Shown here in pieces: positions 1 to 64,000 of a DNA stretch of 64,000 nucleotides. The notes below the pieces were generated by a model. It saw nothing but the letters and a program-made list of their open reading frames with translations. It was not told the DNA's origin and did not search any database. Each line of letters begins with the position of its first letter. Positions within the stretch are counted from its first letter, which is position 1. The DNA is from Candidatus Dormiibacterota bacterium (GTDB taxonomy: Bacteria; Chloroflexota; Dormibacteria; CF-121). The DNA lies in the NCBI GenBank assembly GCA_035279665.1, contig DATEHI010000052.1:7939-71938 (forward strand), in the 5' to 3' direction. Position numbers and translations under genes: made by a program.

Positions 1-1016
1 ATGATGTTCGGACATGCCAAACGGGCGACATCGCTCCGGGAAACGACGCGCACGGCACCAAGGAGACTCACGCGGCGCACACTGAAGTCGTCGACGACGG
101 TCCGGCGCCCATTCCGATAGCGCCAGTGAAAGGCGACAGCGGCGACGATGGTAGCAACCGTCGCCCCAAGGACGACCTCAGCGATGGGGCCTGGGGTGCG
201 CATACGCAAGACAAACGACGGCACCCCCAACCCGAGAGCGATCAGACCCACCCACCAGGGGCGCCTGGTCGGCATAGGATGCGGTCGGAGCGTAAACGGA
301 AGCGTCACCGACGGCTGCGGGCCTGCCGTCACCGAGGGCGTCTCGGCCGGCGGATCCTGCAGTAGCGCGTGGCGCAGCAGCGCCTCCTGCTCCGCGATGG
401 GTAGCGTCGTGTCAATCGCCACCAGCGACCCGACCGTAGCCTGTTTCTGGCCGCGCATGGTGATGAAGGTCGCCATCGCGATGATCAGCCCCAGCGTCGG
501 AATCAACACCGCGCCGAGACGCAGATCGCTCTGCTTATAGATGGGACTGTCCTTCGTCTCAATGCCGATGGCGCCCAGATACACCGCCGTGATCGCTCCC
601 TGGTAGAACTCCGCCTGAATTGGCGCCCCAACATGTAGCGCGTCCTCCTGTTGCCAGTTGGTCTTGGCCCAGGTCGACCTCGTGCCGTCCCGGAGCTGCA
701 GCGTCATGTCAGCGGTGTCGCCGGTCTTGCCGTGGGTGACGGAGAACTTGGCAAGCGTGCCCGTGACCGTCGTGTAGCAGGTAGCGGTGGTCACTGCGCC
801 GCGGCAGGGTGTTGCGTTGCGATAAGTCTGCACCGCGGCATCCAGCTCATTTGCGGCGACCAGTAAAGCGCTACCGCCAGCGCCGCCGGCTAGAGGGATC
901 CCAAGCAGAAACGACCAGTAAAGGACTCGCCCAATCGACAGCCGGCGCCTGGTTTTGCCGGAGGGCTGCTCGGTCGGCTCGACGAGGTTGAACATGCGGC
1001 TGTTTTGGAAACGCAT
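1..1016 (-). CDS. Hypothetical membrane protein, partial (3' end runs off window start)
   Basis: Hand translation of the minus strand from ATG at 1016..1014 gives an uninterrupted frame of about 339 codons to position 1 (MRFQNSRMFNLVEPTEQPSGKTRRRLSIGRVLYWSFLLGIPLAGG...WWVGLIALGLGVPSFVL...). It has several hydrophobic TM-like segments. It is absent from the ORF track only because no stop codon falls inside the window. All plus-strand ORFs here are short and Arg-rich. Confidence 0.5.
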   Translation of the reverse strand, partial: MRFQNSRMFNLVEPTEQPSGKTRRRLSIGRVLYWSFLLGIPLAGGAGGSALLVAANELDAAVQTYRNATPCRGAVTTATCYTTVTGTLAKFSVTHGKTGDTADMTLQLRDGTRSTWAKTNWQQEDALHVGAPIQAEFYQGAITAVYLGAIGIETKDSPIYKQSDLRLGAVLIPTLGLIIAMATFITMRGQKQATVGSLVAIDTTLPIAEQEALLRHALLQDPPAETPSVTAGPQPSVTLPFTLRPHPMPTRRPWWVGLIALGLGVPSFVLRMRTPGPIAEVVLGATVATIVAAVAFHWRYRNGRRTVVDDFSVRRVSLLGAVRVVSRSDVARLACPNI

Positions 1017-1107
1017 AGCCAGTGGTTTCCCTCCCCCTCTAGGGAGCGCAAGGCAGGGATTTCCGAATTGACAAACGAACGCATGTTCGCTAAACTAACA
1101 CAGAATT

Positions 1108-2523
1108 GTGGTAGATGCGGAACCGACCCTGCCGACGAGCGTCCACGTGGCGGACCTGTTGAGCGCCGTCGATCGGTTCCGCCGGCGCCCGAAAACCGAC
1201 CGGCAGCCCCAGGTGCTTGCCGCAGAACTGAAAGGGATCCGCCACGCGTCGGATCTCCTCGAGCTGGAGTTCTCGCAAACCGCGGCGGCCTTCAGCAAGA
1301 CGGAGGAATACGACGAGCAGGGGTCTGTGAGCCCCATCGATTGGATCCGTCATCAATGCCGGATGTCCAGTGGGGCGGTATGGAACAGTTTGGCGGTCGG
1401 CGAGCACCTCGATGACCTTCCGCGCAGCATCGAGGCGGTCGAGAGTGCGGAGATCGGTTACGCCCACCTGGCGCTCATGGCCCGAACCGCCGAATCCGTA
1501 CAGGGATCATCCACCGCCGCACCTTTCGAGGAGGATGGGTTACTCGACAAGGCCCGCGAGTACAGCGTCGGCCGGCTCTGGTACTTCTGTCATCACATGC
1601 GCCACGCCACAGACCCGGAGGAATTTACCGCCGAGCAGAGCCGCGCGACCGAGGCGCGCAGGTTAAAGATGAGCACCTACGAAGACGGCTCCCTGGCTAT
1701 CGAGGGCTGGATCGACTCGGTCGGTGGCGCCGTGGTTCGCAGCGCGCTCGAGCCGTTGGCTCAGCCGCATGGCGACCACGATGAGCGCGGCCGGGAACAC
1801 CGCAACGCGGACGCCTTCGTCGAGGTCTGCAGTCACGCACAAGACACTGGCGTGCTACCCCAACGTCCTCACCTTCAGGTAACGGCCTCGCTCGACACGC
1901 TCCGGGGACTGGCCGGCTCGCCTGCGGGTGACATGGAGTACTCGCTACCAGTGTCGTCGGCGACCGTACAACGCCTGGCGTGCGACGGCACGATCACCCG
2001 CGTCGTGCTGGCACCGGAGTCCGTCGTGATCGATGTCGGACGGGCGCGTCGCGTGGTCGCCGGGGCCATGCGTCGCGCGCTGAACGCCCGCGATGGTCAT
2101 TGCAAGTGGCCGCGGTGCGATCGGCCGGCGTCGTGGAGCGATGCCCACCACGTCGTCCACTGGACGAATGGCGGCGAGACCGATCTTGCGAACATGATCC
2201 TGTTGTGCCACCGACATCATTGGATGGCGCATGAGGGCGGTTGGCAACTGGTGCGAACGGCGGAGGGTGAGGTGCTGGCCGTGCCGCCTCGCCCACCCGG
2301 GCTGGCGCGCGTGGCAGACGTTGACGATCCCGTTGAGGCTGCTCGCCGGTTCGCGGAACAGTTGCGCATCGCGCGAAGCTTACGAACCGACTGGCCGCCT
2401 GGAAAACGTGCACCAGCCGACGACGCCGCGTGGGCCCGAGTCATGAACACGCACGATGCCGCGGGTCATCAGGCGAACCAGCGGTCGGACCTCGACCCCA
2501 GCCTCCCCGACCCCGCCGCCTGA
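1108..2523 (+). CDS. HNH endonuclease domain protein, DUF222 / REP13E12 repeat-family type
   Basis: C-terminal HNH motif HCKWPRCDRPASWSDAHHVVHWTNGGETDLANMILLCHRHHW. The N-terminal region resembles DUF222 as in mycobacterial 13E12-repeat proteins. GTG start at 1108. Confidence 0.85.
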   Translation: MVDAEPTLPTSVHVADLLSAVDRFRRRPKTDRQPQVLAAELKGIRHASDLLELEFSQTAAAFSKTEEYDEQGSVSPIDWIRHQCRMSSGAVWNSLAVGEHLDDLPRSIEAVESAEIGYAHLALMARTAESVQGSSTAAPFEEDGLLDKAREYSVGRLWYFCHHMRHATDPEEFTAEQSRATEARRLKMSTYEDGSLAIEGWIDSVGGAVVRSALEPLAQPHGDHDERGREHRNADAFVEVCSHAQDTGVLPQRPHLQVTASLDTLRGLAGSPAGDMEYSLPVSSATVQRLACDGTITRVVLAPESVVIDVGRARRVVAGAMRRALNARDGHCKWPRCDRPASWSDAHHVVHWTNGGETDLANMILLCHRHHWMAHEGGWQLVRTAEGEVLAVPPRPPGLARVADVDDPVEAARRFAEQLRIARSLRTDWPPGKRAPADDAAWARVMNTHDAAGHQANQRSDLDPSLPDPAA

Positions 2524-2832
2524 GGAATTGTTGACCCACCGCTAGGTTCGGCGCGTGCCGCAAGGAGCCGGTCCAGCTCGGCGACGTCGGCCAAGCAAGG
2601 GGCGAGGCGGTGCGGGTTCCCCTTCGTCGCGACGACCCGCCTTCGCAGGCGGCGAGGCGGCGCGGGTCGCCCTCCGGAGCGCCGCAGAGGGGTCGGGCCG
2701 CTTAACCAACGATCGACCCACTTCGGGGAATGGGATCTCGGCACGAACGGCGGAGGCGTTTACGCCGGCTAATCCGTAGCCGATTCAGGCTGAGCAGGCC
2801 GGCCCCTCGAGCAGTCCGGAGGGTGCGCCGCC

Positions 2833-2893
2833 GTTAGCCGCTTGCGAAAGTCGGCCTCGCCGACGTCAGCCGCTTGCGAAAGTCGGCCTCGCC
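2833..2893. repeat. Tandem direct repeat, 2 units of 29 bp (gtYagccgcttgcgaaagtcggcctcgcc) separated by 'gac', abutting the gltB stop codon
   Basis: Seen directly: unit 1 at 2833..2861, unit 2 at 2865..2893, one mismatch. The related GGCGAGGCG motif also occurs at 2601..2624 and 2651..2674 in the same 370-bp intergenic region. Confidence 0.7.
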
Positions 2894-7534
<4,641 letters not shown>

Positions 7535-7645
7535 TCTGAGTTACCAACGCTATCGATTGCGGCCGCTTCACGCCACGGACGATTGGTCCAAAAGGATGGC
7601 GTGGCGTCGTACCTTCCGCACAATGGTCGTGCGAGGTCGAGCAGG

Positions 7646-8764
7646 TTACCCGAGACGCTCCTTCAGCCAGTCGGCCATCAGCGGCCGGTATTTGTACGCG
7701 ATGTTGTTGCAGACGTGGTTGCCATCCGGGTACATCACGAGCGTCGCGTTCGGCGCCTCGCGTGCAATCCGCTCCGCCTGCGCGGGCGGAAACAAGCCGT
7801 CGCGGGCGCCATGGATCACGAGTAGTGGTTGGGTGACCTTGTCGAGGACGCCCTCGAGGTTTAGCGTGTATGCCTTGCGCTTGGCCTCGGCCTCATCCGC
7901 CGATTTCGTGTAGAAGATGTAGCCGCCTTTGGTCAGTGGGTTGATCGCGTCCCAGCACTCTCCGAGGTTGTACGGCCCGGACAGTCCGACGACGGCAAGC
8001 AGCCGCCTTTCGTGCGCCGCCGCCCTGGGGCCGTAGATCGCACCCATGCTGATCCCCATCAGGCCGATCCGGTTCAAGTCGACGCCCAGGTCATGGCGCC
8101 GCTCGAGATCGTCGACCAGCGGCGTGATCACGGATTCCCAATTGACGCGAATCGGAAAATGCACCGAGTTCTCCGACTGGCCGGGGCCGTCGATAGTCAG
8201 GGTCGCCAGACCGCGCCGGAGGAACTCCTCCTCGATGGCGAACAGCTCCTCCTTCGAGGAGTCGAGTCCCGGTACGATGAGGATGAGCGGTGGCCGGCGC
8301 ACGTCGCGAGGACGACGCAAGTGCCCCGGGATGATGTGGCTCTCGAATGGGATCTCGAGGCGCTCCGCCGGCGGGTCCAGGTGTGGAAGCGTCTTGCCGT
8401 AGACCGAGACCGAACGGTCGCGGAGCTCGCCGTGGAGCGAGAGATCCTCGAACCAGAGGAACTTCCCGAGGTGATAGCACCAGGCCGCCCGCTGGTAGGC
8501 CGCGGTGGCCGACACCATGCGCTCGTGCTGCTCGGCTTCGCGGCCGAGCGCCTCGTGCACCTCACCGACCGCCCGCCAGTTCGGGCCCCAGTCCTTCCAC
8601 TCCGTCGTCTTCCCCACGATCGTGTCGAAGTCGTTGACATCGATGCCGTTGGCCACGAAGCGCGCCCGCCAGTGATGGGCGGCGACCTGGACCCGGTTGC
8701 TCGGTAGATCTCCCTCCCCCCTTGTGGGGGAGGGTCGCGGTGGCGGGGTGGCGTGCACCGTCAT
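7646..8764 (-). CDS. Alpha/beta hydrolase fold protein (dienelactone hydrolase / S9-like)
   Basis: GISMG nucleophile elbow and alpha/beta-hydrolase core. The true start is most likely ATG at 8764..8762, overlapping the upstream gene's TGA (ATGA), not the longer 7646..8986 ORF. The first 25 codons are encoded by a palindromic repeat (PPPRPSPTRGEGD). Confidence 0.75.
   Translation of the reverse strand: MTVHATPPPRPSPTRGEGDLPSNRVQVAAHHWRARFVANGIDVNDFDTIVGKTTEWKDWGPNWRAVGEVHEALGREAEQHERMVSATAAYQRAAWCYHLGKFLWFEDLSLHGELRDRSVSVYGKTLPHLDPPAERLEIPFESHIIPGHLRRPRDVRRPPLILIVPGLDSSKEELFAIEEEFLRRGLATLTIDGPGQSENSVHFPIRVNWESVITPLVDDLERRHDLGVDLNRIGLMGISMGAIYGPRAAAHERRLLAVVGLSGPYNLGECWDAINPLTKGGYIFYTKSADEAEAKRKAYTLNLEGVLDKVTQPLLVIHGARDGLFPPAQAERIAREAPNATLVMYPDGNHVCNNIAYKYRPLMADWLKERLG
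8712..8750. repeat. Short GC-rich palindromic repeat, copy 1 (CCCTCCCCC-cttgt-GGGGGAGGG followed by G-rich tail)
   Basis: Perfect 9-bp inverted arms seen in sequence. A related copy lies at 35067..35098 and a weaker one at 1029..1059. Confidence 0.6.
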
Positions 8765-10368
8765 GTGACTTTCTCCTTCTGATGGATGGCCGCGTGGAGA
8801 CCGGAGCCGAGATCCTGCAGGAGGATGGCGGCGCAGTTCCGGCCCGGTAGACCGGACACCGACCCGCCCGGATGCGTGCACGCGCCCGTCTGATACAGAC
8901 CGTTGACCGGGGTCCGGTATGACGACCAGCCTTCGACCGGGCGGAAGTAGCCGCTCTGGTCCGGTGTGCTGGCCCCACCATGACACGATCCCCGCCAGTT
9001 CGCCGGATTCCGTCGCTCGAGGTCCAGCGGGCTTTCGACGTGTCGCGCCAGCACGATGCGCTCCGACAGATTCGTGGTCAGCGGCGCCAGCCGCTGGAAC
9101 AGGCGCGTCGCCACCTCCTCCTTGATCGCGTCCCAGTGTGGCGGGCCCTCGGCGAGTTCGTACGGGAGGAAGCTGATCAGCTTGAACGTCTGCTTGCCGG
9201 CGGGCGCGCGGGAGGCATCGACCACGGTTGGCGTGATCGCCAGGTAGACGGGGTCATCGAGCTCGACCCGCCCGGCGCGAAACGCGGTCAACATGCGATG
9301 CAGCGAGTCCAGCGATTCGAGCCCGCCCATCGTCACGCTCTCCAACGACCCGACTTCCGTCTGAAAGCGCGGCGCCTCACTCAACGCATAGTGAGCCACG
9401 AACATCGTCACGCTGGGCTTCCAGCGGGCAATTCCAGCGCGGTACTCGGGCGTGAGGTTCGCCTCTCCCACGATGCCGCTCAGATGCGCGATGTGGATCG
9501 TCGAGACCACGGCCTTCGAGGCGGAATAGCTCGAACCGTCGGCCGTGACGACGCCAGTCGCCCGTCCGCCTTCGACGACGATCCGGGTCACCGGCTTCGA
9601 TGTCAGGATGGCGCCGCCGTGCTCCCCAATGATCCGCGCGAGCGCGATGGGCAGGCGGTTCGAGCCACCCTCGGGCAGGATCCAGCTGAAGCGCTGCCGT
9701 CCCGCCACCAGCGAAAGAGCCAGCAGCCCTGTCTCCGGCTCGTCCAGTGGATGCAGCGTCATGAAGGCGATCCAGGCGAAGAAGGCGCGCACGTGCTCCT
9801 CGGCGAAACGTGCGGTGATGACATCGAGCGCGGTCGCCCGGCGGATGTCCAGCCCGCGCGCGCCGAGCGGCCCTGCCTGCGTCCGCGCCGCGACCTCAGC
9901 AGGTGGTCGGGGCGAGTTTTCCCGCTCGGCGTTCACGATCGGCGAGAGCGACTGCCAATCGGCGAGCAGCTCGCGATAGGCGTCGGCATCCGCACGCGAA
10001 AAGCGAGCCAGCTCCGCACACGTGCGATCGAGGTCGCGCCACATCGTAATGCTGCGGCCGTCGCGGAACGGCATGGTGAACACTGGATCGGGCGACAGGT
10101 AACGCAGCCCGTAGCGGTCGAGTTGCAATTCGTTGTTGCGCATCAACGGGTTGCTCTGGATCAGGTTATGCGCGGTCGCACACGAATCATGGACAAAGCC
10201 CGGCAGCGTGAGTTCCTCGGAGATTGTGTCGCCGCCGATCTGCGCGGCGGCCTCGAGAACCAGTACCTTGAAACCGGCGCGGGCGGCGTAGGCGGCGGTC
10301 AGCAGGCTGTTGTGGCCGGCGCCGGCGACAATGATGTCCCACTCGCCACCGCGGGCGGATACGCTCAA
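8761..10368 (-). CDS. FAD-dependent oxidoreductase (phytoene desaturase/CrtI-like amine oxidase family)
   Basis: N-terminal Rossmann motif DIIVAGAGHNSLLTAAYAARAGFKVLVLEA. The length (535 aa) is typical of CrtI-family flavoproteins. Confidence 0.8.
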   Translation of the reverse strand: MSVSARGGEWDIIVAGAGHNSLLTAAYAARAGFKVLVLEAAAQIGGDTISEELTLPGFVHDSCATAHNLIQSNPLMRNNELQLDRYGLRYLSPDPVFTMPFRDGRSITMWRDLDRTCAELARFSRADADAYRELLADWQSLSPIVNAERENSPRPPAEVAARTQAGPLGARGLDIRRATALDVITARFAEEHVRAFFAWIAFMTLHPLDEPETGLLALSLVAGRQRFSWILPEGGSNRLPIALARIIGEHGGAILTSKPVTRIVVEGGRATGVVTADGSSYSASKAVVSTIHIAHLSGIVGEANLTPEYRAGIARWKPSVTMFVAHYALSEAPRFQTEVGSLESVTMGGLESLDSLHRMLTAFRAGRVELDDPVYLAITPTVVDASRAPAGKQTFKLISFLPYELAEGPPHWDAIKEEVATRLFQRLAPLTTNLSERIVLARHVESPLDLERRNPANWRGSCHGGASTPDQSGYFRPVEGWSSYRTPVNGLYQTGACTHPGGSVSGLPGRNCAAILLQDLGSGLHAAIHQKEKVT

Positions 10369-10390
10369 GCGATCGCCGCCGCCGAATCAT

Positions 10391-11131
10391 TCACGCCGTG
10401 GCCCCCAGGTAGAGGCGGCCGATCTCCGGGTTGTTGAGCACCGCGGGGCCAGCGCCCTGCAGCCGCACCCGGCCGCTTTCCATGACGACGCCGTGCGTCG
10501 CCAGTCCGAGTCCGGACCGTGCGTTCTGCTCGACCAGCAGGATGGTTCGTCCCGCCTGGTTCATGGCGCGGATGGTGTCGAAGACAACGGTGCGCGTCTT
10601 CGGGTCGAGACCCATCGAGGGCTCGTCGAGGACTACGAGGGCGGGATCGAGCATCAGCGCCCGCGCGAACTCCACGATCTTCTGCTGCCCGCCAGAGAGC
10701 GACGCGGCAGGTTCGTGACGTCGCTCGCGCACGATGGGAAAGCTCTCGCAGACGGCACCCAGCCGGCGCTCAACGAGCCCGCGATCGCGCACCGTGTAGG
10801 CACCCATACGAACGTTCTCCCACACCGTCATCGTCGGAAAGAGGCTTCGCTCCTGCGGCACCTGCACGACGCCGCGGCGCAAGATCGCCGGCGGGCTGAG
10901 CCCGACGATGGATGCGCCGCGAAAGCGGATACGGCCGAGGCGCGGTCGCAGCAACCCGCTGATCACGCGCAGCACCGTCGACTTCCCGGCCCCGTTGGGC
11001 CCGACGATGCAAGTGATGGCCCCATCCTCAACCGTGAGGTCGAGCTCATGGAGGATATCGCCCCCGCCGTAGCCGGCGGTCACGCCTTCGAGCTCGAGCA
11101 GCGCCCCCATCTCAGGCTCCCAGGTAGGCAT
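10391..11131 (-). CDS. livF: Branched-chain amino acid ABC transporter ATP-binding protein (LivF type)
   Basis: Walker A GPNGAGKST, ABC signature LSGGQQ and Walker B LLDEPS. Position in a livJHMGF-order operon. Confidence 0.9.
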   Translation of the reverse strand: MPTWEPEMGALLELEGVTAGYGGGDILHELDLTVEDGAITCIVGPNGAGKSTVLRVISGLLRPRLGRIRFRGASIVGLSPPAILRRGVVQVPQERSLFPTMTVWENVRMGAYTVRDRGLVERRLGAVCESFPIVRERRHEPAASLSGGQQKIVEFARALMLDPALVVLDEPSMGLDPKTRTVVFDTIRAMNQAGRTILLVEQNARSGLGLATHGVVMESGRVRLQGAGPAVLNNPEIGRLYLGATA

Positions 11132-11843
11132 CGAGCACGGCTGGATTCTCGCGCACCTCGCTGGGCTTGCCGCTCGCGATCACGCGGCCCCGGTGCAGGA
11201 CCACGACCTCGTGGCACAGGTTCATCACGAAGCTCATGTTGTGCTCGACCAGCAGGAAGGTCACGCCCTGCCCATTCAGCTGCCTGATGTGTTCGGCAAT
11301 CCGCTCGAGCAGCACCGGGTTGACCCCGCCGGCGGGCTCATCGAGCAACACCAGTTCCGGCTGCGCCATCATCACCGCGGCCAGTTCCAGCAGCTTGCGC
11401 TGCCCGTACGACAGCGCACCACCGAGCGTGCCCGCGACTCGACTGATGTCCATGAACTCCAACATCTGCATCGCCCGCGCCTTCTCGTGGCCCCACTGTC
11501 CATGGGAAAGCAGCGCGCGCAACCCCGCACGCCGCACCGGTACCAGCATGTTCTCCAGCGCCGTCAGCCGTGGAAAGATGCGGGCCAGCTGGAAGGTGCG
11601 TCCGATACCCAGCCCGTAGATGCGGTCGGGGCCCAGGCCGGTGATCGACCGCGACTTGAATCGCACGTCGCCGCCGTCTCGCGGCAGGAAGCCGGTCACC
11701 AGGTTGAAAACGGTCGTCTTCCCGGAGCCGTTCGGACCGATCAGCCCGGTGATGCTGCCGGCCGGAACCGAGAGCGAGCACGAGTCGACCGCCACCACAC
11801 CACCGAAGCGCTTGGAGAGGTCCTGGATTTCGAGCAGGCTCAT
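11112..11843 (-). CDS. livG: Branched-chain amino acid ABC transporter ATP-binding protein (LivG type)
   Basis: Walker A GPNGSGKTT and signature LSYGQRK. Start taken at MSLLEIQDL (ATG 11843), which overlaps the livM stop (ATGA). The longer ORF to 11903 is an upstream extension. Confidence 0.9.
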   Translation of the reverse strand: MSLLEIQDLSKRFGGVVAVDSCSLSVPAGSITGLIGPNGSGKTTVFNLVTGFLPRDGGDVRFKSRSITGLGPDRIYGLGIGRTFQLARIFPRLTALENMLVPVRRAGLRALLSHGQWGHEKARAMQMLEFMDISRVAGTLGGALSYGQRKLLELAAVMMAQPELVLLDEPAGGVNPVLLERIAEHIRQLNGQGVTFLLVEHNMSFVMNLCHEVVVLHRGRVIASGKPSEVRENPAVLDAYLGA

Positions 11844-12886
11844 GGTGATGTGGCCCGGTGCTCTGCCGGCGTTGCCACGTCCTGTCGGGCACCGACGCGC
11901 CAACGGTGGAAGAGGTCCGCGAGCGAGGGAACGATCCCCCGGGGGAGGAAGAGGATCACGATCAGAAAGACCGCCGAAAACAGCAACAGGTAGAGCCGGC
12001 TAGCCCCGAAGCGATAGGCAAACTCCAGCTGTGCACGCTCGAGGAGCACCGCCCCGATCACCGGCCCGCTGAGCGTTCCGAGACCACCGAGGAAGGTCAT
12101 CAGCACCATCGAGATGCCGAGCAGCGGATCCACCACGAACTGCGGGTACAGGTAAGTGACGTAATAACCGTAGACGGCGCCGATCATGCCTACCAGCGTC
12201 GCGCTGATGACGAAGGCGGTGAGCTTGAACGCGCGCGTCGGCACGCCCACCGCCAGCGCCTTGTCCTCATCGTCGCGGATCGCGAGCAAGCCGAGCCCGA
12301 ACTTGGAGCGGCGAATCCACCAGGACAAGGCGAGCCCGAGGACCGCCAATGCGAGCATCGCGTAATAGAAGGGGATGTTGAAGAAATCACCCGTCCAGTC
12401 GTGAGGGTAGGGAACGCTCAGGCCGGCGCCACCTCCAGTGAGCTTGACAAGGTTTTCCGCCAGCAACTGCACGATGAACATGAAGGCGATGGTGACGATG
12501 ACAAAGGTCGCGGCCCGGGTGCGCAGCGCGATCCAGCCGATCCCGACCGCGGCCACCGCCGTCAGAAAGCCGGCGACCGGCACCAGCAGGAAGGGCGCGT
12601 AGCCCGGCGTGATGTTGAGGTGGATCAACAGCAGGCCGAACGAATAGGCACCGATCCCGAAGAATGCCGCGTGACCGAGGGAGATGTAACCGGTGTAGCC
12701 GCCCATGACGTTCCAGGCGGTTGCCAGCCCCACGTACATCACCGTGAAGACGGCGATGTTGGTGGTCGCCGGGTCGGGCGCGATCACGGGCAGGAACAGC
12801 GCGAAGGCGGCGAGCACGACCAGGCTGAGCGCCTTGAGTGCGGTCGTTTGACCGCTTCTCAGCCTGAGCGTGGGGATGGCGGTCAT
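11840..12886 (-). CDS. livM: Branched-chain amino acid ABC transporter permease (LivM type)
   Basis: Polytopic membrane protein with LivM-like conserved region (YISLGHAAFFGIGAYS). Confidence 0.9.
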   Translation of the reverse strand: MTAIPTLRLRSGQTTALKALSLVVLAAFALFLPVIAPDPATTNIAVFTVMYVGLATAWNVMGGYTGYISLGHAAFFGIGAYSFGLLLIHLNITPGYAPFLLVPVAGFLTAVAAVGIGWIALRTRAATFVIVTIAFMFIVQLLAENLVKLTGGGAGLSVPYPHDWTGDFFNIPFYYAMLALAVLGLALSWWIRRSKFGLGLLAIRDDEDKALAVGVPTRAFKLTAFVISATLVGMIGAVYGYYVTYLYPQFVVDPLLGISMVLMTFLGGLGTLSGPVIGAVLLERAQLEFAYRFGASRLYLLLFSAVFLIVILFLPRGIVPSLADLFHRWRVGARQDVATPAEHRATSP

Positions 12887-13758
12887 ATTCGATCACGCAC
12901 GCGCACGCCATAGAGGCCCTGCGGTCGCGCGATCAGGACGGCGACCAGAATGACGAAAAACACGAAGTTGGCCCAGACCGGCGAGACCAGGACGGCGGTG
13001 ATGTCTTCGGTGACCAGCATGACCAGCGCGGCGACGACGGCCCCGCGCAGACTTCCCAGGCCACCGAGCACGATGATGGTGAGAAGGCGCGAGATCAGAT
13101 CGTAGTGGCTGCCCGGGTTGAACGCATTGGTGATGCCGAACACCACGCCGCCGGCCGCCGCGGTCGCGACCCCGACGCCGAAGGCGAGCGCGGCGACTCG
13201 GTCGACGTCGATGCCGATCAACTGCGCCGCGGTTCGGTTGAGCATTGTCGCCCGGATAGCTCCGCCGAATGCGGTGCGGTAGAGCATCAAGAACAGCGCC
13301 CCCAGGATCGCGAGGCAAAGCACGAAGCCGAAGACATAGACATAGGTGATGCGGAAACCGAAGATCGGAAAGCTGGCGGTCTCGTACCAGGCCCGCAACT
13401 GGACGTAGTTGGTGCTGAAGAAATAACCGAGGACGCCCTCGACGCCAAGGGCGATCGCGTAGGTCACGAGTACGGACAGCGCTTCGCGGTCCGTCCTGAG
13501 CGGGCGAATGAACGCCAGCTGCAAGACGACGCCCAGCGCGAACATGGCCGGCATGGTGACCACCAGGCTGAGGAACGGGTCGATGTGGAAGGAGCGGAAG
13601 AGCGCGAAGCTGAGGTAGGCGCCGAGCACCACCAGCGCGCCGTGGCCGACGTTGATGATGCGCATCACGCCGAAGATCAAGGTGAGCCCCGAGGCCATGA
13701 GCGCGTAGACCCCGCCCGTCAGGATGCCGAGGGCCGCGGCCTGAAGGACGAGGCTCAT
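12883..13758 (-). CDS. livH: Branched-chain amino acid ABC transporter permease (LivH type)
   Basis: LivH-like N-terminus MSLVLQAAALGILTGGVYALMASGLTLIFGVMRIINVGHG. About 8 TM segments. Confidence 0.9.
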   Translation of the reverse strand: MSLVLQAAALGILTGGVYALMASGLTLIFGVMRIINVGHGALVVLGAYLSFALFRSFHIDPFLSLVVTMPAMFALGVVLQLAFIRPLRTDREALSVLVTYAIALGVEGVLGYFFSTNYVQLRAWYETASFPIFGFRITYVYVFGFVLCLAILGALFLMLYRTAFGGAIRATMLNRTAAQLIGIDVDRVAALAFGVGVATAAAGGVVFGITNAFNPGSHYDLISRLLTIIVLGGLGSLRGAVVAALVMLVTEDITAVLVSPVWANFVFFVILVAVLIARPQGLYGVRVRDRI

Positions 13759-13818
13759 CGCGGAAGCAAGCGAAAGATGAGGGGACGGCGCCTGCTGGTC
13801 ACCGTCCCCTCAGCCTAA

Positions 13819-15045
13819 CTAAGGCCAGTTCGGCTTCGGAAACTCGGGCTTGTTGGAGCCGGCCACGGTCGGGGGATAGACAAAGACTGCCTGGCCGGAT
13901 TGCCATTGTTCGATGTAGACGCCCACGCCACCCTGCGGCTTGCCCGTACTGTCGAAGGACATGGGGCCCTGGATCGTCTGGTAGGTCCCCGAATGCAAGG
14001 CGATGATCAGCTTCGAGTTCTCGATGCTGTTCGCCTTCTTGGCCGCCTGCTCGACCACCTGGCCAACACTGTAGGCCTCGGCGGCGTCGGCGCTGATGCC
14101 GCCAGCCGTACCGCCGTACTTGGCGATGAACTCGCTGACGAACTGGCTGTTGCCATAGGCGGTGGCATCAGACGTCCAGCCGGCCGGCACCATCACACCC
14201 TCGTCCGCCGAACCCACCTTGTCGGAGAAATCCTTGCCCTGGTCCGGGCCGGTGGTTTCGATCAGCGACTTGGGGTTGTAGTGCTGTTGCTGGAAGACCT
14301 TGATGAAGGCGACGGCGTCGGGGATCTGTGTTCCCAGGATCACGACGTCGGCATTCGCATGGATCATCTGCAGGGCGATCGGCGTGAAGTCCGTCGTCTC
14401 CGCTGGATATACCTTGTACCCACCGGACGGTGTGGTGATCCCGCCGGCCTCGAGCAGGGCCTTGGCCTTGTCGACTTGCGGCTGGGTGAAGGGATCATCC
14501 TGCGTCGCGTAGGCGGCGGTCTTCGGGCGCTGGCTGCTGGGGAGTCCGAGCAGCCATTTCGTATAGCTCACGAGGTTGTCTTCGACGGCCGCCGGCTGCA
14601 CGAAGAAAATGGACTTCAGGCCGCGGTTGAAGACGGCCGGACCGCCGCCGGCCGGCTCGGGAAAGGCGTAGCCATAACGGTCAGTGACCGTGGAGGCCGG
14701 GATCGTCAGCAGCGAGCTGAACGGTCCGAAGACCAACGCCACCTTCTCCTGCGTGATCAGGTTTGTATAGTTCGTGACCACCTGCTGCTGGCTGCTGGCG
14801 TCGTCGACGTATTTCATGGTTACCTGGTGCCCGAGCAGTCCGCCCTTCTTGTTGACGTCCTGCATCCACAGGTCATACCCCTGCTCCAGCGCTTTCCCGT
14901 CGGTCGAGAAGTCGCCGCTCAGCGATACGGAGACTCCGATCGTAATCGGCGCCTGGGGTGACGCGGTCGTGCTCGCCGTTGAGCTGCCGCACGCTGATAG
15001 AACCAGGGCGAACCCGGCCACGATCATCGACACGGGCTTACGCAT
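13819..15045 (-). CDS. livJ: ABC transporter substrate-binding lipoprotein, Leu/Ile/Val-binding (type I PBP) family
   Basis: Lipoprotein signal peptide with lipobox LSAC. PBP-I fold motifs (ITIGVSVSLSGDFS, KYVDDASSQQ). First gene of the liv operon. Confidence 0.88.
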   Translation of the reverse strand: MRKPVSMIVAGFALVLSACGSSTASTTASPQAPITIGVSVSLSGDFSTDGKALEQGYDLWMQDVNKKGGLLGHQVTMKYVDDASSQQQVVTNYTNLITQEKVALVFGPFSSLLTIPASTVTDRYGYAFPEPAGGGPAVFNRGLKSIFFVQPAAVEDNLVSYTKWLLGLPSSQRPKTAAYATQDDPFTQPQVDKAKALLEAGGITTPSGGYKVYPAETTDFTPIALQMIHANADVVILGTQIPDAVAFIKVFQQQHYNPKSLIETTGPDQGKDFSDKVGSADEGVMVPAGWTSDATAYGNSQFVSEFIAKYGGTAGGISADAAEAYSVGQVVEQAAKKANSIENSKLIIALHSGTYQTIQGPMSFDSTGKPQGGVGVYIEQWQSGQAVFVYPPTVAGSNKPEFPKPNWP

Positions 15046-15107
15046 GCTCCCTCCCTTCGGGCCAGAATCGACTCATTCTTTTGGCTCAGCCGGTTTGTTC
15101 TTGCATT

Positions 15108-15123
15108 GAACAAACGATTGTTC
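15108..15123. promoter_or_regulatory. Candidate LacI-family operator (GAACAAACGATTGTTC) in the divergent livJ/lacI promoter region, flanked by extra TTGTTC half-sites (15095..15100)
   Basis: Near-palindrome with central CG seen in sequence. It shares the core CAAACG(A/T)TTG with the perfect palindrome at 17372..17385. Confidence 0.35.
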
Positions 15124-15166
15124 TATGTTAGGCACGGGTCATACGATTGTCAATGAGGACGCGAGC

Positions 15167-16222
15167 ATGCCGGTCACACTGAAGCAGCTGGCCGCTCGCG
15201 CCCACGTCCACCCCTCCACCGTCTCGCGGGTCGCCAACCACGATCCGAGCCTGCGCATCGGCCCCGTCACACGGCAGCGGATCGAGACGCTGCTCCGCGA
15301 AACCGAATACCGCCCCAACGGCGTCGCCCGCGGGCTGAAGCTGGCGCAGACCCTGGTGCTCGCGGTGGTCATCCCCGACGTTACCAACCCCTTTTTTGCG
15401 GCCCTCTTTCGCGGCGTCGAGGATGGCGCCACGCCACGGGGGTATAACGTCCTGCTCTGCAACACGGATGGGAGTCCAGAGCGCCAGCGCTCGCACGTGC
15501 GAAGCCTGCACGCGCGTCGGGTCGATGGCGTCATTCTCGCCAGCAGCTTCCTCAAAGATCCGACGGTTCGCTGGCTGCGGCAGCAGCACATTCCCTATGT
15601 GTTGGTGAATCGGTTCAGCGACGAGGACCAGGACCCATTCGTCGGCTCGGACGACCTCGTCGGGGCCCGGGTCGCCACAACGCACCTCGCCCAACTCGGC
15701 CATCGCCGCATCGGCCACCTCGCCGGCAAGCCAACCGTCAGCACCGGAGTGCTACGTCGGCGGGGCTACCTCTGCGCGCTCCGCGATGCCGGCCTGACTC
15801 CGGACCCAGCCCTGGTCATCGAGTCCGGCTATACGGAGGAGGGCGGCGCGCGGGCGGCCGAGCGCCTGCTCGCGCTCGAAGATCGACCCACGGCCCTCTT
15901 CGCCGTGACCGACATGACGGCGGTGGGGGCTTTCGGCGCGGCCCGCCGGATGGGTTTGCGCGTCCCCGAGGACGTGGCGATCGTGGGCTACAACGACATC
16001 CCGCTGGCGATGCGAATGGTACCGGCACTCACAACGGTGCACGTCCCGATCCATGATTTCGGGGCCGCGGCGGCTCGCTTGCTGCTGGAGCAGATCGAGA
16101 CGGGCGAGCGCAGCCGGCGACGGGTGATCTTCAATCCCGAGCTGATCGTCCGCGGGTCGACGGTTGCCGGCGCTGGCACTCAAGCGGCTCACCAAGCCGT
16201 ACCGGCGTTTGCCAGCGAATGA
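15167..16222 (+). CDS. LacI-family transcriptional regulator
   Basis: N-terminal HTH (VTLKQLAARAHVHPSTVSRVAN) and periplasmic-binding-protein-like sugar-binding core. Start chosen at MPVTLKQ (ATG 15167). Confidence 0.9.
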   Translation: MPVTLKQLAARAHVHPSTVSRVANHDPSLRIGPVTRQRIETLLRETEYRPNGVARGLKLAQTLVLAVVIPDVTNPFFAALFRGVEDGATPRGYNVLLCNTDGSPERQRSHVRSLHARRVDGVILASSFLKDPTVRWLRQQHIPYVLVNRFSDEDQDPFVGSDDLVGARVATTHLAQLGHRRIGHLAGKPTVSTGVLRRRGYLCALRDAGLTPDPALVIESGYTEEGGARAAERLLALEDRPTALFAVTDMTAVGAFGAARRMGLRVPEDVAIVGYNDIPLAMRMVPALTTVHVPIHDFGAAAARLLLEQIETGERSRRRVIFNPELIVRGSTVAGAGTQAAHQAVPAFASE

Positions 16223-16232
16223 TGACACTGCA

Positions 16233-17171
16233 ATGGTAAGCAATCGTTTGCGCACACTCGGCTGGATTGGGACGGGGCGAATGGGATCGGTACTCGCCAC
16301 CCGCCTGCTGGAGCACGGCTGCGACCTGACGGTCTACAACCGCACTCGGGCCAAGGCCGAAGCACTGGCGCAGCACGGCGCGCGCATCGTTGATCAGCCG
16401 GCGGACCTGCGCGACCGCGACATCGTCATCACCTCCGTCGCGGGATCCCGTGACTTCGCCGAGGTGATGACCGGGCCGCACGGTCTCCTCGCGAACGGCA
16501 GCCGGGTGCCCGCGATGGTGATCGACACGTCCACCGTTTCGATGGACGTCTCGCAAACGATCCGTCAGAAGGCGGCCGAGCTCGGTGCGGCGCTGCTCGC
16601 GGCGCCGGTCAGCGGCAACCCGAAGGTCGCGCGCGCCGGCAAGTTGAGCCTGGCCGTGTCGGGGCCACGCCAGGCGTTCGAAGACGCGCTGCCCTACCTG
16701 GAGATGCTGGGAAAGAGCGTGACCTATGTCGGTGAGGGCGAGGCGGCCAGGCTGGTCAAGATCTGCCACAACCTCATCCTGGGCGTCGTCACGCAGATCC
16801 TCGCCGAGACAATCATCCTCGCGGAACGCGGCGGCATCAGCCGCGCCGACTACCTCGCGTTCATCAACGACAGTGTGATGGGCTCGACATTCAGCCGCTA
16901 CAAGACGCCTGCATTCGTCAGCCTCGATTTCACGCCGACCTTCACCGGCCACTTGCTGCGGAAGGACTTTGAACTCGGTTTGGACGCCGCGCGCCAGCTC
17001 GACGTTCCGTTGCCGGTCGCGGCCCTCACCCACCAGATCGTCGTCAGCCTTATCGAGAACGGCCTGGGCGAGGTCGATTTTGCCGCGCTCCTCGAGCTCG
17101 AGGCCCGTGGAGCGAATCTCCACCTGGCTCCGGAGGCACGCGAGATGTCGGACGGACTCGAGGCAGACTAA
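16233..17171 (+). CDS. NAD(P)-dependent oxidoreductase, 3-hydroxyisobutyrate / 6-phosphogluconate dehydrogenase-like (HIBADH family)
   Basis: Dinucleotide-binding motif LGWIGTGRMGSVLATRLLEHGCDLTVYNRT and a HIBADH-like C-terminal domain. Start at MVSNRL, 10 bp after the lacI stop. Confidence 0.85.
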   Translation: MVSNRLRTLGWIGTGRMGSVLATRLLEHGCDLTVYNRTRAKAEALAQHGARIVDQPADLRDRDIVITSVAGSRDFAEVMTGPHGLLANGSRVPAMVIDTSTVSMDVSQTIRQKAAELGAALLAAPVSGNPKVARAGKLSLAVSGPRQAFEDALPYLEMLGKSVTYVGEGEAARLVKICHNLILGVVTQILAETIILAERGGISRADYLAFINDSVMGSTFSRYKTPAFVSLDFTPTFTGHLLRKDFELGLDAARQLDVPLPVAALTHQIVVSLIENGLGEVDFAALLELEARGANLHLAPEAREMSDGLEAD

Positions 17172-17337
17172 CCCGACGCGCGGTCCGCGATGGACGCACC
17201 ACCAGGGCGGAGCGGCGCTACAGACAACCGCTCTGCGCCGGTATCCGTATCGCCGCCCCCTTCGCCGCCCTGGCACTCGGGGATAGCACGTCGCGAACCC
17301 CTCGCTGACCGCCATGCTAACCACCCCCATTTGATCT

Positions 17338-17385
17338 GTCAAAGGTTTGGCCATACCGCCCTTTTCTGCGTGCCAAACGTTTGGC
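17338..17385. promoter_or_regulatory. Two operator-like palindromes: imperfect gtCAAAgGTTTGgcc (17338..17352) and perfect 14-bp GCCAAACGTTTGGC (17372..17385)
   Basis: Perfect palindrome with central CG seen directly. It lies upstream of the truncated LacI paralog and the M24/E1/ALDH operon. Confidence 0.35.
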
Positions 17386-17499
17386 GCCCGTTAACCTCAG
17401 CCGCGCGGGGTTGCGGAGCGTTGCTTCCGATGCATACCCCTCACCAGCGGTTAACGTTGGACCAGGGCGCTGAGCGCCTGGGTGATGGCAGGGCGGGGC

Positions 17500-18292
17500 G
17501 ACGGGTGGGCGAACGCAACGCGCGCCGGGGGCGGACGATCGTGACCCTGGAGGAGGTTGCTCGGGCAGCGGGCGTTCACTATTCGTGGATCGGATCCTCA
17601 ATCACCTCTTGAGCCGGCGGGTCGACGCCATCATCCTGACCGGTGCGCGAATCCGCGACGCACCCAGACTGCGCCAGATCCGGCGTCAAGGCATCCCGCT
17701 TGTGCTGGTGGTTCAGGATGTTCCCGGGATCCGCTTGCCGGCCGCCATCAATGACGACTTCCTCGGCGGCGTGCTGGCGGCTAAACATCTCCTCTCGCTC
17801 GGGCACCGGCGCGTCGCCCAACTGCGCGGACCGCCGGACCTCAACTCCTGCGTCTTGCGTGCCCGGGGTTTCAGCAAGACGATTGCGGCCGCGGGCGCCG
17901 TGGAAGTCGCCCTTCGGTCCACGGCCCCCACGGGATCACCCGACGAGGGTCGTTTCCTGATGGGGAAGCTCCTCGATCGCAAGGGACCGAGGCCATCCGG
18001 GATCTTCGCGCATCATGACCTGATGGCCTTCGGCGCGCTCACCGCGGCGGAGGAGCGAGGCTTGCTGGCTCCGAAGGACCTGTCGATGATCGGCTATCAC
18101 GATCTGCCGCACGATGAGCGCATCGTGCCGCCGCTCACCTCCATCCGACAACAGCGCGAGAAAATCGGCCGGACCGCCGCACAGTTTCTCGTAGAAATGC
18201 TCAGGCCGCCGGGCCGGGCGCCGGCCCCTCGACGGCTCGCCCCCGAGCTGGTGGTGCGCCAATCGACCGGTCCGCCTCCAGCCATTCGTTAA
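17500..18292 (+). pseudogene. Truncated/frameshifted LacI-family regulator paralog (HTH disrupted, about 85 codons deleted)
   Basis: An HTH remnant RTIVTLEEVARAAGVH is in one frame (17190..17612 ORF). It then switches frame near 17580 into a LacI ligand-binding domain starting at the position equivalent to ...RRVDGVIL... of the intact paralog at 15167..16222. No intact DNA-binding domain remains. Confidence 0.5.
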
Positions 18293-18294
18293 CC

Positions 18295-19566
18295 TTGAGC
18301 GCGGTGGCACGAACGAAATCCGAGTTCACCGTGACCTCCGTCCCCGCACCGGGGCGGATGCACGTCGATTGGGAGGAACGGGTCGATTTCCGCCGCCTCC
18401 ACGACTACCGGCTGGGACGCACCCGCCAGGCGATCGCGAATGCCGGCCTCGGTGCGGTGCTGGTCTTCGACATGAACAACATCCGCTACATCACCAGCAC
18501 CACCATCGGCGAGTGGGCGCGCGACAAGATGGCTCGCTTCGCGCTGCTGACCCGGGGCGGCGACCCGATCCTGTGGGATTTCGGCTCGGCGGCGAAGGCG
18601 CATCGCCTGCACGCGCCCTGGCTGCGGCCAGAGAATTCTCGAGCCGGAATGACGGGTCTACGTGGGTCCGTTGCCCCCGATGCGGGCCTCTCGGATGACG
18701 TCGCGATGACCGTAAAGGACCTGATGCGCGAGCAAGGCGTCGCCGGCGAGCCGCTTGGCGTCGACATCGCCGAGCTGCCGATGGTCTTCGCGCTGGAGAA
18801 GGCGGGCATCAACGTCGTCGATGCGCAGCAGGCGATGCTCGACGCGCGACAGATCAAGTCCCAGGACGAGATCACGCTGCTCAGCATGTCGGCCGCGCTC
18901 GTCGATGGCGTCTACCAGACGATCTACGAAGTGTTGAAGCCGGGCATCCGCGAGAACGAGATCGTCGCGATTGCCAACAAGCAGCTCTACGACATGGGCT
19001 CCGACGATGTCGAGGCGATCAATGCCGTGTCGGGCGAGCGTTGCAGCCCGCATCCTCATGTCTTCTCCGATCGCCTCATCCGGCCCGGCGACCAGGCGTT
19101 CTTCGACATCATCCAGGCCTACAACGGCTATCGCACCTGCTACTACCGGACCTTCAACGTCGGCCGCGCGACGCAGAGCCAGCGCGACGCCTACAAGAAG
19201 GCGCGCGAATGGATCGATGCGGGGATCGACATGGTGAAGCCCGGGGTCACGACCGACATGATCGCCCGGGCCTGGCCGAAAGCGCAGGATTTCGGCTTCG
19301 AGAACGAGATGGAGGCCTTCGGCCTACAGTTCGGGCACGGCCTTGGGCTGGCGCTGCACGAACGACCGATCATCAGCCGCCTCACTTCGCTCGACCACCC
19401 GGTCGAACTGAACGAGGGCATGGTCTTCGCCCTGGAAACCTATTGCCCGGCGTCGGACGGCCATTCGGCGGCGCGCATCGAGGAGGAAATCGTGGTGACG
19501 GCGACGGGGCACGAGGTGATCACCCTCTTCCCCGCCGAGGAGCTCGTCATCGCGAACGCCTATTGA
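18295..19566 (+). CDS. M24-family metallopeptidase (creatinase / Xaa-Pro dipeptidase / ectoine-hydrolase-like)
   Basis: Creatinase-type N-terminal domain followed by a pita-bread catalytic domain with metal ligands (DxxxD...H...E...E pattern). Start uncertain: TTG at 18295 or ATG at 18358. Confidence 0.8.
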   Translation: MSAVARTKSEFTVTSVPAPGRMHVDWEERVDFRRLHDYRLGRTRQAIANAGLGAVLVFDMNNIRYITSTTIGEWARDKMARFALLTRGGDPILWDFGSAAKAHRLHAPWLRPENSRAGMTGLRGSVAPDAGLSDDVAMTVKDLMREQGVAGEPLGVDIAELPMVFALEKAGINVVDAQQAMLDARQIKSQDEITLLSMSAALVDGVYQTIYEVLKPGIRENEIVAIANKQLYDMGSDDVEAINAVSGERCSPHPHVFSDRLIRPGDQAFFDIIQAYNGYRTCYYRTFNVGRATQSQRDAYKKAREWIDAGIDMVKPGVTTDMIARAWPKAQDFGFENEMEAFGLQFGHGLGLALHERPIISRLTSLDHPVELNEGMVFALETYCPASDGHSAARIEEEIVVTATGHEVITLFPAEELVIANAY

Positions 19567-19586
19567 GCACCCAGGTCGGTCGGCCC

Positions 19587-20576
19587 GTGGAGGATGAGGT
19601 GGACCGCCCAACGCAGCTGCGCCTTTATCGATTGATGGTCGAGCTGCGCGATTTCGAGCAGCGCGCCTACGAGCTGTTCCTCGAGAACCTGGTGCGCGGC
19701 ACGAGCCACCTGGCGCTCGGGCAGGAGGCCATCGCCGCCGGCTACGCGGTGGCGATGCGCGCCGATGACTACACCTTCTGCACCTATCGCGGTCACGGCC
19801 ACACCCTCGCTCGCGGCGCGTCGATGGCCGGCGCGCTGGCCGAGCTGATGGGGCGTGGCAACGGCATGCTCCACGGCAAGGGCGGGTCGATGCACCTTAC
19901 CGACGTCACGCATGGGGCCATGGGGTCCTACGCGATTGTCGGCGCGCACCTGCCGATCGCGGCCGGCGCCGCCTGGTCGGCGCAGGTTCGCAAGTCCGGA
20001 CAGGTCGCGGTCTGTTTCTTTGGCGACGGGACGACCAACATCGGCGCCTTTCACGAAGCCCTCAACCTGGCGGTGATCTGGAAGCTGCCGGTGGTCTTTT
20101 GCTGCGAGAACAACCAGTACATGGAGTACACGCCGATTCGATCGGTGACCGCTGTCGAGCATCCGGCCGCCGACCGCGCCTCGGCCTACGGCCTCGACGC
20201 AATCCTGGTCGACGGCAACGATGCCGACGTGATGTACGAGACGGCGAGGCAAACGATCGGCAAGGCTCGCAACGGTGGCGGCCCCTCGCTGATCGAGGCC
20301 CTCACCTATCGGCACGGTGGTCACTCGCGCGCCGATCCCGCCAAGTACCGGCCGGAGGCCGAGGTGCAGGAATGGCTCGGCCGCGACCCGGTGAAGCGCT
20401 ACCGCGAACGGCTGCAGGCCGCCGGCATCGGCGAGGCCGAGCTCAACGAGATCGATACCCGCGCTCAGCAGAAGGTGGACGCGGCGACCGATGAGGCGCG
20501 CAAGGGTGCCCCGGCCCGGGTCGCCGAGATCGAACGCCAGGTCTGGAGTGACGGAGGCGCAGCATGGCGGAACTGA
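19587..20576 (+). CDS. Thiamine-diphosphate-dependent 2-oxoacid dehydrogenase E1 component, alpha subunit
   Basis: Conserved YRLMVELRDFE...GQEA...YRGHG... and TPP-binding GDG(X)nNN (FFGDGTTNIGAFHEALNLAVIWKLPVVFCCENNQY). GTG start at 19587 after the M24 stop. The longer 19041 ORF overlaps the preceding gene. Confidence 0.85.
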   Translation: MEDEVDRPTQLRLYRLMVELRDFEQRAYELFLENLVRGTSHLALGQEAIAAGYAVAMRADDYTFCTYRGHGHTLARGASMAGALAELMGRGNGMLHGKGGSMHLTDVTHGAMGSYAIVGAHLPIAAGAAWSAQVRKSGQVAVCFFGDGTTNIGAFHEALNLAVIWKLPVVFCCENNQYMEYTPIRSVTAVEHPAADRASAYGLDAILVDGNDADVMYETARQTIGKARNGGGPSLIEALTYRHGGHSRADPAKYRPEAEVQEWLGRDPVKRYRERLQAAGIGEAELNEIDTRAQQKVDAATDEARKGAPARVAEIERQVWSDGGAAWRN

Positions 20577-21538
20577 GTTTCCGCGAGGCGATCGCGGCCG
20601 GCATCGCGCAGGAGATGGAGCGGGACCCGATGGTCTACTTCATCGGCGAGGACGTCGGCGCCGCCGGCGGTGTCTTCAAGGCGACGGTCGGGCTATTCGA
20701 ACGCTTCGGCCCGGAACGCGTGCGCGATACGCCGATCTCGGAGCAGGCGATCATCGGCGCCGCGATGGGAGCGGCGATGACCGGTCTTCGGCCGGTGGCC
20801 GAGATCATGTTTTCCGATTTTCTCGCGACCTGCTGGGACATGATCGCGAACCAGGTGGCCAAGACGCGCTACATGACGGACGGCCAGGTCTCGCTCCCGC
20901 TCGTGATCCGGACCGCCAACGGCGGTGGCACACGCTTCGGCGCGCAACACTCGCAGAGCCTCGAGAACTGGGGCATGGCGGTGCCAGGCTTGAAAGTCGT
21001 CGCGCCCTCGACACCCGCCGACGCCAAGGGCTTGCTGGCGGCTGCCATCCGCGACCCGGACCCGGTGCTCTTCTTCGAGCAGAAATCGCTCTACGGCGTC
21101 AAGGGCCAGGTCCCGGACGGCGAGCATGTCGACCGCCTCGGGACGGCGAACGTGCTTCGGAATGGGAAGGATTGCACCATCGTGGCGCTAGCTGCGATGG
21201 TGCCCAGGGCGATGCAGGCCGCCGAGAAACTCGAAGACCTGGACATCGACGCGACCGTTGTCGATGTCCGCAGCCTGGTGCCGCTCGATACGCGGATGAT
21301 CCTCGCGGAAGTCATCAAGACCGGCCGGCTCTTCACGGTCGAGGAGAACCCGCGACTCTGCGGCTGGGGCGCCGAGATCGCCTCGATCGCAGCCGACGAG
21401 TGCTTCGACGACCTGGACGGCCCCATCGTCCGCATCACGACGCCGCACGTCCCGCTGCCGGCCGCCGACGTGCTGGAGGATGTGGCCATGCCGTCGGTGG
21501 AGCGCATCGTCGCGACCGTGCGAAAATCAATGAAATGA
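20564..21538 (+). CDS. 2-oxoacid dehydrogenase E1 component, beta subunit (transketolase-like)
   Basis: MAELSFREAIAAGIAQEMERDPMVYFIGEDVG... is typical of E1-beta. It overlaps the alpha gene by 13 nt. Confidence 0.9.
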   Translation: MAELSFREAIAAGIAQEMERDPMVYFIGEDVGAAGGVFKATVGLFERFGPERVRDTPISEQAIIGAAMGAAMTGLRPVAEIMFSDFLATCWDMIANQVAKTRYMTDGQVSLPLVIRTANGGGTRFGAQHSQSLENWGMAVPGLKVVAPSTPADAKGLLAAAIRDPDPVLFFEQKSLYGVKGQVPDGEHVDRLGTANVLRNGKDCTIVALAAMVPRAMQAAEKLEDLDIDATVVDVRSLVPLDTRMILAEVIKTGRLFTVEENPRLCGWGAEIASIAADECFDDLDGPIVRITTPHVPLPAADVLEDVAMPSVERIVATVRKSMK

Positions 21539-22992
21539 CCCCTGTCAGTGAGCTGATCTCCGTCCGCCATACCGACCTCTACCTCAATGGCTCCTGGGGC
21601 CCGGCCGCCGACGGCCAGCGGATCGATGTCCAGGACCCGGCGACCGGCGAGGTGATCGCGACCGTCGCCAGTGCCGCGGTGCAGGATGCGCTCGCGGCCG
21701 TGCAGGCTGCCGCGGACGCCTTGCGACCCTGGGCCGCCAGGCCGCCCCGGCAGCGCGCCGAGATCCTGCGCAAGGGCTTCGAGCTGATGATGCGCGACCA
21801 GGAAAAACTCGCGGAGTTGATGGTCCGCGAGAACGGCAAGCCGATGGCCGAGGCGCGCGGCGAGGTCGCCTACGCGGCCGAGTTCTTCCGTTGGTTCTCC
21901 GAAGAAGCCGTGCGGAATATCGGCTCGGTGTCGATCTCGCCCAGCGGTGCCAACCGCATCCTGGTCGAGCACCAGCCGATCGGGGTGTCCGTGCTGGTCA
22001 CGCCCTGGAATTTCCCGGCGGCGATGGCCACCCGAAAGATCGGACCTGCCCTGGCCGCCGGCTGCACCGTCGTGTTGAAGCCGGCATCGGAAACGCCGCT
22101 GACGGCGCTGGCGATTGCGGACCTCCTCGAGCAGGCCGGCGTGCCGAAGGGGGTCGTCAACGTGATTCCGTCGAAGCGCTCGTCGGAAGTGGTCAAGGCC
22201 ATGCTGAAAGATCCGCGGGTGCGCAAGCTCTCCTTCACGGGCTCGACCGAGGTAGGGCGCATCCTGCTGGCGCAGGCGGCGGAGAATGTGATCAGCTGCT
22301 CCATGGAGCTGGGCGGCAATGCGCCGTTCATCGTGCTGGCGGACGCCGACCTGGATGCCGCGCTCGAGGGTGCGATGGTCGCCAAGATGCGAAACACCGG
22401 GCAGTCGTGCATCGCCGCCAACCGGTTCTACGTCGAGGCGCCGGTCGCGGAGAAGTTCTCGACGATGCTGGCGCGTGCCATGGGCGCCTTATCGATAGGC
22501 TCGGGCATGGATCCCGACGTCAAGGTCGGGCCGGTCATCAACCAACCCGCCCGCGAGAAGATGCTGGGATTGGTCGCGGAAGCGGCGGGGCATGGGGCCC
22601 GGGTGCTGACCGGAGGCAGCGCGCCGAACCGACCAGGGTATTTCGTCCCACCCACGGTGCTGAGCGAAGTTCCACCCGATGAACACATCCTCAAAGAGGA
22701 AATCTTCGGGCCGATCGCGCCCGTCGTCACCTTCCGCGATGTCAACGAAGCCATCGAGTTTGCGAACCGGACCGACCGTGGCCTGGCCTCCTACGTTTAT
22801 ACGCGCGACCTGGCGAAAGGCCTGGCGATCGCCGAGGCGATCGAGTCCGGGATGGTCGGCCTCAACCGCGGCTTCATCTCGGATCCCGCTGCCCCCTTCG
22901 GCGGCGTGAAGCAGAGCGGCGTCGGTCGCGAGGGTTCGCACGAGGGTCTGCTCGAGTTCCTCGAAACCAAGTACATCGCGACCAACTGGTAG
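21535..22992 (+). CDS. NAD(P)+-dependent aldehyde dehydrogenase, succinate-semialdehyde dehydrogenase (GabD)-like
   Basis: ALDH motifs VTPWNFPAAMATRKIGPALAAGCTVVLKPASETP and catalytic Cys in GQSCIAANR. ATG at 21535 overlaps the E1-beta stop (ATGA). The 833-aa ORF from 20491 is a frame artefact. Confidence 0.9.
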   Translation: MTPVSELISVRHTDLYLNGSWGPAADGQRIDVQDPATGEVIATVASAAVQDALAAVQAAADALRPWAARPPRQRAEILRKGFELMMRDQEKLAELMVRENGKPMAEARGEVAYAAEFFRWFSEEAVRNIGSVSISPSGANRILVEHQPIGVSVLVTPWNFPAAMATRKIGPALAAGCTVVLKPASETPLTALAIADLLEQAGVPKGVVNVIPSKRSSEVVKAMLKDPRVRKLSFTGSTEVGRILLAQAAENVISCSMELGGNAPFIVLADADLDAALEGAMVAKMRNTGQSCIAANRFYVEAPVAEKFSTMLARAMGALSIGSGMDPDVKVGPVINQPAREKMLGLVAEAAGHGARVLTGGSAPNRPGYFVPPTVLSEVPPDEHILKEEIFGPIAPVVTFRDVNEAIEFANRTDRGLASYVYTRDLAKGLAIAEAIESGMVGLNRGFISDPAAPFGGVKQSGVGREGSHEGLLEFLETKYIATNW

Positions 22993-22995
22993 GCG

Positions 22996-23439
22996 GTGGA
23001 AGAGCGAGACCTCGCTCTTCGACGTCAGACCTACCGGCTCTTCATCGATTTCGGTCGGGCGCCGACTGTCGAGGAGGCCGCGGAGGCCGCCTCGCTACCC
23101 GCCCACGACGTCGCGGATGGCTGGCGCCGGCTGCACGACGCGCACGCTCTGGTGCTGCAACCCGACCGAGCGGAAATCCGTATGGCGAACCCCTTCTCGG
23201 CAATTCCGACTCGCTATCGCGTCCGCGCCGGCGGCCGGGACTGGTATGCCAACTGCGCCTGGGACGCATTTGGGATTTGTGCCGCCCTCCATGCCGACGG
23301 ACATATCGACTCGAACTGTATCGATTGCGGCGCACCAATCAAGATCGATGTCCGGGCTCAACGACCCGAGCAGCAAGATCTCTTCTTCCATTGCCTGGTT
23401 CCGGCCCGACACTGGTGGGAGGACATCGTCTTCACCTGA
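22996..23439 (+). CDS. Alkylmercury (organomercurial) lyase MerB-family protein, N-terminal/catalytic portion
   Basis: YANCAWDAFGICAA matches the MerB active-site region (YAWCALDTLIFPA with Cys/Asp). LFFHCLVPARHWWED matches the MerB second-Cys region. The ORF ends at an in-frame TGA. Confidence 0.65.
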   Translation: MEERDLALRRQTYRLFIDFGRAPTVEEAAEAASLPAHDVADGWRRLHDAHALVLQPDRAEIRMANPFSAIPTRYRVRAGGRDWYANCAWDAFGICAALHADGHIDSNCIDCGAPIKIDVRAQRPEQQDLFFHCLVPARHWWEDIVFT

Positions 23440-23445
23440 AGCACG

Positions 23446-23655
23446 ATGAATCTCTTCCGGTCGGAAGAGCACATTACACGCTGGCTCGGGGGACGCAACC
23501 CTGGGGCGACCACAAGCGTCACGAAACTCAGCGAGCTGGCGCATGCCTGGTGGGCTGACCGGCTGTCGCCGGATTGGGTCCCGCACACGCGCGATCAGAA
23601 CCAGGCGATTCTCGATCGCCTGGGATTGACCGGCGAGTCGTGGAGGCTGCCCTAG
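23446..23655 (+). CDS. Small ORF in the same frame as, and 2 codons downstream of, the MerB-like gene (possible C-terminal remainder)
   Basis: Same reading frame (both positions are 1 mod 3). The combined length (147+69 aa) roughly matches full-length MerB (about 212 aa). Confidence 0.35.
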   Translation: MNLFRSEEHITRWLGGRNPGATTSVTKLSELAHAWWADRLSPDWVPHTRDQNQAILDRLGLTGESWRLP

Positions 23656-23677
23656 GCTCGCCGCCACGGCAACAACA

Positions 23678-25060
23678 TCAGCGGGATACAGCGAGTTGTT
23701 GTGTCCAGTGGTAGCCGCCGTCGCTCGTGGCGGCAATCACCCAGGCCCCACTGGTGTTGTGCGCGAGCACCCAACCGGTCGATGGCGTCACAAAAGCCGC
23801 GTCGAGCGTCTCCACAGCGTCCGCGATTGCTCCCGTGGCCTTCAAGGTCGCCCCTCCGTTGCTGGCGAGCATGGTGGTCGCGGCGTTGGCCGGCGGCGTA
23901 TCACCGACAAAGACTGCGTCCGACGGATCTACCACACTGAAGCTTCCCGGATACGAACCGGGACCGGCCGGAACACCTGGCAAGCTGTTGCCGATCGTGC
24001 CGGACTCAGCCATCACGGTGCGCCAGTGTTGTCCATCGACAGTGGCATAGACGACGTACGGCACATGTCCGGCTGCGGCGCCACCGGGCGACCACTGCAC
24101 CCAGAGTGCCGACGACGCCGCGCATTCGACGCGAGCCCACCCGGTCAGACCGGGCTGACTGCTGGCCATCTGGAGAACCTGGTTCCAGCTCTGGCCGCCA
24201 TCTTGACTGCGGAAGACTGCTCCCGATAGGCTGGCCAACCAGCCATGGGCGTCGTCGCTGAAGCAGACCGACTGGGGGTCGCCGCCCGGGTCGCCAGGAC
24301 CGTTCAATTCCGTCCACGTGCGACCGCCATCATTCGACACGATCAGGGTGCTTCCGCCGCCCCCCGGGATCAGGGTACCGTGCATGATCAGCGGCTCGTT
24401 GCCACCCGCGATTCCCCAACCGTGCGTCGCACTGACGAAGTGAACGGATCGAATCAACTGCCGCGCCTCGCCAAGCTGGTGCCAGCTCCGCCCGCCGTCG
24501 GTGGTTCCGAGCAGCGTCCGGCCACCTACAACCCAGCCAGTCGTGCTGCTGATGAAGTCAACGCCGACGTAGTCCTCGGTAGATAAATACTGCTTCGTCC
24601 AATGCATCCCGTCGCTGGTCGTGTAGATAGCGTGCGAGCCCACCGCCCAGCCCAAGTGCGCACCGACCATTTGAATCGACGCCAGCGCCGGAACCGATCC
24701 GGGCACTGCGCCTGACGGCGGTACCACTGAGGGCGTTGGGGTTGGCGTCGGCACCGGCGTCGCCGTCGGTTGGGCACTTGCGCTCGGCGTCGGCGTGGTG
24801 ATGCTGACTGGCGGGGTGACGACAGGCGACGGCCGGCCCAGGTTGTGGAGCTGGATCGCGCCGAACGTGATCACGAGGCCGGCCACCAGCACGCCAGCGG
24901 CCATGGCGAAGGCCGGAACGATGCTTCGCTGGGCAGCCGGTCGAGCAGCGGCCAGGCCGTTCGTCAACGAGCCGGCCAGGCTGGCCGGCGGGTTGGCCTC
25001 CCGCCGAAACGCCTGCGCATAGCGGCGGAGGCGGTCTTCACCCATTGAATCCTTTTCCAT
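23678..25060 (-). CDS. Anti-sigma factor with transmembrane segment, Pro/Thr-rich linker and extracytoplasmic BNR/Ycf48-like beta-propeller domain
   Basis: N-terminal cytoplasmic anti-sigma region, one TM (IVPAFAMAAGVLVAGLVITFGAI), a PT-rich linker and repeated S-x-DGG-x-W motifs (TDGGRSWHQ, NDGGRTWTE, QDGGQSWNQ, SDGGYHWTQ). The start overlaps the sigma gene stop. Confidence 0.75.
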   Translation of the reverse strand: MEKDSMGEDRLRRYAQAFRREANPPASLAGSLTNGLAAARPAAQRSIVPAFAMAAGVLVAGLVITFGAIQLHNLGRPSPVVTPPVSITTPTPSASAQPTATPVPTPTPTPSVVPPSGAVPGSVPALASIQMVGAHLGWAVGSHAIYTTSDGMHWTKQYLSTEDYVGVDFISSTTGWVVGGRTLLGTTDGGRSWHQLGEARQLIRSVHFVSATHGWGIAGGNEPLIMHGTLIPGGGGSTLIVSNDGGRTWTELNGPGDPGGDPQSVCFSDDAHGWLASLSGAVFRSQDGGQSWNQVLQMASSQPGLTGWARVECAASSALWVQWSPGGAAAGHVPYVVYATVDGQHWRTVMAESGTIGNSLPGVPAGPGSYPGSFSVVDPSDAVFVGDTPPANAATTMLASNGGATLKATGAIADAVETLDAAFVTPSTGWVLAHNTSGAWVIAATSDGGYHWTQQLAVSR

Positions 25061-25590
25061 CAGTTCGACTGCTCCTGGATGTTCAGTGTGGGAGCCAGGC
25101 GGCGCAGCTTCTGCACCGTGCGATGCAACATGACACGCACGGTCGCGGGCTTGATCCCCAACGAGCGGCTGATCTCATCGGCAGGCTGGTCTTCGAAGTA
25201 ATAGAGGTAGGCGACCTGACGTTCGCGCGGAGACAGCGAGCGGAGCAGGCGGCCCACTTCCTGGTCGCCGACTCGCCGCTCAATCTCCGCCATGGGATCG
25301 GGCGAGGCGGGTGCGAAGAAACGGATCCGCCGGGCCAGCGCCTGGCGCCGGCGGTAATCGGTGGCCCGGCTCGCCACGATTCGATACAGGTAGCGTCGGA
25401 AGTCGGCCAGCTCCGAAGGCGTACCGGGCGACGCCCAGAGTTGGGTGAAGGCCTCTTGCAGGACCTCCTCAGCGATGGCGGGATTCTGAGTAAGCATCAG
25501 GCTGAACTGGTAGGCGGGACGCGCCAGTAGCCGAACGTGTGCTTCGAACCACGGACGGTCGGCAGCGGGCAGCGTGGCCTCCTTTCTCAT
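25060..25590 (-). CDS. ECF-type RNA polymerase sigma-70 factor
   Basis: Sigma-70 region 2 (FRRYLYRIVASRATDYRRRQ) and region 4 (LSPRERQVAYLYYFEDQPADEISRSLGIKPATVRVMLHR). Confidence 0.9.
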   Translation of the reverse strand: MRKEATLPAADRPWFEAHVRLLARPAYQFSLMLTQNPAIAEEVLQEAFTQLWASPGTPSELADFRRYLYRIVASRATDYRRRQALARRIRFFAPASPDPMAEIERRVGDQEVGRLLRSLSPRERQVAYLYYFEDQPADEISRSLGIKPATVRVMLHRTVQKLRRLAPTLNIQEQSN

Positions 25591-25720
25591 CGGTACTACG
25601 AACGGCAGCCCCAGAACGTTTACATCGAGAAACGCCCCGGGAAAGCCGCTGGTTACTGAAGCAAATCAGCGTAATCGGCCCGACCCTGAAGCGAGTGGCG
25701 GATCGGCGCATCATTGAACA

Positions 25721-26875
25721 ATGAGGAAGATCCTCGTCGTCGCGACCGGTGGCGCCGGCGGCGACCTGCCGCCCCTGGTCGCCGCAAGCCTGGCCCTGCG
25801 TGAGCGGGGCTACGGCACCGTCTTTATCGGCGATGCGTCGGTACAGCGCACACTCGCTCCGCTCAGGGTGGTGGTCGAACTCCTTCCCACAGAGCTCGAC
25901 CTCGGTCCTCGGCTGGCAAGGCTGGTCCAGGATGCGATGCAGGCGTCGGGGGGTGAGCTGGCAAAGGCCGGTCCATTGCTTCAACGCGGCATGACCGTGT
26001 GGGCGCACGACGTGGCGGCGCCGATCTCCCTGGCGATCGATCGTCATCGACCGACGGCGATCGTCGCCTCTCTCTTTGGCGTCGAGGCGGTTGACGCCAC
26101 CTGCCCACCGTGTCCCTGGGCGGTCGTAAACAGCACCTTTTACATTGGCCCCAACCCGCCGCGGCCCGTTGAGGAGGACTTTGGCCCGCGGGCGATCCCC
26201 CTGGTCACGCGCTACGCGGAATTGCTCGAGGGGGCGGACCTCGTCTTGCACGCCACGGACCAGGTCTTCGACTACTCCTTTGACCGCCTGCCGTCTCGTC
26301 ATCACTATGTCGGACCGCTCGGCATCTGGGAGCCACCTCGAGAACGTCCGCCCTACCTTCGAGAACCAGGCGATCCGTGGGTCCTCGTGTCGATCAGCTC
26401 ACAGCGACAGGACGACGTCGCGCTCGCCGACGCGGCCGTTCGCGCGCTCGCCACTGAGCCGCTGCGAGTTCTCGTCACGCTTGGCGCGGAACACGAGCCC
26501 TCAGAGCTCTCAGCAGATCCCCCGAACCTGCAGGTCGAAAACACCGTTTCGCATGCGGCGGTATTGGAGCAAGCCGCGCTGCTCGTCAGCCACGCGGGTC
26601 ATGGGAGCGTCATGAAGGCGCTGTGGCACGGGAAGCCGATGGTGCTCATCCCCTGGGGCCGTGATCAACCAGGGGTCGCCGCACGAGCCGAGGCGCTCGG
26701 TGTCGCCGAGGTCGTGCCGCGCGAGCAAGCAACGCCCGAAACCATCGGCGCCGCCGTGAAGCGGGCGCTCGTCAATCAGGAGATGGGCCATAGGGCCGCG
26801 AAGCATTCCGCTCGATTACGCGCGACGAATCCGCCGGCAACGGCGGCGGGCCACCTCGCGTCACTGCTCGAATGA
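25721..26875 (+). CDS. Glycosyltransferase family 1 (UDP-glycosyltransferase / MGT-like)
   Basis: GT1 C-terminal signature HAGHGSVMKALWHGKPMVLIPWGRDQPGVAARAEALGVAEVV and N-terminal ILVVATGGAGGDLPP. Confidence 0.85.
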   Translation: MRKILVVATGGAGGDLPPLVAASLALRERGYGTVFIGDASVQRTLAPLRVVVELLPTELDLGPRLARLVQDAMQASGGELAKAGPLLQRGMTVWAHDVAAPISLAIDRHRPTAIVASLFGVEAVDATCPPCPWAVVNSTFYIGPNPPRPVEEDFGPRAIPLVTRYAELLEGADLVLHATDQVFDYSFDRLPSRHHYVGPLGIWEPPRERPPYLREPGDPWVLVSISSQRQDDVALADAAVRALATEPLRVLVTLGAEHEPSELSADPPNLQVENTVSHAAVLEQAALLVSHAGHGSVMKALWHGKPMVLIPWGRDQPGVAARAEALGVAEVVPREQATPETIGAAVKRALVNQEMGHRAAKHSARLRATNPPATAAGHLASLLE

Positions 26876-26879
26876 GCGA

Positions 26880-27470
26880 CTACGGCATTGCCGCCGGAAG
26901 CCAGGCCGACCGGGCTGTCTCGTAGCGGGCGATAGCGGCCTCCTGTCGCAGCGTCAGCGCGACCTCGTCCCAACCGTTGAGGAGGCACTCGCGGTAAAAC
27001 GGGTCGATCGTGAAGGACGTCTCGAATCCGCCCGCGACGATCCGCTGGGCCGCGAGGTCGACCGTGACCTCCATCCCTGGCTCCTCGGTGGCGAGACGGA
27101 TCAGCTCGGCAACCTGAGGGTCAGGGAGCTCGACCGGGAGCAGCCCGCTACGAAAGCTGTTGCTCTTGAAGATGTCGCCGAAGGAGGGCGCGATCACGAC
27201 GCGAAACCCGGCGTCCAGTAACGACCAGGCCGCGTGCTCGCGCGACGAGCCGCAGCCGAAGTTCTCGCCGGTGACCAGGACTGACGCCCCCCGGTACGCC
27301 GCCGTGTCGAGGATGAACTCGCCGTTACGCCGCCAGTCGTAGAAGAGGAAGGGCCCGAAGCCCGAACGCTCGATCCGTTTGAGGAATTGCTTGGGAATGA
27401 TCTGGTCGGTGTCGACGTTCGACCGATCCAGCGGGGCGAGCACGCCGGTGACACGAGTGAAGGCCTCCAT
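26880..27470 (-). CDS. leuD: 3-isopropylmalate dehydratase small subunit
   Basis: [31 protein letters not shown]... is typical of LeuD. The ATG overlaps the leuC stop. The upstream extension to 27674 is rejected. Confidence 0.9.
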   Translation of the reverse strand: MEAFTRVTGVLAPLDRSNVDTDQIIPKQFLKRIERSGFGPFLFYDWRRNGEFILDTAAYRGASVLVTGENFGCGSSREHAAWSLLDAGFRVVIAPSFGDIFKSNSFRSGLLPVELPDPQVAELIRLATEEPGMEVTVDLAAQRIVAGGFETSFTIDPFYRECLLNGWDEVALTLRQEAAIARYETARSAWLPAAMP

Positions 27471-28873
27471 CAGTTCCTCGAGAATTCCCTCACGTCGACC
27501 AGGTGGCCGGCGATCGCTGCCGCGGCCGCCATCGGTGGGCTGACCAGGTGGGTGCGGCCTCCACTCCCCTGCCGGCCTTCGAAATTGCGGTTGCTCGTCG
27601 ATGCGCATCGCTCGCCCGGCCCGAGGATGTCGGGATTCATGCCGAGGCACATGGAGCAGCCCGCATCGCGCCACTCGAAGCCGGCCGCGCGAAACACCGC
27701 ATCCAGTCCCTCGGCCTCCGCCTGATGCTTGACGCTGGCGGAGCCCGGCACGACCATCGCCCGAACCTTCGGATGGACCATCTGGCCGCGGATCACGGCG
27801 GCCGCCAGGCGGAGGTCCTCGAGACGGGCATTGGTGCAGGAGCCTATAAAGACGCGGTCGATCGCGATCGCCTCGATCTTCGTTCCCGGCTCGAGCGCCA
27901 TGTAGGTGAGCGCCCGGGCATCGGTTTCAGTTGCCGGCTTCGGGACGCTCCCGGTTACTGGCACTGACTGGCCGGGGTTGGTTCCCCAGGTCACGTATGG
28001 CTCGAGGTGCGTGGCGTCGATCGTGACCTCCTGGTCGAATTGCGCGTCAGCCTCCGTCGCCAGCGCCTTCCAGCGCGCGATCGCCTCCTCCCAGTGCTCA
28101 TCGCGGGGCGCATGCGGTCGCCCTTTCAAGTAGGCGAACGTCGTCTCATCCGGCGCCACCATCCCGGCGCGAGCGCCGCCCTCGATCGTCATGTTGCAGA
28201 CCGTCATCCGCCCCTCCATCGACAGCGCCCGCATGGTCGACCCGCGGTACTCGATGACGTGACCTCGGCCGCCGTCGACGCCGATCCTGGCGATGATGCC
28301 GAGCGCAACGTCTTTGGCAGTCACGCCGAGCGGTAGCGCGCCGTCGACCGTCACCGCCATCGTCTTCGGCCGGCGTTGCCGCAAACACTGGGTGGCGAGG
28401 ACGTGCTCGACCTCGGATGTCCCGATGCCGAAGGCGAGCGCGCCGAAGGCGCCGTGGGTCGAGGTGTGCGAGTCGCCGCACACGATCAGCAGGCCGGGCT
28501 GGCTGAGGCCAAGCTCCGGCCCGATGACGTGGACGATCCCCTGGCGGGCGTGCCCCATACCGTAGAGGGCAATGCCCTCCTGCCGGCAGTTGGATTCGAG
28601 CGCCGACATCTGACGTTCCGCGATCTCGTCGGCCGCCGGCCGCCCACCACGCGTCGGCACGTCATGGTCCATGGTCGCCACCGTGAGGTCGGGCCGGCGA
28701 ACCCGCCGGTTGGCCAGCCGCAAGCTCTCGAACGCCTGAGGTGAGGTCACCTCGTGGACCAGGTGGAGATCGACATAGAGCAGGTCCGGGTCACCGTGGC
28801 CCGCGGCGACGATGTGCTGGTCCCAGATCTTGGCGATCATGGTTCGCCCCTTCACGGTAGTCATTGGGCCCAC
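27470..28873 (-). CDS. leuC: 3-isopropylmalate dehydratase large subunit (aconitase family)
   Basis: Aconitase-family motifs ([35 protein letters not shown]-like NAMC region). The start may be one of the internal Met codons (M4 or M12). Confidence 0.9.
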
Positions 28874-28882
28874 AGTTCCAAC

Positions 28883-30577
28883 CTACCTTGTCTCGGCGAG
28901 GGCTCGCACCCGCAAGGCGAGTAGCAGGTCGAGTCGGGCGTCGGCGTCCTTGAGGTCGACCCCGGTGACCTCGCTGATCCGGCGAAGCCGGTAATGAAGC
29001 GTGTTGAGGTGAATGTGCAGGTCACGCGACGACTGCCGGAGGTTGCCATGCCGCTGTAGGTAGACCTCGAGCGTCTTCAGTAACGGCGTGCCACGGGCAC
29101 GGTCGTAGTCGACCAGCGGCGCCAGCATTCGGCCGGCAAAGGCGTCCAGGCCGGCTCGATCTTCGACCTGCGCCAGCAGCCGGTAGACGCCCAGCCGCTC
29201 GTAGTTGATGACCTGCTCGCGTTTGCCGAAGCGCACCATCAGGTCGAGCGCGCGCTGGGCTTCGACGAAGGCGGGCTTGAAGTCTTCCGGCTTCACGCAG
29301 AGCCGGCCGATCGAGACCGACACCGTGATGCCGAGCTCCGACTCGGCGACGGCCTCGCGGATCCGCGTGGCCAGGCCCTCGGCCTCGGGGTCCATGCCGT
29401 CAGCAGGTTGGGGTACCAGCACGATGACGCTATCGCTGTGGGCGCTGACCAGGTGGCGCGGATGCTGCCGGCGAACTGCGCCGGTCACCACCTGGAACAG
29501 CTGATGCTTGAGCGCGATGACGCGCCCTTCCTCGTAGCGTCGCTCTCTGATGAACCGTCCGAAGTGATCCACGTCCACCACCAGCAGCCGGTGTGGCACC
29601 GACAGGTCATAGCGAAGATGTCGCGCCCGGCGCTGCACGTTCGCCTGATCGCCAAAGGTGCCGTTGAGCAGGTCATCGACCAGCTCGCCGCGCACGCGGT
29701 CCTCGGCTTCCGCCACCTCGCGCTGTTTGATCATCTCGAGCGCTATCACCGTGGCGGCGTGCTCGACGGCGATCATAGCGAGCTCCTCGAGATGCTGGGG
29801 ATGGTCGATGATCGAGAGCAAGCCGAGGTGCTCGCGCCCGGCGAGGACCGGCGTGATGATGCGGGGCGCGGTCAGCCCAAGTTCGGGAAATGGGGGAACC
29901 TTACGGGGGACGCGGCCGACGACCACCTCGTGCAGCATGGCTTTGATGGCGGCGGACTGCTGGACCTTGGGCGGCGTGCCGTGGTGGGCGAGCGTCTGCT
30001 GCCGGTGCTTGTCTGTGACGCCGGGAACGACGTGGCTGGCCAGCAGCCGGAAGCTCGCGTCTTCCAGCGCGATCGAGCTCTCGACCAGCTCGCCAAGCTT
30101 CTTGACGATCACCTCCAGGCCCTGGCCGTCCAGGGCGAGGTCGGTGAACTGCCGGTGGATCTCGATCGAGCGCCGGAGCTGGCTGTTCTGGGCGTTGATG
30201 ATCCGCTCCAGGATCGGGTTCATGATCTCCAGGTAGGAGACGTCCGGTGGGATCCGGATCAGAGGAATCTTGAATTCGTCCGCCTGGCCAAGCATGTCCT
30301 CCGGGATCTGGGGAAGGTAACGCTCTGGCTTGATGACCAGCCCGGCGGAGCCGACCGCGGCCAGGTTGCGCATCAGGTCCTTCTGGGCCGCCTGGTCATC
30401 CTTGATGGCGAACGCCACGGTCAGCAGGAGCTCGCCCTCCGCGAGCCAACTGATCGTCTCTGGGGATTCGAGTACCTTGACCCAGGTGATCGTGCGGTCG
30501 AGGCCGCCGGCCCCGGCCAGGACCTCGCCCCTCCTCAACCCCCCCAGCGCCATCGCTTCCCGGACTGTGAGCGCCAT
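28883..30577 (-). CDS. PucR/CdaR-family transcriptional regulator
   Basis: C-terminal PucR HTH (LHIHLNTLHYRLRRISEVTGVDLKD) and N-terminal GGDEF-like/PucR sensor region. Located between leuCD and the divergent ilv/leu operon. Confidence 0.85.
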   Translation of the reverse strand: MALTVREAMALGGLRRGEVLAGAGGLDRTITWVKVLESPETISWLAEGELLLTVAFAIKDDQAAQKDLMRNLAAVGSAGLVIKPERYLPQIPEDMLGQADEFKIPLIRIPPDVSYLEIMNPILERIINAQNSQLRRSIEIHRQFTDLALDGQGLEVIVKKLGELVESSIALEDASFRLLASHVVPGVTDKHRQQTLAHHGTPPKVQQSAAIKAMLHEVVVGRVPRKVPPFPELGLTAPRIITPVLAGREHLGLLSIIDHPQHLEELAMIAVEHAATVIALEMIKQREVAEAEDRVRGELVDDLLNGTFGDQANVQRRARHLRYDLSVPHRLLVVDVDHFGRFIRERRYEEGRVIALKHQLFQVVTGAVRRQHPRHLVSAHSDSVIVLVPQPADGMDPEAEGLATRIREAVAESELGITVSVSIGRLCVKPEDFKPAFVEAQRALDLMVRFGKREQVINYERLGVYRLLAQVEDRAGLDAFAGRMLAPLVDYDRARGTPLLKTLEVYLQRHGNLRQSSRDLHIHLNTLHYRLRRISEVTGVDLKDADARLDLLLALRVRALAETR

Positions 30578-30862
30578 GGGAGTGACTAGTATGCCTCAAG
30601 CGCGGGCTGGCGTGAAGGACCAAAGGAACCAACGACTTTTAGATGGTTTGCACAATAGACTCGGGCGCCTGAGGCTGGTAGCGTTTCGGGTTGAGTCAAC
30701 CGGCGTTGATGGGGATTTACTCACCCCCGGAGCTGGCCGGCTCGACAAGAGCGGCGGCCGTGGCCGCAAGCAGGGTGGTACCGCGGGAGGGGATCCTCTC
30801 GTCCTTGCAGCAGGAACGTGTCGTTCGAGCCAGCCAGCTGCAACGAGGAGGAAGGTACCAAA

Positions 30863-31053
30863 TGGCCAGCTACACCATCGAGATCCCTGACGGGCTGCAC
30901 CACGAGATCCAGGAGCGGCGGCACCAGATCGACGTGGCGGATATCTGCACCCAGGCGCTGACCGCCGCCGTCGCCGGAAGGCCCACCGAGGCCCATCCGT
31001 TCGGGCGCGGACACGAGGTCACCGAAGCGATCAATCGCATGTTCAGTGGTTGA
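30863..31053 (+). CDS. Small ribbon-helix-helix-like protein (63 aa)
   Basis: Strong SD GGAGGA 8 nt upstream of the ATG. MASYTIEIPDGLHHEIQERRH fits the RHH beta-strand plus helix pattern of CopG/antitoxin-like DNA-binding proteins. Immediately upstream of the TPP enzyme gene. Confidence 0.5.
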
Positions 31054-31068
31054 GAGGCGTCGAATCTG

Positions 31069-32865
31069 ATGAGTACTGAAATGATCGACCGCGTCGAGCA
31101 GGAGCTGACACCGTTTGGGCCAGCGCCACTGGAGCGCACCAGCGGCAACTTCTGGCTGATCGAGACGCTGCGGCGCTGGGGCATCACCTCTTACGCGGGT
31201 GTCAACGGTGGTGGCCTCATCCACGTGACCAAGCACCTCGAGCCGTTGTCCGACCCCTCGGAAGCTACCGACGGCGCACCGCGGATGCTGACGATGGGCG
31301 AGTACGTCGCCGGCTTCGTCCCACTCGGCTACTACCTCGCCTCCGGCCGGGTCGCCGGCTGCATCACCACTACCGGCGCCGCCACCAAGTTGGGAGGGAG
31401 CGGTCTGACGGACGCCAAGCTGCACAACATCCCGGCCGTCTATCTGGTCGCCCTCAACTCCACGCTATCGATCGGCCAGGCGCCGCTCCAGGACGTGTCG
31501 GTCCACGGCATGAACATCGTGCCGCAACTCCAGGCGGAGCTAGGTGACGGCTGCATCGTGATCGACGACATCGACACCATGGAGGAGCAGCTCGAGCGGG
31601 CCCAGGCGATCTTGATGGAATCCAAGCCGATCGCCATCGCCTTTTATCCGGACATCCTCTCGAAGGACGTCGAGGTCGACGTGCCCTCACGTCTCCGCCC
31701 CCGCGGCTTTCGACCGCAGGACGTGGAGCGCTTCCTTCAGGACTTTCCACAGATCGCCGACGGGCGCCGGGTCGTCATCTATGTCGGCAGTGAGGCCGCG
31801 CGCTGGCCGGGCATGCCGGCCTTGACCACCCAGCTGTCGGAGTTGCTGCAGGCCCCCACTGTCTGGTCGGTCAACGGGGCCAATGCCGTTTCCCCCGACA
31901 ACCGCTTCGGCTTCGGCTACATCTCCTTCGGCGGCAACGACGAGGCGATGAAGCTCTGGCGAAGTGTCGGTCCCGACGACTGCGTCATCACGCTCGGCTT
32001 CGACCCGGGCGAATATTCCCTCAACCTGGCGACGATACCTGCTGGACAGGTGTGGAACTTCACCGGGTGGACGGAGCAGTACGGCCACATCGCCGGCGAG
32101 TTCCGCCATCGCGTTCGTGGCAACTACGACGTCGTGCACGGGGACCTGGACGCCGTTCTCGAAGAGGTTATTCCGCAGCTCTCGAAGCGTGGCGTCGGCC
32201 GGCGGCCATCGATGGCTGTGCCCGAGCGCCTCAATACGCGCCAGATCTCTCGTGACGTGCGCGAGGGTAGCGTCGACTTCATCCGCTTTTACGAGCAGCT
32301 GCACCAATCGTGGCGGCCGAACAGCATCGGGTTCGACGATGTCTGCATCGCCTACAAGGATCGGCAGTACGTCACCCAGCGACCCCATCCCTGGATTCCG
32401 TTCCACAGTACCCACGACGGGTCGGCGATGGGCGGCGGGTTCGGGCTCGGCGTCGGGGCAAAGATGGCCGACCCGACCCTGCACACCTTCGTCTTCTCCG
32501 GCGACGGCTGCTGGCGCCTGTTCGGCGGCGCGCTGGCCGACGCCGCCAATCTCGACCTGCGGCTCTTCATCATCAACAACGGCGTCTACGGGATCGTCGA
32601 CAAAGGCCTCGAGGTCGTCATCCCCGACGTCGAGAAGCGGCGCTACCATTCGACGCTGCCGACGATCGACTTCGTCGGTGCGGCGAAGGCGCATGGCTGG
32701 GACGGCTACCGGGTGAAGCCGGACTTGAGCAATCTCAAGGAGATCATGGACGCCTGCTACGAGACCTCGGGCCAGTCAATCCTGATCGACGTGCCGGTCG
32801 ACGCCGACCAGGTGATCGGCCTGAACCCTCGGCTGAACAACCTGACGACCAAGACGTACCTCTAA
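31069..32865 (+). CDS. Thiamine-diphosphate-dependent enzyme of the acetolactate synthase/pyruvate oxidase family (divergent; candidate ilvB-equivalent)
   Basis: Three-domain DC-family architecture. C-terminal TPP motif [12 protein letters not shown]...FIINNGVYG. Central GFDPGEYS resembles AlsS IGYDPIEYD. The N-terminal Pyr domain is divergent. The stop overlaps the ilvC ATG (TAATG). Confidence 0.75.
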
Positions 32866-33875
32866 TGGCCAAGGTCTACCACGACGACGACGCCGACATG
32901 GCGGCGCTGGCGGGCCAGCGAGTCGCGGTCATCGGCTACGGCAGCCAGGGCCACGCCCATGCCTTGAACCTGCAGGACAGTGGCGTCGATGTCGTGGTCG
33001 GCCTCTACAAGGGCAGTAAGTCCTGGGAGGCGGCGGAAAAGGAAGACCTGCGGGTCGAGACGGTCGAGAAGGCCGTCGAGCTGGGCAACCTGGTGATGAT
33101 GCTCGTGCCCGATCAGACGCAGAAGCGACTCTACGATGAAGTGGTCAAGCCGAACTTAAAGCCGGGCAGCGCGCTGATGTTCGCGCACGGCTTCAACATC
33201 CACTTCAGCCAGATCCTGCCGGCGGCTGATATCGACGTCACCATGGTCGCGCCCAAAGGGCCCGGCCACATCGTGCGCCGGCTCTTCAAAGAGCGGGTCG
33301 GCGTACCGGCGCTCTTTGCCGTCCACCAGGACACGACCGGCAAGGCGCGCGCCCGCACGCTCGCCTACGCCCGCGGGATCGGCTCGACCATGGCGGGCGT
33401 GCTGGAGACGACGTTCAAAGAGGAGACCGAGACCGACCTCTTCGGTGAGCAGGCGGTCCTCTGTGGTGGACTCACCTCGCTCGTCAAGACCGGCTTCGAC
33501 ACGCTGGTAGAAGCCGGCTACCAGCCGGAGCTCGCCTATTTCGAGTGCCTGCACGAGATGAAGCTGATCGTCGACCTGATGTACCAGGGCGGCATGAGCT
33601 ACATGCGCTACAGCATCAGCGACACCGCCGAGTTCGGCGACTACGTCAGCGGCCCCCGGATCATCAGCCCCGCGGTCCGCGAGGAGATGCGCCAGATCCT
33701 CCGCGAGATCCAGGACGGCACCTTCGCCCGCACCTGGATCCTGGAAAACCAGGCGGGCCGGCCCGCCTTCAACGCCTCCCGGCAGCGCGCCAAGGGCGAG
33801 CTGATCGAGAAGGTCGGCTCGGAGCTGCGCGCCATGATGCCCTGGCTGAAAGCCGACAAGAAGGCCAGCAACTGA
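32865..33875 (+). CDS. ilvC: Ketol-acid reductoisomerase (class I, short form)
   Basis: [22 protein letters not shown] motif and conserved KARI core throughout. Confidence 0.95.
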
Positions 33876-35107
33876 TGGAGGCCCGAGTACCGACACCGAC
33901 GGGCGACCGCGTGTTCATCTTCGATACCACCCTGCGCGACGGCGAGCAATCGCCCGGCGCGTCGCTGACGCCCGATCAGAAGCTCGCGATCGCCTGGCAA
34001 CTCGCTCGCCTGGGCGTCGACGTGATCGAGGCCGGCTTCCCCCTCTCCTCCCCCGGCGATTTTGAGGCGGTGCAACGGATCGCCCGGCAGATTCGAGGCC
34101 CGATGATCACCGCGCTGGCGCGTGCGGCCCGTCCTGACATCGATGCCGTGTGGCAGGCCGTCCAGGATGCCGAGAGAAAGCAGATCCACATGGTGCTCTC
34201 CGTGTCGGACATCCATATCGAGCGGAAGCTTCGCTCCAACCGGCGCGACGTGCTCCGCCGCGGCGTCGAGGCCGTTGCCTATGCGCGCTCGCTGTGCGAC
34301 GACGTCGAGTACTCACCGGAGGATGCGGGCCGCGCCGATCTCGCGTACCTCTTCGAAACGCTCGAGGCGGTGATCGACGCCGGCGCCACGGTCGTCAACA
34401 TTCCCGATACGACCGGTTACACGCTCCCCAACGAGTTCGGGGCGCTGATCGCATCGATCTGCGAGAACGTCCGCAACATCGACCGGGCCTTGATCAGCGT
34501 GCATTGCCACAACGATCTCGGCCTCTCGACCGCGAACAGTATCGCCGCCGTCCTGAATGGCGCTCGCCGGGTCGAGTGCACGATCAACGGCATCGGCGAG
34601 CGGGCCGGCAACGCCTCGCTCGAAGAAGTCGTGATGATCCTCCGCACCCGCGAGAAGTCACTCGGGCTGCGAACCGGGATCGACACCACGCGCCTGGCCG
34701 AGGTCAGCGCGCTGGTCTCGCGACACACCGGCATTCCGGTGCAGCCCAACAAGGCGGTGGTCGGCGGCAACGCTTTTGCGCACGCCTCCGGCATCCACCA
34801 GGACGGGGTCCTCAAGGACAAGCTGAATTACGAAATCATGCGGCCCGAAGAGGTCGGGATGGGAGAAAGCCGGATCGTGCTCTCGCCCCGCTCGGGACGG
34901 CACGCGTTCCAGTTCCGCCTGGGGGAGCTCGGGTATCACTTGTCGGAGGCGGACTTCGGAAGGGCCTGGGAGCTCTTCCTGGAGCTCGCCGACCGCAAGA
35001 AAGACATCCTCGATCGGGACCTGGAGGATATCGTGCGCCGCACACAGTCGCTGGTATCCTCGATTCCTCCCCCTCCGGGGGAGGGCAGGGTGGGGGTGAT
35101 CGCCTGA
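33875..35107 (+). CDS. 2-isopropylmalate synthase / (R)-citramalate synthase family, short form (about 410 aa, no C-terminal LeuA regulatory domain)
   Basis: [15 protein letters not shown] and [21 protein letters not shown] (DRE-TIM metallolyase). The gene ends after the catalytic and subdomain II regions. The C-terminal tail [13 protein letters not shown] is encoded by a palindromic repeat. ATG overlaps the ilvC stop. Confidence 0.85.
35067..35098. repeat. Short GC-rich palindromic repeat, copy 2 (CCCTCC-ggg-GGAGGG with G-rich tail)
   Basis: Seen directly. It is related to 8712..8750 and lies in-frame at the leuA 3' end immediately before the TGATG junction with ilvE. Confidence 0.55.
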
Positions 35108-36096
35108 TGGCCGTCGAGCCCCTGCACCCGTCGGAGACCGCGCCACCCCCGCCCACGAAGGCGATCTATGGCGGCTTTGCCTACTTCAAGGGCGCGATCG
35201 TGCCCTTCGGCGAGGCGAACGTCAGCGTCGGCACCCATGCCCTGAACTACGGCACGGGATGCTTCGAGGGGATTCGCGGGTACTGGAACGCCGAGCAGCA
35301 CGAGATCTATCTCCTGAAATTGGCCGAACATTACGAGCGGTTCCTCAAGTCGACGGCGCTGCTCAAGATCAAGCTCGAGGAGAATGTCGACCAGCTGTGC
35401 GAGCTGACGCGCGAGATCGTCCGCCGTGACGGCTTCCATACGGACGTTTATGTCCGGCCGATTGCCTTCAAGTCCTCCGCCATGATCAAGGTCGATCTTC
35501 ACTCGTCCGAGGATGCGGTCGCGATCTTCGCCATGCCGATGGGGGCCTACGCACGGATCGATGGGTTGCGAGTCACGATCTCCTCCTGGCGGCGGGTCAG
35601 CGACAACAGCATCCCGGCTCGGGCGAAGATCACCGGCGCCTACATCAACACCGCGCTGGCCACCGAAGATGCCAACGCCGCCGGTTACGACGATTGCCTG
35701 ATGCTCACGGAGGACGGTCACATCGCCGAGGGGGCCGCCGCCAACTTCTTCATGGTCCAGGGCAGAACCCTGATCACGCCCCCCGTCACCGACGACATCC
35801 TGGTTGGCATCACCCGGGCCGCGGTGATGGGGCTGGCCCTTGACCTCGACCTCGACGTCGTCGAGCGAAGCATCGACCGGACCGAGGTCTACCAGGCCGA
35901 TGAGGCCTTCCTCTGCGGCACCGGTGTCCAGGTGGCGCCGATCGTCGAGGTCGATGGGCGCGCGGTTGGCAGCGGCCGGCCCGGCACGATCACCATGGGA
36001 CTTCAGGAGGCGTATTTCCGCGCGGTGCGGGGCCAGGACCCGCGCTACCGGCAATGGTGCACCCCCGTTTATGGGGGGATGCCCCGAATTAGGTAG
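35107..36096 (+). CDS. ilvE: Branched-chain amino acid aminotransferase (class IV PLP enzyme)
   Basis: Class IV aminotransferase motifs (FEGIRGY, ITPPVTDDILVGITR, EAFLCGT). Confidence 0.9.
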   Translation: MAVEPLHPSETAPPPPTKAIYGGFAYFKGAIVPFGEANVSVGTHALNYGTGCFEGIRGYWNAEQHEIYLLKLAEHYERFLKSTALLKIKLEENVDQLCELTREIVRRDGFHTDVYVRPIAFKSSAMIKVDLHSSEDAVAIFAMPMGAYARIDGLRVTISSWRRVSDNSIPARAKITGAYINTALATEDANAAGYDDCLMLTEDGHIAEGAAANFFMVQGRTLITPPVTDDILVGITRAAVMGLALDLDLDVVERSIDRTEVYQADEAFLCGTGVQVAPIVEVDGRAVGSGRPGTITMGLQEAYFRAVRGQDPRYRQWCTPVYGGMPRIR

Positions 36097-36152
36097 TCAA
36101 GTTGCAAGGCGGAGGCAGGGACTGTTAGGCTTTTCGGACAACTGAATACCGA

Positions 36153-36258
36153 CGGTTATCAAGAGTGGCGGAGGGACCGGCCCAGAGATGCCTGCCAACC
36201 TACCGGAATACCGGCAAGGTGGAAAGTCCGTCAGACGAGAGTCTGAAAGATGATGCAG
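36153..36258 (+). ncRNA. SAM-I riboswitch (S-box leader) aptamer
   Basis: UUAUCAAGAG-UGGCGGAGGGAC-CGGCCC-AGAGAUGCC-UGCCAACC...GGUGGAAAGUCC...GUCAGACGAGAGUCUGA-AAGAUGA aligns to the S-box consensus nearly position for position (for example B. subtilis yitJ: CUUAUCAAGAGAGGUGGAGGGACUGGCCCGAUGAAACCCGGCAACC...GGUGCCAAUUCC...AAAGAUGAG). Confidence 0.8.
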
Positions 36259-36271
36259 TCACGGACGAGAC

Positions 36272-36298
36272 GGCCCCTCCCCGCAGGGGCTTTTTTTA
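36272..36298 (+). terminator. Intrinsic terminator (riboswitch expression platform): GGCCCCUCCCCGCAGGGGC followed by UUUUUUU
   Basis: GC stem with 7-U tract seen directly, 66 nt upstream of the thrC-like start. Confidence 0.75.
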
Positions 36299-36363
36299 TG
36301 GTGAGGCCGCGAGAATGAGCGGCCCCGGCGTGGAAAGGCCGCGAGAAGATCAGGAGGAAATCG

Positions 36364-37608
36364 GTGAAGCAGTTGCGATGTCGGGAGTGCGGACGATTGC
36401 GGGACTTCGAGCCCGCCTACGTCTGCGAGCACTGTTTCGGACCGCTCGAGGTGGCGTACGACCTCGACGCCGTCAGGGAGCGGGTCAGCCACGACTCGAT
36501 CGCGAAAGGACCGAACACCATCTGGCGCTATCGAGAGCTGTTGCCCGCCCCGGACAGCGAGCCCATCGACCTGGGGACGGGCTTCACGCCGTTGGTGCAC
36601 GCCCCCAACCTCGGGAAGGTCCTGGGCCTCGATCATCTCTACCTGAAGAACGACACGGTGAACCCGACCGGCTCGTTCAAGGATCGCAACGTCGCGGTCG
36701 CCACCAACTTCGCGCTCTCCTACGGCTTCGACACGCTCTCCTGCTCCTCCACCGGTAACCTCGCCGGCTCGGTCGCCGCCTACGCGGCGCGCGCGGGAAT
36801 GCGCGCGCTCGTCTTCATTCCCGCCGATCTGGAGCCGGGCAAAGTCGGCGCGGCGAGCGCCTATGGCGCCACCGTGGTCGAGGTCAACGGCACCTACGAC
36901 GACGTCAACCGGCTGTGCGTCGAGCTCGCCGACCTATACGGCTGGGCGATCGTCAACGTCAACCTCCGGCCGTTCTATTCCGAAGGGAGCAAGACGCTGG
37001 CGTTCGAGGTGGTGGAACAGCTCGGCTGGAGGGCGCCCGATCATATCGTCGTTCCCGTCGCCGCAGGGTCCCTGCTCGCCAAGACCGCCAAGGCGTTCCA
37101 GGAACTCTTCGGCGTCGGCCTCGTCGACCGGGTCTCCACGCGGATCCACGCCGCGCAGGCGGAAGGCTGCGCCCCCGTGAGCACGGCCATCAAGGAAGGC
37201 CGCGACCAGGTCACGCCGGTGCGGCCGAATAGCATCGCGAAGTCACTGGCCATCGGCAACCCCGCCGACGGCCGCTACGCGGCACGGGCGGTGCGCGCCT
37301 CGGGAGGGTGGGGTACCGCCTGCCGCGAGGACGCGGTCCAGAAAGCGATGGCACTGCTGGCCGAGACCGAGGGCGTCCTGAGCGAGCCCGCCGGTGGCGT
37401 CGTGGTCGCCGGGCTCGAGGAACTCATCGGGAGCGGGCGCATCCGGCGGGAGGAAACCGTCGTGATCTGCATCACCGGCAACGGCCTGAAGACGACCGAG
37501 CTCTTCGACGTCCGCGATGGGCTCCGGCTGCACCTGGCGAAGCCCCGCGCGTCAGAGTTCGAGAAGGCGCTGGCTGCTGCGGAAAAAGCCCCAGCCGCGG
37601 TCGCATGA
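36364..37608 (+). CDS. Threonine-synthase-family PLP enzyme with N-terminal Cys4 zinc ribbon (ThrC paralog; MetM-like candidate)
   Basis: CRECGRLRDFEPAYVCEHC zinc ribbon, PLP lysine motif PTGSFKDRN and fold-type II core. GTG start. A second canonical thrC exists at 45670..46710. Confidence 0.85.
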   Translation: MKQLRCRECGRLRDFEPAYVCEHCFGPLEVAYDLDAVRERVSHDSIAKGPNTIWRYRELLPAPDSEPIDLGTGFTPLVHAPNLGKVLGLDHLYLKNDTVNPTGSFKDRNVAVATNFALSYGFDTLSCSSTGNLAGSVAAYAARAGMRALVFIPADLEPGKVGAASAYGATVVEVNGTYDDVNRLCVELADLYGWAIVNVNLRPFYSEGSKTLAFEVVEQLGWRAPDHIVVPVAAGSLLAKTAKAFQELFGVGLVDRVSTRIHAAQAEGCAPVSTAIKEGRDQVTPVRPNSIAKSLAIGNPADGRYAARAVRASGGWGTACREDAVQKAMALLAETEGVLSEPAGGVVVAGLEELIGSGRIRREETVVICITGNGLKTTELFDVRDGLRLHLAKPRASEFEKALAAAEKAPAAVA

Positions 37609-38681
37609 CCCAAACGCTCCGGGTCGGAGTCATTGGCGCGACCGGGCTCGCCGGCCAGCAGGTGCTGGCCGCACTGGTCCAGCACCCGTGGTTCACGGTT
37701 GTGGCGGTGGGCGCCTCCGAGAGCTCGGCCGGGAAATCGCTGGACCACGCGCTCCGTGACCCGTCTGGTGCAAGCCGCTGGTTTGCCGAGGGTCATCCCG
37801 ATGGGTCGCTGCTGTCGCTCCGCTGCCTCAACGCTGAGCAACTCCTCGCGCAGCCGCTCGACCTGGTCTTCAGCGCGGTCTCAAAAGAGGTCGCGGAACT
37901 CTGGGAGCCTCGCTTTGCGGAACGGGTGCCCGTGATCAGCACCGCGTCGGCGTTTCGCTATGACCCCGATGTCCCGATCTTGATCCCCGGGATCAACGAC
38001 GCGCATGCCGAAGCGCTGCACGATCAGCGCCGCAACCGCGGCTGGCGCGGCTTCATCGCGCCGATCCCCAACTGCACGACGAGCGGGCTGGCCGTCTCGC
38101 TGAAGCCGCTCCAGGATGCCTTCGGCGTCCGCACCGTGATGATGACCTCGCTCCAGGCCGTCTCGGGCGCGGGCCGGCAGGACGGGGTGCTGGCGCTCGA
38201 CGTGATTGACAACGTCATCCCCTTCATCCCCGGTGAAGAAGAAAAGGTCGAGCGCGAGACGAAGAAGATCCTCGGGCACTGGGGCGAGCCCGCGCAATTT
38301 ACGGTTTCGTGCACCTGCACCAGGGTCAATGTCCAGGACGGACACCTGGAAGCCGTTTACGTTGGGACGGAGCGGCCCTCCGATGCAGCGACGGCCACCG
38401 CCGCGATGGAGCGGTTCGGCGTCGACGGACTCAAAGGTCTCCCCTCGGCGCCCGAACGGCTGCTGCAGGTCAATCCCGACCCCTTCCGACCGCAACCACG
38501 CCGGGACCGCAACGCGGGCGACGGCATGACGGTCACCGTCGGCCGCGTGCGCGACGAGCCCGCGCTCCACGGGGTGAAGTACGTCGTGCTTTCGCACAAC
38601 ACCAAGCTCGGCGCGGGCAAGGGGGCGGTCCTTACGGCTGAATGGCTGACGCGGGAGGGATTTATTGTCAGCAATTCCTGA
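37605..38681 (+). CDS. asd: Aspartate-semialdehyde dehydrogenase
   Basis: MTQTLRVGVIGATGLAGQQVL NAD(P) motif and active-site region IPNCTTSGLAVSLKPL. ATGA overlap with the upstream gene. Confidence 0.9.
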   Translation: MTQTLRVGVIGATGLAGQQVLAALVQHPWFTVVAVGASESSAGKSLDHALRDPSGASRWFAEGHPDGSLLSLRCLNAEQLLAQPLDLVFSAVSKEVAELWEPRFAERVPVISTASAFRYDPDVPILIPGINDAHAEALHDQRRNRGWRGFIAPIPNCTTSGLAVSLKPLQDAFGVRTVMMTSLQAVSGAGRQDGVLALDVIDNVIPFIPGEEEKVERETKKILGHWGEPAQFTVSCTCTRVNVQDGHLEAVYVGTERPSDAATATAAMERFGVDGLKGLPSAPERLLQVNPDPFRPQPRRDRNAGDGMTVTVGRVRDEPALHGVKYVVLSHNTKLGAGKGAVLTAEWLTREGFIVSNS

Positions 38682-39903
38682 GTCCCTCACGCGACCGATC
38701 CTCGTTCAGAAGTTCGGCGGTACGTCGCTCAGTACGCCTGCCCGCATCAAGCGGGCGGCCAAGCGGGTCGCCGCGAGCCGGCGGACGGGCTACGACGTCG
38801 TCGTTGTGGTCAGCGCCATGGGGGACTCGACCGACCACCTGGTGAGCCTGGCGTCGCAGGTCGCGAAAGAGCCGACCGCGCGCGAGCTCGACCTGTTGCT
38901 CTCGACCGGGGAGGGCGTCTCGGCCCCGCTGATGTCGATGGCCCTCAACGAACTGGGCGTGCCGGCCGTCTCTCTCCTCGGCTTCCAGGCGGGCATCCAG
39001 ACCGACCAACGCCACGCGAAGGCTCGCATCGTCGGTCTTACCCCGGGTCGGATCGAGCGCGAGCTGGCCGCCGGGCGGGTCGTCGTGGTTGCCGGCTTCC
39101 AGGGCATGGGCGACGAGATGGAAGTGACCACCCTCGGACGGGGTGGCTCGGACACGACGGCCGTGGCGCTCGCCGCGGCCCTCAAAGCGCAAGCCTGCGA
39201 GATCTTCACCGACGTGCGCGGCATCTACACCGCCGATCCGCGATTCGTTCCGAACGCGCGATTGCTGCCGCACATCGCTTACCCGGAGATGCTCGAGCTG
39301 GCCAGCTCTGGCGCCCAGGTGATGCACCCGCGAGCCGTCGAGATCGCCGAGGCCTACTCGATGGAGCTGCATGTCCGCTCGAGCTTCCACGCGGGGCCGG
39401 GTACCATCATCAGTTCAGAGGCAACGATCATGGAAGAGCGGAATCGCGTAAGGGGCATCGCGCACGAGGAGCACGTCGCCCGGCTCTCCGTGGTCGGCGT
39501 CCCGGATCGGCCCGGCATCGCCGCCGCCATCTTCGCGCCGCTGGCGGAAGCCGACATCGCCGCCGACGTGATCGTGCAGACCGCGAGCCACGAAGGTGTA
39601 ACCGACATGTCGTTCACGGTGTCATCGGCCGACGGCAGGCAGGCCGAGCGCATCGTCCAGGGCGTCGCCAAAGAAATCGGCGCGCGCACGGTGCTCGCGC
39701 AAAACGGCCTCGCCAAGGTCTCCGTGATCGGGAGCGGCATCCGTGGGCAACCTGGCGTGGCGGCGACCATGTTCCGCACGCTGTCGGACCACGGCATCAA
39801 CATCGAGATGATCTCCACGTCGGAGGTGCGCATCACCTGCATCATCGAGGCAAGAAAGGTCAAGGACGCCGTCACGGCTCTGCACGAGGCGTTCAGGCTG
39901 TAG
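38665..39903 (+). CDS. lysC: Aspartate kinase with C-terminal ACT domains
   Basis: LVQKFGGTSL kinase N-terminus and two ACT-like repeats at the C-terminus (LSVVGVPDRPGIAAAIF..., VSVIGSGIRGQPGVAATMF...). TTG start overlaps the asd 3' end. Confidence 0.88.
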   Translation: MSAIPESLTRPILVQKFGGTSLSTPARIKRAAKRVAASRRTGYDVVVVVSAMGDSTDHLVSLASQVAKEPTARELDLLLSTGEGVSAPLMSMALNELGVPAVSLLGFQAGIQTDQRHAKARIVGLTPGRIERELAAGRVVVVAGFQGMGDEMEVTTLGRGGSDTTAVALAAALKAQACEIFTDVRGIYTADPRFVPNARLLPHIAYPEMLELASSGAQVMHPRAVEIAEAYSMELHVRSSFHAGPGTIISSEATIMEERNRVRGIAHEEHVARLSVVGVPDRPGIAAAIFAPLAEADIAADVIVQTASHEGVTDMSFTVSSADGRQAERIVQGVAKEIGARTVLAQNGLAKVSVIGSGIRGQPGVAATMFRTLSDHGINIEMISTSEVRITCIIEARKVKDAVTALHEAFRL

Positions 39904-40817
39904 TGTCCAAAAGCGCCGCGGTGCGGGTCCCGGCATCGTCGGCCAACCTCGGACCGGGCTTCGATGTGCTCGCCCTGGCGCTCGACCTCCACCTCACGCT
40001 CGAGGCGCGCGAGTCGCCGACGACGACGATCACCTGGAAGGGCGAAGGCGCCGGGGAAGTGCCGCTCAACCGCAAGAACCTGATCGTCCGCGCAGCCGAG
40101 GAGCCGTTTGCGGGTTGGAGCCGCCCGCTGAGTGGACTCGAGGTTCGCGTGAAGAACGACATACCGATCGGCCGCGGCCTGGGCAGCAGTGCCGCCGGTA
40201 TCGTCGCGGGGATCACGCTGGGAGCGAAACTGCGCGGCCTGCGAATGCCGGCGCAGCGGCTCCTCGAGCTCGCCATCCCGCTCGAGGGCCATGGTGACAA
40301 CCTGGCAGCCGCGCTCTACGGTGGCTTCTGCATCGCCGTCATCGAAAACGGCGGGGTGCGCGTGCACCGCCTCGACTGGCCAGCCCGCTGGCGGGCCGTC
40401 CTGTTCGTTCCGAACGAAGTATCTCCCACTCACGAGGCCCGCCGCCTGGTGCCGCGCCGTCCAACGCGCGAGGATGCGGTCTTCAATCTTGGCCGGGTCG
40501 CGGAGTGGGTGCTCGCGTGCTCCCAGAAGGACCGCTCGCTGGTCGCTAGCGCGATGGACGACCGGCTGCATCAGCCCGGCCGGGCGCAGGCCTATCCCTA
40601 TCTGGACGACACGATCGCGGCGGCCGAACAGGCGGGGGCCCTGGGGGCGGCGCTCAGCGGCGCGGGCGGCAGTGTCATCGCCGTTGCGGATCGAAACCTG
40701 GCGGCCGTCGGCATGGCGATGATCAGGGCCGCGGGCTTGCACGGAGTCAAGGGGAGTATGGCCATGCTGAGGGCCTCGCCGGCCGGCGCTACCCTGAAAA
40801 AAGACCGGTCCCTGTAA
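39903..40817 (+). CDS. thrB: Homoserine kinase (GHMP kinase family)
   Basis: VPASSANLGPGFDVLALAL and GHMP motif PIGRGLGSSAAGIVAG. GTG start overlapping the lysC stop. Confidence 0.9.
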   Translation: MSKSAAVRVPASSANLGPGFDVLALALDLHLTLEARESPTTTITWKGEGAGEVPLNRKNLIVRAAEEPFAGWSRPLSGLEVRVKNDIPIGRGLGSSAAGIVAGITLGAKLRGLRMPAQRLLELAIPLEGHGDNLAAALYGGFCIAVIENGGVRVHRLDWPARWRAVLFVPNEVSPTHEARRLVPRRPTREDAVFNLGRVAEWVLACSQKDRSLVASAMDDRLHQPGRAQAYPYLDDTIAAAEQAGALGAALSGAGGSVIAVADRNLAAVGMAMIRAAGLHGVKGSMAMLRASPAGATLKKDRSL

Positions 40818-40855
40818 CCCTTCTGAAAGGTTCGCCCGGGCAGACTGAGCCCAGC

Positions 40856-41272
40856 GTGGAGACGTGCTTCTCCATGCCTGCGATTTCAGATGAGAAGGAG
40901 GTGAGAAGCATCACTCCAACCCAACGCGTAATCACGATTGTCGGCGTCGCCGGATCGCTCATCGCGGGCGGCGTGATCGGGGCCACACTGGCCGGTCCGC
41001 TGGCGGCCGCGGCGGCGAACACGAGCAATTCGACTCAGCAGATCACGGCAACGGCAGCTCCGAGCGCGAGCGCCGGTACTTTCAAGTCCAACGAGGACGC
41101 GACCCACGAGGCTGGTGAAAGCGCCACCGTCGAGGCCCAGGAGAATTCAGGCCAGCGGCCGGGCGGCGGATCCGGGAAATTCACCCCGAACGAGAACGCG
41201 GCGCACGAGACGACCGAGAGCGCCGCACGCGAAGCACAGGAGAACGCGGGCCAGCGCCCGACCGTTCCCTAA
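40856..41272 (+). CDS. Small secreted/membrane-anchored protein with an internal tandem repeat of about 31 aa
   Basis: N-terminal hydrophobic segment ITIVGVAGSLIAGGVIGATLAGPLAAAAA. Repeats ...NEDATHEAGESATVEAQENSGQRPGG / ...NENAAHETTESAAREAQENAGQRPTVP seen in translation. Confidence 0.45.
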   Translation: METCFSMPAISDEKEVRSITPTQRVITIVGVAGSLIAGGVIGATLAGPLAAAAANTSNSTQQITATAAPSASAGTFKSNEDATHEAGESATVEAQENSGQRPGGGSGKFTPNENAAHETTESAAREAQENAGQRPTVP

Positions 41273-41287
41273 CAAACACCCGACATC

Positions 41288-41320
41288 GCATCGGGACCCA
41301 CCGCAAAGGGGTCCCGATGC
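41288..41320 (+). terminator. Strong stem-loop (12-bp perfect stem GCATCGGGACCC/GGGTCCCGATGC, 9-nt loop) 16 nt after the stop; no U-tract
   Basis: Seen directly. Candidate factor-independent terminator typical of high-GC genomes, or an mRNA stability element. Confidence 0.4.
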
Positions 41321-41363
41321 CTCCCTCTGCAAAAGGTCGGGGCGACGGCCTCGTTGTGGCCTT

Positions 41364-41927
41364 ATGGCGGAGATCGTCTCGGACGAAATCGAGATCGCAG
41401 CCCACTGGCCCCTTCCCCGGTTCGGGGTCCACCGGGTCAGGTACGGGATCCCGCTGATGGCGGCTTCCTACCTCGCACTCGTATTGACGGTGGTGCGGTA
41501 TCTTCCGGGCATACACGATCCGCGGCTCCTCTACGGCGTTGCGTTTCCGGTCGTGGCGTGCATCCTGACTACCTGGGGCGCCTCGTACTACGACGGGACG
41601 ACGATCATGGCCAACCGCGACCACGTCACTCTGAAGCGCTGGTGGCGGCGGCCGGCGGTTGTCCCCATCAGCGAGGTCGCTCGGATCGTTCGACTCACCG
41701 TCGATGAGCCTACGAAGAACGGCACGACCCCGAGACCCGCGCTTTTCTTTTTCAATTCCAAGGGCCGCTGCGTCCTCTCGCTGTTCTCGGCTCGTTTTGA
41801 TGATCGCGACCTGGCGCAATTGTGGTCGACCATCGGAATGGAGCCCGAAGGCAGCTTGGACGATCACGTGAAGATCATGAAGCTGGGCGATCGCTTTCCC
41901 GGAGCCTTCGACAAGCCCGCCGCCTAG
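41364..41927 (+). CDS. Hypothetical membrane protein (two TM segments, possible bacterial PH-like domain)
   Basis: ORF with hydrophobic segments LMAASYLALVLTVVRYL and VAFPVVACILTTWGA. ATG at 41364. No recognisable catalytic motif. Confidence 0.45.
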   Translation: MAEIVSDEIEIAAHWPLPRFGVHRVRYGIPLMAASYLALVLTVVRYLPGIHDPRLLYGVAFPVVACILTTWGASYYDGTTIMANRDHVTLKRWWRRPAVVPISEVARIVRLTVDEPTKNGTTPRPALFFFNSKGRCVLSLFSARFDDRDLAQLWSTIGMEPEGSLDDHVKIMKLGDRFPGAFDKPAA

Positions 41928-41963
41928 AGTCGGCCCCGGCCCTCACTCGCGGAGGGAGCAAAG

Positions 41964-42419
41964 TCAGCTCGCAGCGGCGGCGCGAAATTCCAGGAGGAGC
42001 GGCGAGCTGATCAACACATCCGCGGTCGCGATGTTCGTGGCCAGCGGAATGTTGCAGACGTTGCAGATTCGGAGCAACGTCTGGATATCGGGATCGTGCG
42101 GATGCTTGTCGAGCGGGTCCACCATGAAGAGGACGGCATCGATATCGCCCTCCACAACGCGGCTGGCAATCTGGACGTCGCCACCGTGCGGCCCGGCCGT
42201 CACGCGCTCGACGTCCAGCCCGACCTTGTCGCGCAGCAGGTCGCCGGTCGCCCCGGTGGCGACGATGTCGTACTCCTGCAAGCGGCTGCGGTTGAACGTC
42301 GCAAAGGCGACCAGGTCTGCCTTCTTGCCGTCATGAGCAATGATGGCGAGGCGCGGCCGCTCACGATTCGAAGCTAACTTCACGTCCGAAAGCATACGTC
42401 TCCCGTATTTCGAAAGCAT
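41964..42419 (-). CDS. mgsA: Methylglyoxal synthase
   Basis: MGS-like domain: LAIIAHDGKKADLVAF..., GATGDLL, HPHDPDIQTLLRICNVCNIPLATNIATAD matches MgsA (HDxxK, VPHDPDV, LRLATVWNIPVATN). Confidence 0.85.
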   Translation of the reverse strand: MLSKYGRRMLSDVKLASNRERPRLAIIAHDGKKADLVAFATFNRSRLQEYDIVATGATGDLLRDKVGLDVERVTAGPHGGDVQIASRVVEGDIDAVLFMVDPLDKHPHDPDIQTLLRICNVCNIPLATNIATADVLISSPLLLEFRAAAAS

Positions 42420-42503
42420 CGGACGCTGGCTACAAAAGCGTGACGGTATCTTTGAATCGATCGCACACCCCTATTCAACACCCCGATCGCCGCTGCTATT
42501 CCC

Positions 42504-43124
42504 CTATTGGTCACCCTGAGTGACGCGCGTATTGCGCCAGTCACGCGCATCCTGCAGGAAATTCGTGAGCAACAGATGGCCATGCTCGGTCAGGATCGCC
42601 TCCGGATGGAACTGCACGCCGGCGAGCGGATGCTGCCGGTGGCGCAATCCCATCACCGTGCCCTCCTCGGTCCATGCCGTGACCTCCAGGTGGTCGGGCA
42701 GCTTGTCGCCCTCGACCACCAGCGAGTGATAGCGCGTGGCCACGAACGGGCTTGGCAGACCGCGAAAGACCGATTGCTCCCGGTGAAAAACGCGCGAGAC
42801 CTTTCCGTGCATCACCTGCGCGGCCCGACGCACCTGCCCGCCGTAGGCTTCGCCGAGACACTGATGGCCGAGGCAAACGCCGAGCGTCGGCAGGGTCGGG
42901 CCCAGCTCGACGAGGAGATCCTTACAGATACCTGCATCGGCAGGTGTCCCGGGCCCGGGCGAGAGCACAGCGGCAACGGGGCGTAGATGCGTTATTTGCT
43001 CGAGCGTGATCTCGTTGTTGCGGTGGACCACCACCCGCTCGCCCAGCTCGCCCAGGTACTGAACCAGGTTGTAGGTGAAGGAGTCGTAGTTGTCGATCAC
43101 CAGCACGACGTCCCTGGGATTCAT
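42504..43124 (-). CDS. trpG: Anthranilate synthase component II / class-I glutamine amidotransferase
   Basis: VLVIDNYDSFTYNLVQYLGELG, catalytic LGVCLGHQ and GVQFHPE. Start at MNPRDVV (ATG 43124), one nt after the trpE stop. Confidence 0.9.
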   Translation of the reverse strand: MNPRDVVLVIDNYDSFTYNLVQYLGELGERVVVHRNNEITLEQITHLRPVAAVLSPGPGTPADAGICKDLLVELGPTLPTLGVCLGHQCLGEAYGGQVRRAAQVMHGKVSRVFHREQSVFRGLPSPFVATRYHSLVVEGDKLPDHLEVTAWTEEGTVMGLRHRQHPLAGVQFHPEAILTEHGHLLLTNFLQDARDWRNTRVTQGDQ

Positions 43125-43125
43125 G

Positions 43126-44598
43126 TCAGCCCGCGGCGGCGAGCGCCTGCAGCAGCGCGGATGCCTTATTGCGCGTCTCGAGGAATTCTTCCTCGGGGAC
43201 CGAGTCGGCAACGATGCCGGCGGCGGCCTGAACCGTCGCGTTTCCATCCTTGACCACCATGGTTCGAATCGCGATGCAGGTGTCCAGATCGCCGGTGAAG
43301 CTCAGGTAACCGATCGCCCCGGCGTACACGCCCCGCCGCTCGCGTTCGAGCTCGGCGATGATCTCCATGGCGCGGATCTTCGGCGCCCCCGTTACCGTGC
43401 CCGCGGGGAAACACGCCCGCAGCGCATCCATCGGGCTGCAGTCGGCGCGCAGCCGGCCGGTGATGTTCGAGACCAGGTGCATGACGTGCGAGTAGCGTTC
43501 GACATTCATCAACTCCGTCACCTTCACGCTCCCTGTCTCGCAGACCCGTCCGAGGTCATTGCGCCCCAGGTCGACGAGCATCACGTGCTCGGCACGTTCT
43601 TTTTCACTGGAACGCAGTTCGTCTTCCATGCGCTGATCGGCCGCCGCATCGCGACCTCGCCGTCGGGTGCCCGCGATCGGCCGGTAGCGCACCCTCCGAC
43701 CCTGCACCGTCACGAGGATTTCCGGCGATGTGCCGAGGATGGTGGTGGCGGGCAGCTTGAGAAAATACATGTAGGGCGAAGGATTAAGCGCTCGTAGAAG
43801 GCGGTAGACGTCAAATGCATCGGCCTGGAGCGGCGTGGTGAATCGCTGGGCGATCTGCACCTGGTAGATGTCACCCGCAAGGATGTGCGACTTCGCCTGC
43901 TCGACGGCGTGGAAGAACTCCGGCTGCGACAAGCGACCTTCGAGGCTTAAACCGGCCGGCCGGTCGGCGGGCTCGAGCGCGCGAAGGCGAACGGTCCGGT
44001 TCAGCCGGCGGGCCAGGTCGTCGAGCCGCGCCACGGCTTCGGCATAGCGCGATTCGATCGGCGGCCGCTGCGTGCGGACGTGGGTGACGAGCTTCAACCG
44101 GTGCCGGACATGGTCGAAGCAGGCGAGTGTGTCGGTGATGACGAACACGCCATCGGCCACCTGTAGTGGATCGGCCGCCGGCACCGGAAGGCGCTCCAGA
44201 TAACCCGCGGCTTCGTAGCCGAGGTATCCGACCGCGCCGCCGCAAAACCCTTCGGGAAGACCTTCCGCCGGTTCCGCGGCAAATGTCTGCAGGTAGGCTT
44301 CCAGGGCGCGCAGCGGGTCGGCTCCGTCGAGCTCATGGCGGCCGCTGGCATCCTGCACGGCGGCGCGACCACCCGCGATCGTCACGATCGCCATTGGGTC
44401 GGCGGCCACGAAAGAGTAGCGGCCGAGCTGCTCCCCGCGCTCGACACTCTCGAGCAGGTAGGCGGGACCGTCGCTCGCCAGCGCCGCGTAGGCCGTGACC
44501 GGTGTCAGCGCGTCCGAGAGCATGTCGCGGAAGATCGGCACCATCGGCGCGCGCCGCGCGCGTTCCTTGACCTGGTCGAGCGTCAGCGAAACGGACAC
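43126..44598 (-). CDS. trpE: Anthranilate synthase component I
   Basis: Chorismate-binding domain motifs (LESVERGE, IAGTRRRG, GAPKIRAMEII, GGAIGY). Confidence 0.9.
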   Translation of the reverse strand: MSVSLTLDQVKERARRAPMVPIFRDMLSDALTPVTAYAALASDGPAYLLESVERGEQLGRYSFVAADPMAIVTIAGGRAAVQDASGRHELDGADPLRALEAYLQTFAAEPAEGLPEGFCGGAVGYLGYEAAGYLERLPVPAADPLQVADGVFVITDTLACFDHVRHRLKLVTHVRTQRPPIESRYAEAVARLDDLARRLNRTVRLRALEPADRPAGLSLEGRLSQPEFFHAVEQAKSHILAGDIYQVQIAQRFTTPLQADAFDVYRLLRALNPSPYMYFLKLPATTILGTSPEILVTVQGRRVRYRPIAGTRRRGRDAAADQRMEDELRSSEKERAEHVMLVDLGRNDLGRVCETGSVKVTELMNVERYSHVMHLVSNITGRLRADCSPMDALRACFPAGTVTGAPKIRAMEIIAELERERRGVYAGAIGYLSFTGDLDTCIAIRTMVVKDGNATVQAAAGIVADSVPEEEFLETRNKASALLQALAAAG

Positions 44599-44611
44599 GC
44601 GGCCCCCGTCA

Positions 44612-45646
44612 TCATGAGGCTGCAGGATACGGGTTCTTTGGTCCGAGCGGCGCGACCGCCGTCAGCGGCATGTCCGCCAGGCTCGCGAGCAGCGAGCCCG
44701 CTGACGCGGGCACATCCCTTGCCGCCCGTAACAGATCGGCGAGCACCGCGCTCGCGGCGGCGTCCGGGCCGGCCCCCGGCCCTTCAAAGGTGAGCGGCCC
44801 GGCGTATTCGGCGTCGAGGCTGATCGCATTCATCGCGCCATGGACGCGCGCCATCGGCGCAGCCGCGGGGACCAGTCGTGGACGGACGTCGGCCTCGATA
44901 GAGGCATCGTCGTGGATCGTCGCCGCCGCGAGTAGCTTGATGACGAATCCACGCCCGCGTGCCGCCTCGACCTGCACCGGATCGACGCCACGAATCCCGA
45001 CCCGATCAATCTGGGAGGGATCGATGCGGCGCCGAAAGGCCAGCATCACGAGGATGGCAAGCTTGGCGGCCGGGTCATGCCCATCGACGTCGGCGCTCGG
45101 ATCGGCCTCGGCGAGGCCGCGGCGCTGAGCGTCCGCGAGGGCTTCCGCATAGGTCGCCCCGCCGTCAATCGCGGCGAGGATCGAGTTGGTCGTGCCGTTG
45201 AGGATGCCCATGATCGAGCGGATCCGGTCCGCGCCGAGCGTGTCGGCCAGGGTTTCGACGATCGGGATCGCGCTGGCGACGGAGGCCTCGAACCGAATCG
45301 GCCCGAGTCGCGCCAGCTGCGGCCCTTCCGCGGCGATCAACTGCTTGTTGGCCGTAATCACCTGGCGGCCTGCCTGGAGCGCCGTATGTATATAGGTATG
45401 CGCCGGTTCCAGGCCGCCCATCACCTCGACGACGGCATCGAGCTGTGGCTGGGCCAGCAATTGCGCGGCGGGGAGCAATGGTGCCGGTGCGCGCCGGCCC
45501 TGAGGGTGCGCCACCGCAATGGCTTCCAGCTGGATCGGCCGGCCGGCGGCCTGCGTGATCCGATCGGCATCCTCCACCAACCGTCGCGCCAGCGCTCCGC
45601 CGACGTGGCCAAGGCCGAGCAGCCCAACGCGATACGGGGCACGCAT
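44612..45646 (-). CDS. hom: Homoserine dehydrogenase (no C-terminal ACT domain)
   Basis: VGLLGLGHVGGALARRL NAD-binding motif, catalytic-domain motifs and ANKQL. 344 aa. Confidence 0.88.
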   Translation of the reverse strand: MRAPYRVGLLGLGHVGGALARRLVEDADRITQAAGRPIQLEAIAVAHPQGRRAPAPLLPAAQLLAQPQLDAVVEVMGGLEPAHTYIHTALQAGRQVITANKQLIAAEGPQLARLGPIRFEASVASAIPIVETLADTLGADRIRSIMGILNGTTNSILAAIDGGATYAEALADAQRRGLAEADPSADVDGHDPAAKLAILVMLAFRRRIDPSQIDRVGIRGVDPVQVEAARGRGFVIKLLAAATIHDDASIEADVRPRLVPAAAPMARVHGAMNAISLDAEYAGPLTFEGPGAGPDAAASAVLADLLRAARDVPASAGSLLASLADMPLTAVAPLGPKNPYPAAS

Positions 45647-45669
45647 TCGGGAACGCTACCATCACCGCC

Positions 45670-46710
45670 ATGACCGCCGGCATCATCGAGCGCTACGCGG
45701 CGTATCTGCCGGTTACCCCGTCGACCCCCCGCATCACGCTTGGTGAGGGGTCGACACCACTAGTCCGGTCGTCGAGGATAGGCCCGGCGATCGGGCTCGA
45801 CCAGCTCTATTTCAAATGCGAGGGCCTGAATCCGAGCGGGTCGTTCAAGGACCGCGGGATGGCGCTCGCCACGGCCAGGGCGATCGAGGCCGGGTCCCGA
45901 ACGCTGATGTGCGCCTCGACCGGGAACACGAGCGCCTCTGCGTCGGCCTATGCCGCCCGCTTTGGTCTGCGCGCGGTCGTGGTCGTGCCCGCCGGAGGCG
46001 TCGCCGCCGGAAAACTGGCGCAGGCACTCGCCTATGGCGCGATCATCGTGACCGTCAAGGGATCGTTCGACCGCGCGCTGACCCTTGTGCGCAAGCTGGC
46101 GGACGAACCTACTGTCACCCTGGTGAACTCGGTCAACCCCTATCGCATCGAGGGTCAGAAGACAGCGGCCTTCGAGATCATCGAACAGCTGGGCCGCCCA
46201 CCGGCACAGCTCTTCATTCCGGTGGGCAACGCCGGCAACATCACCGCCTACTGGCGCGGGTTTCGCGAGCTCGCCGGCCGCAGTACCGCGTCACTCCCGA
46301 CGCTGCACGGCGCGCAGGCCAAGGGAGCGGCGCCGCTGGTCCGCGGACGGCCGGTGGCACGGCCGCAGACGGTCGCGTCCGCGATTCGGATCGGCAACCC
46401 CGCCTCCTGGAGCGCCGCCATTGCGGCACGTGACGAGTCGGGCGGCACGATCGAAGCCGTCAGCGACGACGAGATCATCGCGGCGCAGCGACGGCTGGCG
46501 CGCGAAGAAGGTCTGCTGGTCGAGCCGGCATCAGCGGCCGCCGTGGCCCTTTTGCTGAAAAGGGCGCCCGCCGGAACCCTGGGCGACGAGCCGGTTGTTT
46601 GCGTGCTTACCGGTCATGGGCTCAAGGATCCGCAGGCCCTGACTCGTGGCTCACGAGTGCCTCGGCCCGTTGAGCCGACGCTCAAGGCGCTGCGACGCGC
46701 GATCGGCTAA
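45670..46710 (+). CDS. thrC: Threonine synthase (canonical short actinobacterial/Bacillus type)
   Basis: Near-colinear with M. tuberculosis ThrC (EGLNPSGSFKDRGMALA..., CASTGNTSASASAYAAR, VNSVNPYRIEGQKTAAFEI, VGNAGNITAYW, LTGHGLKDP). Confidence 0.95.
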   Translation: MTAGIIERYAAYLPVTPSTPRITLGEGSTPLVRSSRIGPAIGLDQLYFKCEGLNPSGSFKDRGMALATARAIEAGSRTLMCASTGNTSASASAYAARFGLRAVVVVPAGGVAAGKLAQALAYGAIIVTVKGSFDRALTLVRKLADEPTVTLVNSVNPYRIEGQKTAAFEIIEQLGRPPAQLFIPVGNAGNITAYWRGFRELAGRSTASLPTLHGAQAKGAAPLVRGRPVARPQTVASAIRIGNPASWSAAIAARDESGGTIEAVSDDEIIAAQRRLAREEGLLVEPASAAAVALLLKRAPAGTLGDEPVVCVLTGHGLKDPQALTRGSRVPRPVEPTLKALRRAIG

Positions 46711-47792
46711 CCCAGCGCATCCACGATGGCGTCGGCCATCGCGGTGCTCCCCACCGGGGTCTGGCCCGCGGGGACGATGTCCGCGGTTCGCAAGCCTCCC
46801 GCCAGGACCTGGGAGACGGCGCGCTCGATCGCCTGCGCCGCGTCCTCCCGGTTGAGCGACCAGCGCAGCAGGAGCGCGGCGCTCAGGATCGCGCCGATCG
46901 GATTTGCGATGTCCTTTCCCGCGATGTCCGGTGCCGAACCGTGGATCGGCTCGTAGAATCCCAGCGTTCCGGCGCCGAGGCTTGCGGACGGCAGCATCCC
47001 CAGCGCGCCGGCCAGCATCGACGCCTCGTCGGTGAGGATGTCGCCAAAGAGGTTCTCCGTGAGCACGACGTCGTACGCCTGCGGCCGGCGGAGCAGTTCC
47101 ATCGCGAAGGCGTCCACCAGCATGTGGCTGCAGGCGACGTCGGGGTAGCGTTGCCCGACCCGGCTGACGACCGCGCGCCAGAGCCGGGAGGTCTCGAGCA
47201 CGTTGGCCTTGTCGACCGACAGCAGCTTGTGGCGCCGCAGGCGGGCCAGCTCGAACGCCCGGACGGCAACCCGCTCGATTTCCGGAGTGCTGTATCGCAT
47301 GGTATCGACGGCGGCCTCGCCACGCGCAGTCATGTAGCGCCGCTTGGGACGGCTGAAATAGAGCCCACCCGTCAGCTCGCGAACCACCAGCAGATCGACG
47401 TCGCGGACCCGCTCGGGGCGTAGCGCCGAGGTCGCGACCATGGCGGCATCAACCCTTACCGGACGTAAGTTGGCGAAGAGGCCAAGGCCTTTGCGAAGCC
47501 CGAGCAGGGCCGAGCCGGGCCGCAGCTTGCTGTCCGGCGCCGCGTCGTCCCATTTGGGTCCACCAACCGCGCCGAAAAGGATCGCGTCCGCGGTCTTGCA
47601 GAGACGAAGTGTCTGCGGTCGCAGCGCCACGCCATAGGCATCGACCGCCGCACCGCCCACGACATCGTCGACGTAGTCGAGTGCGATGCCAACCTTGCCC
47701 GCGGCGGCATCCAGGACTCGCCGCGCGGCGGCGGTCACCTCCGGACCAATGCCGTCTCCAGGCAGCACCACGATGCGCGCGGCGATCGCCAC
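46707..47792 (-). CDS. leuB: 3-isopropylmalate dehydrogenase
   Basis: VLPGDGIGPEV, GPKWD and DKANVL motifs of the isocitrate/isopropylmalate DH family. Its stop overlaps the thrC stop convergently. Confidence 0.95.
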   Translation of the reverse strand: MAIAARIVVLPGDGIGPEVTAAARRVLDAAAGKVGIALDYVDDVVGGAAVDAYGVALRPQTLRLCKTADAILFGAVGGPKWDDAAPDSKLRPGSALLGLRKGLGLFANLRPVRVDAAMVATSALRPERVRDVDLLVVRELTGGLYFSRPKRRYMTARGEAAVDTMRYSTPEIERVAVRAFELARLRRHKLLSVDKANVLETSRLWRAVVSRVGQRYPDVACSHMLVDAFAMELLRRPQAYDVVLTENLFGDILTDEASMLAGALGMLPSASLGAGTLGFYEPIHGSAPDIAGKDIANPIGAILSAALLLRWSLNREDAAQAIERAVSQVLAGGLRTADIVPAGQTPVGSTAMADAIVDALG

Positions 47793-47801
47793 GGTAAAAG
47801 G

Positions 47802-48938
47802 TTATCGTGCGACCGGGAGCGTGAAGCGGATCTCCGTCCCTTTTCCGGGTTCGCTGATCGCCTCGATCGTGCCCCCGTGAGCGGTCACGATATCTCTCGC
47901 GATCGCCAGCCCGAGGCCCGAACCCGGCGAGCCGGGACCTTTGACGAAGCGCTCGAAGATGCGCGGGCGTAGCTCGTTCGGGATTCCCTGGCCGGTGTCG
48001 CGAACCGCGAACGTGACACTGTCACCCGTTCGTCGAGCGCTGGCGGTGACCGTCCCGCCGCGGGGCGTATAGCGAATCGCATTGGAGAGCAGATTGCCGA
48101 GGACACCTCGAATCCGCGCCGGATCCGCGTCGACCGCCGGTAGGTCCGGCTCGAGGTCCGCGACCAACCGCGCCGAAGCGGCGTCCGCGGCGCTCTGAAA
48201 TGCCGCCAGGCTGCTCGTAACGAGGACCGGCACATCGACGGCTTCACGCTTGAGCCTCAGGCTGCCGACGTCGGCCAGCGTCATCGTGGCCAGCGCGTCG
48301 ACGAGCGTGTCGAGCGACGCCGCGGCATCGAGGATCGGCGTCACGTGCGCCTGGTCACCGGGATAAATACCGTCACCGATGCCCTCGGCTTGCCCGCGAA
48401 TAATGGCGAGCGGCGTTCGCAGCTCGTGCGTCAGATCCGCGACAAAGGCGCGCCGGTTGCGGTCGGCGGCCGCGAGACGCGCACTCATCGCGTTGAAGGC
48501 GCGGGCCAGCGTCCGAAGCTCACGCGGGCCGCGCTCGGCGATCTGCACTCCGTAGTCGCCGGCTTCGATCCGCCCGGCGGCGTCGACGAACTCGCCCAGG
48601 TTGACGGCCATCCGTTGAAACCGCCGGCTGCCGCGAACGATGAGGAGCACCAAGAGGATCAGAGCCGCAATCGCGACGAAGCGAACGGCGTGTGGCGCCT
48701 CGATCAGGCCGAGGGCGGTGCCGGCGAGCACCACACCAATCGTGAGCAGCACGGCGATGACCAGAAAAGCGGCTGCGATGAAGCCGGCAATCCGCCAAAG
48801 GAAGCGGCGGCCGACACGGCGCCAGGGCGGCCGGCCGGCCGGCGGCCAGGGCTGACCCTCGGGCCACCAGGGCGGCTGACCGCGGCCACGCGAACCCGGC
48901 GGGCCCCAGCCCCGGCCGCGCCATCCCGACGGGCTCAT
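47802..48938 (-). CDS. Sensor histidine kinase (intramembrane-sensing type: two closely spaced TM helices, HAMP, HisKA, HATPase)
   Basis: H-box LTHELRTPL, and N/G1/G2 boxes (LLSNAIRYTP, RDTGQGIP, GSGLGLAIARDIV). An unusual Pro/Trp/Gly/Arg-rich N-terminal tail. The ATG overlaps the RR stop (ATGA). Confidence 0.85.
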   Translation of the reverse strand: MSPSGWRGRGWGPPGSRGRGQPPWWPEGQPWPPAGRPPWRRVGRRFLWRIAGFIAAAFLVIAVLLTIGVVLAGTALGLIEAPHAVRFVAIAALILLVLLIVRGSRRFQRMAVNLGEFVDAAGRIEAGDYGVQIAERGPRELRTLARAFNAMSARLAAADRNRRAFVADLTHELRTPLAIIRGQAEGIGDGIYPGDQAHVTPILDAAASLDTLVDALATMTLADVGSLRLKREAVDVPVLVTSSLAAFQSAADAASARLVADLEPDLPAVDADPARIRGVLGNLLSNAIRYTPRGGTVTASARRTGDSVTFAVRDTGQGIPNELRPRIFERFVKGPGSPGSGLGLAIARDIVTAHGGTIEAISEPGKGTEIRFTLPVAR

Positions 48939-49630
48939 CGCCGTCCATCCGTGAAGCGATAACCGACGCCGAAGACGGTTAACAGGTAGCGCGGATTGTG
49001 TGGGTCCGGCTCGATCTTGCGGCGCAGGTTCTTGATGTGGGCGTCGATCGCGCGCTCGAACGGTTCACCCGCATCGCCATGGACGGCGTTGAGGAGTTGG
49101 GCCCGGCTGAACACGCGGCCCGGCTGCCGTGCCATCGTCGCGAGCAGTTGAAATTCCGTCGGCGTCAACTCGATTCGCGTGCCGGCGATGGTCAGCTCCA
49201 TGCTCGGCACGATCAGCTCGACGTCCCCCGAGCGAATCAGGTCGCCCGGCGCTTGGGCGGCTTCGCTGCGACGGAGCACGGAGCGCACGCGCGCGACCAA
49301 CTCCTTGGGACTGAAGGGCTTGGTGAGATAGTCGTCGGCACCAAGCTCGAGACCGATCAGCTTGTCGGATTCATCGGTGCGCGCGGTCAGCATGATGATG
49401 GGGACGGTACCGTTGCGGCGCAGGGAGCGGGTCACGTCGAGGCCATCGATGCCGGGCAGGCCGAGGTCGAGGACAACGAGGTCGGGGTGCTGCGTGGACG
49501 CCGTCCGTAGCGCCGTTGGCCCGTCGGCTGCCGTGAACACCGAGAAGCCCCCACGCTCGAGATAATCGCGCACCAGGGTGACGATCTGCGGCTCGTCGTC
49601 CACCACCAGGATCGTCTTCACCAGCGCCAT
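48935..49630 (-). CDS. OmpR/PhoB-family response regulator
   Basis: Receiver domain ILVVDDEPQI...DLVVLDLGLPGIDGL...TAR, and winged-helix output LTPTEFQLL...YLLTVFGVGYRF. Start at MALVKTIL (ATG 49630). Confidence 0.9.
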   Translation of the reverse strand: MALVKTILVVDDEPQIVTLVRDYLERGGFSVFTAADGPTALRTASTQHPDLVVLDLGLPGIDGLDVTRSLRRNGTVPIIMLTARTDESDKLIGLELGADDYLTKPFSPKELVARVRSVLRRSEAAQAPGDLIRSGDVELIVPSMELTIAGTRIELTPTEFQLLATMARQPGRVFSRAQLLNAVHGDAGEPFERAIDAHIKNLRRKIEPDPHNPRYLLTVFGVGYRFTDGRR

Positions 49631-49697
49631 CCTATGCCGAAGGTTGACAAAGTTGAGGCGGAGTGGGGACTCCGCCTCAATCGGGTGGGAGGGGAAA

Positions 49698-50015
49698 TCA
49701 GACCTGGACGGTTCCTGACGGACCCGTCGGTGCCTGGGGCGCAGTTCCGTGCGCCCGGTCGTGCCAGGCACGCAGCGTCGACTCGATGAAGGGCGGGAGC
49801 GTGAACGCCTGCTGATATCCACCATGACCGCCGGAGCCATAGCCGCCGAAGGGGCCCCATGGCCCACCGCCGCCATATCGGCCAAATCCCCGCGCAACCA
49901 TCCGGGCCATCAACATTCGGCGCACCAGGCGGCCCCGACCGAAGAGCGCCAGCCCCAGGCCAAGCCCGAGCCACTTCAGCGTCCGGCTCCTACCTCGAGT
50001 TCTGTAATCGTTCAT
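49698..50015 (-). CDS. Small glycine-rich protein (about 105 aa) with one hydrophobic segment
   Basis: Strong SD AAGGAGAA 5 nt upstream of ATG 50015. Sequence MNDYRTRGRSRTLKWLGLGLGLALFG...GRYGGGGPWGPFGGYGSGGHGGYQQ. It lies directly upstream of the RR/HK pair on the same strand. Confidence 0.5.
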   Translation of the reverse strand: MNDYRTRGRSRTLKWLGLGLGLALFGRGRLVRRMLMARMVARGFGRYGGGGPWGPFGGYGSGGHGGYQQAFTLPPFIESTLRAWHDRAHGTAPQAPTGPSGTVQV

Positions 50016-50236
50016 GTCGTTCTCCTTTATCAGCCGCCCCGATGTTGAAAGGGCGGCGGTTTTATCTGCACTCCATCCTGCCCGAGAGTTGTGAATCAGC
50101 TGTGAAGCAATCTGACGTGGCGTGCGGAGGAGGCTTCGACAGGCAGCTGTCACGAGGGGCGGGAACAATGCACCAACGCGCCCTGAGCCGGCGGCGGTGG
50201 GACCCGGAGACCATTCACCGCCGGCAACGGGCGCGC

Positions 50237-51034
50237 CTAGGGAAGACCCGCCGCGATCTTCAAGACGTCGGCCTTCGAGAGGCCGGATTCGATTCGGTAG
50301 GTGACGCCGGCATGCTCCCAGATCAGCGTGTTGGCTGCCATGCGCAACGTCTCCATCTGGTCCGTACCCGCGACCTTCACGTAGATGATGTGAGGCTCGC
50401 CCGCGATCCACCAGCCGGGGTCGCCGTGCACGGAGACTTCCTCCACTGTCGTGCCCGGCCCGACGCCTTTCGTGATAAAGCCCGGCATGAGGTCGCCGCG
50501 AAACTCGCTGATCAGCAAACCCAACCCGGTTTGCTTGACCAACGGGATGCCAGGGCGCGGTGCGTACGCCAGCGCGACCTCGCCTCCAGGAATCCCGCTC
50601 ACGACATAGACCGCCTCCGGTTGGCCGACCTCAGGGGGTACCGCGATGGAGAAGCTCAGCCTCGATTGGGCGTCGGCCATGGTGGTGCGACGGCCGAGGT
50701 CCAGCGGCGTGCCTGGAGACAGCGATGGAAGCGGCGACGCCTCGCGGTTTACGATCACTCCTCGAACGTGGAAGAAGTGCGCGATGGCATCGCGTGTCAC
50801 GGGGTTGGCGAGGGCCGCGGCGCCCAGCAGGACGAGGAGCACCGCGGCGACCAGGGCGAGCCGGCGCGGATCGCGCCAGAGCTCGAGCCGGCGCGGCCGA
50901 GCAATCGGCTGGGCGGTGATGCGCAGGCGCACGTGGCTCGCCAGGTTGGGGGTCGGTGGGTACGGATAGCGCGGCCCGAGGTCCCGGAGCGCTCGCTCCA
51001 GCTCGACGCCGGTCACGCGCCTCGGATCAGTCAT
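50237..51034 (-). CDS. Putative anti-sigma factor (single-pass membrane protein, DUF4367-like extracytoplasmic domain)
   Basis: Immediately downstream of, and overlapping, the ECF sigma gene. One TM (LALVAAVLLVLLGAAALA). Start chosen at MTDPRRV. Confidence 0.65.
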   Translation of the reverse strand: MTDPRRVTGVELERALRDLGPRYPYPPTPNLASHVRLRITAQPIARPRRLELWRDPRRLALVAAVLLVLLGAAALANPVTRDAIAHFFHVRGVIVNREASPLPSLSPGTPLDLGRRTTMADAQSRLSFSIAVPPEVGQPEAVYVVSGIPGGEVALAYAPRPGIPLVKQTGLGLLISEFRGDLMPGFITKGVGPGTTVEEVSVHGDPGWWIAGEPHIIYVKVAGTDQMETLRMAANTLIWEHAGVTYRIESGLSKADVLKIAAGLP

Positions 51035-51617
51035 CGGTCTCTCCTCCCGCGATCGGCATGCGGATGTCGGCCGGCAAGGCGGCACGAAGGCGCGCGAGAG
51101 CCCGGGAGAGGCGCGACTTTACCGTACCCCGCGGGCAGGCGAGTGCTTCCGCCATCTCGGCCTCGGACAGATCGAAAAAGAGTCGGTAGGCAAGGATCAG
51201 ACGGTCGTCTTCCCGCAGCGTCTTCAAGGCCGCTATCAGGGTGGAGCGAAACTCATCCGCCTCGGCCGCGTCCTCGGGGGACTGGGCCGAGTCCCCCGAG
51301 GATTGGGCGACCAAGGCGCGCTCGGCCAGGACCGTCCGCCGACGGGCCGATGTCCGGCGATTACGCGCTTCGTTGGCGACGATCCGGCACAGCCAGGGCT
51401 TGAATGGCGCGCCGGCGCGGAAACGGCCGAGCGCGTAGTAGGCGTTCACGAATGCCTCCTGCGCTGCATCTTCCGCCTCGGCGGCGTCACCGGTGACCTG
51501 GTAGGCGACCCGAAACGCCAGCTGCTGGTACTGCTGGACAAGTGCTTCATAAGCGTTGACATCGCCGTGTCGTGCGCGCTCGACGAGCGCTACGTCGTCC
51601 AGTGGCCGGCCCTCCAC
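51027..51617 (-). CDS. ECF-type RNA polymerase sigma factor
   Basis: Region 2 (LVERARHGDVNAYEALVQQYQQLAFRVAYQVTGDAAEAEDAAQEAFVNAY) and region 4 (LSEAEMAEALACPRGTVKSRLSRA). Confidence 0.9.
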   Translation of the reverse strand: MEGRPLDDVALVERARHGDVNAYEALVQQYQQLAFRVAYQVTGDAAEAEDAAQEAFVNAYYALGRFRAGAPFKPWLCRIVANEARNRRTSARRRTVLAERALVAQSSGDSAQSPEDAAEADEFRSTLIAALKTLREDDRLILAYRLFFDLSEAEMAEALACPRGTVKSRLSRALARLRAALPADIRMPIAGGETDD

Positions 51618-51681
51618 GGATCGATTGCTAACCCTTCATACCACCCAGCGCGTCCGCTGGTTCCCGTAGGTCAGCGCCGCG

Positions 51682-52689
51682 TTACGGTAGGGTAATGGTC
51701 CGCTCGAAACTGCCGACACCCTCATACGCGATCCGGAGCCGATAGTCGCCCGGGTGCGTGATCACCCAACCCGCCCAGACCTGGGCGGCGGGTCCGATCC
51801 CAGTCGAACCCGTCCCGTTCATGTGCGTTGCGACGCGATCGCCGGCGTCGACGAGTTCATAAGAGAAGGCCAGATGCGGCTTGGCGACGTAGGGAATCGT
51901 CGGCCCAACCATCCGGTCGAGCTGCTTCGCCAACGGCCCGCTTATCACCATATAGACCGAAACCGTGGCGCTGGTTGCCTCGACCCTGGTGAAGCGGACC
52001 GTCGAGTCACCCAGTGTTCCTGCGGCGGGCGGCGGCAACGGGCGACTCGACTCAACCGGGATCGTGCCCTGCAGCGTCCAATCGCCCGCGACCGTTTGGC
52101 CGCCCGGAGCAGCTGCGAGTGTGCTGGCATGCAGGCGGAGACGCGCACCGAGGAACGAATCAGGCCAGGGGAGGCCATCGAAGATCAGGACGTTGTCGCC
52201 GGTTCGCGCGTCCGAGGTCCCGCCACTGATCGCAATTGCGCGACCAAACTGATCGGTTAGCTCGTTCCGCCCGAAAAGCATGAGGTCGGGCGGATCCACG
52301 CTGAGCACGAGGACGGTTTGGTTCTTGTCGGCGTAACCAGCGACCAGCCGCACCGTGTAACCGGACGACGTTGCGCGGCTGTCCAGGGCGGTGAAACGCC
52401 CCTGCAGACCGGCAAGCCCCGCCGACCGCAGCGCCGGACCGACGGCGGTTCCGACGATCGGGGCATCGGCCAGGGCCTGCGCGAATCGCGGCGCATAGAA
52501 CGTGGCCCCACTCACCGAGACGATGAGCAAAACGACCGCCAGCGCGACGGTTGCCCACCGAGGACGGCGTTGCATCGAACGGGTCCGCCGGGCAGCGGGC
52601 TCGGCCATTCGGGCGAGGACGCGCGGCACCAGCGCGTCCGGCATCGGCAAATCGAGGTCGGCCAAACGATCTTCAAGGCTGGTACTCAT
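51682..52689 (-). CDS. Putative anti-sigma factor (membrane-anchored, extracytoplasmic beta-rich domain)
   Basis: Overlaps the stop of the upstream ECF sigma gene. N-terminal cytoplasmic segment and one TM (WATVALAVVLLIVSVSGATF). Confidence 0.6.
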   Translation of the reverse strand: MSTSLEDRLADLDLPMPDALVPRVLARMAEPAARRTRSMQRRPRWATVALAVVLLIVSVSGATFYAPRFAQALADAPIVGTAVGPALRSAGLAGLQGRFTALDSRATSSGYTVRLVAGYADKNQTVLVLSVDPPDLMLFGRNELTDQFGRAIAISGGTSDARTGDNVLIFDGLPWPDSFLGARLRLHASTLAAAPGGQTVAGDWTLQGTIPVESSRPLPPPAAGTLGDSTVRFTRVEATSATVSVYMVISGPLAKQLDRMVGPTIPYVAKPHLAFSYELVDAGDRVATHMNGTGSTGIGPAAQVWAGWVITHPGDYRLRIAYEGVGSFERTITLP

Positions 52690-53237
52690 CTCGTCTCCTT
52701 CAGAAGGATGCGCAGCGTGTCGAGCGCTCGCCGGATCGCCATCGTCGCCGCAGCCGGGCTGATACCGTACGCAGCCCCGACCTCCGCGAAACCGAGGCCC
52801 GCGCCAAACCGCAGCGCGATCATGCCCCGCTCCCGCGGCCGGAGCCGCCGGACGGCCGCCAGCAGCTCGGCCGCCGTGATCCGCAGGAGCGCAAGGTCTT
52901 CGACGTTAACGCCCAACATTGGCTGCGATCGAAATCGCTCCCACAGCCGGCGACGCCTGGTCGAAACGCGACCGGCGTCGGTCGCGGTGTTGACGACGAT
53001 CCGCCACAACCAGGTCTCGACCGGCCCGCGGCTGGCGTCGAACCGTCCCAAATTCCGGATGGCGCGCACCAAGGCATCCTGGGCCAGGTCCTCGGCCTCG
53101 ACGTCGCCGGCCGCCACCATGGCGGCGAAACGATAGACGCGCTGCGCGTACCGGGCGCAAAACAGATCAGCTGTTAGCGGCCGATTGTCGCCGCCTTCCA
53201 CAGGTTCTCCGGGGGCACGCTGCTCATGGCCGGCCAC
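52686..53237 (-). CDS. ECF-type RNA polymerase sigma factor
   Basis: Region 2 (AEDLAQDALVRAIRNLGRFD...TWLWRIVVN) and region 4 (GMIALRFGAGLGFAEVGAAYGISPAAATMAIRRAL). Confidence 0.85.
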   Translation of the reverse strand: MAGHEQRAPGEPVEGGDNRPLTADLFCARYAQRVYRFAAMVAAGDVEAEDLAQDALVRAIRNLGRFDASRGPVETWLWRIVVNTATDAGRVSTRRRRLWERFRSQPMLGVNVEDLALLRITAAELLAAVRRLRPRERGMIALRFGAGLGFAEVGAAYGISPAAATMAIRRALDTLRILLKETR

Positions 53238-53321
53238 AGTCTATATACGCTCCGAACTGGAGAACCCTAACAAACGCTCACCGCTGAAGCGGAGCAAGCG
53301 ACGAGCAGTAGCCTTGAAGCG

Positions 53322-54020
53322 ATGACACCCGCGACCAGCCGACAATTCCTCCTGATCGACGGCGACGATACGCTGTGGGAGAACAACGTCTACTTCGAGC
53401 AGGCGATCGAGGCGTTCATCGACTTCCTCGGTCACTCGTCGATGACTCGGGAGCAAGTTCGCGCCGCGCTCGACGAGGTGGAGCACATGAACGTCCGCGT
53501 TCACGGGTACGGATCGGCCGCCTTCACGAAAAACCTCCAGCAAACGTATGAGCGGCTTGCCGGACGAGACGTAGAGCCGCAAGAGATCGAGCATGTCATG
53601 CAACTGGGCCAGCGGATCGCGAGCCAACCACTGACGCTCATCCCAGAAGTCGCAGCGACGGTCGACTATCTCGCCGGTCGCCACGATCTGATGCTGGTGA
53701 CCAAGGGGCACCCCGAGGAGCAGCGGCTAAAGATCGAGCGATCCGGGCTGGAGTCACGCTTTACGGCGACCGCCGTCGTCAGCGAAAAAGCCGTGGAAAC
53801 TTACCGGGCGATCGTCGAGCAGCGGCAGCTCGACCCGGCGCGTACCTGGATGATCGGCAACTCGCCGCGCTCCGACATCAACCCCGCGCTCCGGGCCGGA
53901 CTCAGTGCGGTCTTCATTCCACATGAGCACACCTGGCGGCTTGAAAAGGAGGAGGTCGACCATGCCGACGGCCGCCTCCTCGTCTTGCGCAGGTTTGCCG
54001 AGCTTCGGGCGCATTTCTAG
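53322..54020 (+). CDS. HAD-superfamily hydrolase (subfamily IA-like)
   Basis: Motif I LIDGDDTLW and motif III/IV (MIGNSPRSDINPAL). Confidence 0.85.
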   Translation: MTPATSRQFLLIDGDDTLWENNVYFEQAIEAFIDFLGHSSMTREQVRAALDEVEHMNVRVHGYGSAAFTKNLQQTYERLAGRDVEPQEIEHVMQLGQRIASQPLTLIPEVAATVDYLAGRHDLMLVTKGHPEEQRLKIERSGLESRFTATAVVSEKAVETYRAIVEQRQLDPARTWMIGNSPRSDINPALRAGLSAVFIPHEHTWRLEKEEVDHADGRLLVLRRFAELRAHF

Positions 54021-54032
54021 CGCGTCGACGAC

Positions 54033-56399
54033 TTACTCCGTCTGCAGCACCTCGGTTACCCTCGACCGCGCCGCCCACTGCGCCGGGATGAGCGCCCCGA
54101 GCATGGCGATCGCGAGGCCGGCCGCAGCTAGCGCAACGAGCAAGCCGATGTCGAACACGTTGAAGTACTGGCTCGGAATGCCCGTCCCCGAGGCAATCTG
54201 GCCCATCAGCACCAGGATGTTGCGGTGAAGGATCATGCCGCCCGGGATGCCGATGCCGGCACCAACCACGCCGAGTAGCGCGACCGACGCCAGGACCATC
54301 GCGGTCACCTGGCCTGGCGTCATGCCAATGGCCTTGAGGACCGCAACGTCGCGAGCCTTCTCGCGGGTATTCAGCACAACGGTGTTGAAGACGCCGGCGA
54401 GCGCGATCAGGGTCAGGATCAGCGCCAGCCCCGCCAGCGTGCTGTTGATCAGGATGAATGCGGTATCGACGCCGCCCTGGGCGCGAACGTCAACACCGAG
54501 CTCGGGGCTGGCCGACTGCAGGGTACCTGCGTAAACGTTGGCGTTGGTGCCCGGCCGCAGCTGGATTTCGTACTGCTGTGCCTCAAAATTGCCGGGAAGG
54601 CTCCCCCAATCGGTGCGCAGCAGGATGTTGTCGCCCTGGATGTCGAAGATTTCGCCGACCAGCCTGAGGCTGAGGTCCTGACCATTCAGGCTGGCGGTGA
54701 TCGTATCGCCGAGACGGTGTTGCGTCCTGGTCAGAAACGCTGTCGGTGCCACCGCTTCGCCCGCCGAATTGAACCATCGCCCGCCGATGACCGGATAGCC
54801 GAGCCAGGAGGCATCGCCTCGGTAGGCGGTTAGCGGAACGGGCTCACCGGCGCCTGCCACCGCCACGTCCAGCGTGGTTTCCGAAACGACGTGCGCGGTT
54901 CCGGACTGTGCCCCGATCAGGGCCGTGACCTGCTGGTCGGTTGGCGTGGTGCTTGGGCCTTTGGTACCGGCACCCTGTGGCTGAGCCGTTTCCTTACCGA
55001 CACCCCCAACCTGCCGAAAGACGGTGACCTGCACCTGCTGGTCGCGGCTCAGGCCGGACTTGACATCGGCTAGCGATCGGCTCAATCCGAGGCTGAACGT
55101 GACCGTTGCGACGCCGATCAGGATCGCGGCCGCGGTCATTGCCGACCGGACCGGTCGCGCTAGGGAATCACCACCGCCGAGTGTCAGGGCGCGCGGCAGC
55201 GCGAGCCGCGCCGCGATTCGAGCAAGCCGGAACCCGTGTCCGGCGGACGGCGCGCTGCCGGTGGCGATCGCCGTCGCGGCGGTCATTCGGCCTGCGCCCA
55301 GGGAAGCGAGCACCGTCGTGATGATCACGACCATGAGGATCGCAAGGACTCCGAGGGCATCCGTCACCGGGGCAATCCCGAACGTCTGCGGCAGGTTGAA
55401 CGCGTGTGCCGTGTCCGCCAGGAATGGCTGGCTCAGCACGATGCCGAGCGGCACACCGGCAAGACAGCCGGCGATCGCTGGGATCAGCATCTGGCCGGCC
55501 ACCACCGACATCACCTGCCCCGGGGTGAAGCCGATCGACTTCATGATCCCAATGTCACGCGTGCCCGCGATCACGGCACCGCTGACCAGGGTGGCGATGA
55601 TGAAGACCGATGCCAGCAAGGCGAAGGCGCTGAAGGCAAGCAGGAAGGGGATCATCACGGCCGTCGTGCGGTCAGCATCGAGCTTGGCCGTGAGGTAGCT
55701 GGTGGTATCGATGACGGCGCCCCCGTGGAGTCCGGCACTGATCCTGTTGGCCACGGTGTCGATGTCGTGCTGCGAGCTGGCATTGACCAATCGGTACTCC
55801 ATCAAATCGGTGGTCTGGAGCTTCCCGCTGGTCACCAGCGGCACCGCCGCCGGGACGGTCCAGGCGGCCGGCTGATTGCCGACGCCAACCGCGACACCCA
55901 CGACCGTCAGGGGCGGCAGCAGACTGCCGATGCCCGGCGTCACCGTGTCGCCAAGCTGGATCCCACTCCTGTCCGAAAACTGCTGGGACAGGACCACCTC
56001 GTTGGGCCGCTGCGCCCAGCGACCGGCGATCTGCGTCAGACGGTCGACGGCCCCATCCGGTCCGTCGCGTCCCGCGAGCGGTACGGTAAACGTCTGCCCA
56101 TCGGGTTGCGCAATCGGCCATGGGGTCACGCGCCAGGGGCCGACAAACGCGCTGACCCCCGCCGTCTGCCCGGTCGCGCGAAGTTGTGCCTCGCTGACAG
56201 CAGAGGCGGCGAAGGTCATCGTCAGGTGCGCGCCCCGGGCCTGCTGAAACGCGTGGTCGAACGGTGCGTCCGACTCGACCAGAAGCGTCAACGCGAGCGT
56301 GGCGGAAAGGCTCGAGAGCAGGAGGACGATGGCAATGACCGCGGTCTGCACCTTGCGGCGGCGCAGGTCGGCAAGGCTCTTGCGAAGTACGGCGCTCAT
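54033..56399 (-). CDS. ABC transporter permease with duplicated FtsX-like domains (MacB/YbbP type)
   Basis: 788 aa. Two 4-TM FtsX modules, each preceded by a large extracytoplasmic domain. The stop overlaps the ATPase gene. Confidence 0.85.
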   Translation of the reverse strand: MSAVLRKSLADLRRRKVQTAVIAIVLLLSSLSATLALTLLVESDAPFDHAFQQARGAHLTMTFAASAVSEAQLRATGQTAGVSAFVGPWRVTPWPIAQPDGQTFTVPLAGRDGPDGAVDRLTQIAGRWAQRPNEVVLSQQFSDRSGIQLGDTVTPGIGSLLPPLTVVGVAVGVGNQPAAWTVPAAVPLVTSGKLQTTDLMEYRLVNASSQHDIDTVANRISAGLHGGAVIDTTSYLTAKLDADRTTAVMIPFLLAFSAFALLASVFIIATLVSGAVIAGTRDIGIMKSIGFTPGQVMSVVAGQMLIPAIAGCLAGVPLGIVLSQPFLADTAHAFNLPQTFGIAPVTDALGVLAILMVVIITTVLASLGAGRMTAATAIATGSAPSAGHGFRLARIAARLALPRALTLGGGDSLARPVRSAMTAAAILIGVATVTFSLGLSRSLADVKSGLSRDQQVQVTVFRQVGGVGKETAQPQGAGTKGPSTTPTDQQVTALIGAQSGTAHVVSETTLDVAVAGAGEPVPLTAYRGDASWLGYPVIGGRWFNSAGEAVAPTAFLTRTQHRLGDTITASLNGQDLSLRLVGEIFDIQGDNILLRTDWGSLPGNFEAQQYEIQLRPGTNANVYAGTLQSASPELGVDVRAQGGVDTAFILINSTLAGLALILTLIALAGVFNTVVLNTREKARDVAVLKAIGMTPGQVTAMVLASVALLGVVGAGIGIPGGMILHRNILVLMGQIASGTGIPSQYFNVFDIGLLVALAAAGLAIAMLGALIPAQWAARSRVTEVLQTE

Positions 56400-57112
56400 T
56401 GGAGCTGCACCAGGCTGCGGGACCCATCGCCGCGCTGATCAGCGACAGCGCCGTCGACCAGCCGGACGACGCGCGTGGCGCTCGACCGGGCCAGCCGCTC
56501 GTCGTGGGTCACGAGCACCAGCGTCTGTCCGGTGCGGTTCAGGTCGCCGAGGATGGCCATCACCTGGTCGCCGGAGTGTGAGTCGAGGGCGCCGGTCGGT
56601 TCGTCCGCCAGCAGCAAGACCGGATTGTTGATGAGCGCCCGCGCGATCGCCACACGCTGTCGCTCGCCACCACTCATCCGAGCCGGGTACTGGTCTCGCA
56701 AGGGCGCGATGCCGAGGCGTTCGAGCAGATCCAGCGCCCGCCGGCGCGCCTGGCCAGGTTTCATCCCGGCGAGCTGGGCCGGGATCGTGACATTGTCGAG
56801 TGCCGTCAAATTGTTGAGCAGGTTGAAGAACTGGAAGATGATCCCCACTCGAGCGCGGCGGAAGCGCGCCAGGCCGGCCTCGCTGAGCCGGCCGAGGTCG
56901 ACGCCGTCGACGACGATCGTTCCCTTCGTCGGACGATCCAGGCCGCCGATCACGTTGAGCAGCGTGGACTTTCCGCTTCCAGACGGCCCCATGATGGCGG
57001 TCACCTCGCCGGCGGCGATGCCGATCGAGACGCCATCGAGCGCTGCGTGCGCGCGTTCGCCGTTGTAGACCTTCCTGACCTCGGTCAGCGCGATGAGTTC
57101 GGCCATGACCAC
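56396..57112 (-). CDS. ABC transporter ATP-binding protein (MacB/LolD family)
   Basis: Walker A GPSGSGKST, Q-loop, signature MSGGERQR, Walker B LLLADEPTGALD. Confidence 0.9.
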   Translation of the reverse strand: MVMAELIALTEVRKVYNGERAHAALDGVSIGIAAGEVTAIMGPSGSGKSTLLNVIGGLDRPTKGTIVVDGVDLGRLSEAGLARFRRARVGIIFQFFNLLNNLTALDNVTIPAQLAGMKPGQARRRALDLLERLGIAPLRDQYPARMSGGERQRVAIARALINNPVLLLADEPTGALDSHSGDQVMAILGDLNRTGQTLVLVTHDERLARSSATRVVRLVDGAVADQRGDGSRSLVQLQ

Positions 57113-57302
57113 GCTCCTTTTGGGCTGCGGCCCACGGTTGATGGAGCGCAGCCTATGGTGGATTCAGCGCGCCGGCGTCATCGCCAGAGATGAATTCGGA
57201 TCATTCCTGCGGGCGATGGTTCGCCGGGCTCATCCCGCCGAATGACCCCGGCTCATCCCCCGGGCTGATGCGCCGCGCACGCCGCCCCGCTAGAGTCGTG
57301 GT

Positions 57303-58445
57303 GTGCGGCAGCTCGGCACGCTCGCCCGCCGCCTCGATATCCACTGGACCGATGCTGCGCTCGCGCTGGGCCTGACCGCTTGGACCGTCGTAGAAGGGTC
57401 AGGATCGGATCAGTTGGAAGGCTCCCCCGCCGTTCTCCTCTGCACCCTGCCGTTGCTGGTCCGGCGACGGTGGCCGATTCCCGTGCTCATCCTGGCCGTC
57501 ATCGGCTTCAGCATCGCGCAAAACGCCACGAACCTGGCCGCCCTCATCGGCGGGGTGACCGCCGCGGTCTCGGTCGGCCTTTATACGCGTCAAGAAATAC
57601 TGGCATGGCTGGCCGTGGCAGGCAGTGCGCTCGTCATCGCCCTGGAGTTCGGCCATGGCCCGACGAGCACGCTCCCAATCCCCGGCGCCGCGCTCGCCTT
57701 CATTCTTCTCGGCGCCTCGTTCCTGGCTGGCCGGGAGATCTCAACCCGTCAGCAGCAGCTGAATCAGCAACGCGAGCGCGCCGGCAAGCTGGAGGAGGAA
57801 CACGCTGAGGCGATCAAGGCGGCGGCCGAGGCGGAGAGACGCCACATCGCGCGCGAGCTCCACGACGTCGTGGCTCATACGGTAAGCGTCATGGTCGTTC
57901 AGGCCGGGGCCGCGCGGCAAATCCTCATGGAAAAACCAGAGGCAGCCCGCGAGTCATTGCAAAACGTGGAGAACACGGGCCACGAAGCCATGGCCGAGCT
58001 GCGCCGGCTGCTCGGCGTGCTGGGCGAGAACGGTAGCCAGGCGCCACCGCTGGCTCCGCAGCCCGGGCTCGATGGGCTGGAAGCGCTGGCGGCTCGCGTC
58101 CGAGAGGCCGGGCTTCCGGTCGAGTTGCGCGTCGAGGGTCCACCCCTGCTCTTGCCACCCGGGATGGAGGTCGCAGCCTACCGCATCGTGCAAGAAGCGC
58201 TGACCAACGCCCTCAAATACGCCGGAGGCGCGAAGACCGAGGTCGTCGTCCGCAACACCCCTGATGAGCTGGAGCTCGAAGTCGTGGATGAAGGTCTGAT
58301 AGTCAATCCCTCCGACGGCATCGGGCGCGGACTGGTCGGCATGCAGGAGCGGATCGCACTCTTTGGCGGCACGGTCGAGGCCGGTAAACGGCCAGAGGGC
58401 GGCTACGCGGTGCGGGCCCGATTCCCGCTGAAACAGCCAACGTGA
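57303..58445 (+). CDS. Sensor histidine kinase, NarL/DesK type (HisKA_3 + HATPase) with multi-TM N-terminal sensor
   Basis: RRHIARELHDVVAHTVSVMVVQAGAA H-box, ALTNALKYAG N-box and GIGRGLVGMQERIALFGG. Confidence 0.85.
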   Translation: MRQLGTLARRLDIHWTDAALALGLTAWTVVEGSGSDQLEGSPAVLLCTLPLLVRRRWPIPVLILAVIGFSIAQNATNLAALIGGVTAAVSVGLYTRQEILAWLAVAGSALVIALEFGHGPTSTLPIPGAALAFILLGASFLAGREISTRQQQLNQQRERAGKLEEEHAEAIKAAAEAERRHIARELHDVVAHTVSVMVVQAGAARQILMEKPEAARESLQNVENTGHEAMAELRRLLGVLGENGSQAPPLAPQPGLDGLEALAARVREAGLPVELRVEGPPLLLPPGMEVAAYRIVQEALTNALKYAGGAKTEVVVRNTPDELELEVVDEGLIVNPSDGIGRGLVGMQERIALFGGTVEAGKRPEGGYAVRARFPLKQPT

Positions 58446-59107
58446 GCACGAGCGTCCTGATCGCCGATGACCAGTCGCTGGTTCGCGCCGGCTTCCGCCT
58501 GATCCTCGAGTCGCAACCCGACTTCGAGGTGGTTGGTGAAGCCCATGATGGCGAGCAGGCGGTCGCCCTCGCACGGCGGCACCATCCCAATGTCGTGCTG
58601 ATGGACGTGCGCATGCCACGGCTCGATGGGCTCGAGGCGACCCGCCAAATCCTGAAGGACGGCTTGAGCGGCTGCCGGATCGTGATCCTCACGACCTTCG
58701 ACCTGGATGAGTATGTGTATGCCGCCCTGCGCGCCGGCGCCTGCGGCTTTCTCCTCAAGGACGTGGCGCCGGAGCAGCTGATCGCCGCCGTTCGGCTGGT
58801 GGCCGCCGGCGACGCGCTGCTCGCGCCATCGATCACGCGACGGTTGATCGAACGATACGCGGCGCGCAACGCCCGCAGCGACTCGACCGCGGACTTATCG
58901 TCACTCACCGAACGCGAGGTGGACGTTCTTCGCCTGATGGCCCGCGGACTGGGCAACCAGGATATCGGCGAAAAGCTCTTCGTCAGCGAAGCGACGGTGA
59001 AGACGCATGTCGCTCACATCCTGGACAAGCTCCAGGTAGGGAATCGGGTTCAGGCCGTCGTCGCCGCCTACGAATCGCGCCTGGTAACCCCCGGCGAGCC
59101 TGCCTGA
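58442..59107 (+). CDS. LuxR/NarL-family response regulator
   Basis: Receiver domain VLIADDQSLVRAGF...VLMDVRMPRLDG and LuxR HTH LTEREVDVLRLMARGLGNQDIGEKLFVSEATVKTHV. Confidence 0.9.
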   Translation: MSTSVLIADDQSLVRAGFRLILESQPDFEVVGEAHDGEQAVALARRHHPNVVLMDVRMPRLDGLEATRQILKDGLSGCRIVILTTFDLDEYVYAALRAGACGFLLKDVAPEQLIAAVRLVAAGDALLAPSITRRLIERYAARNARSDSTADLSSLTEREVDVLRLMARGLGNQDIGEKLFVSEATVKTHVAHILDKLQVGNRVQAVVAAYESRLVTPGEPA

Positions 59108-59174
59108 TCACGGCGGAATTCGCACGACTGCCGGGCAGGGTTTTAGAATCTGCCAAGACCGAAGGAGGGAGCAG

Positions 59175-60761
59175 ATGACCGACCGGCGCCGTTGGATCCT
59201 GGTTGCCGCTGTGCTCGGCTCCGGCATCGTGTTCCTCGACTCCACGGTGGTCAACGTTGCCCTCCCCCGAATCGGCCGGGACCTCCCGCGACTCTGGTTC
59301 GGCATCCTCGAGGGCCAGTCCTACGTCTACAATGCCTACCTGCTGACGCTTAGCGCGCTGCTGATCCTGGCTGGCGCGCTCAGCGATTACTACGGCCGCA
59401 AGCGCATGTTCCTCTACGGCCTGGTCGGCTTCGGCCTGACCTCGGTGCTTTGCGGTCTGGCCCCCAACATCGAGTTGCTCGTCCTCTTTCGCGTTCTCCA
59501 GGGTGTGGCGGGGGCCGTCCTGGTCCCTGGATCGCTGGCGCTCCTCACGGCCAACTTCGAGGGGGAGGCCCAGGGCCGGGCCTTCGGCCTCTGGGCCGGC
59601 GCCTCCGGGGCAACCACCATCCTCGGCCCGTTCGTCGGCGGCCTGTTGGTAGACACGATTTCCTGGCGCGCCGCCTTCCTGATCAACGTGCCGCTGATCC
59701 TGGTTGCGCTCTGGGCAACTTACGTTCACGTGCCGGAAAGCCGTGACGAAACCTCAACGGCGCATTTCGATTGGCTGGGGTCCGCGATCGTCGCCCTGGC
59801 GGTCGGAGGGCTCGCCTTCGGGACGATCTACGGCCAGCAACGCGATTGGCAGGATCCGTTGGGCTACCTTGCGCTTGCCGTCGGCGTGCTCTGCACGATC
59901 GCTCTCCCCTTCTACATGGCGCGGGCGCCGCACCCATTGATTCCCCTCTCGCTCTTTCGCTCGCGCAACTTCACGGTGACGAACATCTCGACGCTCGTGA
60001 TCTACGGCGCGCTCTATGTCACCTTCTATTACTTGACGCTCTTCATGCAGGGAACGATCGGCTACACCGCGGCCGCGGCTGGGCTGGCCGGCATTCCGGG
60101 CTCGCTCTTTCTGACCTTTCTCTCGGCTCGCTTCGGCGGCCTCGCCGGCCGGATCGGATCGCGCCTCTTCATGGCCATCGGCCCGGTGATCATGGCCATC
60201 GGCGTCCTGTGGTACGCGCGCATGCCGGCGACGAGCACCCCCTGGCATCTCGAACCGCAGAACCCGGCGACCTGGGTCCCCCCGCTCTCCTACGTCATCG
60301 ATCTCCTTCCGGCCGGGATCATCTTCGGCCTGGGGCTGTCCCTGCTGGTCGCGCCCCTGACGACCGCGTTGATGCGCTCGGTGCCGGCGCACAACGCGGG
60401 CCTCGGGTCTGCGATCAACAATGCCATCTCGCGGGTCGGCCCGCAGCTCGCCGGCGCCTTGATCTTCGTCTTCATCACCGCCAGCTTCTACAGTTACATT
60501 GCCGCGCGGCGGTCCGACATCGATGTCAACGATCCCGCGTTTCGCAAATTGGTGAGCCCGCTGAACCCCGCCGGGATCCCGGTCATGGGCAGCCTCGTGC
60601 GCGACGCCTCGACAGCATCCTTCCACCTGGCGATGATCGTCGGTGCCGCGCTCCTCCTCCTGGGGGCCATCGTGAACGCGGTCGGCATCCAGGACCCGGC
60701 CCGGGCGCCGCAGCGTGAGGCCACCCAGGGCCAGACTCAGCCCGCGAAGGAGAGTCTCTGA
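59175..60761 (+). CDS. MFS transporter, DHA2 (EmrB/QacA, 14-TM) family
   Basis: 14 hydrophobic segments. MFS motif A-like regions GALSDYYGRKRM. Confidence 0.88.
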   Translation: MTDRRRWILVAAVLGSGIVFLDSTVVNVALPRIGRDLPRLWFGILEGQSYVYNAYLLTLSALLILAGALSDYYGRKRMFLYGLVGFGLTSVLCGLAPNIELLVLFRVLQGVAGAVLVPGSLALLTANFEGEAQGRAFGLWAGASGATTILGPFVGGLLVDTISWRAAFLINVPLILVALWATYVHVPESRDETSTAHFDWLGSAIVALAVGGLAFGTIYGQQRDWQDPLGYLALAVGVLCTIALPFYMARAPHPLIPLSLFRSRNFTVTNISTLVIYGALYVTFYYLTLFMQGTIGYTAAAAGLAGIPGSLFLTFLSARFGGLAGRIGSRLFMAIGPVIMAIGVLWYARMPATSTPWHLEPQNPATWVPPLSYVIDLLPAGIIFGLGLSLLVAPLTTALMRSVPAHNAGLGSAINNAISRVGPQLAGALIFVFITASFYSYIAARRSDIDVNDPAFRKLVSPLNPAGIPVMGSLVRDASTASFHLAMIVGAALLLLGAIVNAVGIQDPARAPQREATQGQTQPAKESL

Positions 60762-61183
60762 TGGCCGTCCGCGACGATGTCGTCAATACTATCGCCGCCT
60801 TCTCGCTGTTCGCGGACCTGACAGGCCCTCAACTCGAGGAGGTGGCGCACCTGTTCGACGAGTCCTTCTTCGGGCAGGGCGAGCGAATCCTCCGCCAGGG
60901 CGTCAGTGGATCGGGCTTCTACGTCATCCTCGAGGGGACCGCCGGGATCCGCGTCGACAACGTCGAGCGCAGTACGCTGAAAGCTGGCGATTACTTCGGC
61001 GAAATCTCCTGCTTGCTCGGCGAGGTGCCGGTTGCCGACATCGTGGCGGAAACACCCTTGCGGTGTCTTGTCCTGCCGGCCGCCCAGCTCGAGGGATTTC
61101 TGACGCGGCATCCGCGGATCATGTATCGCCTGCTGCAGGGGGAGGCGCGCAAGCTCAAGAACACAACCAAGTGGCTGAGCTAG
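60761..61183 (+). CDS. Stand-alone cyclic-nucleotide-binding (CAP effector) domain protein, 140 aa
   Basis: cNMP-binding fold motifs (FGQGERILRQGVSGSGFYVILEGTAGI...GDYFGEIS). No DNA-binding domain. TGATG junction with the MFS gene. Confidence 0.8.
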   Translation: MAVRDDVVNTIAAFSLFADLTGPQLEEVAHLFDESFFGQGERILRQGVSGSGFYVILEGTAGIRVDNVERSTLKAGDYFGEISCLLGEVPVADIVAETPLRCLVLPAAQLEGFLTRHPRIMYRLLQGEARKLKNTTKWLS

Positions 61184-62685
61184 CGCAGAAGCCTTTTCCC
61201 CCGGGCCGCTATCGACTGGTCGTGGTGGGCAGCGGGCCCGGTGGCCTGCAGCTCAGCTATTCGTTGAGCCGGCTGGGCATCGACCACGCGGTCATCTCGG
61301 ACGACCCGGCGCCGGGCGGCATGTTCCGGCGCTGGCCGGTGTTCCAGCGGATGCTGAGCTGGACCAAGCCCTTCACCGGCGTCGAGCACACGTCGCGCGC
61401 CTACGAACGCTACGACTGGAACAGCCTGCTGGCCGACGACGAGCGGGATCGTGCGGTGATGCCCGCCCTGATGGACGGGACATCATACTTTCCGTCGCGG
61501 CCAGAGATGCAGAAAGGCCTGGAGGCATTTGCGGAGCGCACCGGTATCCGCGTGCGCCATGGAACGCGCTGGGAATCGACCCGTCAGGACGGTGAGGAGT
61601 TCGTGCTCACCACCTCCGAGGGCGAGTACCGCGCGCCGGTTGTCGTGTTTGCCGTCGGCGTCGCCCAACCCTACAAACCCCCAACCCCCGGTCTGGAGCA
61701 GGTGCCGCACTACGGTGACTTTCGTCCGGTCGAGACGTACAAGGACCGGCGGGTCTTCATCGTGGGAAAGCAGAATTCGGGTTTCGAAATCGCAACCGGG
61801 TTGCTGCCCTGGGCTCGGCAGCTGGTTCTGGCGTCGCCGAGCCCGACCAAGCTCTCCGTCAACACGCACACCCTGGTCGGCGTCCGCGCCCGCTATGTTC
61901 AGCCCTACGAGGACGGGGCGCTGGCGGGCGGGGTCATCGTTCTCGACACGACCATCGAAGAGGTCATGAAGGATGGCGCCGGCTATCGGGTCCGCACTCG
62001 GAATGCAGCCGGGCGCGAGCTCACCATGGCGGCCGACGATGTCATCGCCGCGACCGGCTTCGTCACGCCCCTTCGCGACCTGCCCGCGCTGGGGGTCGCG
62101 ACCTTCGGCCAGAGCCGGCTTCCGGCGCAGACACCCTTCTGGGAAAGCGCCACCAGGCCAGGCATTTTTTTCGCCGGAACGATCACCCAGGGCGCGGGGG
62201 GCCTGAAGAAGCACGGCATCCCGAGCAACTCCGGCGCCGTTCAGGGCTATCGCTACAACGCCCGCGTCCTTGCCCGGCACCTGGCCGAAACGAAGTTCGG
62301 CGTTCCCGCAACGCGGGAGCACCTGGACCCGGCAAGCATCGTCCCCTACCTCCTCGATCAAGTGAGCAACGGCCCCGAGCTCTGGCACCAGCGTGCCTAC
62401 TTGGCCCGCGCGATCAATCTCGATCGCGACGCCGGGATCTTAAACGACGGCATCGTGCCCCTGCAACACTTCCTCGACTCGGGTGGCGTCGACGCCGTCG
62501 CGGTTACGCTCGAATCGAACGGCCAGGGGAATCCGTACCCGGTCGTCTACGTCCGCAAGGCCGATTCCGTTGCGGAGCACGCGTTGGCACCGGACCCACT
62601 GCTCGATTTCACCGGCCGCGACTACCAGGACGAGTTGCGCAACGCGCTCGAGCCGGTGTTGAGCGAAGCGGCGTCGCCCGCATGA
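61171..62685 (+). CDS. FAD/NAD(P)-binding oxidoreductase (flavin-containing monooxygenase / pyridine nucleotide-disulfide oxidoreductase-like)
   Basis: Two Rossmann motifs (VVVGSGPGG; RVFIVGKQNSGFE). The GTG start at 61171 is uncertain. Confidence 0.7.
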   Translation: MAELAQKPFPPGRYRLVVVGSGPGGLQLSYSLSRLGIDHAVISDDPAPGGMFRRWPVFQRMLSWTKPFTGVEHTSRAYERYDWNSLLADDERDRAVMPALMDGTSYFPSRPEMQKGLEAFAERTGIRVRHGTRWESTRQDGEEFVLTTSEGEYRAPVVVFAVGVAQPYKPPTPGLEQVPHYGDFRPVETYKDRRVFIVGKQNSGFEIATGLLPWARQLVLASPSPTKLSVNTHTLVGVRARYVQPYEDGALAGGVIVLDTTIEEVMKDGAGYRVRTRNAAGRELTMAADDVIAATGFVTPLRDLPALGVATFGQSRLPAQTPFWESATRPGIFFAGTITQGAGGLKKHGIPSNSGAVQGYRYNARVLARHLAETKFGVPATREHLDPASIVPYLLDQVSNGPELWHQRAYLARAINLDRDAGILNDGIVPLQHFLDSGGVDAVAVTLESNGQGNPYPVVYVRKADSVAEHALAPDPLLDFTGRDYQDELRNALEPVLSEAASPA

Positions 62686-64000
62686 GCCCACTGCCGACCG
62701 GGACCGTCACCTTCTTCTTCAGCGATATCGAGGGGTCGACGCGGCTGATCCAGCAACTCGGCGACCGCTACCCCGACGTCCTGCTCGCCCATCACACGAT
62801 CCAGCGCGAGGCGCTCGCCGCCAACGGCGGCCACGAGCTTCGCACCGAAGGCGATTCGTTCTTCATCGTTTTCAAGAGCGCACTGGAAGCTTGCGCCGGC
62901 GCCGCCGCCGTCCAGAAGATGCTGGCGCAGCACGCATGGCCGGAGAACGGAGAGATCCGGGTACGGATCGGTCTGCATACCGGCGAAGCCACGCTCGTCG
63001 GCAATGAGTACCTCGGCCTGGACGTCCATCGGGCCGCCCGCGTGGCGAGCGCCGGCCACGGCGGCCAGGTACTTGTTTCCGAGACCACCCGGGCACTGGT
63101 CGATCACATGCTCGCGCCGGGTCTAACGCTGAAGGACCTGGGCATGCATCGCCTCAAAGACCTGGCCCGGCCCGAACGCCTTTTCCAGCTCACGGTCGAG
63201 GGCCTGCCCGCCGACTTTCCACCGCTGAAGACGCTGGAGGCGACCCCGAACAATCTCCCGACCCAGCTGACGAGCTTCATCGGCCGGGACGATCAGGTCC
63301 GCGAAGCCAGGGGGCTGCTGGCCCGATCGCGGCTGCTAACCCTCACCGGGCCGGGCGGCACCGGCAAGACGCGCCTCAGCCTAGAAATCGCAGCGGAGGT
63401 CCTGGACCAGTTCTCCGACGGCGTCTACTTTGTGCCGCTCAGCGCGGTGCATGACCCCGACCTGGTCGCGTCGGCGATCGCACAGGCGCTGGCCATCTCG
63501 ACGACCGGCAGCCGACGGCCGATCGACGCCCTGCTCGACCACCTGCGAGAAAAACAAACACTGCTGGTGCTCGACAATTTCGAACAGCTGCTCAAAGCCG
63601 CGCCGATCGCGACCCAGCTGCTCGAGGGAAGCGCCGGGCTGCGCGTGCTCGTCAGCAGTCGCACGGCGCTGCGCGTTTCGGGTGAGCAGGAATTTCCGGT
63701 TCCTCCCCTTGCGCTACCCGACCTCAAAGCCCTGCCCTCACTAGCCGCCCTCTCGCAGTTCGAGGCGGTGCGGCTCTTTATCGAGCGCGCGGTCGCGGTC
63801 AAGCCCGATTTCGAGGCGACCAATGAGAATGCGCCGGCGATTGCGGGGATCTGCGAGCGCGTCGACGGACTGCCGTTGGCGATCGAACTCGCGGCCGCGC
63901 GCGTCAAGCTCTTTTCGCCGCAGGCACTCTTGAGCCGGCTGGTGAAATCGCTGAGCGCCCTGGGCACTGGGGCACGAGACGCCCCCGCGCGGCAGCAGAC
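62682..64000 (+). CDS. Class III adenylate/guanylate cyclase fused to an AAA/NB-ARC-like NTPase domain (partial; continues past window end)
   Basis: Cyclase domain (VTFFFSDIEGSTRL...ELRTEGDSFFIVF...RIGLHTGEA). Then P-loop LTGPGGTGKTRL and Walker B LLVLDN. ATGA overlap with the upstream gene. No stop within the window. Confidence 0.8.
   Translation, partial: MSPLPTGTVTFFFSDIEGSTRLIQQLGDRYPDVLLAHHTIQREALAANGGHELRTEGDSFFIVFKSALEACAGAAAVQKMLAQHAWPENGEIRVRIGLHTGEATLVGNEYLGLDVHRAARVASAGHGGQVLVSETTRALVDHMLAPGLTLKDLGMHRLKDLARPERLFQLTVEGLPADFPPLKTLEATPNNLPTQLTSFIGRDDQVREARGLLARSRLLTLTGPGGTGKTRLSLEIAAEVLDQFSDGVYFVPLSAVHDPDLVASAIAQALAISTTGSRRPIDALLDHLREKQTLLVLDNFEQLLKAAPIATQLLEGSAGLRVLVSSRTALRVSGEQEFPVPPLALPDLKALPSLAALSQFEAVRLFIERAVAVKPDFEATNENAPAIAGICERVDGLPLAIELAAARVKLFSPQALLSRLVKSLSALGTGARDAPARQQ

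Follow-up and report, generated by a model that had tools for sequence, protein, structure and literature searches.

The window analysed here is a 64-kb stretch of DNA from a soil bacterium of the phylum Dormibacterota, not from a mycobacterium. Its segment 1017-2893 comprises two independent features, a gene unit at 1064-2523 and a repeat region at 2595-2893. The gene in this unit encodes a DUF222-HNH protein of 471 aa (1108-2523, plus strand). On its left lies a divergent gene whose start codon occupies 1014-1016. On its right lies gltB (2894-7534, minus strand), a 1546-aa open reading frame for the large subunit of glutamate synthase with Pfam matches to GATase_2, Glu_syn_central, Glu_synthase and GXGXG. 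gltB is convergent with the DUF222-HNH gene and is its constant neighbour in all ortholog loci that extend far enough. The gap between the end of the HNH reading frame and the gltB stop codon (2524-2893) measures 370 bp. An earlier sequence-only reading had correctly located the DUF222/HNH gene, this gap, four short motifs and a tandem repeat by gltB, and had interpreted the segment as a single mobile element.

The DUF222-HNH gene and its promoter

The protein matches DUF222 (PF02720, E = 2.6e-18, residues 76-329, nt 1333-2094) and HNH (PF01844, E = 7.7e-6, residues 336-371, nt 2113-2220). Both matches exceed the curated Pfam cut-offs and bear out the earlier assignment to the DUF222+HNH family, the one by which mycobacterial 13E12 repeat proteins are defined. 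Across an alignment of 35 homologs, the residues CxxC, HH, N and CxxHH never vary, and the catalytic and zinc residues are intact. Comparison with 10 orthologs gave dN/dS values of 0.06-0.15 for the HNH gene, with dS up to 1.25. Relatives of the protein form more than 85 clusters at 75-94% identity, and the C-terminal tail (residues ~419-471, nt 2362-2523) is kept only in the closer relatives. A known anti-phage defence system was rejected, since none of the PADLOC models matched the HNH protein at E up to 0.01. An RNA-guided IscB nuclease was also rejected; the NCBIfam model guided_IscB scored 15.4 bits against a cut-off of 175 and matched the HNH motif only.

A sigma-70-type promoter on the plus strand (1068-1096) consists of TTGACA at 1068-1073, a 17-nt spacer and TAAACT at 1091-1096, and scored 10 of 12 matches in a promoter scan. 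Between its -35 and -10 boxes lies a perfect LexA (SOS) box of the Gram-positive, Cheo type, CGAAC-GCAT-GTTCG (CGAACGCATGTTCG, 1076-1089, plus strand), which is the only exact CGAAC-N4-GTTCG in the 64-kb window. Every one of the 17 orthologous loci has this promoter, including those with a different upstream gene. The LexA box holds the same position in every ortholog locus, and a similar form precedes the paralogs, where the box again sits within the promoter. Homology to the ortholog loci begins at 1063-1068 in blastn, the DNA farther upstream being unrelated, and the conserved gene block has a sharp left edge at the -35 box (1064-1068). A conserved palindrome, CACAGAATTGTG (1099-1110, plus strand), overlaps the GTG start codon and is kept in all orthologs, and the paralogs carry the related motif ATGTGTGA. 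As the GTG lies 11 nt past the -10 box and a Shine-Dalgarno sequence is absent, this spacing predicts an mRNA that is leaderless or nearly so.

Outside the conserved block, a short hairpin repeat, CCCTCCCCC-N-GGGAG (1029-1046, plus strand), lies in the divergent intergenic region. The pattern CCCTCCCCC-N3-9-GGGRG occurs at three places in the window (1029, 8712 and 35067), with 7 overlapping hits compared to 0.02 expected, and the CCCTCCCCC hairpin is also found upstream of the promoter in three related loci (L001, L013 and L014).

The imuA/imuB-type gene pair of a Dormibacterota MAG (L018) served as the canonical SOS control in place of the lexA and recA promoters; tblastn with E. coli RecA and LexA found neither gene in the window or in related loci. 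This pair, a RecA-like (ImuA-type) gene (PF00154, E = 5e-13) and an IMS (ImuB-type) gene (PF00817, E = 5e-18), is preceded by TTGACT-AA-CGAACAGATGTTCG-ATAGTC. The window gene shares with the LexA/SOS regulon (Cheo-type CGAAC-N4-GTTCG, including the imuA-imuB-dnaE2 cassette) a perfect palindrome between -35 and -10, and shares its layout with the imuA/imuB-type pair within the phylum, but its product is a predicted nuclease rather than a repair or mutagenesis enzyme. In M. tuberculosis, LexA has the consensus site TCGAAC(N4)GTTCGA and binds most of the 13E12 genes (PMC3381160). LexA control of a 13E12-type gene had gone unnoticed in the sequence-only reading.

The DUF222-HNH gene is probably SOS-induced, that is, switched on by DNA damage, with LexA binding, induction and nuclease activity of the 1064-2523 unit all predicted from its sequence. 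LexA bound at CGAACGCATGTTCG would block RNA polymerase. Upon DNA damage, active RecA would lead to self-cleavage of LexA and the HNH gene would be transcribed, and the HNH (beta-beta-alpha-metal) nuclease would then cut or nick DNA. The all-helical DUF222 domain would probably provide DNA recognition, which is a guess given that an AlphaFold2 model built from the 35-sequence alignment (mean pLDDT 58.8) is confident only for residues 10-170 and that the best Foldseek match in the PDB, to the helical domain of Noc/Spo0J, is not significant (E = 0.48).

Inheritance and copy number of the gene unit

In ~30 lineages the gene is conserved together with its promoter and operator, and it is always convergent with gltB. 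Synteny with gltB was observed in every locus that reaches far enough and holds an ortholog of at least 75% identity (16 loci among L001-L017 and 19 metagenome contigs), and each species-representative genome yielded one such ortholog, always at gltB. The earlier idea of a mobile insertion does not agree with a gene that occupies the same gltB-convergent locus in every relative with an ortholog this close. Many relatives carry the HNH gene without the repeat region's element, and there the HNH and gltB stop codons overlap.

In some relatives the family does form a multi-copy DNA repeat, as had been suggested. The segment 1017-2893 is single-copy within the 64-kb window. On a 1-Mb Dormibacterota contig, CAVOMR010000002, the unit forms a 1.55-kb repeat present in three copies of 98-99% identity. 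These repeats are bounded by the LexA box and the stop codon, ending 5 nt past the stop and lacking the gltB-side repeats. Paralogous units number 3-4 in Dormibacterota MAGs such as this one and DASVEP01, where the copies are 84-94% identical. Within the phylum, homologs share 42-54% protein identity with the window copy and are its paralogs rather than DNA repeats of it. We read the window unit as a fixed, vertically inherited and selectively maintained 13E12-family gene at the 3' end of gltB, which is not moving in this lineage. Elsewhere in the phylum, however, the stretch between operator and stop codon has been duplicated to give 1.55-kb repeats, and the DUF222-HNH family as a whole therefore looks like a nuclease gene that stands alone, is triggered by the SOS response and is either selfish or domesticated.

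13E12 (DUF222-HNH) proteins are prominent in the M. tuberculosis LexA regulon and mark inversion breakpoints in that genome. M. tuberculosis 13E12 genes such as Rv0336, Rv0515 and Rv1702c have the same DUF222 and HNH pair and likewise a Gram-positive-type LexA box at the promoter, and the family forms ~1.5 kb multi-copy DNA repeats in some genomes. In contrast, the window copy belongs to Dormibacterota and is single, syntenic, vertically inherited and under strong purifying selection rather than a recent repeat, and neither a phage attachment site nor a prophage is evident beside it. Free-standing HNH homing endonuclease genes present the same minimal mobile unit, an HNH gene with its own promoter, comparable to the relative's unit that was duplicated from operator to stop. 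However, the window copy has long stayed in place and is without a documented target site, intron or intein context, or homing, and DUF222 is not a known DNA-binding module of homing endonucleases.

A folded repeat between the HNH gene and gltB

The repeat region 2595-2893 consists of one complete copy of a ~210-nt element and partial copies of its arms. The complete copy (2640-2851, plus strand), which belongs to subfamily A and is the only one in the window, was matched by an nhmmer profile at E = 9.8e-49. Its closing stem pairs 2645-2684 with 2815-2845, and its apical hairpin, GGCG-TTTA-CGCC, lies at about 2755-2766. The 5' arm, GCAAGCGGC-GAGG-CGGCGC...CCCTYCGGM, is complementary to the 3' arm over ~40 nt (~50 nt in subfamily C), and folding of the single sequence gave -125 kcal/mol with z = -5.6.

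Ahead of the complete copy is a solo truncated 5' arm of an older, subfamily-B-like copy (2595-2640, plus strand), which contains the first GGCGAGGCG at 2601. This solo arm is common to L001, L009 and others, where a subfamily-B element comes after it. In the window it forms a direct repeat with the arm of the complete copy (2595-2634 and 2645-2684, 78% identity, spacing 50), and in the minimum-free-energy fold it pairs with the last GCCTCGCC. At the other end, Tandem Repeats Finder detected 2.1 copies of a 32-bp repeat (2826-2893, plus strand, 94% matches) that ends 1 nt before the gltB stop. The sequence-only reading had described a 32-bp-period repeat with a near-perfect 29-bp duplication here; the period of 32 bp is confirmed, and the exact core measures 26 bp. 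This core, AGCCGCTTGCGAAAGTCGGCCTCGCC, occurs twice in the tandem repeat and nowhere else in the window. The tandem repeat duplicates the 3' arm and tail of the element and holds both inverted GGCGAGGCC motifs. The first tandem duplication is common to five other loci (L090, L099, L110, L111 and L137), and other 3'-arm duplications occur in unrelated copies, as 40 bp twice in L005 and 22 bp three times in L009, and also in L051, L071, L089, L109 and L130. The motif GGCGAGGCS is found at 2601 and 2651 on the plus strand and at 2853 and 2885 on the minus strand, four times in 293 bp compared to 16 times in the whole window on both strands, and all four GGCGAGGC motifs are located in paired arms of the fold.

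The DNA between the HNH stop codon and the solo arm (2524-2594) lies outside the element and aligns only with that of the closest relatives, L001, L002 and L114. Two open reading frames that reach into the spacer, 2469-2744 on the minus strand and 2555-2779 on the plus strand, are unlikely to encode a small protein, as element copies differ by indels of 1-2 nt. A terminator scan of the spacer found no terminator-like site, U-tract or other hallmark.

We compared 39 copies of the element, collected with a 20-mer from the 3' arm, a procedure that inflates conservation in that arm and hides divergent members. The element folds as a long imperfect hairpin. Its closing stem measures ~40-50 bp, two of its internal loops are conserved, and its tip is branched and carries the hairpin GGCG-UUUA-CGCC, which is invariant. 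RNAalifold and pair counts revealed that 89.7% of cells were paired compared to 34-47% when the partners were slid, and double changes were present in 106 cells compared to 33 in shuffles (0 of 500). Conservation falls to background exactly at the stem ends. G-U pairs (141) outnumber A-C pairs (62), a strand preference of only ~2.3 to 1, and the alifold energy was -52.6 on the plus strand and -45.2 on the minus strand.

The element also occurs at ten or more other loci without any HNH gene. A metagenome scan and the nhmmer profile found copies without DUF222 at pheA/ppc, PNPOx/AsnC, ftsH, moaC, gpmI, pfkA and other sites, and about 20 of the 23 copies without an HNH gene sit between convergent genes. 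Three subfamilies were distinguished, which replace each other at the same site. At the gltB site, subfamily A, subfamily B and the absence of an element are interspersed on the host gene tree, with repeated swaps. A search of the window for orthologous empty sites of the other element loci found none.

Scanning positions 800-3200 of the window against Rfam gave no match with E up to 1, and subfamilies B and C gave chance-level scores only (naRNA4, 16.8 bits against a gathering threshold of 59.5, E = 1; Flavi_NKV_xrRNA, 14.7 against 50). An integron attC site and a hammerhead ribozyme were set aside, there being no GTTRRRY core and no CUGANGA...GAAA core, respectively; group II intron domain V, SRP or 6S RNA and a dif-like site were set aside on sequence grounds. 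An HNH gene beside a structured, RNA-like element of ~200 nt is also the arrangement of IscB with HEARO (omega) RNA, but here there is no RuvC domain and no Rfam HEARO match, and the RNA-like element mostly occurs without any HNH gene. A scan of viral contigs with the apical-hairpin 20-mer returned one match, which lies inside a coding region and is not the element. The element is a well-supported structured motif and a candidate new RNA motif.

The nuclease gene and the one copy of this previously undescribed folded repeat are unrelated neighbours. With moderate confidence, we favour the explanation that a self-contained SOS-type gene unit and an independent ~210-nt structured element lie side by side at this locus.

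Role and turnover of the element

Since copies lie in convergent gaps, either gene should transcribe the element as its 3' end. Most likely the element works as RNA, the plus strand being favoured. As a structure at the 3' end, it would halt or dampen read-through between the convergent genes and shield mRNA 3' ends, and its copies would spread and be replaced by recombination or re-insertion among family members. Such turnover would account for the solo arms and the tandemly duplicated arms noticed in the sequence-only reading. Relatives with overlapping stop codons do well without the element, so any role in the host can be dispensed with.

The enterobacterial ERIC/IRU sequences, which are ~127-bp imperfect palindromes in transcribed intergenic DNA, offer a parallel. 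Both they and the element are interspersed, exclusively intergenic, present or absent at a locus according to lineage and better conserved than neutral DNA; both fold into long imperfect hairpins upon transcription, and no transposase is known for either. In contrast to ERIC/IRU, with which it shares no sequence similarity, the element is larger (~210 nt), has a branched and highly conserved tip, is confined to convergent gaps and exists as three subfamilies that replace each other at the same site.

The strongest alternative, which we regard as unlikely but worth serious attention, is that the element is a selfish MITE or REPIN-like non-autonomous transposon without host function, whose insertions into convergent gaps are harmless. 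The element ends are imperfect inverted repeats of ~40-50 nt, as the terminal inverted repeats of a MITE would be, copies are dispersed at many loci, presence and subfamily vary at one site, and nested or solo arms suggest repeated insertions. The orientation relative to an orthologous LuxR-type regulator gene also differs between L043 and L047. With REP/BIME/REPIN sequences and MITEs such as the Correia element, the element further shares a preference for the 3' side of genes and tandem or partial copies. However, REP-type units are palindromes of 20-40 nt, often clustered and associated with a RAYT transposase, and an element of ~210 nt with a conserved branched centre does not fit that definition. 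Its very ends covary and are the least conserved paired part, less so than the internal loops and apical hairpin, which is the reverse of what is seen in transposase-bound terminal repeats. Copies are sparse: the 64-kb window has a single one, and no further copy turned up in ~450 kb of related MAG loci. Neither a RAYT or transposase partner nor an autonomous parent came to light in these loci, and no target-site duplications were recognised by eye in the flanks of the 39 copies, where partial arms at both ends obscure the junctions. Furthermore, copies at orthologous sites are 78-90% identical although synonymous divergence in the gene next to them (dS 0.7-1.2) approaches saturation, and their helices stay paired through compensatory changes and G-U pairs.

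It is improbable that the element is a family of independent genes for a trans-acting small RNA or for an RNA that sponges proteins. The strong covariation, the low copy number, the favoured plus strand and the invariant single-stranded motifs (the GAGGCG-UUUA-CGCCGGC hairpin and internal-loop bases) would all suit such genes. However, there is no room for a conserved promoter, as often just 9-26 nt separate the element from the end of the upstream gene, and the flanking sequences differ from copy to copy; a terminator-like tail is absent, and confinement to convergent gaps would be unexpected for a free-standing gene of this kind.

A more speculative proposal, to which we give only slight credence, is that the element represents a novel type of structured nucleic acid with a function. 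Its copies across a genome would be subject to recognition in trans and to overwriting by homing-like gene conversion, for which SOS-induced DUF222-HNH nucleases, one of them encoded directly beside a copy at this locus, may supply the DNA breaks. If this were true, homing-like conversion would explain the repeated swaps between subfamilies A and B at the same sites despite vertically inherited flanking genes, and the 13E12 nuclease family would gain its first proposed substrate.

We consider it very unlikely that the GGCGAGGC motifs act at the DNA level as an array bound by a regulator or by a nucleoid or gyrase-type protein, much as the BIME/REP sequences of enterobacteria are. Such elements sit between convergent genes, where positive supercoils accumulate, and the four motif copies in 293 bp share that location. 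Against this, the region that holds the motif (GAGG/CCUC, columns 25-28 and 261-264) ranks with the less conserved parts of the 39 copies, and its changes follow base pairing instead of preserving one word. Two of the four motifs belong to duplications specific to a lineage, and the excess of G-U over A-C pairs points to RNA.

Equally hard to sustain is the original view that all of 1017-2893 is one REP13E12-like mobile element, in which the repeats would be termini, a scar of integration or an attachment site for a phage. In its favour speak the protein family, the truly multi-copy DUF222/HNH repeats of relatives and the phage attachment site carried by 13E12 elements in M. tuberculosis (PMC3381160), but it does not accommodate a gene whose position is constant across all orthologous loci, whether or not the repeats are present. 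The repeats, whether taken as termini, scar or binding array, are arms of the separate ~210-nt element that occurs at no fewer than ten loci without the gene; the multi-copy units of relatives end 5 nt past the stop codon without them. The left conservation edge is the promoter and has no matching right-hand repeat, and the locus has no integrase or prophage gene beside it, either in the window or in relatives. The sequence-only reading had itself named a segment that is single in its genome, placed alike in all relatives and free of terminal repeats as counting against its proposal, and this copy answers to that description as far as the 64-kb window and the relatives show.

For annotation, the repeats beside gltB should not be labelled as part of an HNH mobile element. 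The structured element, as a candidate 3'-end structure, could inform how transcripts end or are protected in Dormibacterota, a phylum for which we know of no transcript-level data. As for the gene unit, the same operator and gene in a distant uncultured phylum imply that the link between 13E12 and LexA is ancient. The unit is seen once fixed under strong purifying selection and once freshly triplicated at 1.55 kb, with the LexA box and the stop codon as its edges, and these box-to-stop boundaries define a minimal unit for experiments.

Synteny and conservation of the DUF222-HNH gene

The features that the sequence-only reading had described are present: a DUF222/HNH ORF at 1108-2523, a convergent gltB, a 370-bp gap between the two, a tandem repeat and four motif copies. 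The ORF (+ strand) encodes 471 aa with Pfam DUF222 and HNH matches above the curated cut-offs, and the gltB ORF (glutamate synthase large subunit, 1546 aa) occupies 2894-7534 on the - strand. The closest proteins to DUF222-HNH (75-94% identity, >85 clusters) come from soil metagenomes, and the named sources among them are Candidatus Dormibacteraeota or 'Chloroflexi' MAGs. Scanning a single genome for each species yielded 38 loci, essentially all from Dormibacterota-type MAGs. The segment was found once in the window by tblastn and blastn. Wherever a locus holds an ortholog of 75% identity or more (19 metagenome contigs and L001-L016, of which 12 are species representatives; L017 stops short of the gltB site), gltB was convergent and immediately downstream, and homologs of 42-54% identity were at other genome positions. 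This conserved synteny, together with the single copy in the window, argues against the earlier idea that the window gene is a mobile element. Comparison with ten orthologs gave a dN/dS of 0.06-0.15 at a dS of 0.37-1.25, and no zinc-binding or catalytic residue of the HNH motif varied among 35 homologs. We conclude that the window gene is maintained and vertically inherited.

The C-terminal tail of the protein (window 2362-2523, residues ~419-471) is found in closer relatives only, of about 85% identity or above. More distant orthologs end at ~425 aa, with a stop codon that overlaps the gltB stop. Across loci, the stop-to-stop gap was -4 (overlapping stops, six loci), 4-82 bp or 305-401 bp. 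In locus L012, the extended reading frame enters a copy of the repeat element described below. The predicted structure was confident for the N-terminal helical domain only, and a fold search with this model returned nothing significant. Readings of the gene as a defence-system component or as IscB-like were tested and rejected.

The upstream neighbour differs between loci. In the window it is a divergent gene (1-1016, - strand; at least 338 aa inside the window) with hydrophobic stretches by eye and no match in Pfam or NCBIfam, which precedes DUF222 in some relatives only (L001, L002, L007, L011 and L017). A short hairpin repeat, CCCTCCCCC-N3-9-GGGGGAG(GG), was observed in the window at 1029-1046, 8712-8734 and 35067-35085 and in L011 at 8855-8894. 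Its pattern gave seven overlapping hits at these three window sites against 0.02 expected. In L011 it occupies the DUF222/gltB gap, and in L001, L013 and L014 it is found immediately upstream of the DUF222 promoter; it looks like a REP- or terminator-type hairpin.

A candidate LexA operator and a repeated unit in relatives

Against loci that differ in their upstream gene, blastn homology starts sharply at window 1063-1068. Alignment of the 5' flanks of 17 orthologous loci revealed a conserved block, preceded by unrelated DNA, with the consensus TTGAC-A-N3-CGAAC-N4-GTTCG-N1-2-TA(A/G)ACT-N-A(C/T)ACA(A/G)AATTGTG(G/T)TAG. In the window, this block holds, on the + strand, a -35 box, TTGACA (1068-1073), a candidate LexA box, CGAACGCATGTTCG (1076-1089), and a -10 box, TAAACT (1091-1096), followed 11 nt past the -10 box by a GTG start codon (1108) without a Shine-Dalgarno sequence. 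Gram-positive bacteria and actinobacteria have CGAAC-N4-GTTCG as their LexA box. In M. tuberculosis the box is TCGAAC(N4)GTTCGA (Smollett et al., PMC3381160). The exact CGAAC-N4-GTTCG occurs once in the 64-kb window and is present at the DUF222-HNH promoter in each ortholog locus, with a second exact match, intragenic, in L012 only. Paralogous DUF222/HNH genes have the same promoter-box layout, the box core differing at no more than one position. At another MAG locus, L018 (3672-5634), TTGACT-AA-CGAACAGATGTTCG-ATAGTC is followed by RecA-like (ImuA-type) and IMS/Y-family (ImuB-type) genes. The imuA/imuB cassette is part of the core LexA regulon (PMC3381160). The L018 pair, an SOS mutagenesis cassette with the same operator layout, is an independent control within the phylum Dormibacterota. 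Judged from these sequence comparisons, LexA would bind the box at 1076-1089 and the DUF222-HNH gene would be damage-inducible.

Two further motifs were observed near the start. All orthologs keep a palindrome, CACAGAATTGTG, that overlaps the GTG start (window 1099-1110), and a related motif, ATGTGTGA, stands at the matching position in paralogs. The palindrome could be either a second operator or a leaderless-start feature. The right half of the LexA box (1080-1088) has a 9-nt inverted copy at 990-998 (GAACATGCG vs CGCATGTTC), within the opening codons of the divergent gene upstream, which could be chance or a second half-site.

A 1-Mb Dormibacterota MAG contig, CAVOMR010000002, carries three dispersed 1.55-1.62-kb DNA repeats of 98-99% identity (L029 6797-8346, L031 6629-8178 and L034 6798-8350). 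All three comprise an SOS box, a -10 box and a DUF222/HNH ORF, and their homology begins exactly at the LexA box and extends to 5 nt past the stop codon. A second MAG has four copies of the unit at 84-94% identity. The unit of operator and nuclease gene therefore duplicates or moves in Dormibacterota, much like REP13E12, and the window copy is an old, fixed one. The REP13E12-like interpretation stands for protein-family membership and, in relatives, for a multi-copy unit, and is not supported for the window copy as a mobile element. Dormibacterota-type DUF222/HNH genes were also seen on contigs labelled Candidatus Binatus, Nitrosotalea, Nitrosopolaris and Eisenbacteria (L007, L027, L033, L036, L037 and L038), L007 among them with gltB synteny as well; mis-binning of these contigs in the MAGs is the probable explanation.

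A structured interspersed element in convergent gaps

Closer relatives have long spacers homologous to that of the window. A 20-mer from the conserved spacer core, scanned against metagenome contigs, identified 109 stretches: 19 were in DUF222/gltB context, ~30 others had a 100-260-nt match with neither gene nearby, and the remainder were chance matches. A profile built from 39 distinct copies detected exactly one element in the window (2640-2851, E 1e-48) and, in ~450 kb of related MAG loci, no copy beyond the DUF222/gltB spacers. Away from the DUF222/gltB site, the element lies between pheA and ppc in four lineages, between PNPOx-like and AsnC-type genes on four contigs (two identical over the sampled region), and next to ftsH (4), moaC (2), gpmI, pfkA, an opp operon gene and a LuxR-type regulator gene. 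For ~20 of the 23 non-DUF222 copies, the same-strand upstream gene ends 9-110 nt before the element and an opposite-strand gene ends 2-100 nt after it, making these convergent gaps, as in the window. The spacer repeats, previously read as possible element termini, an integration scar or a regulator-binding array, belong to an independent element that also occurs at loci without DUF222 or gltB. At the 3' end of what seems to be the same LuxR-type response-regulator gene, the element has opposite relative orientations in L043 (83-283) and L047 (6063-6263), which implies inversion or independent insertions.

The window spacer contains a solo truncated 5' arm (2595-2640), which L001, the closest relative, also has; next come the complete element and a 32-bp tandem repeat formed by the duplicated 3' arm and tail. 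Tandem Repeats Finder placed this repeat at 2826-2893 (2.1 copies, 94% matches); an exact 26-mer occurs twice in it and nowhere else in the window. A second direct repeat has its two copies at 2595-2634 and 2645-2684. GGCGAGGCS has four copies in 293 bp, two per strand, compared to 16 in the whole 64 kb. The 5' arms and, in inverted form, the duplicated 3' tail hold the four GGCGAGGC motifs, of which the outermost two base-pair when 2590-2896 is folded. The first 3' duplication is common to the window and five other lineages; other element copies, some at unrelated loci, have their own 3'-arm duplications of different period.

RNAalifold predicted a long closing stem with inner helices and 12 pairs with compensatory double changes. 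A model of 53 pairs (P1a-d, P2, P3/P4 and the apical hairpin P5) had 89.7% of cells paired, compared to 34-47% with partners slid by 1-3 columns, 106 double-change cells against 32.8 +/- 5.2 in shuffles (0/500), and a covariation score of 0.207 against 0.120 (0/500). By eye, the stem ends covary (GCAAGCGGC/GCCGCTTGC vs GCAGCCAGC/GCTGGCTGC vs GACCGCGGC/GCCGCGGTC), as does a pair further inside (CCCTCCGGA/TCCGGAGGG vs CCCTTCGGC/GCCGAAGGG). G-U pairs outnumbered A-C pairs (141 vs 62), and the consensus energy was -52.6 kcal/mol on the + strand compared to -45.2 on the - strand, moderately favouring an RNA in the same sense as the HNH gene. The window copy alone folded at -125 kcal/mol (z = -5.6). 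Conservation drops to the background level at columns 12/13 and 274/275 of the alignment, giving a core at window 2645-2845; in the columns under the 20-mer, conservation is a consequence of its use in finding the copies. The apical hairpin, GAGGCG-UUUA-CGCCGGC, is nearly invariant, and the outermost stem is less conserved and covarying.

Turnover and possible role of the element

Element copies group into three subfamilies, A, B and C. The same site holds A in some lineages and B in others at DUF222|gltB, pheA|ppc and PNPOx|AsnC, and the sole contig with two copies (L089 and L099) has A at both. On the DUF222 gene tree, A, B and element-free loci are intermingled: the window (A) clusters with L001, L002 and L114 (B), as do L128 and L095 (A) with L008, L100 and L085 (B). 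The locus lacks the element in L006 and L007, and the sole L050 copy is at pheA|ppc, 9 kb from this site. Identity between the elements of the window and L001 is only 64%, at a host-gene dS of 0.37. Several events of loss, regain or overwriting of the element have therefore occurred at a single site.

Relatives carry ppc at a distance of 5-9 kb upstream of DUF222 (L009, 1-1741, shows ppc only), and two element sites can therefore be near each other. The convergent pheA-element-ppc site itself was seen in L050 and in L089/L099; that of the window would lie just beyond its left end.

Very probably, then, the gene is a LexA-box-controlled, syntenic 13E12-family member and the spacer repeats are an independent structured interspersed element, rather than both forming one mobile unit. 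The observation behind the sequence-only reading is confirmed and its interpretation partly supported. As to the role of the element, we tentatively favour, at somewhat below even odds, a transcribed 3'-end structure between convergent genes, whose copies would be spread and replaced by recombination. The main rival is that the element is purely selfish and MITE-like. The spacer repeats, which matched no Rfam family in any subfamily and were not found in a limited literature search, are a structured intergenic repeat family, and the DUF222-HNH gene adds a new phylum to the known LexA-controlled 13E12-type nuclease genes.

Follow-up and report, generated by a model that had tools for sequence, protein, structure and literature searches.

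Why should an alpha/beta hydrolase and a short-form 2-isopropylmalate synthase, encoded far apart in the same 64-kb window (the whole stretch of 64,000 nucleotides analysed here), both carry Pro/Gly-rich tails specified by palindromic DNA, each right beside an overlapping stop/start junction? The original prediction saw in them a lineage-specific, REP- or MITE-like element that is tolerated at gene termini. On the evidence assembled in this work we consider it probable that these tails are solo copies of a pan-bacterial BoxC-type repeat, derived from a DUF559 cassette and residing here as near-neutral in-frame inserts.

Copies of a three-part repeat in the window

The window (66% G+C) holds three copies of a three-part element, two of them intact (8712-8748 and 35066-35096) and one decayed (1029-1059). 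In its general anatomy a C-rich pyrimidine arm of 9 nt is followed by a loop of 3-6 nt, a complementary G-arm, a short second loop of 2-4 nt and a mirror-image G-arm, in which every A.T pair of the hairpin is matched by T or A and every G.C pair by G. The coordinates are compiled in Table 1.

Table 1. Repeat copies, inserts and host genes in the window
Feature	Position	Strand	Remarks
Copy 3, decayed, intergenic	1029..1059	+	CCCTCCCCC tct aGGGAGcG ca aGGcaGGGa
Alpha/beta hydrolase (FrsA-like / Peptidase_S9 family), host of copy 1	7646..8764	-	
Copy 1 insert	8702..8749	-	48 nt = 16 codons, hydrolase codons 6-21, peptide TPPPRPSPTRGEGDLP
Copy 1 hairpin	8712..8734	+	C-arm CCCTCCCCC 8712-8720, loop cttgt 8721-8725, G-arm GGGGGAGGG 8726-8734
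Copy 1 mirror (third) arm, degenerate	8739..8748	+	GGTGGCGGGG after loop 2 tcgc
Amine-oxidase family gene, upstream of hydrolase	8761..10368	-	PF01593 in the orthologue of relative L001
leuA, short-form 2-isopropylmalate synthase, host of copy 2	33875..35107	+	
Copy 2 insert	35048..35095	+	16 codons, leuA C-terminus; boundaries ambiguous by a few nt
Copy 2 hairpin	35066..35085	+	CCTCCCCC 35066-35073, tcc, GGGGGAGGG 35077-35085 (= GGGGGAGG(G))
Copy 2 mirror arm	35088..35101	+	loop ca, GGGTGGGGG 35088-35096, plus TGATC; 0 mismatches (scanner)
ilvE, class IV aminotransferase	35107..36096	+	ATG overlaps leuA TGA (TGATG)

The repeats first noticed in the regions of 8712 and 35067 are real, with both hairpin arms and the mirror arm in place. 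The palindrome itself therefore stands, while the spacer of four nucleotides originally assigned to it does not, as copy 1 has a 5-nt loop between arms of 9 nt. A rule-based scanner for the three-part motif, used in place of a covariance model, found exactly copies 1 and 2 in the window; with strict settings not one of 200 dinucleotide shuffles contained any match, and loose settings gave a mean of 0.14 matches in shuffled sequence. A fuzzy search of the window with the pattern first proposed, up to three mismatches being allowed, led to three matches where 0.16 were expected. Copies 1 and 2 provide the only two occurrences of the G-arm GGGGGAGGG in the 64 kb, and a scan of the window for half-elements (G-arm plus mirror arm) revealed no further decayed copies. 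Alignment of the copies with MAFFT was poor because the loops vary in length.

Copies 1 and 2 are both translated, in frame, with the genes that contain them. The mirror arm of copy 1, GGTGGCGGGG, has one mismatch over 8 nt according to the motif scanner and is intact in relatives, where it reads GGTGGGGGG or GGGGTGGGGGG; the loop CTTGT of this copy is the second commonest in a pan-bacterial sample. The start codon of its host gene (8764-8762) overlaps the TGA of the amine-oxidase gene (8763-8761) in an ATGA junction. In copy 2 the mirror arm is followed by TGATCGCC and then by the TGATG junction (35105-35109). Copy 3 has an ATG of the minus strand (1026) on one side and the promoter of a DUF222/HNH gene (1108-2523) on the other. 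The weaker intergenic copy that had been proposed at this place is thus confirmed as a decayed one, orthologous to copies in two relatives, L001 (18537) and L006, with which it aligns and the first of which has a compensated stem, CCCTCCGC/GCGGAGGG.

Several other candidates were discarded. The sites at 5439 and 59260 contain CCCTCCCCC, are ordinary coding sequence and have no partner arm, and that at 36275 is a riboswitch terminator and not a copy of the repeat. Copies 1 and 2 are not intrinsic terminators, since neither is followed by a T-run; a true terminator is present at about 36270-36300. A SAM riboswitch (36153-36256) was the sole match to Rfam in the window at the gathering threshold, with no match at the repeats, and searching the literature with the raw repeat sequences returned eukaryotic primer and promoter matches only.

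Filled and empty alleles among relatives

Two stop-free blocks of 48 nt have been inserted in frame at gene termini within a sub-lineage of Dormibacterota-like soil bacteria. The stretch containing copy 1 is absent from 117 of 120 hydrolase orthologues. At the DNA level the empty allele, ATGACAGTGGAAACC|AGCAACCGC in relative L003, is filled at the same point in the window and in L004, L006 and L001, with junctions identical to those of the empty allele and inserts of 16, 16, 29 and 43 codons, all of them in frame. For leuA, 87 of 120 orthologues are 386-387 aa long and lack the insert, a length taken as ancestral; the short orthologues displayed end in ...TQVVA* or similar short tails. The leuA insert is carried by the window and about 12 others, in variants that differ in their loops and not in their arms, and an independent copy in the opposite orientation occupies codons 3-15 of ilvE in L127. 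Every allele at the two insertion sites preserves the reading frame as well as the overlap architecture. The comparison of orthologues for presence and absence that had been suggested at the outset bears out, by filled and empty alleles and 16-codon inserts, that insertion took place in frame at two overlapping-gene junctions and that Pro/Gly-rich tails were thereby given to unrelated proteins. It also upholds the view of a dispersed repeat family as opposed to ordinary low-complexity coding sequence, the DNA arms being conserved while loops and peptide vary.

Copy number differs at five loci between close relatives. The spacer between the hydrolase gene and gltB contains 0, 1, 2 or 3 copies and the region 3' of the SAM riboswitch 0 or 2; copy density amounts to three in the 64-kb window and to 1-5 per 5-21 kb in relatives. 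The arms of several copies in coding sequences are decaying. On neighbour-joining trees the insert-bearing alleles are distributed patchily, so that repeated gain or loss, or recombination, is needed. When filled and empty alleles of hydrolase and leuA were compared, neither a target-site duplication nor a specific point of cleavage came to light. Host GGT/GTGGTGG adjoins the third arm, which is suggestive of microhomology or duplication of the target, at two sites only. At all eight sites in Dormibacterota loci the third arm points toward a gene end; as a general rule for solo repeats this was dropped, since a pan-bacterial sample exhibited no preference (14 vs 18 of 52). In relative L132, leuD contains copies of the repeat together with an N-gap and poly-C/G runs, and this gene was left out as evidence of internal insertion.

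Family identity and association with DUF559

Judged by its sequence, the window element matches a repeat of E. coli that goes by the names BoxC, PIT (potential intrastrand triplex) and triplex motif TM_ECO (Bachellier and colleagues; Hoyne et al., 2000; Holder et al., 2015, PMC4666352). The published TM_ECO pattern is CCCTCNCCC N3-6 GGGNGAGGG N3 GGGNGAGGG (Holder et al., 2015, PMC4666352). Its pyrimidine arm CCCTCNCCC is represented by CCCTCCCCC in copies 1 (N=C) and 3 and by (T)CCTCCCCC in copy 2, the latter agreeing in 8 of 9 positions. The loops CTTGT and TCC fall within 3-6 nt and lead to the purine arm GGGGGAGGG in copies 1 and 2, and the mirror purine arm is present without mismatch in copy 2 and with a single one in copy 1. 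The third arm departs from the published GGGNGAGGG at a single position that changes together with the stem: compared with the E. coli copy CCCTCTCCC ttt GGGAGAGGG tta GGGTGAGGG, the window arms CCCTCCCCC/GGGGGAGGG/GGGTGGGGG have one triad changed, on all three strands. Beyond the three-part architecture the two share GAT(C/T) in front of the C-arm, and both occur in either orientation and in inverted pairs; the two families also appear to be alike in being multicopy and in occupying loci that are hypervariable among close strains. A match to the repeat is found in 5409 of 5426 E. coli genomes, at a median of 18 places.

The host is a different one, a Dormibacterota-like soil lineage, and hairpin and mirror G-tail, with the same arms, loops and tail, extend over more than ten phyla (Proteobacteria, Nitrospirota, Chloroflexota, Planctomycetota, Bacteroidota, Firmicutes, CPR and others). 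In hairpins from diverse phyla the mirror arm lies on the canonical side in 112 of 135 cases, vs 5 on the control sides. The element can thus not be termed lineage-specific, as had been assumed. What is unusual is its in-frame location: members of the family in E. coli K-12 have been reported from intergenic positions only (Holder et al., 2015, PMC4666352), an observation on that strain and not part of the definition, whereas copies 1 and 2 of the window's three, like additional ones in relatives, are embedded in genes with the frame preserved. Among 20 candidate frames that are 750 nt or longer and terminate no more than 120 nt away from a repeat, a single one contained a Pfam domain, and this domain was DUF559 (locus L097), so in-frame embedding in host genes is rare outside the Dormibacterota-like lineage. 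Stop-to-stop frames over the repeat, tried at 120 pan-bacterial loci, did not discriminate and were dropped, as long frames arise spuriously in G+C-rich DNA. Holder et al. (2015, PMC4666352) found no triplex footprint in vivo, and the earlier study that they cite is quoted there for a lack of promoter or terminator activity of the elements.

The same authors encountered no mobility gene nearby (Holder et al., 2015, PMC4666352), whereas in the present data a DUF559 gene is located between repeat pairs. This gene encodes a YcjD-like Vsr-fold nuclease of about 110 aa and lies between two inverted repeats, the third arms of which both face it. On the 5' side 0-20 nt separate the end of the repeat from the start codon, and on the 3' side the repeat as a rule encodes the C-terminal tail of DUF559, the open reading frame reading through in 27 of 37 loci. 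Among loci selected by the repeat, DUF559 adjoins it in 5 of 120. The reverse test, in which 80 YcjD-like DUF559 genes were fetched independently of the repeat, yielded a repeat within 200 nt at 62 of the 80 loci, in inverted orientation on both sides at 37, against a background of 0.066 per kb; since these loci were the ones most similar to repeat-adjacent seeds, the result holds for the YcjD-like subfamily and not for all DUF559 proteins. With strict settings 40 of the 80 loci had a repeat (background 0.027 per kb), which was in plus orientation in 27 of 31 cases on the 5' side and in minus orientation in 30 of 31 on the 3' side. All eight ORFs checked passed Pfam DUF559.

A single repeat, 168 nt from the ycjD stop codon, is present within the 20 kb that surround this gene in E. 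coli K-12. The median copy number is 17 in E. coli chromosomes with ycjD (n=37) and 6 in those that lack it (n=21; p=5e-9, kinship ignored); strain O157:H7 has 13-14 copies without ycjD. Taken together, flanking of DUF559 and higher copy numbers in ycjD-positive E. coli make the repeats look like REP-style solo ends of a cassette. No DUF559 was found by HMM search of the window and about 110 kb of related contigs, and the window copies are solos, not flanks of a DUF559 gene.

Origin of the inserts and known repeat systems

Self-complementarity of PPP...GEG tracts is to be expected, given that CCN codons (Pro) pair with GGN codons (Gly), and the window is rich in G+C; nevertheless, ordinary low-complexity coding sequence that is palindromic by chance is practically out of the question, being refuted by the shuffles, by the absence of the tract from orthologues, by the same DNA in non-coding spacers and in reversed orientation, and by a mirror arm conserved on one side only. 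A transposable element of REP/RAYT or MITE type that is peculiar to the Dormibacterota-like lineage would be short, palindromic, multicopy and strain-variable, precisely inserted and arranged in tandem and inverted clusters, just like the repeat studied here. We nonetheless hold this to be very improbable: the conserved GT[AG]G of REPs is absent, the unit of 40-48 nt (48 nt as inserted) is far below MITE size (about 100-400 bp) and has no long terminal inverted repeats, filled sites show no direct repeat, a Y1 transposase is absent from all loci examined, the recurrent neighbour being DUF559, and the distribution exceeds ten phyla. The REP/MITE-like character originally ascribed to the element is thus not supported. 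Selection of a hairpin, or of a hairpin/G-quadruplex switch, for tuning translational coupling or mRNA stability at both junctions is likewise improbable. It would agree with the position of copies 1 and 2, each less than 50 nt from an overlapping stop/start, and with their predicted RNA hairpins (-20.0 and -16.9 kcal/mol, respectively). The G-arm and mirror arm of copy 2 make up a canonical G4 motif (35077-35096), one of only three in the window, and 5 nt upstream of the ilvE start codon an SD-like GGGGGTGATC is complementary to the 3' end that 16S rRNAs usually have, which makes it a putative SD. Moreover, a G4-hairpin-duplex switch has been proposed for the E. coli repeat itself, there taken as a C-rich segment with four G-tracts behind it (Kaplan et al., 2016, PMC5100583). 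Unlike that motif, copy 1 has only three tracts of G3 or longer, and an RNA G4 is impossible because its mRNA carries the C-rich strand. Furthermore, most orthologues have the same junctions without the repeat, folding in context is no better than that of shuffles (z = -1.9 and -0.7), the element is intergenic elsewhere, in either orientation, and its arms decay in several coding sequences. The copy 1 hairpin begins 30 nt after the ATG and that of copy 2 ends 22 nt before the ATG, so that both lie outside the initiation footprint and the geometry argues against start-codon occlusion. A regulatory role of the E. coli motif or of the window copies may exist and is to be regarded as putative.

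How the repeats came about is a separate matter. Our tentative view, to which we give somewhat less than an even chance, is that BoxC/PIT repeats are the terminal inverted repeats, and the solos, of a minimal selfish YcjD-like DUF559 cassette, the nuclease of which creates, moves or maintains them. Instead of mobilising the repeats, DUF559 could travel with them as a passenger or be a gene that homes to them. We consider it rather doubtful that it is a homing-type selfish gene directed against pre-existing triplex-motif repeats whose own spread would be due to a different process; structure-induced replication slippage, template switching and repair have all been discussed (Holder et al., 2015, PMC4666352). 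The DUF559 fold group does include a group I intron homing endonuclease, gene-free inverted repeat pairs exist (L015 and the 'palindromic' pairs of E. coli), the ycjD-less O157:H7 retains its copies and repeat-bearing loci are hypervariable. On the other hand, ycjD-positive genomes have about three times more copies, and the start signal and C-terminal codons of DUF559 are built from repeats, which indicates long co-evolution and is compatible with homing too.

Within the preferred reading, that of solo repeats derived from a DUF559 cassette, the solos would be non-autonomous derivatives of this cassette, as REPs are of RAYT genes. We infer that DUF559 mobilises them: repeats are probably copied or lost when the nuclease nicks the folded repeat and repair or recombination follows. 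The repeat is designed for translation, as the C-terminal tail of DUF559, which would let solos settle in frame in host genes, as in the window, and in a compact genome with overlapping genes selection would spare only in-frame, stop-free insertions in disordered protein ends. The effect on hydrolase and leuA is most likely near-neutral. The G-rich third arm of copy 2 plausibly acts as the ribosome-binding site of ilvE, in line with its use by DUF559 in the cassette.

The odd Pro/Gly tails of two conserved enzymes are thus explained as insertions of a known kind of repeat, and a BoxC-type repeat can live inside coding sequence with overlapping stop/start junctions intact, a point of relevance when genes of uncultured soil phyla are called or their protein families aligned. 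The association with DUF559, which consists of cassette geometry, shared start and stop signals and roughly threefold copy numbers in ycjD-positive E. coli, makes the origin and spread of BoxC/triplex-motif repeats a question that can be addressed experimentally in E. coli K-12 and offers a candidate function for a widespread domain of unknown function. If the cassette reading is true, repeats that had been 'orphan' for three decades would have a partner gene.

Among other repeats, the MIRUs of Supply and coworkers (1997) are said to be tandem units of 46-101 bp with mini-ORFs of their own, located between genes. Both they and the window copies are short repeats at operon gene junctions that preserve overlapping stops and starts, but MIRUs are devoid of the hairpin-plus-mirror-arm architecture. 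The Rickettsia palindromic elements (RPE) of Ogata and coworkers (2000) are reportedly 100-150 bp long and restricted to Rickettsia. RPEs and window copies alike are selfish palindromes in frame in genes that add a tolerated peptide; the unit described here, in contrast, measures about 40-48 nt, is unrelated in sequence and sits at protein termini, with possibly one internal loop in leuD of relatives. For REP/BIME sequences, RAYT transposases (REPINs) are said to be the partners, according to Nunvar in 2010, Bertels and Rainey in 2011 and Ton-Hoang in 2012. In both REP/RAYT and DUF559 repeats, solo palindromes far outnumber a small gene flanked by two inverted copies, and clusters and inverted pairs occur. 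The flanked gene, however, encodes a Y1 HUH transposase in REP/RAYT and a PD-(D/E)XK Vsr-fold DUF559 here, and the present repeat is without GTAG and has a third, mirror arm. If the cassette reading is true, the DUF559 system would be a second, non-HUH counterpart of REP/RAYT, differing from it in that the repeat supplies some of the coding and start signals of the gene which it flanks.

A three-part repeat at coupled gene junctions

The original prediction of a palindromic repeat at translationally coupled gene junctions was borne out. The element consists of a C-rich arm, a loop, a complementary G-arm, a short second loop and a mirror-image G-arm, and the window contains two intact copies and one decayed copy. 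Read on the plus strand, copy 1 is antisense to codons 6-21 of an alpha/beta hydrolase gene (7646-8764, minus strand), whose ATG shares bases with the TGA of the amine-oxidase gene upstream of it. Copy 2 provides codons -20 to -5 of the short-form leuA (33875-35107), the TGA of which overlaps the ilvE ATG. The nonamer GGGGGAGGG occurs in 64 kb at two places only, copies 1 and 2, and a scanner for the complete motif, which demands both the hairpin (8 bp, pyrimidine/purine) and the purine mirror arm, hit exactly these two sites; none of 200 dinucleotide-preserving shuffles gave a strict three-part match. Two related contigs carry orthologues of copy 3, and in one of them a compensatory change preserves the stem.

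Repeat copies and other features of the window
Feature	Position	Strand	Sequence or remark
Copy 1	8712-8748	+ (as read)	CCCTCCCCC-cttgt-GGGGGAGGG-tcgc-GGTGGCGGGG
Copy 2	35066-35096	+	CCTCCCCC-tcc-GGGGGAGGG-ca-GGGTGGGGG
Copy 3, decayed	1029-1059		CCCTCCCCC tct aGGGAGcG ca aGGcaGGGa
SAM riboswitch	36153-36256	+	RF00162, 61.8 bits
Riboswitch terminator	~36270-36300	+	GC hairpin + T7
Promoter-like TTGACA-17-TAAACT	1068-1096	+	encloses palindrome CGAACGCATGTTCG (1076-1089)
G-quadruplex motif	17491-17509	+	canonical
G-quadruplex motif	61664-61689	-	canonical; with the preceding, sole others in window besides copy 2
Pro-rich start of ilvE	35110-35165	+	first 18 residues, AVEPLHPSETAPPPPTKA; C-rich DNA includes CCACCCCCGCCCAC
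leuA N-terminal extension	33875-33915	+	8 residues; not repeat-like

According to predicted folds, the RNA hairpins have energies of -20.0 (copy 1) and -16.9 kcal/mol (copy 2); folding both copies in context revealed nothing exceptional. Since the first hairpin begins 30 nt past the hydrolase ATG and the second ends 22 nt ahead of the ilvE ATG, a block of initiation is not expected. The mirror arm of copy 2 together with TGATC yields GGGGGTGATC, 5 nt upstream of the ilvE ATG, which, judged by the canonical anti-SD sequence, could act as Shine-Dalgarno sequence for ilvE. An equal geometry is seen at two metagenome loci, where a canonically oriented solo repeat stops 2 nt short of the ATG of a hydantoinase-like gene (L161 2122-2160 and L181 740-780; MYRIGIDVGGTF...).

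The C-rich start of ilvE is possibly the remnant of a very old repeat. The leuA extension is present in the window and in the related locus L128 in place of MDERVY in 386-aa orthologues. The palindrome CGAACGCATGTTCG, Cheo/LexA-box-like and conserved in the related locus L006, lies upstream of a DUF222-HNH gene (1108-2523), a sequence context that suggests SOS control of this gene. Riboswitch and terminator precede a 414-aa ORF (36364-37608) orthologous to a PALP-family gene in the relative L130.

Insertion and instability among relatives

For 117 of the best 120 hydrolase homologues, the alignment begins only at the conserved SNRVQVAAHHW; these proteins start with M[ST]VE[TA]SNRVQ and are mostly 355 aa long. 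Extra residues occur only in the window protein and in the homologues P0001, P0002 and P0004 (16, 16, 29 and 43, respectively), and the DNA junctions are identical between the empty allele (L003) and the four filled ones (...GCC-insert-AGC...). Of the leuA homologues, 87/120 have the ancestral length of 386-387 aa, those displayed having short ends (e.g. ...TQVVA-stop), and the window sequence and about a dozen others contain some 16 added codons ahead of the last three residues. In filled leuA alleles the arms are conserved, while loops (TCC, TCT, GCTTGC) and peptide vary; the relative L129 has an additional hairpin, and the proteins P0123 and P0127 look like partial deletions. In L127 the leuA insert is absent and ilvE codons 3-15 hold an independent repeat in opposite orientation (MIRPLPSPPSKGEGDI; L127 1449-1500), so that the leuA/ilvE junction has been hit twice. 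Reading frame and overlapping stop/start are preserved in all alleles. The filled alleles are scattered over neighbour-joining trees, so that gain and loss, or recombination, must have occurred several times.

The spacer downstream of the hydrolase gene is devoid of copies in the window and contains one, two or three in relatives. Downstream of the SAM-riboswitch terminator, the window (~36300) has none and L130 has two (5250-5330), the first-to-second pair lying directly after the terminator and the second copy abutting the start of the PALP gene. In leuD of L129 (1990-2110, minus strand), a repeat-like G-arm and mirror arm occupy an internal loop (GGGGGAGGG ccg GGTTGGGGGG) and add 6 aa; leuD of L132 (2990-3160) has two copies in an internal loop, in a stretch with an N-gap and poly-C/poly-G runs that is probably mis-assembled.

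Three independent coding sites are present in this lineage, i.e. the N-termini of hydrolase and ilvE and the C-terminus of leuA. When a pan-bacterial sample was screened for repeats situated in the final 120 nt of long open frames, a Pfam domain was present in only 1 of 20 such frames among the matches listed, so that embedding in host genes is rare elsewhere. Read most simply, this reflects filtering by selection: with overlapping genes and short spacers, the survivors are stop-free in-frame inserts in floppy termini.

A DUF559 gene adjoining the repeat

All ORFs of the 120 repeat-selected loci listed were clustered. A small DUF559 ORF (PF04480) adjoins the hairpin or overlaps it in five of these loci, which come from four distant groups (L007, L023, L029, L055, L097), and in L055 it sits between two inverted repeats. 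Some repeats bear a second, nested hairpin (GGTCGCCGCGCAGCGGCGACC) in loop 2, between G-arm and mirror arm (L055 3-451, L093 703-1124, L097 6610-6680 (Brevundimonas)). In the reverse test, an alignment of the DUF559 core stripped of repeat-encoded tails, with the catalytic motif [LVF][IV][VI]E[LVA]DG[GAS][QS]H as pattern, led to 80 metagenome loci (L135-L214), 62 of which have a three-part repeat at most 200 nt from the YcjD-like gene (5' in 49, 3' in 50, both in 37); more than 500 nt away the density is 0.066 per kb. Under strict settings 40/80 loci have a repeat (background 0.027 per kb), in plus orientation in 27/31 cases at the 5' side and in minus orientation in 30/31 at the 3' side. Stem variants differ among these loci (CCCTCTCC, CCTCCCCC, CCTTCCCC, CTTCCCCC, CCCCTCCC, TCCTCCCC), and the mirror arm tracks its stem in each. 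The 5' repeat ends 0-20 nt ahead of the start codon and supplies a G-rich pre-ATG stretch. In 27/37 cases the frame runs through the entire 3' repeat; of the others, three have their stop in loop 2 and seven end 1-17 nt short of the repeat. The DUF559 tail is therefore usually repeat-encoded (...PPPQAGEG-stop, ...PTLPLKGGGS-stop). All eight ORFs checked are single-domain DUF559. Neither the window nor ~110 kb of related contigs yielded a DUF559 gene. No report of the association seems to exist in the searchable literature: texts mentioning DUF559 or ycjD, mostly titles and abstracts, contained no link to these repeats.

Solo repeats are inferred to derive from the DUF559 cassette as non-autonomous forms, and a DUF559 nuclease acting on the folded repeat would cause it to be copied or lost. 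A homing role for DUF559 is a serious alternative: the gene would target pre-existing repeats, which would spread via structure-induced replication or repair errors. The fold group of DUF559 includes both Vsr and a homing endonuclease (PMC3424549), and by sequence a single solved structure is related, 3HRL, an 'endonuclease-like protein'. In E. coli K-12, ycjD (in the stretch NC_000913.3 1351200-1351800), the only DUF559 gene looked for, has a degenerate hairpin across its stop codon and a 3' fragment duplicated downstream (gaatattctccagcaccgtctcc, twice); the sole copy of the E. coli intrastrand-triplex repeat TM_ECO in the surrounding 20 kb lies 168 nt downstream. ycjD is present in 3377/5426 E. 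coli genomes. In evenly spread rows of a combined ycjD and repeat query, repeat places number 11-31 (median 17, n=37) on chromosomes with ycjD and 1-14 (median 6, n=21) on those lacking it, an approximately threefold difference (Mann-Whitney p = 5e-9, without phylogenetic correction). This correlation is in line with Holder's counts of 29 copies in strain 55989 versus 1 in IHE3034 (PMC4666352) and with the report that ycjD is located where the eef operon is missing (PMC12817139). The DUF559 association is directly testable in K-12; the window feature, by itself of moderate interest, led to it.

Relation to BoxC / PIT / TM_ECO repeats

A scan for the bare hairpin CCCTCCCCC-N3-5-GGGGGAGGG in one genome per species returned at least 120 loci, the matches listed including Alpha-, Beta-, Gamma- and Deltaproteobacteria, Nitrospirota, Chloroflexota, Planctomycetota, Bacteroidota, Gemmatimonadota, Verrucomicrobiota, Firmicutes and one CPR genome. 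Among these matches, 112/135 hairpins have a mirror arm GGG[AT]GGGGG after the G-arm (control sides, 5), and loops are conserved, the commonest being (C)TTGN, the loop of copy 1. The interpretation as a lineage-specific REP/MITE-like repeat is thus supported only in part: given loci in many phyla and an architecture shared with BoxC / PIT / TM_ECO, the element is not lineage-specific and belongs to a known kind; new in the window are stem variant, phylum and in-frame coding location.

The published E. coli pattern is CCCTCNCCC N3-6 GGGNGAGGG N3 GGGNGAGGG; TM_ECO forms a purine-motif intrastrand triplex in vitro and was reported to occur 3610 times in 262 proteobacterial genomes, to be intergenic throughout in K-12, to be hypervariable between strains and to have no mobility gene nearby (PMC4666352). 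Kaplan et al. interpreted the motif as a G4-hairpin-duplex switch (PMC5100583). We found the E. coli family in 5409/5426 complete genomes (median 18 places), with no annotated features under the matches shown. Compared with E. coli, an actual copy of which reads tgatc-CCCTCTCCC-ttt-GGGAGAGGG-tta-GGGTGAGGG, the window variant has one triad altered on all three arms, from T.A*A to C.G*G.

Follow-up and report, generated by a model that had tools for sequence, protein, structure and literature searches.

A LacI-flanked Dormibacterota locus with an unusual M24 hydrolase represents an uncharacterised catabolic module found across phyla

The characterised enzymes nearest to the M24 hydrolase described here are DddP, DoeA and the prolidases, with creatinase further off, and the ectoine-catabolism aldehyde dehydrogenase DoeC belongs to the same superfamily as aldehyde dehydrogenases of the succinate-semialdehyde type. 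The DNA analysed, hereafter the window, is a 64-kb stretch from a member of the Dormibacterota, a soil bacterium. All genes named in an earlier note on this sequence were found at positions 7646-22992, with each family call backed by Pfam or NCBIfam, and its interpretation as a whole is partly supported: the region is a catabolic locus rather than a simple pairing of BCAA importer and BCKDH, and the two halves flanking lacI belong together, as seen from their one-strand order in an Actinomycetes genome (L016), from the co-travel of the hydrolase and FAD genes with the M24 gene, and from a conserved predicted operator. The ectoine and creatine substrates that it had proposed are not borne out, as the M24 protein scores 118 bits against a cut-off of 600 for the NCBIfam DddP model and 87.8 against 613 for DoeA, and its match to a creatinase structure is weak (PDB 7yto, 33.9 bits).

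The module to which this locus belongs is conserved across phyla and has never been characterised; the window carries its Dormibacterota form. Synteny in other Dormibacterota, at 70-93% amino-acid identity, together with a core recurring across phyla, places the gene arrangement far beyond chance. This core consists of an M24 hydrolase of unusual type, a hydroxy-acid or vicinal-diol dehydrogenase that uses NAD(P), an E1 dependent on TPP, and an aldehyde dehydrogenase (ALDH) resembling GabD; the transporter is exchanged between taxa (Liv-type, ribose-type (Rbs), TTT or TonB), and a LacI-type regulator is present in many loci. Among 46 M24 loci with at least 6 kb on both sides, a partner dehydrogenase, either an orthologue of the HIBADH-family enzyme or an acetoin-reductase-like SDR, occurs in 31, and HIBADH orthologues (at least 43% identity) adjoin the M24 gene in 25; a TPP-dependent E1 of one of three non-orthologous types is found in 23, LacI in 17, and an orthologous GabD-like ALDH (57-92%) following M24 or E1 in 13. 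The Liv-type substrate-binding protein (SBP) is encoded in nine of these loci, E2 in eight, an Rbs ABC transporter in six, the alpha/beta hydrolase in five and the FAD oxidoreductase in four, and ten loci have none of the partners. The SDRs that replace HIBADH in marine Proteobacteria are conserved at 57-72%, with acetoin reductase/2,3-butanediol dehydrogenase models as top matches, and E1 occurs in the form seen in the window, as an alpha-beta fusion, and in a form from Phaeobacter that is only 39% identical. Such non-orthologous displacement at three positions (dehydrogenase, E1 and transporter) argues that each step is needed. The genes for the SBP, the liv components, HIBADH, M24, E1 alpha, E1 beta and ALDH are consecutive on one strand in L016. 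In Psychromonas, Phaeobacter, Legionella and a Rhodococcus plasmid, the ALDH and E1 genes are direct neighbours or have one gene between them; most Dormibacterota relatives lack the ALDH gene and carry PfkB and PsuG genes in its place. This enzyme set, for which no function has been published, is found in organisms as far apart as ocean SAR11, Legionella and Streptomyces.

The M24 gene (18295..19566, forward strand; Pfam Peptidase_M24, 129 bits) encodes a 'pita-bread' hydrolase from a separate and highly conserved subfamily; orthologues 64-93% identical to it turn up in no fewer than 599 stretches of species-representative genomes from many phyla. Its metal-site residues, by correspondence with the ligands described for M24 enzymes, are D271, C282, H348, E381 and E396. 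Cys282 aligns with the second metal-ligand Asp of prolidases in an alignment to prolidases and DddP; across 28 homologues, the most distant at 31% identity, conservation of this Cys is at least 90%. The AlphaFold model of the protein is poor (pLDDT 58.7). The gene also occurs in other contexts, with a CoA ligase and a MetE-like gene or with a Bug SBP and a GST; in Paenarthrobacter, a RidA gene adjoins a 58% identical M24 paralogue.

Its partner dehydrogenase (16233..17171, forward; Pfam NAD_binding_2 and NAD_binding_11) is an NAD(P)-dependent beta/gamma-hydroxyacid enzyme of the HIBADH family, with tartronate semialdehyde reductase as top NCBIfam match (169.6 bits, cut-off 340.75) and a score of 152 against a cut-off of 291.6 for the HIBADH model. 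Its PDB matches include 2-(hydroxymethyl)glutarate dehydrogenase (3CKY) and the HIBADH-family chains 3DOJ, 3PEF and 3PDU, of which 3DOJ and 3PEF are presumably gamma-hydroxybutyrate/succinic-semialdehyde dehydrogenases. The E1 alpha subunit (19587..20576, forward; Pfam E1_dh, 244.8 bits) is of the PDH/acetoin-dehydrogenase type, contains the TPP motif GDG-X26-NN, scores 322.8 against the TIGR03182 cut-off of 393.85, and is nearer PDH than BCKDH (human PDHA1 189 bits, BCKDHA about 111). The E1 beta subunit (20564..21538, forward; Pfam Transket_pyr and Transketolase_C) reaches 367 with NF006667, over its cut-off of 321. NCBIfam and PDB matches identify the last gene (21535..22992, forward) as a GabD-like, succinate-semialdehyde-type ALDH (TIGR01780 580, cut-off 646; E. 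coli GabD, 3JZ4, 497 bits) with the catalytic motifs ELGGNAP and RNTGQSC. It retains two SSADH-specific Arg residues, in ATRK and RNTGQSC, which we take to correspond to the pair that holds the distal carboxylate of the substrate in human SSADH.

The E1 pair had been described as orphan, which holds in this window, where tblastn finds no E2 or E3 homologue anywhere in the 64 kb, and not for the module at large: orthologous clusters of Phaeobacter and Psychromonas carry both E2 and E3 beside E1, those of Pacificitalea and Marinovum carry E2, and the Legionella cluster has a lipoyl protein at the corresponding place. The presence of E2/E3 in the Phaeobacter and Psychromonas clusters and their absence from the window make the "orphan" state lineage-specific. 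Since E2/E3 are also absent within ±10 kb in Dormibacterota relatives, E1 could here act as a plain decarboxylase.

The transporter operon lies on the reverse strand. It comprises a type-I, LivJ-like substrate-binding lipoprotein (13819..15045; Pfam Peripla_BP_6, 160.9 bits) with a lipobox-like LSAC at the N-terminus and Atu2422 as top PDB match (70 bits), and a livF-livG-livM-livH block (10391-13758) encoding LivH-like and LivM-like permeases (12883..13758 and 11840..12886; both Pfam BPD_transp_2) and LivG-like and LivF-like ABC ATPases (11112..11843, Pfam ABC_tran and BCA_ABC_TP_C; 10391..11131, Pfam ABC_tran, 82% identical in relatives). Next come a CrtO/CrtI-like FAD-dependent oxidoreductase (8761..10368, reverse; Pfam NAD_binding_8 and Amino_oxidase; NCBIfam CrtO 285.7 bits against a cut-off of 1000, crtI_fam 107.7 bits; top PDB match phytoene desaturase, 4DGK) and an alpha/beta hydrolase (7646..8764, reverse). 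The hydrolase, FrsA-like in Pfam, belongs to the 2,6-dihydroxypseudooxynicotine hydrolase/AntI/Ayg1 family of retro-Claisen C-C hydrolases. Its top PDB match is 2JBW, over the full length (E 2.5e-42), ahead of AntI and Ayg1-like chains, and its Ser (in GISMG), Asp (in HGARDG) and His (in GNHVC) agree with 2JBW in the alignment. The extension of the liv operon by overlapping start and stop codons, as previously claimed, is confirmed at the FAD/hydrolase junction (ATGA) but not between livF and the FAD gene, where a 22-nt gap stands in the window against a 4-nt overlap in relatives. Overlaps also occur at E1 alpha/E1 beta, E1 beta/ALDH, livM/livG and livH/livM, livM overlapping each neighbour by 4 nt. 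The hydrolase co-travels with the M24 gene in three other phyla and the FAD gene does so in two; hydrolase orthologues (40-44%) adjoin M24 in Actinomycetota and Acidobacteria loci, and FAD orthologues (42-43%) were found in three loci.

Between the divergent operons stands a LacI-family repressor gene (15125..16222, forward; Pfam LacI HTH and Peripla_BP_3/1), whose translation probably begins at the ATG at position 15167. Its top NCBIfam matches are CytR, RbsR and PurR, all under cut-off, and it is 73-83% identical in relatives. The divergent promoter region holds a palindrome, GAACAAACGATTGTTC (15108..15123), with a single exact match in the window and versions of at most two mismatches at the equivalent SBP/lacI intergenic spot of eight other loci; we infer that it is a LacI-type operator conserved among Dormibacterota. 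A consensus scan places a sigma-70-like promoter (TTGACA, 17 nt, TAACAT; 15125..15153, reverse) directly upstream of the palindrome, facing the transporter operon, which on its own is a weak line of evidence because 1.6 sites are expected in shuffled sequence.

We judge it somewhat better than an even bet (roughly 55%) that the two divergent operons of the locus form one catabolic regulon under LacI control, serving a hydroxylated, probably N-containing compound. The Liv-type ABC transporter would import this small compound, sugar-acid-like or hydroxy-acid-like and possibly a conjugate, and the M24 enzyme, with Cys for one metal-site Asp, would hydrolyse a C-N (amide or amidine) bond. The HIBADH-type enzyme may then convert a hydroxyl to a carbonyl, and E1 alpha/beta may use TPP to cleave the 2-oxo acid or acyloin so formed, like the E1 of pyruvate or acetoin dehydrogenase; its E2/E3 partners would come from elsewhere in this genome, because they are encoded in cis in other taxa. 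The GabD-like ALDH would finally oxidise a succinate-semialdehyde-like aldehyde to a dicarboxylate, with the FAD oxidoreductase and the retro-Claisen-type hydrolase as possible accessory steps of some lineages only. Against this reading stand the M24 loci that lack every partner or have other gene contexts, the missing ALDH in most Dormibacterota relatives and the absence of E2/E3 noted above, and we know of no precedent for an M24 enzyme in a sugar-like context.

Degradation of an N-containing osmolyte or guanidino/ureido compound (ectoine, creatine, a guanidino acid), as the earlier note proposed, appears unlikely. M24 would open or de-amidinate the compound, a 2-oxo acid would be formed by the FAD enzyme or in some other step, and the E2-less E1 would act as a simple decarboxylase ahead of aldehyde oxidation by the ALDH, a route like AruI-KauB-GbuA or DoeA-DoeC. 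The characterised M24 relatives, the ALDH type, the Liv-type importer, the Amino_oxidase match of the FAD protein, the RidA neighbour in Paenarthrobacter and the pairing of E1 alpha/beta and ALDH without E2 here and on the Rhodococcus plasmid are consistent with it. However, M24 falls far under the DoeA and DddP cut-offs with one metal ligand altered, the FAD gene is rare among M24 loci, and genes for DoeB, DoeD, an aminotransferase, urease or sarcosine oxidase are absent from the window and from the loci of Dormibacterota relatives. Orthologous clusters elsewhere carry ribose-type sugar ABC transporters, LacI or ROK regulators, acetoin-reductase-like SDRs and E2/E3, and the first three point away from classical amino-acid osmolytes.

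Markedly less probable is a missing pathway for pantothenate, or another pantoyl/4-hydroxyacyl amide, although no pantothenase gene was known as of 2023 (PMC10393543). M24 would act as pantothenase and the HIBADH-type enzyme as pantoate 4-dehydrogenase, and the GabD-like ALDH would serve as an aldopantoate dehydrogenase forming dimethylmalate, from which 2-oxoisovalerate would arise for E1(E2E3). Pantoate can be seen as a substituted 4-hydroxybutyrate and aldopantoate as a substituted succinate semialdehyde, which would fit the HIBADH-family/SSADH-type pairing, and a sugar-acid-like/amino-acid conjugate could explain the interchange of Liv-type, Rbs-type, TTT and TonB transporters. This pattern fitting is countered by an E1 alpha closer to PDH, by the lack of a beta-alanine transaminase, and by the absence from about 90 loci of any isopropylmalate/tartrate-dehydrogenase-family gene for the dimethylmalate step.

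We give equally little credence to two unrelated operons (transporter-FAD-hydrolase and HIBADH-M24-E1-ALDH) flanking lacI by chance and serving different substrates. The operons are divergent, one operator-like site was found, and most M24 loci lack the FAD and hydrolase genes; yet Liv-type orthologues (SBP 41-52%) adjoin HIBADH/M24 on the same strand in six Actinomycetota and Acidobacteria loci, the hydrolase adjoins in five, and the sole, conserved palindrome sits between both operons. Ordinary BCAA uptake with the distal valine pathway (BCKDH E1, 3-hydroxyisobutyrate dehydrogenase, methylmalonate-semialdehyde dehydrogenase) and a housekeeping peptidase matches the family-level names (Liv-type ABC, E1 alpha/beta, HIBADH family, ALDH, M24 peptidase) but is barely credible, given an SBP at 71.8 bits against 477 for the NCBIfam LivJ-type model, the low HIBADH score, the PDH-leaning E1 alpha, a GabD-like ALDH with no MmsA-type (methylmalonate-semialdehyde dehydrogenase) model among its 25 best NCBIfam matches, no acyl-CoA dehydrogenase, hydratase or hydrolase, a LacI regulator, an M24 missing one canonical metal ligand, and the pairing of the same enzymes with sugar-type transporters elsewhere.

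The earlier gene list overlooked a pseudogene of the LacI family that lies between HIBADH and M24 (about 17495..18292, forward). A three-frame reading and blastn comparison with the closest relative (L006), which has two intact tandem LacI genes at this place, resolve it into an HTH start, a deletion of ~268 bp with a frameshift, and an ORF (17585-18292) that encodes the C-terminal effector domain intact. The pseudogene shares only about 36% identity with the main LacI.

ORF listing, translation and family scans of the window (~66% G+C) recovered every gene named in the earlier note, arranged as two divergent operons. On the minus strand lie a gene encoding a LivJ-like lipoprotein substrate-binding protein (SBP; 13819-15045), livH, livM, livG and livF (10391-13758), and the genes for a CrtO/CrtI-like FAD oxidoreductase (8761-10368) and an alpha/beta hydrolase (7646-8764). 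The plus strand carries lacI (15125-16222, probably starting at 15167) and genes encoding a 3-hydroxyisobutyrate dehydrogenase (HIBADH)-family dehydrogenase (16233-17171), an M24 hydrolase (18295-19566), TPP-dependent E1 alpha (19587-20576) and E1 beta (20564-21538) subunits, and a GabD-like aldehyde dehydrogenase (ALDH; 21535-22992). Overlaps of 4-13 nt occur at most gene junctions of the cluster; the overlap previously claimed for livF and the FAD gene proved to be a 22-nt gap. Between the HIBADH and M24 genes we identified a LacI pseudogene (17495-18292), absent from the earlier note, in which an HTH start at ~17495 is followed by a ~268-bp deletion and a frameshift, leaving an intact effector-domain ORF (17585-18292) that could yet yield an HTH-less effector-domain protein. 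Two intact tandem LacI genes (7568-8821 and 8892-9998) occupy this place in the closest relative, the Dormibacterota locus L006. Within 7000-24000, Rfam detected no riboswitch or other RNA family.

The cluster is adjoined by a DUF222/HNH endonuclease gene (1108-2523) and by gltB (2894-7534), which encodes a 1546-aa glutamate synthase large subunit and lies outside the synteny conserved in relatives. The genes downstream (23678-25060, 25721-26875, 26880-28873, 28883-30577 and 46896-47777) are unrelated to the cluster, and comprise a secreted Ycf48/BNR-like protein, a GT28/MGT-type glycosyltransferase, leuD and leuC (assigned from translations only), a PucR-family regulator and, farther on, a leuB homologue.

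The LacI protein contains the Pfam LacI HTH and Peripla_BP_3 domains, which place it in the LacI family. A 16-bp palindrome of the type typical of LacI operators, GAACAAACGATTGTTC, is present in the divergent promoter region (15108-15123); it was spotted by eye and confirmed via pattern search, having been missed by the inverted-repeat tool. Centred on CG, this putative LacI operator is located directly downstream of a promoter-like site facing the transporter operon and recurs at the equivalent place in four other Dormibacterota lineages. A hairpin-forming repeat, GTTTGTTC-N7-GAACAAAC (15093-15115), overlaps the palindrome, so that the region contains three GAACAA(A/T)-type half-sites.

The gene-neighbourhood comparison proposed in the earlier note revealed that the gene association is conserved across phyla. 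The closest database relatives of the M24 protein are proteins named as Candidatus Dormibacterota or Chloroflexota MAG, and in other Dormibacterota synteny covers everything between the hydrolase and E1 beta, both included, with 70-93% amino-acid identity. A locus search run from a 6-sequence alignment against one genome per GTDB species identified M24 relatives encoded in at least 599 places. The best 80 of these are 64-93% identical and belong to lineages that include the Dormibacterota, Actinomycetota (Nonomuraea, Planotetraspora, Kibdelosporangium and Streptomyces), Acidobacteria, Rokubacteria/Methylomirabilia, Chloroflexota, Alphaproteobacteria (including Pelagibacteraceae), Betaproteobacteria and Gammaproteobacteria. 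A second protein search yielded Vibrio crassostreae, Psychromonas ingrahamii, Legionella spiritensis, Marinobacter and Salinisphaera proteins 80-96% identical to a Halopseudomonas orthologue.

Partner genes were counted in the 46 loci with at least 6 kb on either side of the M24 gene, using tblastn because greedy ORF calling generated antisense artefacts in high-GC loci (cluster 4). A partner dehydrogenase was found in 31 of the 46 loci (25 with the HIBADH orthologue and 6 with a short-chain alternative, hereafter SDR) and a TPP-dependent E1 in 23 (17 of the window type, 5 with fused alpha-beta and 1 of the Phaeobacter type). LacI was present in 17/46, the GabD-like ALDH in 13/46, the Liv-type SBP orthologue in 9/46, E2 in 8/46, a ribose-type ABC system in 6/46, the hydrolase in 5/46 and the FAD enzyme in 4/46, with 10 of the 46 loci showing no partner at all. 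The Actinomycetes locus L016 carries SBP-livHMGF-HIBADH-M24-E1a-E1b-ALDH uninterrupted on one strand, adjoining a divergent lacI, and the window halves flanking lacI therefore belong together. Across taxa the uptake system varies between Liv-type, ribose-type, Bug/TTT and TonB receptor, and the regulators of orthologous clusters are LacI or ROK proteins, which suggests that the substrate is a small hydroxylated, carboxylated and part sugar-like compound, possibly a conjugate. A full-text literature search returned no description of the cluster. Sinorhizobium homologues, at only 29-30% identity, were too distant for their transportome data to be transferred.

The M24 protein scores 129.1 bits against the Pfam PF00557 catalytic domain (cut-off 23). 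Alignment with prolidases and DddP indicates that four of the five canonical metal ligands (Asp, Asp, His, Glu, Glu) are kept, as D271, H348, E381 and E396, with the second Asp replaced by Cys282 within the motif GYRTCYYRT. This cysteine is at least 90% conserved among 28 homologues whose identity extends down to 31%. By these alignments the M24 protein is assigned to a distinct, strongly conserved subfamily, for which we found no characterised member. With a pLDDT of 58.7, an AlphaFold model built from 22 close homologues was of insufficient quality for fold searching.

Both E1 subunits show the family features of 2-oxo acid/acetoin dehydrogenase complexes: E1 alpha scores 244.8 bits against E1_dh and contains a GDG-X26-NN TPP motif, and E1 beta exceeds the NF006667 cut-off (367 bits versus 321). 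E1 alpha scores below the cut-off of the PDH equivalog TIGR03182 (322.8 versus 393.85 bits) and is nearer to PDH (human PDHA1, 189 bits) than to BCKDH (BCKDHA, ~111 bits). Since it is similarly close to annotated AcoA (39-44%) and PdhA (38-40%) proteins, identity does not discriminate between these two. The E1 had been described as an orphan, a description that holds for the window and the Dormibacterota relatives, with no E2/E3 homologues within the 64-kb window or within 10 kb on either side of the cluster in those relatives, and that breaks down in some other taxa, where E2, or both E2 and E3, are encoded in cis. On Phaeobacter plasmids the orthologous cluster has the order SBP-SDR-M24-E1a-E1b-lipoyl protein-ALDH-E2 core-LpdA, matched up to the E2 core in Pacificitalea and Marinovum; in Psychromonas ingrahamii the order is Rbs-type ABC-LacI-M24-ALDH-fused E1ab-VOC-E2-E3-SDR, and in Legionella spiritensis SDR-M24-E1a-E1b-lipoyl protein-ALDH-LacI. 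In the P. gallaeciensis genome paper, the pGal_E78 entry is limited to "pyruvate dehydrogenase E1 and E2". Overall, E1 proteins of three non-orthologous kinds occur, the Phaeobacter E1 alpha being only 39% identical to that of the window; this argues for the TPP step as an integral part of the pathway. In very different genomes the ALDH and E1 genes are adjacent or one gene apart.

Among the remaining plus-strand enzymes, the HIBADH-type protein is placed in its family by NAD_binding_2 (125.6 bits), NAD_binding_11 (73.3 bits), the GTGRMG motif (GxGxxG type) and the catalytic-Lys motif KICHN, and reaches no equivalog cut-off (TSAR, 169.6 versus 340.75; HIBADH, 152 versus 291.6). Its PDB relatives include 2-(hydroxymethyl)glutarate dehydrogenase (3CKY) and the HIBADH-family structures 3DOJ, 3PEF and 3PDU, of which 3DOJ and 3PEF are gamma-hydroxybutyrate/succinic-semialdehyde dehydrogenases. 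At loci that lack the HIBADH orthologue, the M24 gene is adjoined by an SDR (57-72% conserved); the Phaeobacter SDR has acetoin reductase and butanediol dehydrogenase as its best family matches. The ALDH scores 580.1 bits against TIGR01780 (cut-off 646.35), 542.8 against the GabD model (cut-off 828) and 497 against E. coli GabD, and retains the catalytic motifs and both of the Arg residues to which the distal carboxylate of succinate semialdehyde binds in human SSADH.

In the transporter operon, the alpha/beta hydrolase is homologous to 2JBW along its full length (E 2.5e-42), with GISMG, HGARDG and GNHVC matching the Ser-Asp-His triad positions, making it a predicted member of the DHPON hydrolase/AntI/Ayg1 C-C hydrolase family, whose members are retro-Claisen C-C hydrolases. 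The FAD protein scores far below the cut-off of the beta-carotene ketolase CrtO equivalog NF045689 (285.7 versus 1000 bits) and is assigned to the CrtI/CrtO superfamily only. For the SBP, which scores 71.8 bits against the LivJ/LivK model NF011933 (cut-off 477), only the general Peripla_BP_6 fold was recognised.

The most economical reading of this gene set, we infer, is a five-step scheme in which a compound would be imported, a C-N bond hydrolysed by the M24 enzyme, and a hydroxyl group oxidised by the HIBADH-type enzyme or the SDR. This would give a 2-oxo acid or acyloin for E1 to cleave via TPP, with E2/E3 acting in trans in the window organism, and a succinate-semialdehyde-like aldehyde would be oxidised by the ALDH. 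Cleavage of the acetoin-dehydrogenase type yields an acyl-CoA and an aldehyde; we know of no other textbook reaction that needs E1, E2/E3 and an ALDH together. The enzyme families involved are all known, and the cluster does not found a new category of system but belongs with the repressor-controlled catabolic operons. On a broader reading, to which we assign a probability of roughly 30%, these loci encode an unrecognised catabolic pathway spanning many phyla, in which a Cys-substituted M24 enzyme performs chemistry undescribed for the fold and an acetoin-dehydrogenase-like E1(E2E3), together with a semialdehyde dehydrogenase, cleaves an acyloin or 2-oxo acid derived from a sugar or hydroxy acid, the substrate being ubiquitous and lacking known degradation genes.

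That the enzyme set retains 64-93% identity between groups as far apart as Dormibacterota, Actinomycetes, SAR11, roseobacters, Vibrio, Psychromonas and Legionella implies a substrate common in the environment, and one for whose turnover no account exists. If this substrate were identified, thousands of genes that now carry the labels "Xaa-Pro peptidase", "E1 component" or "NAD(P)-dependent oxidoreductase" would gain a function, an M24 subfamily with an Asp-to-Cys metal site would be newly defined, and an orphan pathway might be filled. Conservation across phyla, the change in the M24 metal site and the existence of cultured carriers make the cluster a good target for pathway discovery, and the full clusters present in several of those carriers render the question directly testable.

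The acetoin/2,3-butanediol system (AcoA, AcoB, AcoC, AcoL, butanediol dehydrogenase and AcoD) is comparable in its PDH/acetoin-type TPP E1 alpha/beta, in the cis-encoded E2 and E3 of several orthologous clusters, in a partner dehydrogenase resembling acetoin reductase or butanediol dehydrogenase, and in the tight linkage of an aldehyde dehydrogenase to E1. It differs in that every cluster considered here contains an M24 hydrolase without counterpart in aco operons, and in that the ALDH is succinate-semialdehyde-type rather than acetaldehyde-type, the regulator is LacI instead of AcoR, and a dedicated ABC importer is present; the window, moreover, carries HIBADH in place of the SDR and no E2/E3. 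For clusters without E2, a plain decarboxylase-plus-ALDH route is possible as an alternative to acetoin-dehydrogenase-type cleavage.

For the broader, cross-phylum reading, pantothenate (or pantoyl amides) is a concrete candidate substrate, albeit one of low probability. The chemistry of the four core enzymes fits, and the pantothenate hydrolase (pantothenase) gene is still unknown, leaving that activity an orphan (PMC10393543); however, none of the loci contains an Iso_dh-family gene that could serve the dimethylmalate step.

Among solved structures and NCBIfam models, the DMSP lyase DddP scores highest with the M24 protein and aligns along its full length, but the alignment is clearly distant (118.3 bits against NF043017, cut-off 600, and 89 bits to 4S01), the second Asp ligand is a Cys in the M24 protein, and the M24 cluster occurs commonly in phyla of soil, a habitat in which DMSP would not be expected. 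The earlier note had favoured an N-containing osmolyte or amino acid derivative such as ectoine, creatine or a guanidino/ureido compound. Ectoine degradation (DoeA/EutD, DoeB, DoeC and DoeD) resembles the cluster in two enzymes, a hydrolase of M24 fold whose N-domain is creatinase-like and an aldehyde dehydrogenase for a C4 semialdehyde, but the M24 protein scores 87.8 bits against the DoeA/EutD model TIGR02993 (cut-off 613), deacetylase and aminotransferase genes are absent from the window cluster and its relatives, and the cluster differs in its extra E1 and HIBADH and in its regulators and transporters. Creatinase similarity is similarly low (PDB 7YTO, 33.9 bits), with Creatinase_N marginally under cut-off. 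With scores far under cut-off, companion genes missing and transporters and regulators of the wrong kind, the ectoine, creatine and guanidino proposals are unsupported.

The arginine route (DauA or AruH, AruI, KauB and GbuA) offers a functional analogy in its logic of amine oxidation, TPP decarboxylation, aldehyde oxidation and amidino hydrolysis, rather than membership: AruI is ALS-like and GbuA arginase-like, all its enzymes belong to other families, and the regulator and sugar-type contexts differ. The hydrolase aligns along its full length, triad included, with 2,6-dihydroxypseudooxynicotine hydrolase of the pAO1 nicotine pathway, AntI and Ayg1, but no nicotine-pathway genes are present here, and the hydrolase is coupled to a CrtO-like flavoprotein and an ABC importer. 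BCAA/valine catabolism fails on the SBP, HIBADH, ALDH and E1 scores, the window cluster also lacking acyl-CoA genes and not qualifying as a BCKDH cluster.

Several loci place the M24 gene in further contexts. Among Dormibacterota, the ALDH is found only in the window and L006; in most relatives (L001-L005 and L072; in L001 at 13231-14975) a PfkB kinase and a pseudouridine-5'-phosphate glycosidase (Indigoidine_A/PsuG) replace it after E1 beta. A pseudouridine link was set aside; this pair follows E1 beta in most Dormibacterota and in no other locus. In the SAR11 loci L046, L058 (826-19708) and L069 (Pelagibacteraceae), SDR-M24-E1a-E1b-ALDH lies inside a sugar island with a ribose-type ABC system and IolE-, IolG-, IolC-, IolB- and IolJ-like genes; no iolD-like (ALS-type TPP) gene was found among the ORFs annotated in the island. 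The iol genes are confined to the SAR11 loci, and the inositol link was taken as one of neighbourhood, not pathway.

Six alphaproteobacterial loci (L041, L056, L057, L063, L078 and L084, several from Xanthobacteraceae) encode an M24 orthologue (67-68%) in another context, with a short MetE-like (Meth_synt_2) protein directly upstream and, at most of them, a divergent benzoate-CoA-ligase-like gene; L056 and L057, for example, carry an ALDH of 39-41% identity, distinct from the GabD-like orthologue. On a Paenarthrobacter sp. R1 plasmid (L088, 9594-14458), a 58%-identical M24 paralogue belongs to a RidA-M24-NAD(P) oxidoreductase-SDR-LpdA block adjoining the sulfonamide-degradation flavin reductase SulR/SadC and transposases, and goes unmentioned in the sulfonamide sad paper. 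On Haloferax volcanii pHV4 (L089, 4034-14077), the genes around a 38%-identical archaeal M24 homologue encode EthD proteins, both hydantoinase/oxoprolinase subunits (A and B), an oxidoreductase of epimerase type and an ALS-like TPP enzyme, a suggestive, though uninterpretable, TPP link. Finally, a Rhodococcus sp. USK13 plasmid (L093, 8506-11955) carries genes for ALDH, E1 alpha (58% identical) and E1 beta as a trio lacking E2, in an unrelated cluster of Rieske dioxygenase, kinases and arylsulfatase; ALDH and E1ab therefore travel as a pair elsewhere too.

Follow-up and report, generated by a model that had tools for sequence, protein, structure and literature searches.

The window, i.e. the whole 64-kb stretch of Dormibacterota DNA that was analysed, contains a compact catabolic island in which the genes diverge from a single intergenic region. 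The leftward operon (7646..15045, minus strand) comprises seven genes for a transporter, an oxidoreductase and a hydrolase: a Peripla_BP_6 binding protein (13819-15045), two permeases (12883-13758 and 11840-12886), two ATPases (11112-11903 and 10391-11131), a CrtI-like FAD oxidoreductase (8761-10368) and an alpha/beta hydrolase (7646-8986), all on the minus strand. The rightward side, on the plus strand, holds: lacI1 (15167..16222), an intact LacI-family repressor gene of 351 aa with the Pfam domains LacI, Peripla_BP_1 and Peripla_BP_3; a gene of the 3-hydroxyisobutyrate/tartronate-semialdehyde dehydrogenase family (16233..17171, starting at ATG 16233 or TTG 16248); the remains of a second LacI-family gene, LacI2 (17485..18292); and the catabolic M24/E1/ALDH genes (18295..22992), which encode an M24 hydrolase (18295-19566), E1 alpha (about 19599-20576), E1 beta (20564-21538) and an SSADH-like aldehyde dehydrogenase (21535-22992). 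For the enzymes of the island no NCBIfam equivalog scored above its cut-off, the nearest solved structure for the M24 hydrolase (DddP, E = 3e-24) is too distant for naming a substrate, and domain and family searches of the island genes recovered no recognisable sugar enzyme.

Five related palindromic sites are found among these genes. Three had been pointed out in a sequence-only reading and were confirmed by direct reading: O1 (GAACAAACGATTGTTC, 15108..15123, core 15111-15120, centred on C|G), which is the main predicted operator of LacI1; O3 (GCCAAACGTTTGGC, 17372..17385), a perfect palindromic 14-mer that precedes the conserved LacI2 start codon by 100 nt; and the degenerate copy O3' (GTCAAAGGTTTGGCC, 17338..17352), a decayed distal predicted operator of LacI2 whose core, CAAAGGTTTG, has GG in place of the central CG. 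The extra TTGTTC element noticed beside O1 was borne out as well: it belongs to an orphan half-site, GTTTGTTC (15093..15100, also listed as a stem), that repeats the left half of O1, GAACAAAC (15108-15115), in inverted orientation and that is conserved solely in the closest relatives. A third exact core site had been overlooked, namely O2 (GCAATCGTTTGC, 16240..16251; CAAACGATTG on the minus strand), the predicted operator of the dehydrogenase gene and, ancestrally, of the whole catabolic operon. The fifth site, O1' (CATACGATTG, 15140..15149), is an auxiliary one with a single mismatch, 29 bp to the right of O1. The exact motif CAAACGWTTG occurs at three distinct sites in the 64-kb window, all within 2.3 kb, against 0.11 expected, a count that was not reached in any shuffle; when one mismatch is allowed, five of the seven sites in the window fall between 15111 and 17383.

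A CG-centred even palindrome is the norm for operators of the LacI family (Ravcheev et al. 2014, PMC4052901). O1, O2 and O3 follow the LacI/GalR pattern of a CG-centred even palindrome of some 14-22 bp, with symmetric pairs at 7/8 positions in O1 (16 bp), at 5/6 in O2 (12 bp) and throughout the 14-mer O3, whereas O3' departs from it with its GG centre. As for placement, O1 lies inside predicted promoters and O3 ahead of the conserved LacI2 ATG, as is usual for such operators, and O2 is atypical in the window in that it overlaps a gene start. Other matches were treated as chance: those at 53536, 56082 and 20245 have weight-matrix scores of at most 8 and all lie within ORFs. The nearly equal spacing of the operator centres (1130 bp from O1 to O2 and 1133 bp from O2 to O3) is best taken as coincidence, and DNA looping by LacI1 across the operators is unlikely, since the C-terminus of the protein (...AVPAFASE) appears to be without a leucine-heptad tetramerisation tail. 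A search of 14900-18400 against Rfam gave no match at E ≤ 1, and the conserved block 17172-17335 was dismissed as an RNA element because its fold is unremarkable (z = -1.76). In the literature, a search for CAATCGATTG returned primers and unrelated matches only, and one for CAAACGTTTG led to PurR and MalR.

The divergent intergenic region has two predicted promoters that are interleaved with O1. The promoter of the transporter operon (15125..15153, minus strand), called by a promoter scan, consists of TTGACA, a 17-nt spacer and TAACAT, agrees at 10/12 positions with the consensus assumed for this uncultured phylum, and keeps both hexamers across relatives. The lacI1 promoter (15101..15129, plus strand; TTGCAT, 17 nt, TATGTT) was recognised by reading; it was not called by the scan, being weak by consensus and under the threshold, but its TTG and TATGTT are conserved in relatives and its -10 shares bases with the -10 on the minus strand. 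O1 falls within the 17-nt spacer between the lacI1 hexamers and, on the transporter side, directly follows the -10; it is 44 nt from the ATG of lacI1 and 63 nt from that of the binding protein. O1' overlaps the TTGACA (-35) of the promoter for the transporter operon. In all 28 intergenic regions of relatives that could be aligned, the core of O1 and the flanking hexamers are invariant while other columns and flanks vary, so that O1 stands out as a conserved island in a phylogenetic footprint. O1' is perfect (CAAACGATTG) in three relatives only (L001, L012 and L015). O2 lies 18 nt past the lacI1 stop codon, at the start of the dehydrogenase gene. Its homologues in 30 relatives come 3 nt after a conserved TTGACA..TATGGT promoter; the window is without the 55-70 nt leader that most relatives have, and here O2 overlaps the start of the coding region, a placement reported for fewer than 1% of LacI-family sites (PMC4052901).

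The sites are strongly conserved beyond the window. Across 36 related Dormibacterota loci (522 kb) there are 82 exact core matches where shuffles give about 0.9-1, i.e. a roughly 90-fold enrichment, and 80 of the 82 were placed at O1, O2 or O3 by an automated count, which becomes 81 after correction for locus L003, whose O1 match was misclassified owing to an N gap. The divergent transporter/lacI1 promoter carries the core in 30 of the 31 loci that contain the region according to the same count, and the remaining one, L003, has it too; the O1 or O1' matches number 33 across 30 loci. The core is also found directly before the dehydrogenase-M24-E1-ALDH operon in 30 loci (O2), and at the O3 position before the second LacI gene wherever that gene exists. 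In other lineages, mostly Actinomycetota including Acidimicrobiia, 33 of 44 loci have G-CAAWCGWTTG-C ahead of the same operon, many of them with a LacI gene close by. Occultella and Streptosporangium subroseum (loci L058, L063 and L064) are examples of carriers among cultured actinobacteria. O2 is absent or halved exclusively in loci that bear LacI2 (L001, L002, L004, L008 and L009), which is consistent with the LacI2 promoter having taken over the M24 genes. An apparent reciprocal case, in which a broken LacI1 stands beside two intact copies of LacI2 in L003, was discarded, the break being a scaffold gap of 23 Ns. Position, conservation and adjacency to LacI genes all uphold the earlier view that the palindromes are LacI-type operators.

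The regulator nearest to O1 and O2 has an intact helix-turn-helix (HTH) and hinge, as expected of a cognate LacI-family protein, which LacI2 in the window has not. The HTH of LacI1 scores 33.7 bits on PF00356 (cut-off 27 bits), the protein aligns over its full length to the structures of PurR, CcpA and RbsR, and its hinge, YRPNGVARGL, matches that of CcpA in the alignment and has the conserved Leu. LacI2 was described in the sequence-only reading as a degraded paralog of the neighbouring lacI, a description that does not hold, as the two have 36% identity and are placed in separate deep clades; judged by its placement, LacI2 is an old, separate lineage that is found in only some relatives and is intact in all of those. 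The recognition helices also differ (VHPSTVSRV in LacI1, VHYSTVSRA in LacI2). Sites homologous to those at 17340 and 17374 precede 14/14 intact LacI2 genes in relatives, and by this association the two sites were LacI2's own predicted operators. The O3' homologues are intact in L001 (CAAACGATTG) and L004 (CAAACGTTTG), 33 bp upstream of O3. O3 has flanks, C at -1 and G at +10, that are uncommon within the site family.

In the window LacI2 consists of an out-of-frame ATG (17485), an HTH stub (17541-17585) and a remnant of the core (17585-18292). Compared with L001, the lesion is one out-of-frame deletion of 268 bp (89 codons plus 1 nt). The junction lies at 17585|17586, where no microhomology or flanking repeats are evident. 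The HTH had been thought lost through a frameshift plus a deletion of about 85 codons; the loss stands, and the single deletion accounts for both effects. What survives of the HTH is its first 15 codons (VTLEEVARAAGVHYS, 17541-17585). Nor is the conserved ATG at 17485 in frame with the HTH, probably because 1 nt has been lost from the G-run 17503-17505. The remnant keeps positions 50-261 of the 281 of the Peripla_BP_1 profile, with the HTH stub in another frame, and thus LacI2 does not combine HTH, hinge and a two-subdomain core in one frame, as a complete transcription factor would. Since the gene is incomplete here and all 14 of its homologues in relatives are complete, it is a pseudogene. 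The dN/dS of the remnant against L001 is 0.28, compared with 0.15-0.28 for intact pairs, and gives no signal of relaxed selection, from which it follows that the loss is recent or that the remnant may still matter.

From these observations we consider it probable that operators of LacI repressors control the island, with LacI1 acting through O1 and O2 and LacI2 inactivated in this genome; the assignments of proteins to sites, the repression by promoter occlusion and the release by inducer are inferred from position and conservation. A LacI1 dimer would bind CG-centred palindromes with the core CAAWCGWTTG, and one dimer on O1 could shut both divergent promoters, combining autoregulation with repression of the seven-gene uptake/oxidoreductase operon, while O1' may serve as a weaker extra site that covers the transporter -35. 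In most relatives O2 would overlap the transcription start of the dehydrogenase-M24-E1-ALDH operon. LacI1 is presumably released by a small molecule, either the transported substrate or an intermediate. In a subclade the gene for the distantly related LacI2 lies between those for the dehydrogenase and the M24 hydrolase and has a predicted promoter and O3/O3' of its own; there LacI2 would autoregulate and gate LacI2-M24-E1-ALDH. In the window LacI2 has been inactivated by the 268-bp deletion and a probable 1-nt frameshift, with O3 still perfect, and its loss leaves the M24-E1-ALDH promoter without a dedicated repressor; this promoter may now be derepressed, or be partly held by cross-binding of LacI1 to O3. 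The earlier proposal of a single LacI regulon that joins the transporter to the M24/E1/ALDH genes thus survives in part: the conserved cores of O1 and O2 support a tie of the Liv-type transporter and catabolic operons by the intact LacI1, but it does not run via the sites close to the second LacI gene. Nor does the shared 10-bp core, on which that proposal relied, by itself speak for a single regulator, since the PurR box of E. coli has CAAACGTTTG as its core too and CG-centred palindromes are general in the family.

LacI1 could, however, have taken over the whole island, binding all five sites including O3 and, after the loss of LacI2, keeping M24-E1-ALDH fully repressible within a single LacI1 regulon, which would be the earlier proposal spelled out. 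The 10-bp core of O3 is indeed the same as that of O2 in relatives (CAAACGTTTG), the LacI2 operator of the L002 type, GCAAACGTTTGCGC, equals the O2 14-mer of L007-type genomes, which have LacI1 alone, and the LacI1 and LacI2 lineages, as placed in the tree, each regulate the same operon in other phyla, to judge by position and conservation. There is also precedent in E. coli, where IdnR sites are recognised by GntR (PMC4052901), and PurR tolerates changes at the outer positions of its operator. It is the flanks and the proteins that make us regard a full takeover as rather unlikely: position -1 is a purine and position +10 a pyrimidine in every site assigned to LacI1, where O3 has C and G, a symmetrised weight matrix gives O3 a score of 9.8 against 30.5 for O1 and 24.6 for O2, O3' is without the central CG, and the recognition helices are not the same.

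The absence of relaxed selection bears on whether the LacI2 remnant (235 aa, 17585-18292) continues to be produced, acting without an HTH as a ligand-binding modulator that sequesters, for example, inducer or forms inactive heterodimers. Its ORF of 705 nt is free of other stops and frameshifts, its dN/dS equals that of intact pairs, the allele is common to three non-identical assemblies and gene callers predict it as a gene. We nevertheless hold such a role to be very unlikely, because the N-subdomain is incomplete (about the first 49 Peripla_BP_1 positions are gone, with the HTH and hinge), no convincing ribosome-binding site precedes GTG 17585, 36% identity to LacI1 makes heterodimers improbable, and the clean ORF can just as well be put down to a recent deletion. 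The undamaged state of the rest of the core ORF, and the origin of the window in metagenome-type data, might instead suggest that the deletion and/or the frameshift is an assembly or sequencing artefact and LacI2 really intact. Whether re-sequencing would restore the frame had been asked before and is answered by two independent, non-identical assemblies with an identical junction: ERZ27257070, with 25 substitutions relative to the window over about 20 kb (99.88% identity), and ERZ27257067, with 106 (99.44% identity). The deletion is therefore not a sequencing error. Both separately assembled contigs match the window exactly over 17300-17700, and a clean 268-bp loss without flanking repeats is atypical of assembler error, which leaves only a slight chance for an artefact. 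That the palindromes are chance matches or sites of another regulator family has nothing but the shortness of the 10-bp core in its favour, and is effectively refuted by the enrichment, the position kept across phyla and the constant adjacency of LacI genes.

The predicted control by LacI1 can be set beside several known systems. The E. coli PurR box, ACGCAAACGTTTGCGT, is likewise an even palindrome, 16 bp long and centred on CG, and has the same CAAACGTTTG core (purM and xanP sites); LacI1 aligns full-length to PurR crystal structures and keeps the hinge motif VARxLK. PurR, however, is a global, corepressor-dependent regulator of purine synthesis that is unlinked to its targets, whereas LacI1 would be local, encoded inside its target island, presumably released by an inducer and dedicated to the M24/E1/ALDH cluster. 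Membership of the PurR regulon was rejected, as LacI1 scores 216.7 bits on the NCBIfam PurR model (cut-off 501 bits) and the island is without purine genes; the resemblance to PurR is limited to the operator core. With CcpA/cre of Bacillus LacI1 shares a DNA-binding domain that aligns end to end, TVSRV, the hinge YRPN(A/G)VARGL and a CG-centred palindromic operator, but CcpA needs HPr-Ser-P and acts globally, and the loop of LacI1 has a 2-residue insertion after the recognition helix. The E. coli pair GntR/IdnR likewise consists of two LacI paralogs with overlapping operator specificity (here predicted) at adjacent or related operons; unlike LacI1 and LacI2 the two are recent duplicates, and unlike them one of the partners here is a pseudogene. 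In the LacI-family survey of Ravcheev et al. (2014, PMC4052901) 96% of the groups assigned to a pathway control carbohydrate use, and in comparison with those regulons the island has a Liv-type (Peripla_BP_6) transporter, M24, E1 alpha/beta and an SSADH-like dehydrogenase.

Tentatively, and as a joint reading of which we are doubtful, the island may represent both a cross-phylum LacI regulon for an apparently non-carbohydrate pathway with a new class of effector, and a regulator turnover in progress. Such a regulon would span Dormibacterota, Actinomycetota including Acidimicrobiia and at least one gammaproteobacterial MAG, and its pathway would comprise the M24 hydrolase, the E1 alpha/beta pair, the SSADH-like dehydrogenase, the hydroxyacid dehydrogenase and the Liv-type transporter. 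As to turnover, the second LacI would have been gained horizontally, duplicated in some lineages and lost here, with LacI1 inheriting a perfect operator. On the whole this is a clean but ordinary case of bacterial gene control, which does not overturn the current view of LacI-family regulation. To our knowledge no promoter has been mapped experimentally in Dormibacterota, and the analysis provides this candidate phylum, represented here by metagenome-assembled genomes only, with a concrete predicted regulon and promoter/operator layout, including conserved sigma-70-like hexamers (TTGACA-17-TAACAT). It also flags an island conserved from Dormibacterota to Actinomycetota under a sensor family that nearly always senses sugars or nucleosides, and offers a small natural experiment in which a regulator would be gained, duplicated and lost while its operators are kept.

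The island (7646-22992) lies in a window of 66.6% G+C, whose nearest relatives are soil MAGs that are mostly labelled Candidatus Dormiibacterota or 'Chloroflexi CF_'. To the left of the putative operator O1, the minus strand encodes a Liv-type transport system (Peripla_BP_6 binding protein, two permeases, two ATPases) together with a CrtI-like FAD oxidoreductase and an alpha/beta hydrolase. On its other side follow lacI1 (15167-16222, plus strand), encoding an intact LacI-family repressor (351 aa) with an HTH that exceeds the Pfam cut-off and a CcpA/PurR-like DNA-reading head, a gene of the 3-hydroxyisobutyrate dehydrogenase family, the remnant of a second LacI gene (LacI2; 17485-18292, plus strand), and genes encoding an M24 hydrolase, E1 alpha, E1 beta and an SSADH-like aldehyde dehydrogenase (ALDH). 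No island enzyme reached an NCBIfam equivalog cut-off, the solved structure closest to the M24 hydrolase was DddP (E = 3e-24), and none of the island genes resembled sugar metabolism. The set of hydroxyacid dehydrogenase, M24 hydrolase, E1 alpha/beta and SSADH-like ALDH is kept in Dormibacterota and in many Actinomycetota (window 7646-22992; other-lineage loci L037-L080) and was also seen in isolated MAGs bearing the labels Stellaceae and Gammaproteobacteria; the CrtI-like oxidoreductase and the Liv-type transporter often accompany it. Some of the closest loci (L001, L019 and L002 among them; 84-96% protein identity, shared synteny) have record titles that name Candidatus Binatus, Acidoferrum or Eisenbacteria, probably through binning errors, because their gene content fits that of Dormibacterota and 'Chloroflexi CF_' MAGs.

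The three palindromes described in the sequence-only reading were all recovered at exactly the positions it gave: O1 (GAACAAACGATTGTTC, 15108-15123), a 16-bp palindrome with a central CG and one non-complementary pair, O3 (GCCAAACGTTTGGC, 17372-17385), a perfect 14-mer, and O3' (GTCAAAGGTTTGGCC, 17338-17352), which has the same outline with GG at its centre. That list had overlooked two sites: O2 (GCAATCGTTTGC, 16240-16251), the O1 decamer on the opposite strand, 18 nt past the lacI1 stop, and O1' (CATACGATTG, 15140-15149), a one-mismatch site beside O1. Exact CAAACGWTTG is enriched in the 64-kb window (3 places against 0.11 expected, equalled in 0 of 100 shuffles); with at most one mismatch five of seven sites fall between 15111 and 17383, and with at most two the count is background (50 observed, 50.2 expected). 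At 7548-7559, between the alpha/beta hydrolase gene and the ORF for the glutamate synthase large subunit and 16 nt 5' of the predicted TTG start of the latter, lies GCTATCGATTGC, one mismatch away from the actinobacterial-type operator GCAATCGATTGC; it could be a chance match or an additional regulon member.

Conservation was assessed in 80 loci, retrieved by a scan with the M24 protein, in which the island genes were placed by tblastn and exact CAAWCGWTTG was searched. The 36 Dormibacterota loci (522 kb) contained 82 matches, compared with about 0.9 in shuffles: 33 in the divergent region between the binding-protein gene and lacI1 (O1 and O1'), 30 directly 5' of the dehydrogenase gene (O2), 17 5' of LacI2 genes (O3) and two classed as others, one of which is O1 of L003, misassigned owing to an N gap. 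The extended G-CAAWCGWTTG-C was found ahead of the same operon, at a distance of no more than 350 nt, in 33 of the 44 loci of other lineages (mostly Actinomycetota, including Acidimicrobiia), often beside transporter genes too, and many of these have a LacI gene nearby. Such a pattern is what local, autoregulated regulons of the LacI family typically show. The single LacI regulon proposed earlier is partly borne out: the regulon is real, but by position and conservation the tie is O2, and the sites near the paralog are assigned to another, now dead regulator.

The sites keep a constant position relative to conserved promoter-like hexamers. When 28 divergent regions were aligned, a conserved block, cTTGCGnTGaACAAACGATTGyyyTATGTTAGG...TGTCAATG, stood out from variable flanks. 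The alignment predicts a minus-strand promoter for the transporter operon (TTGACA-17-TAACAT), found independently by a promoter scan, and a plus-strand promoter for lacI1 (TTGCRN-17-TATGTT), the -10 hexamers of which overlap; O1 occupies the spacer of the latter and starts immediately past the -10 of the former. A LacI1 dimer on O1 would therefore occlude both divergent promoters. Ahead of the dehydrogenase gene most relatives have TTGACA...TATGGT-AGA-CAAACGTTTG-CGC, which places O2 on the predicted transcription start of the dehydrogenase-M24-E1-ALDH operon, which there is not interrupted by a second regulator. LacI1 bound to O2 would block transcription of the dehydrogenase gene at initiation or early elongation and, in the ancestral arrangement, that of the whole catabolic operon, with a metabolite as the presumed inducer. 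The present operator function of O2 in the window is the weakest link, because here the site overlaps the gene start and, as in L021, the leader of 55-70 nt that most relatives have is lacking. At its 5' end (16233-16290) the dehydrogenase gene of the window also lacks the ribosome-binding site and the ~8 initial codons found in most relatives; the operator overlaps codons 3-6, and L021 (about 9040) is equally compact. Automatic calls on sister contigs start the gene at the equivalent of 16281, which would remove the GxGxxG nucleotide-binding loop.

Relative to L001, LacI2 of the window has a single clean gap of 268 bp (89 codons plus 1 nt; L001 4649-4916), with its junction between 17585 and 17586. 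The paralog had been described as having lost its HTH through a frameshift plus a deletion of about 85 codons; the loss holds, but this one event accomplishes both, taking the remainder of the recognition helix, the hinge and approximately 49 positions at the start of the ligand-binding core, and leaving 15 HTH codons (17541-17585). Of 14 intact LacI2 genes, 12 have an in-frame ATG whose counterpart in the window, at 17485, is out of frame, probably because a G was lost from the run at 17503-17505. Inactivation appears to be recent, because the residual 705-nt core is otherwise undamaged and gives the same dN/dS against L001 (0.28) as intact pairs do. The sequence of 17300-17700 is exactly repeated in contigs of two other assemblies (99.88% and 99.44% identity to the window over about 20 kb), both of which yield the same 235-aa ORF in gene calling; this rules out an artefact, including the sequencing frameshift at 17500-17620 about which the sequence-only reading was cautious.

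LacI2 is limited to L001-L005, L008, L009, L015, L018, L033 and L036. All 14 genes of these relatives are full length (N-terminus MQRRGGG...RTIVTLEDVARAAGVHYSTVSRALDP) and each is preceded by the core motif. Three loci (L003 7587-9998, L005 7526-9998, L008 7673-9948) contain LacI2 twice in tandem; the two copies are diverged and intact, and an operator of its own precedes each of them. This shows active duplication in the subclade in which the window lost LacI2. LacI1 and the LacI2 core share 36% identity, and neighbour-joining placed LacI1 with the island's regulators from Streptosporangiales and Occultella and LacI2 with those of Acidimicrobiales; by these criteria they represent two old lineages within one island-associated group and did not arise by recent duplication. 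Shared ancestry and family-wide preferences account for the core common to their sites (CAAACGTTTG is also the core of the PurR box). O2 is missing in L002, L004, L008 and L009, and L001 has only half of it; these five loci carry LacI2 without exception. This suggests that in the LacI2 subclade the dehydrogenase gene is transcribed together with lacI1, and that the LacI2 promoter drives the M24 genes.

L001 and L004 carry homologues of O3 and O3', both intact and separated by 33 bp. In the window, where LacI2 may once have autoregulated through this pair, O3 is still perfect; O3' has lost its central CG. Full takeover of O3 by LacI1 would agree with the L002-type LacI2 operators (GCAAACGTTTGCGC), which are identical to O2 of genomes that have LacI1 without LacI2, and cross-recognition has a precedent in the LacI paralogs GntR and IdnR, of which GntR recognises IdnR sites (PMC4052901). 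At -1 and +10, however, all sites assigned to LacI1 have a purine and a pyrimidine, respectively; O3 has C and G there and accordingly a low symmetrised matrix score (9.8, compared with 30.5 for O1 and 24.6 for O2), and the recognition helices differ at one classical specificity position (HP-S in LacI1, HY-S in LacI2). On balance, an orphaned or weakly cross-bound O3 seems somewhat more likely than a complete takeover.

Past the dehydrogenase stop, a non-coding block (17205-17300) is ~97% identical to L001, compared with a synonymous divergence of 0.4-0.7 in the flanking genes, and is recognisable in L004, L015 and L033 too. It had no match in Rfam and a fold z-score of -1.8, and contains a hairpin (GCGGAGCGG-N12-CCGCTCTGC, 17208-17237), possibly a U-less terminator that parts the lacI1-dehydrogenase from the LacI2-M24 transcript. 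A predicted sigma-70-like promoter (TTGACA-17-TAGCAT, 17314-17342, minus strand, 10 of 12 matches) is directed leftward into the block; its -35 is the left half of O3', its -10 is kept in L001 and L004, and no gene or known RNA was found downstream.

The regulon is of a well-known system type. Its interest is modest and lies in the non-carbohydrate-looking targets, in the conservation across phyla, and in a snapshot of turnover among regulators, taken in a phylum that MAGs alone represent here.
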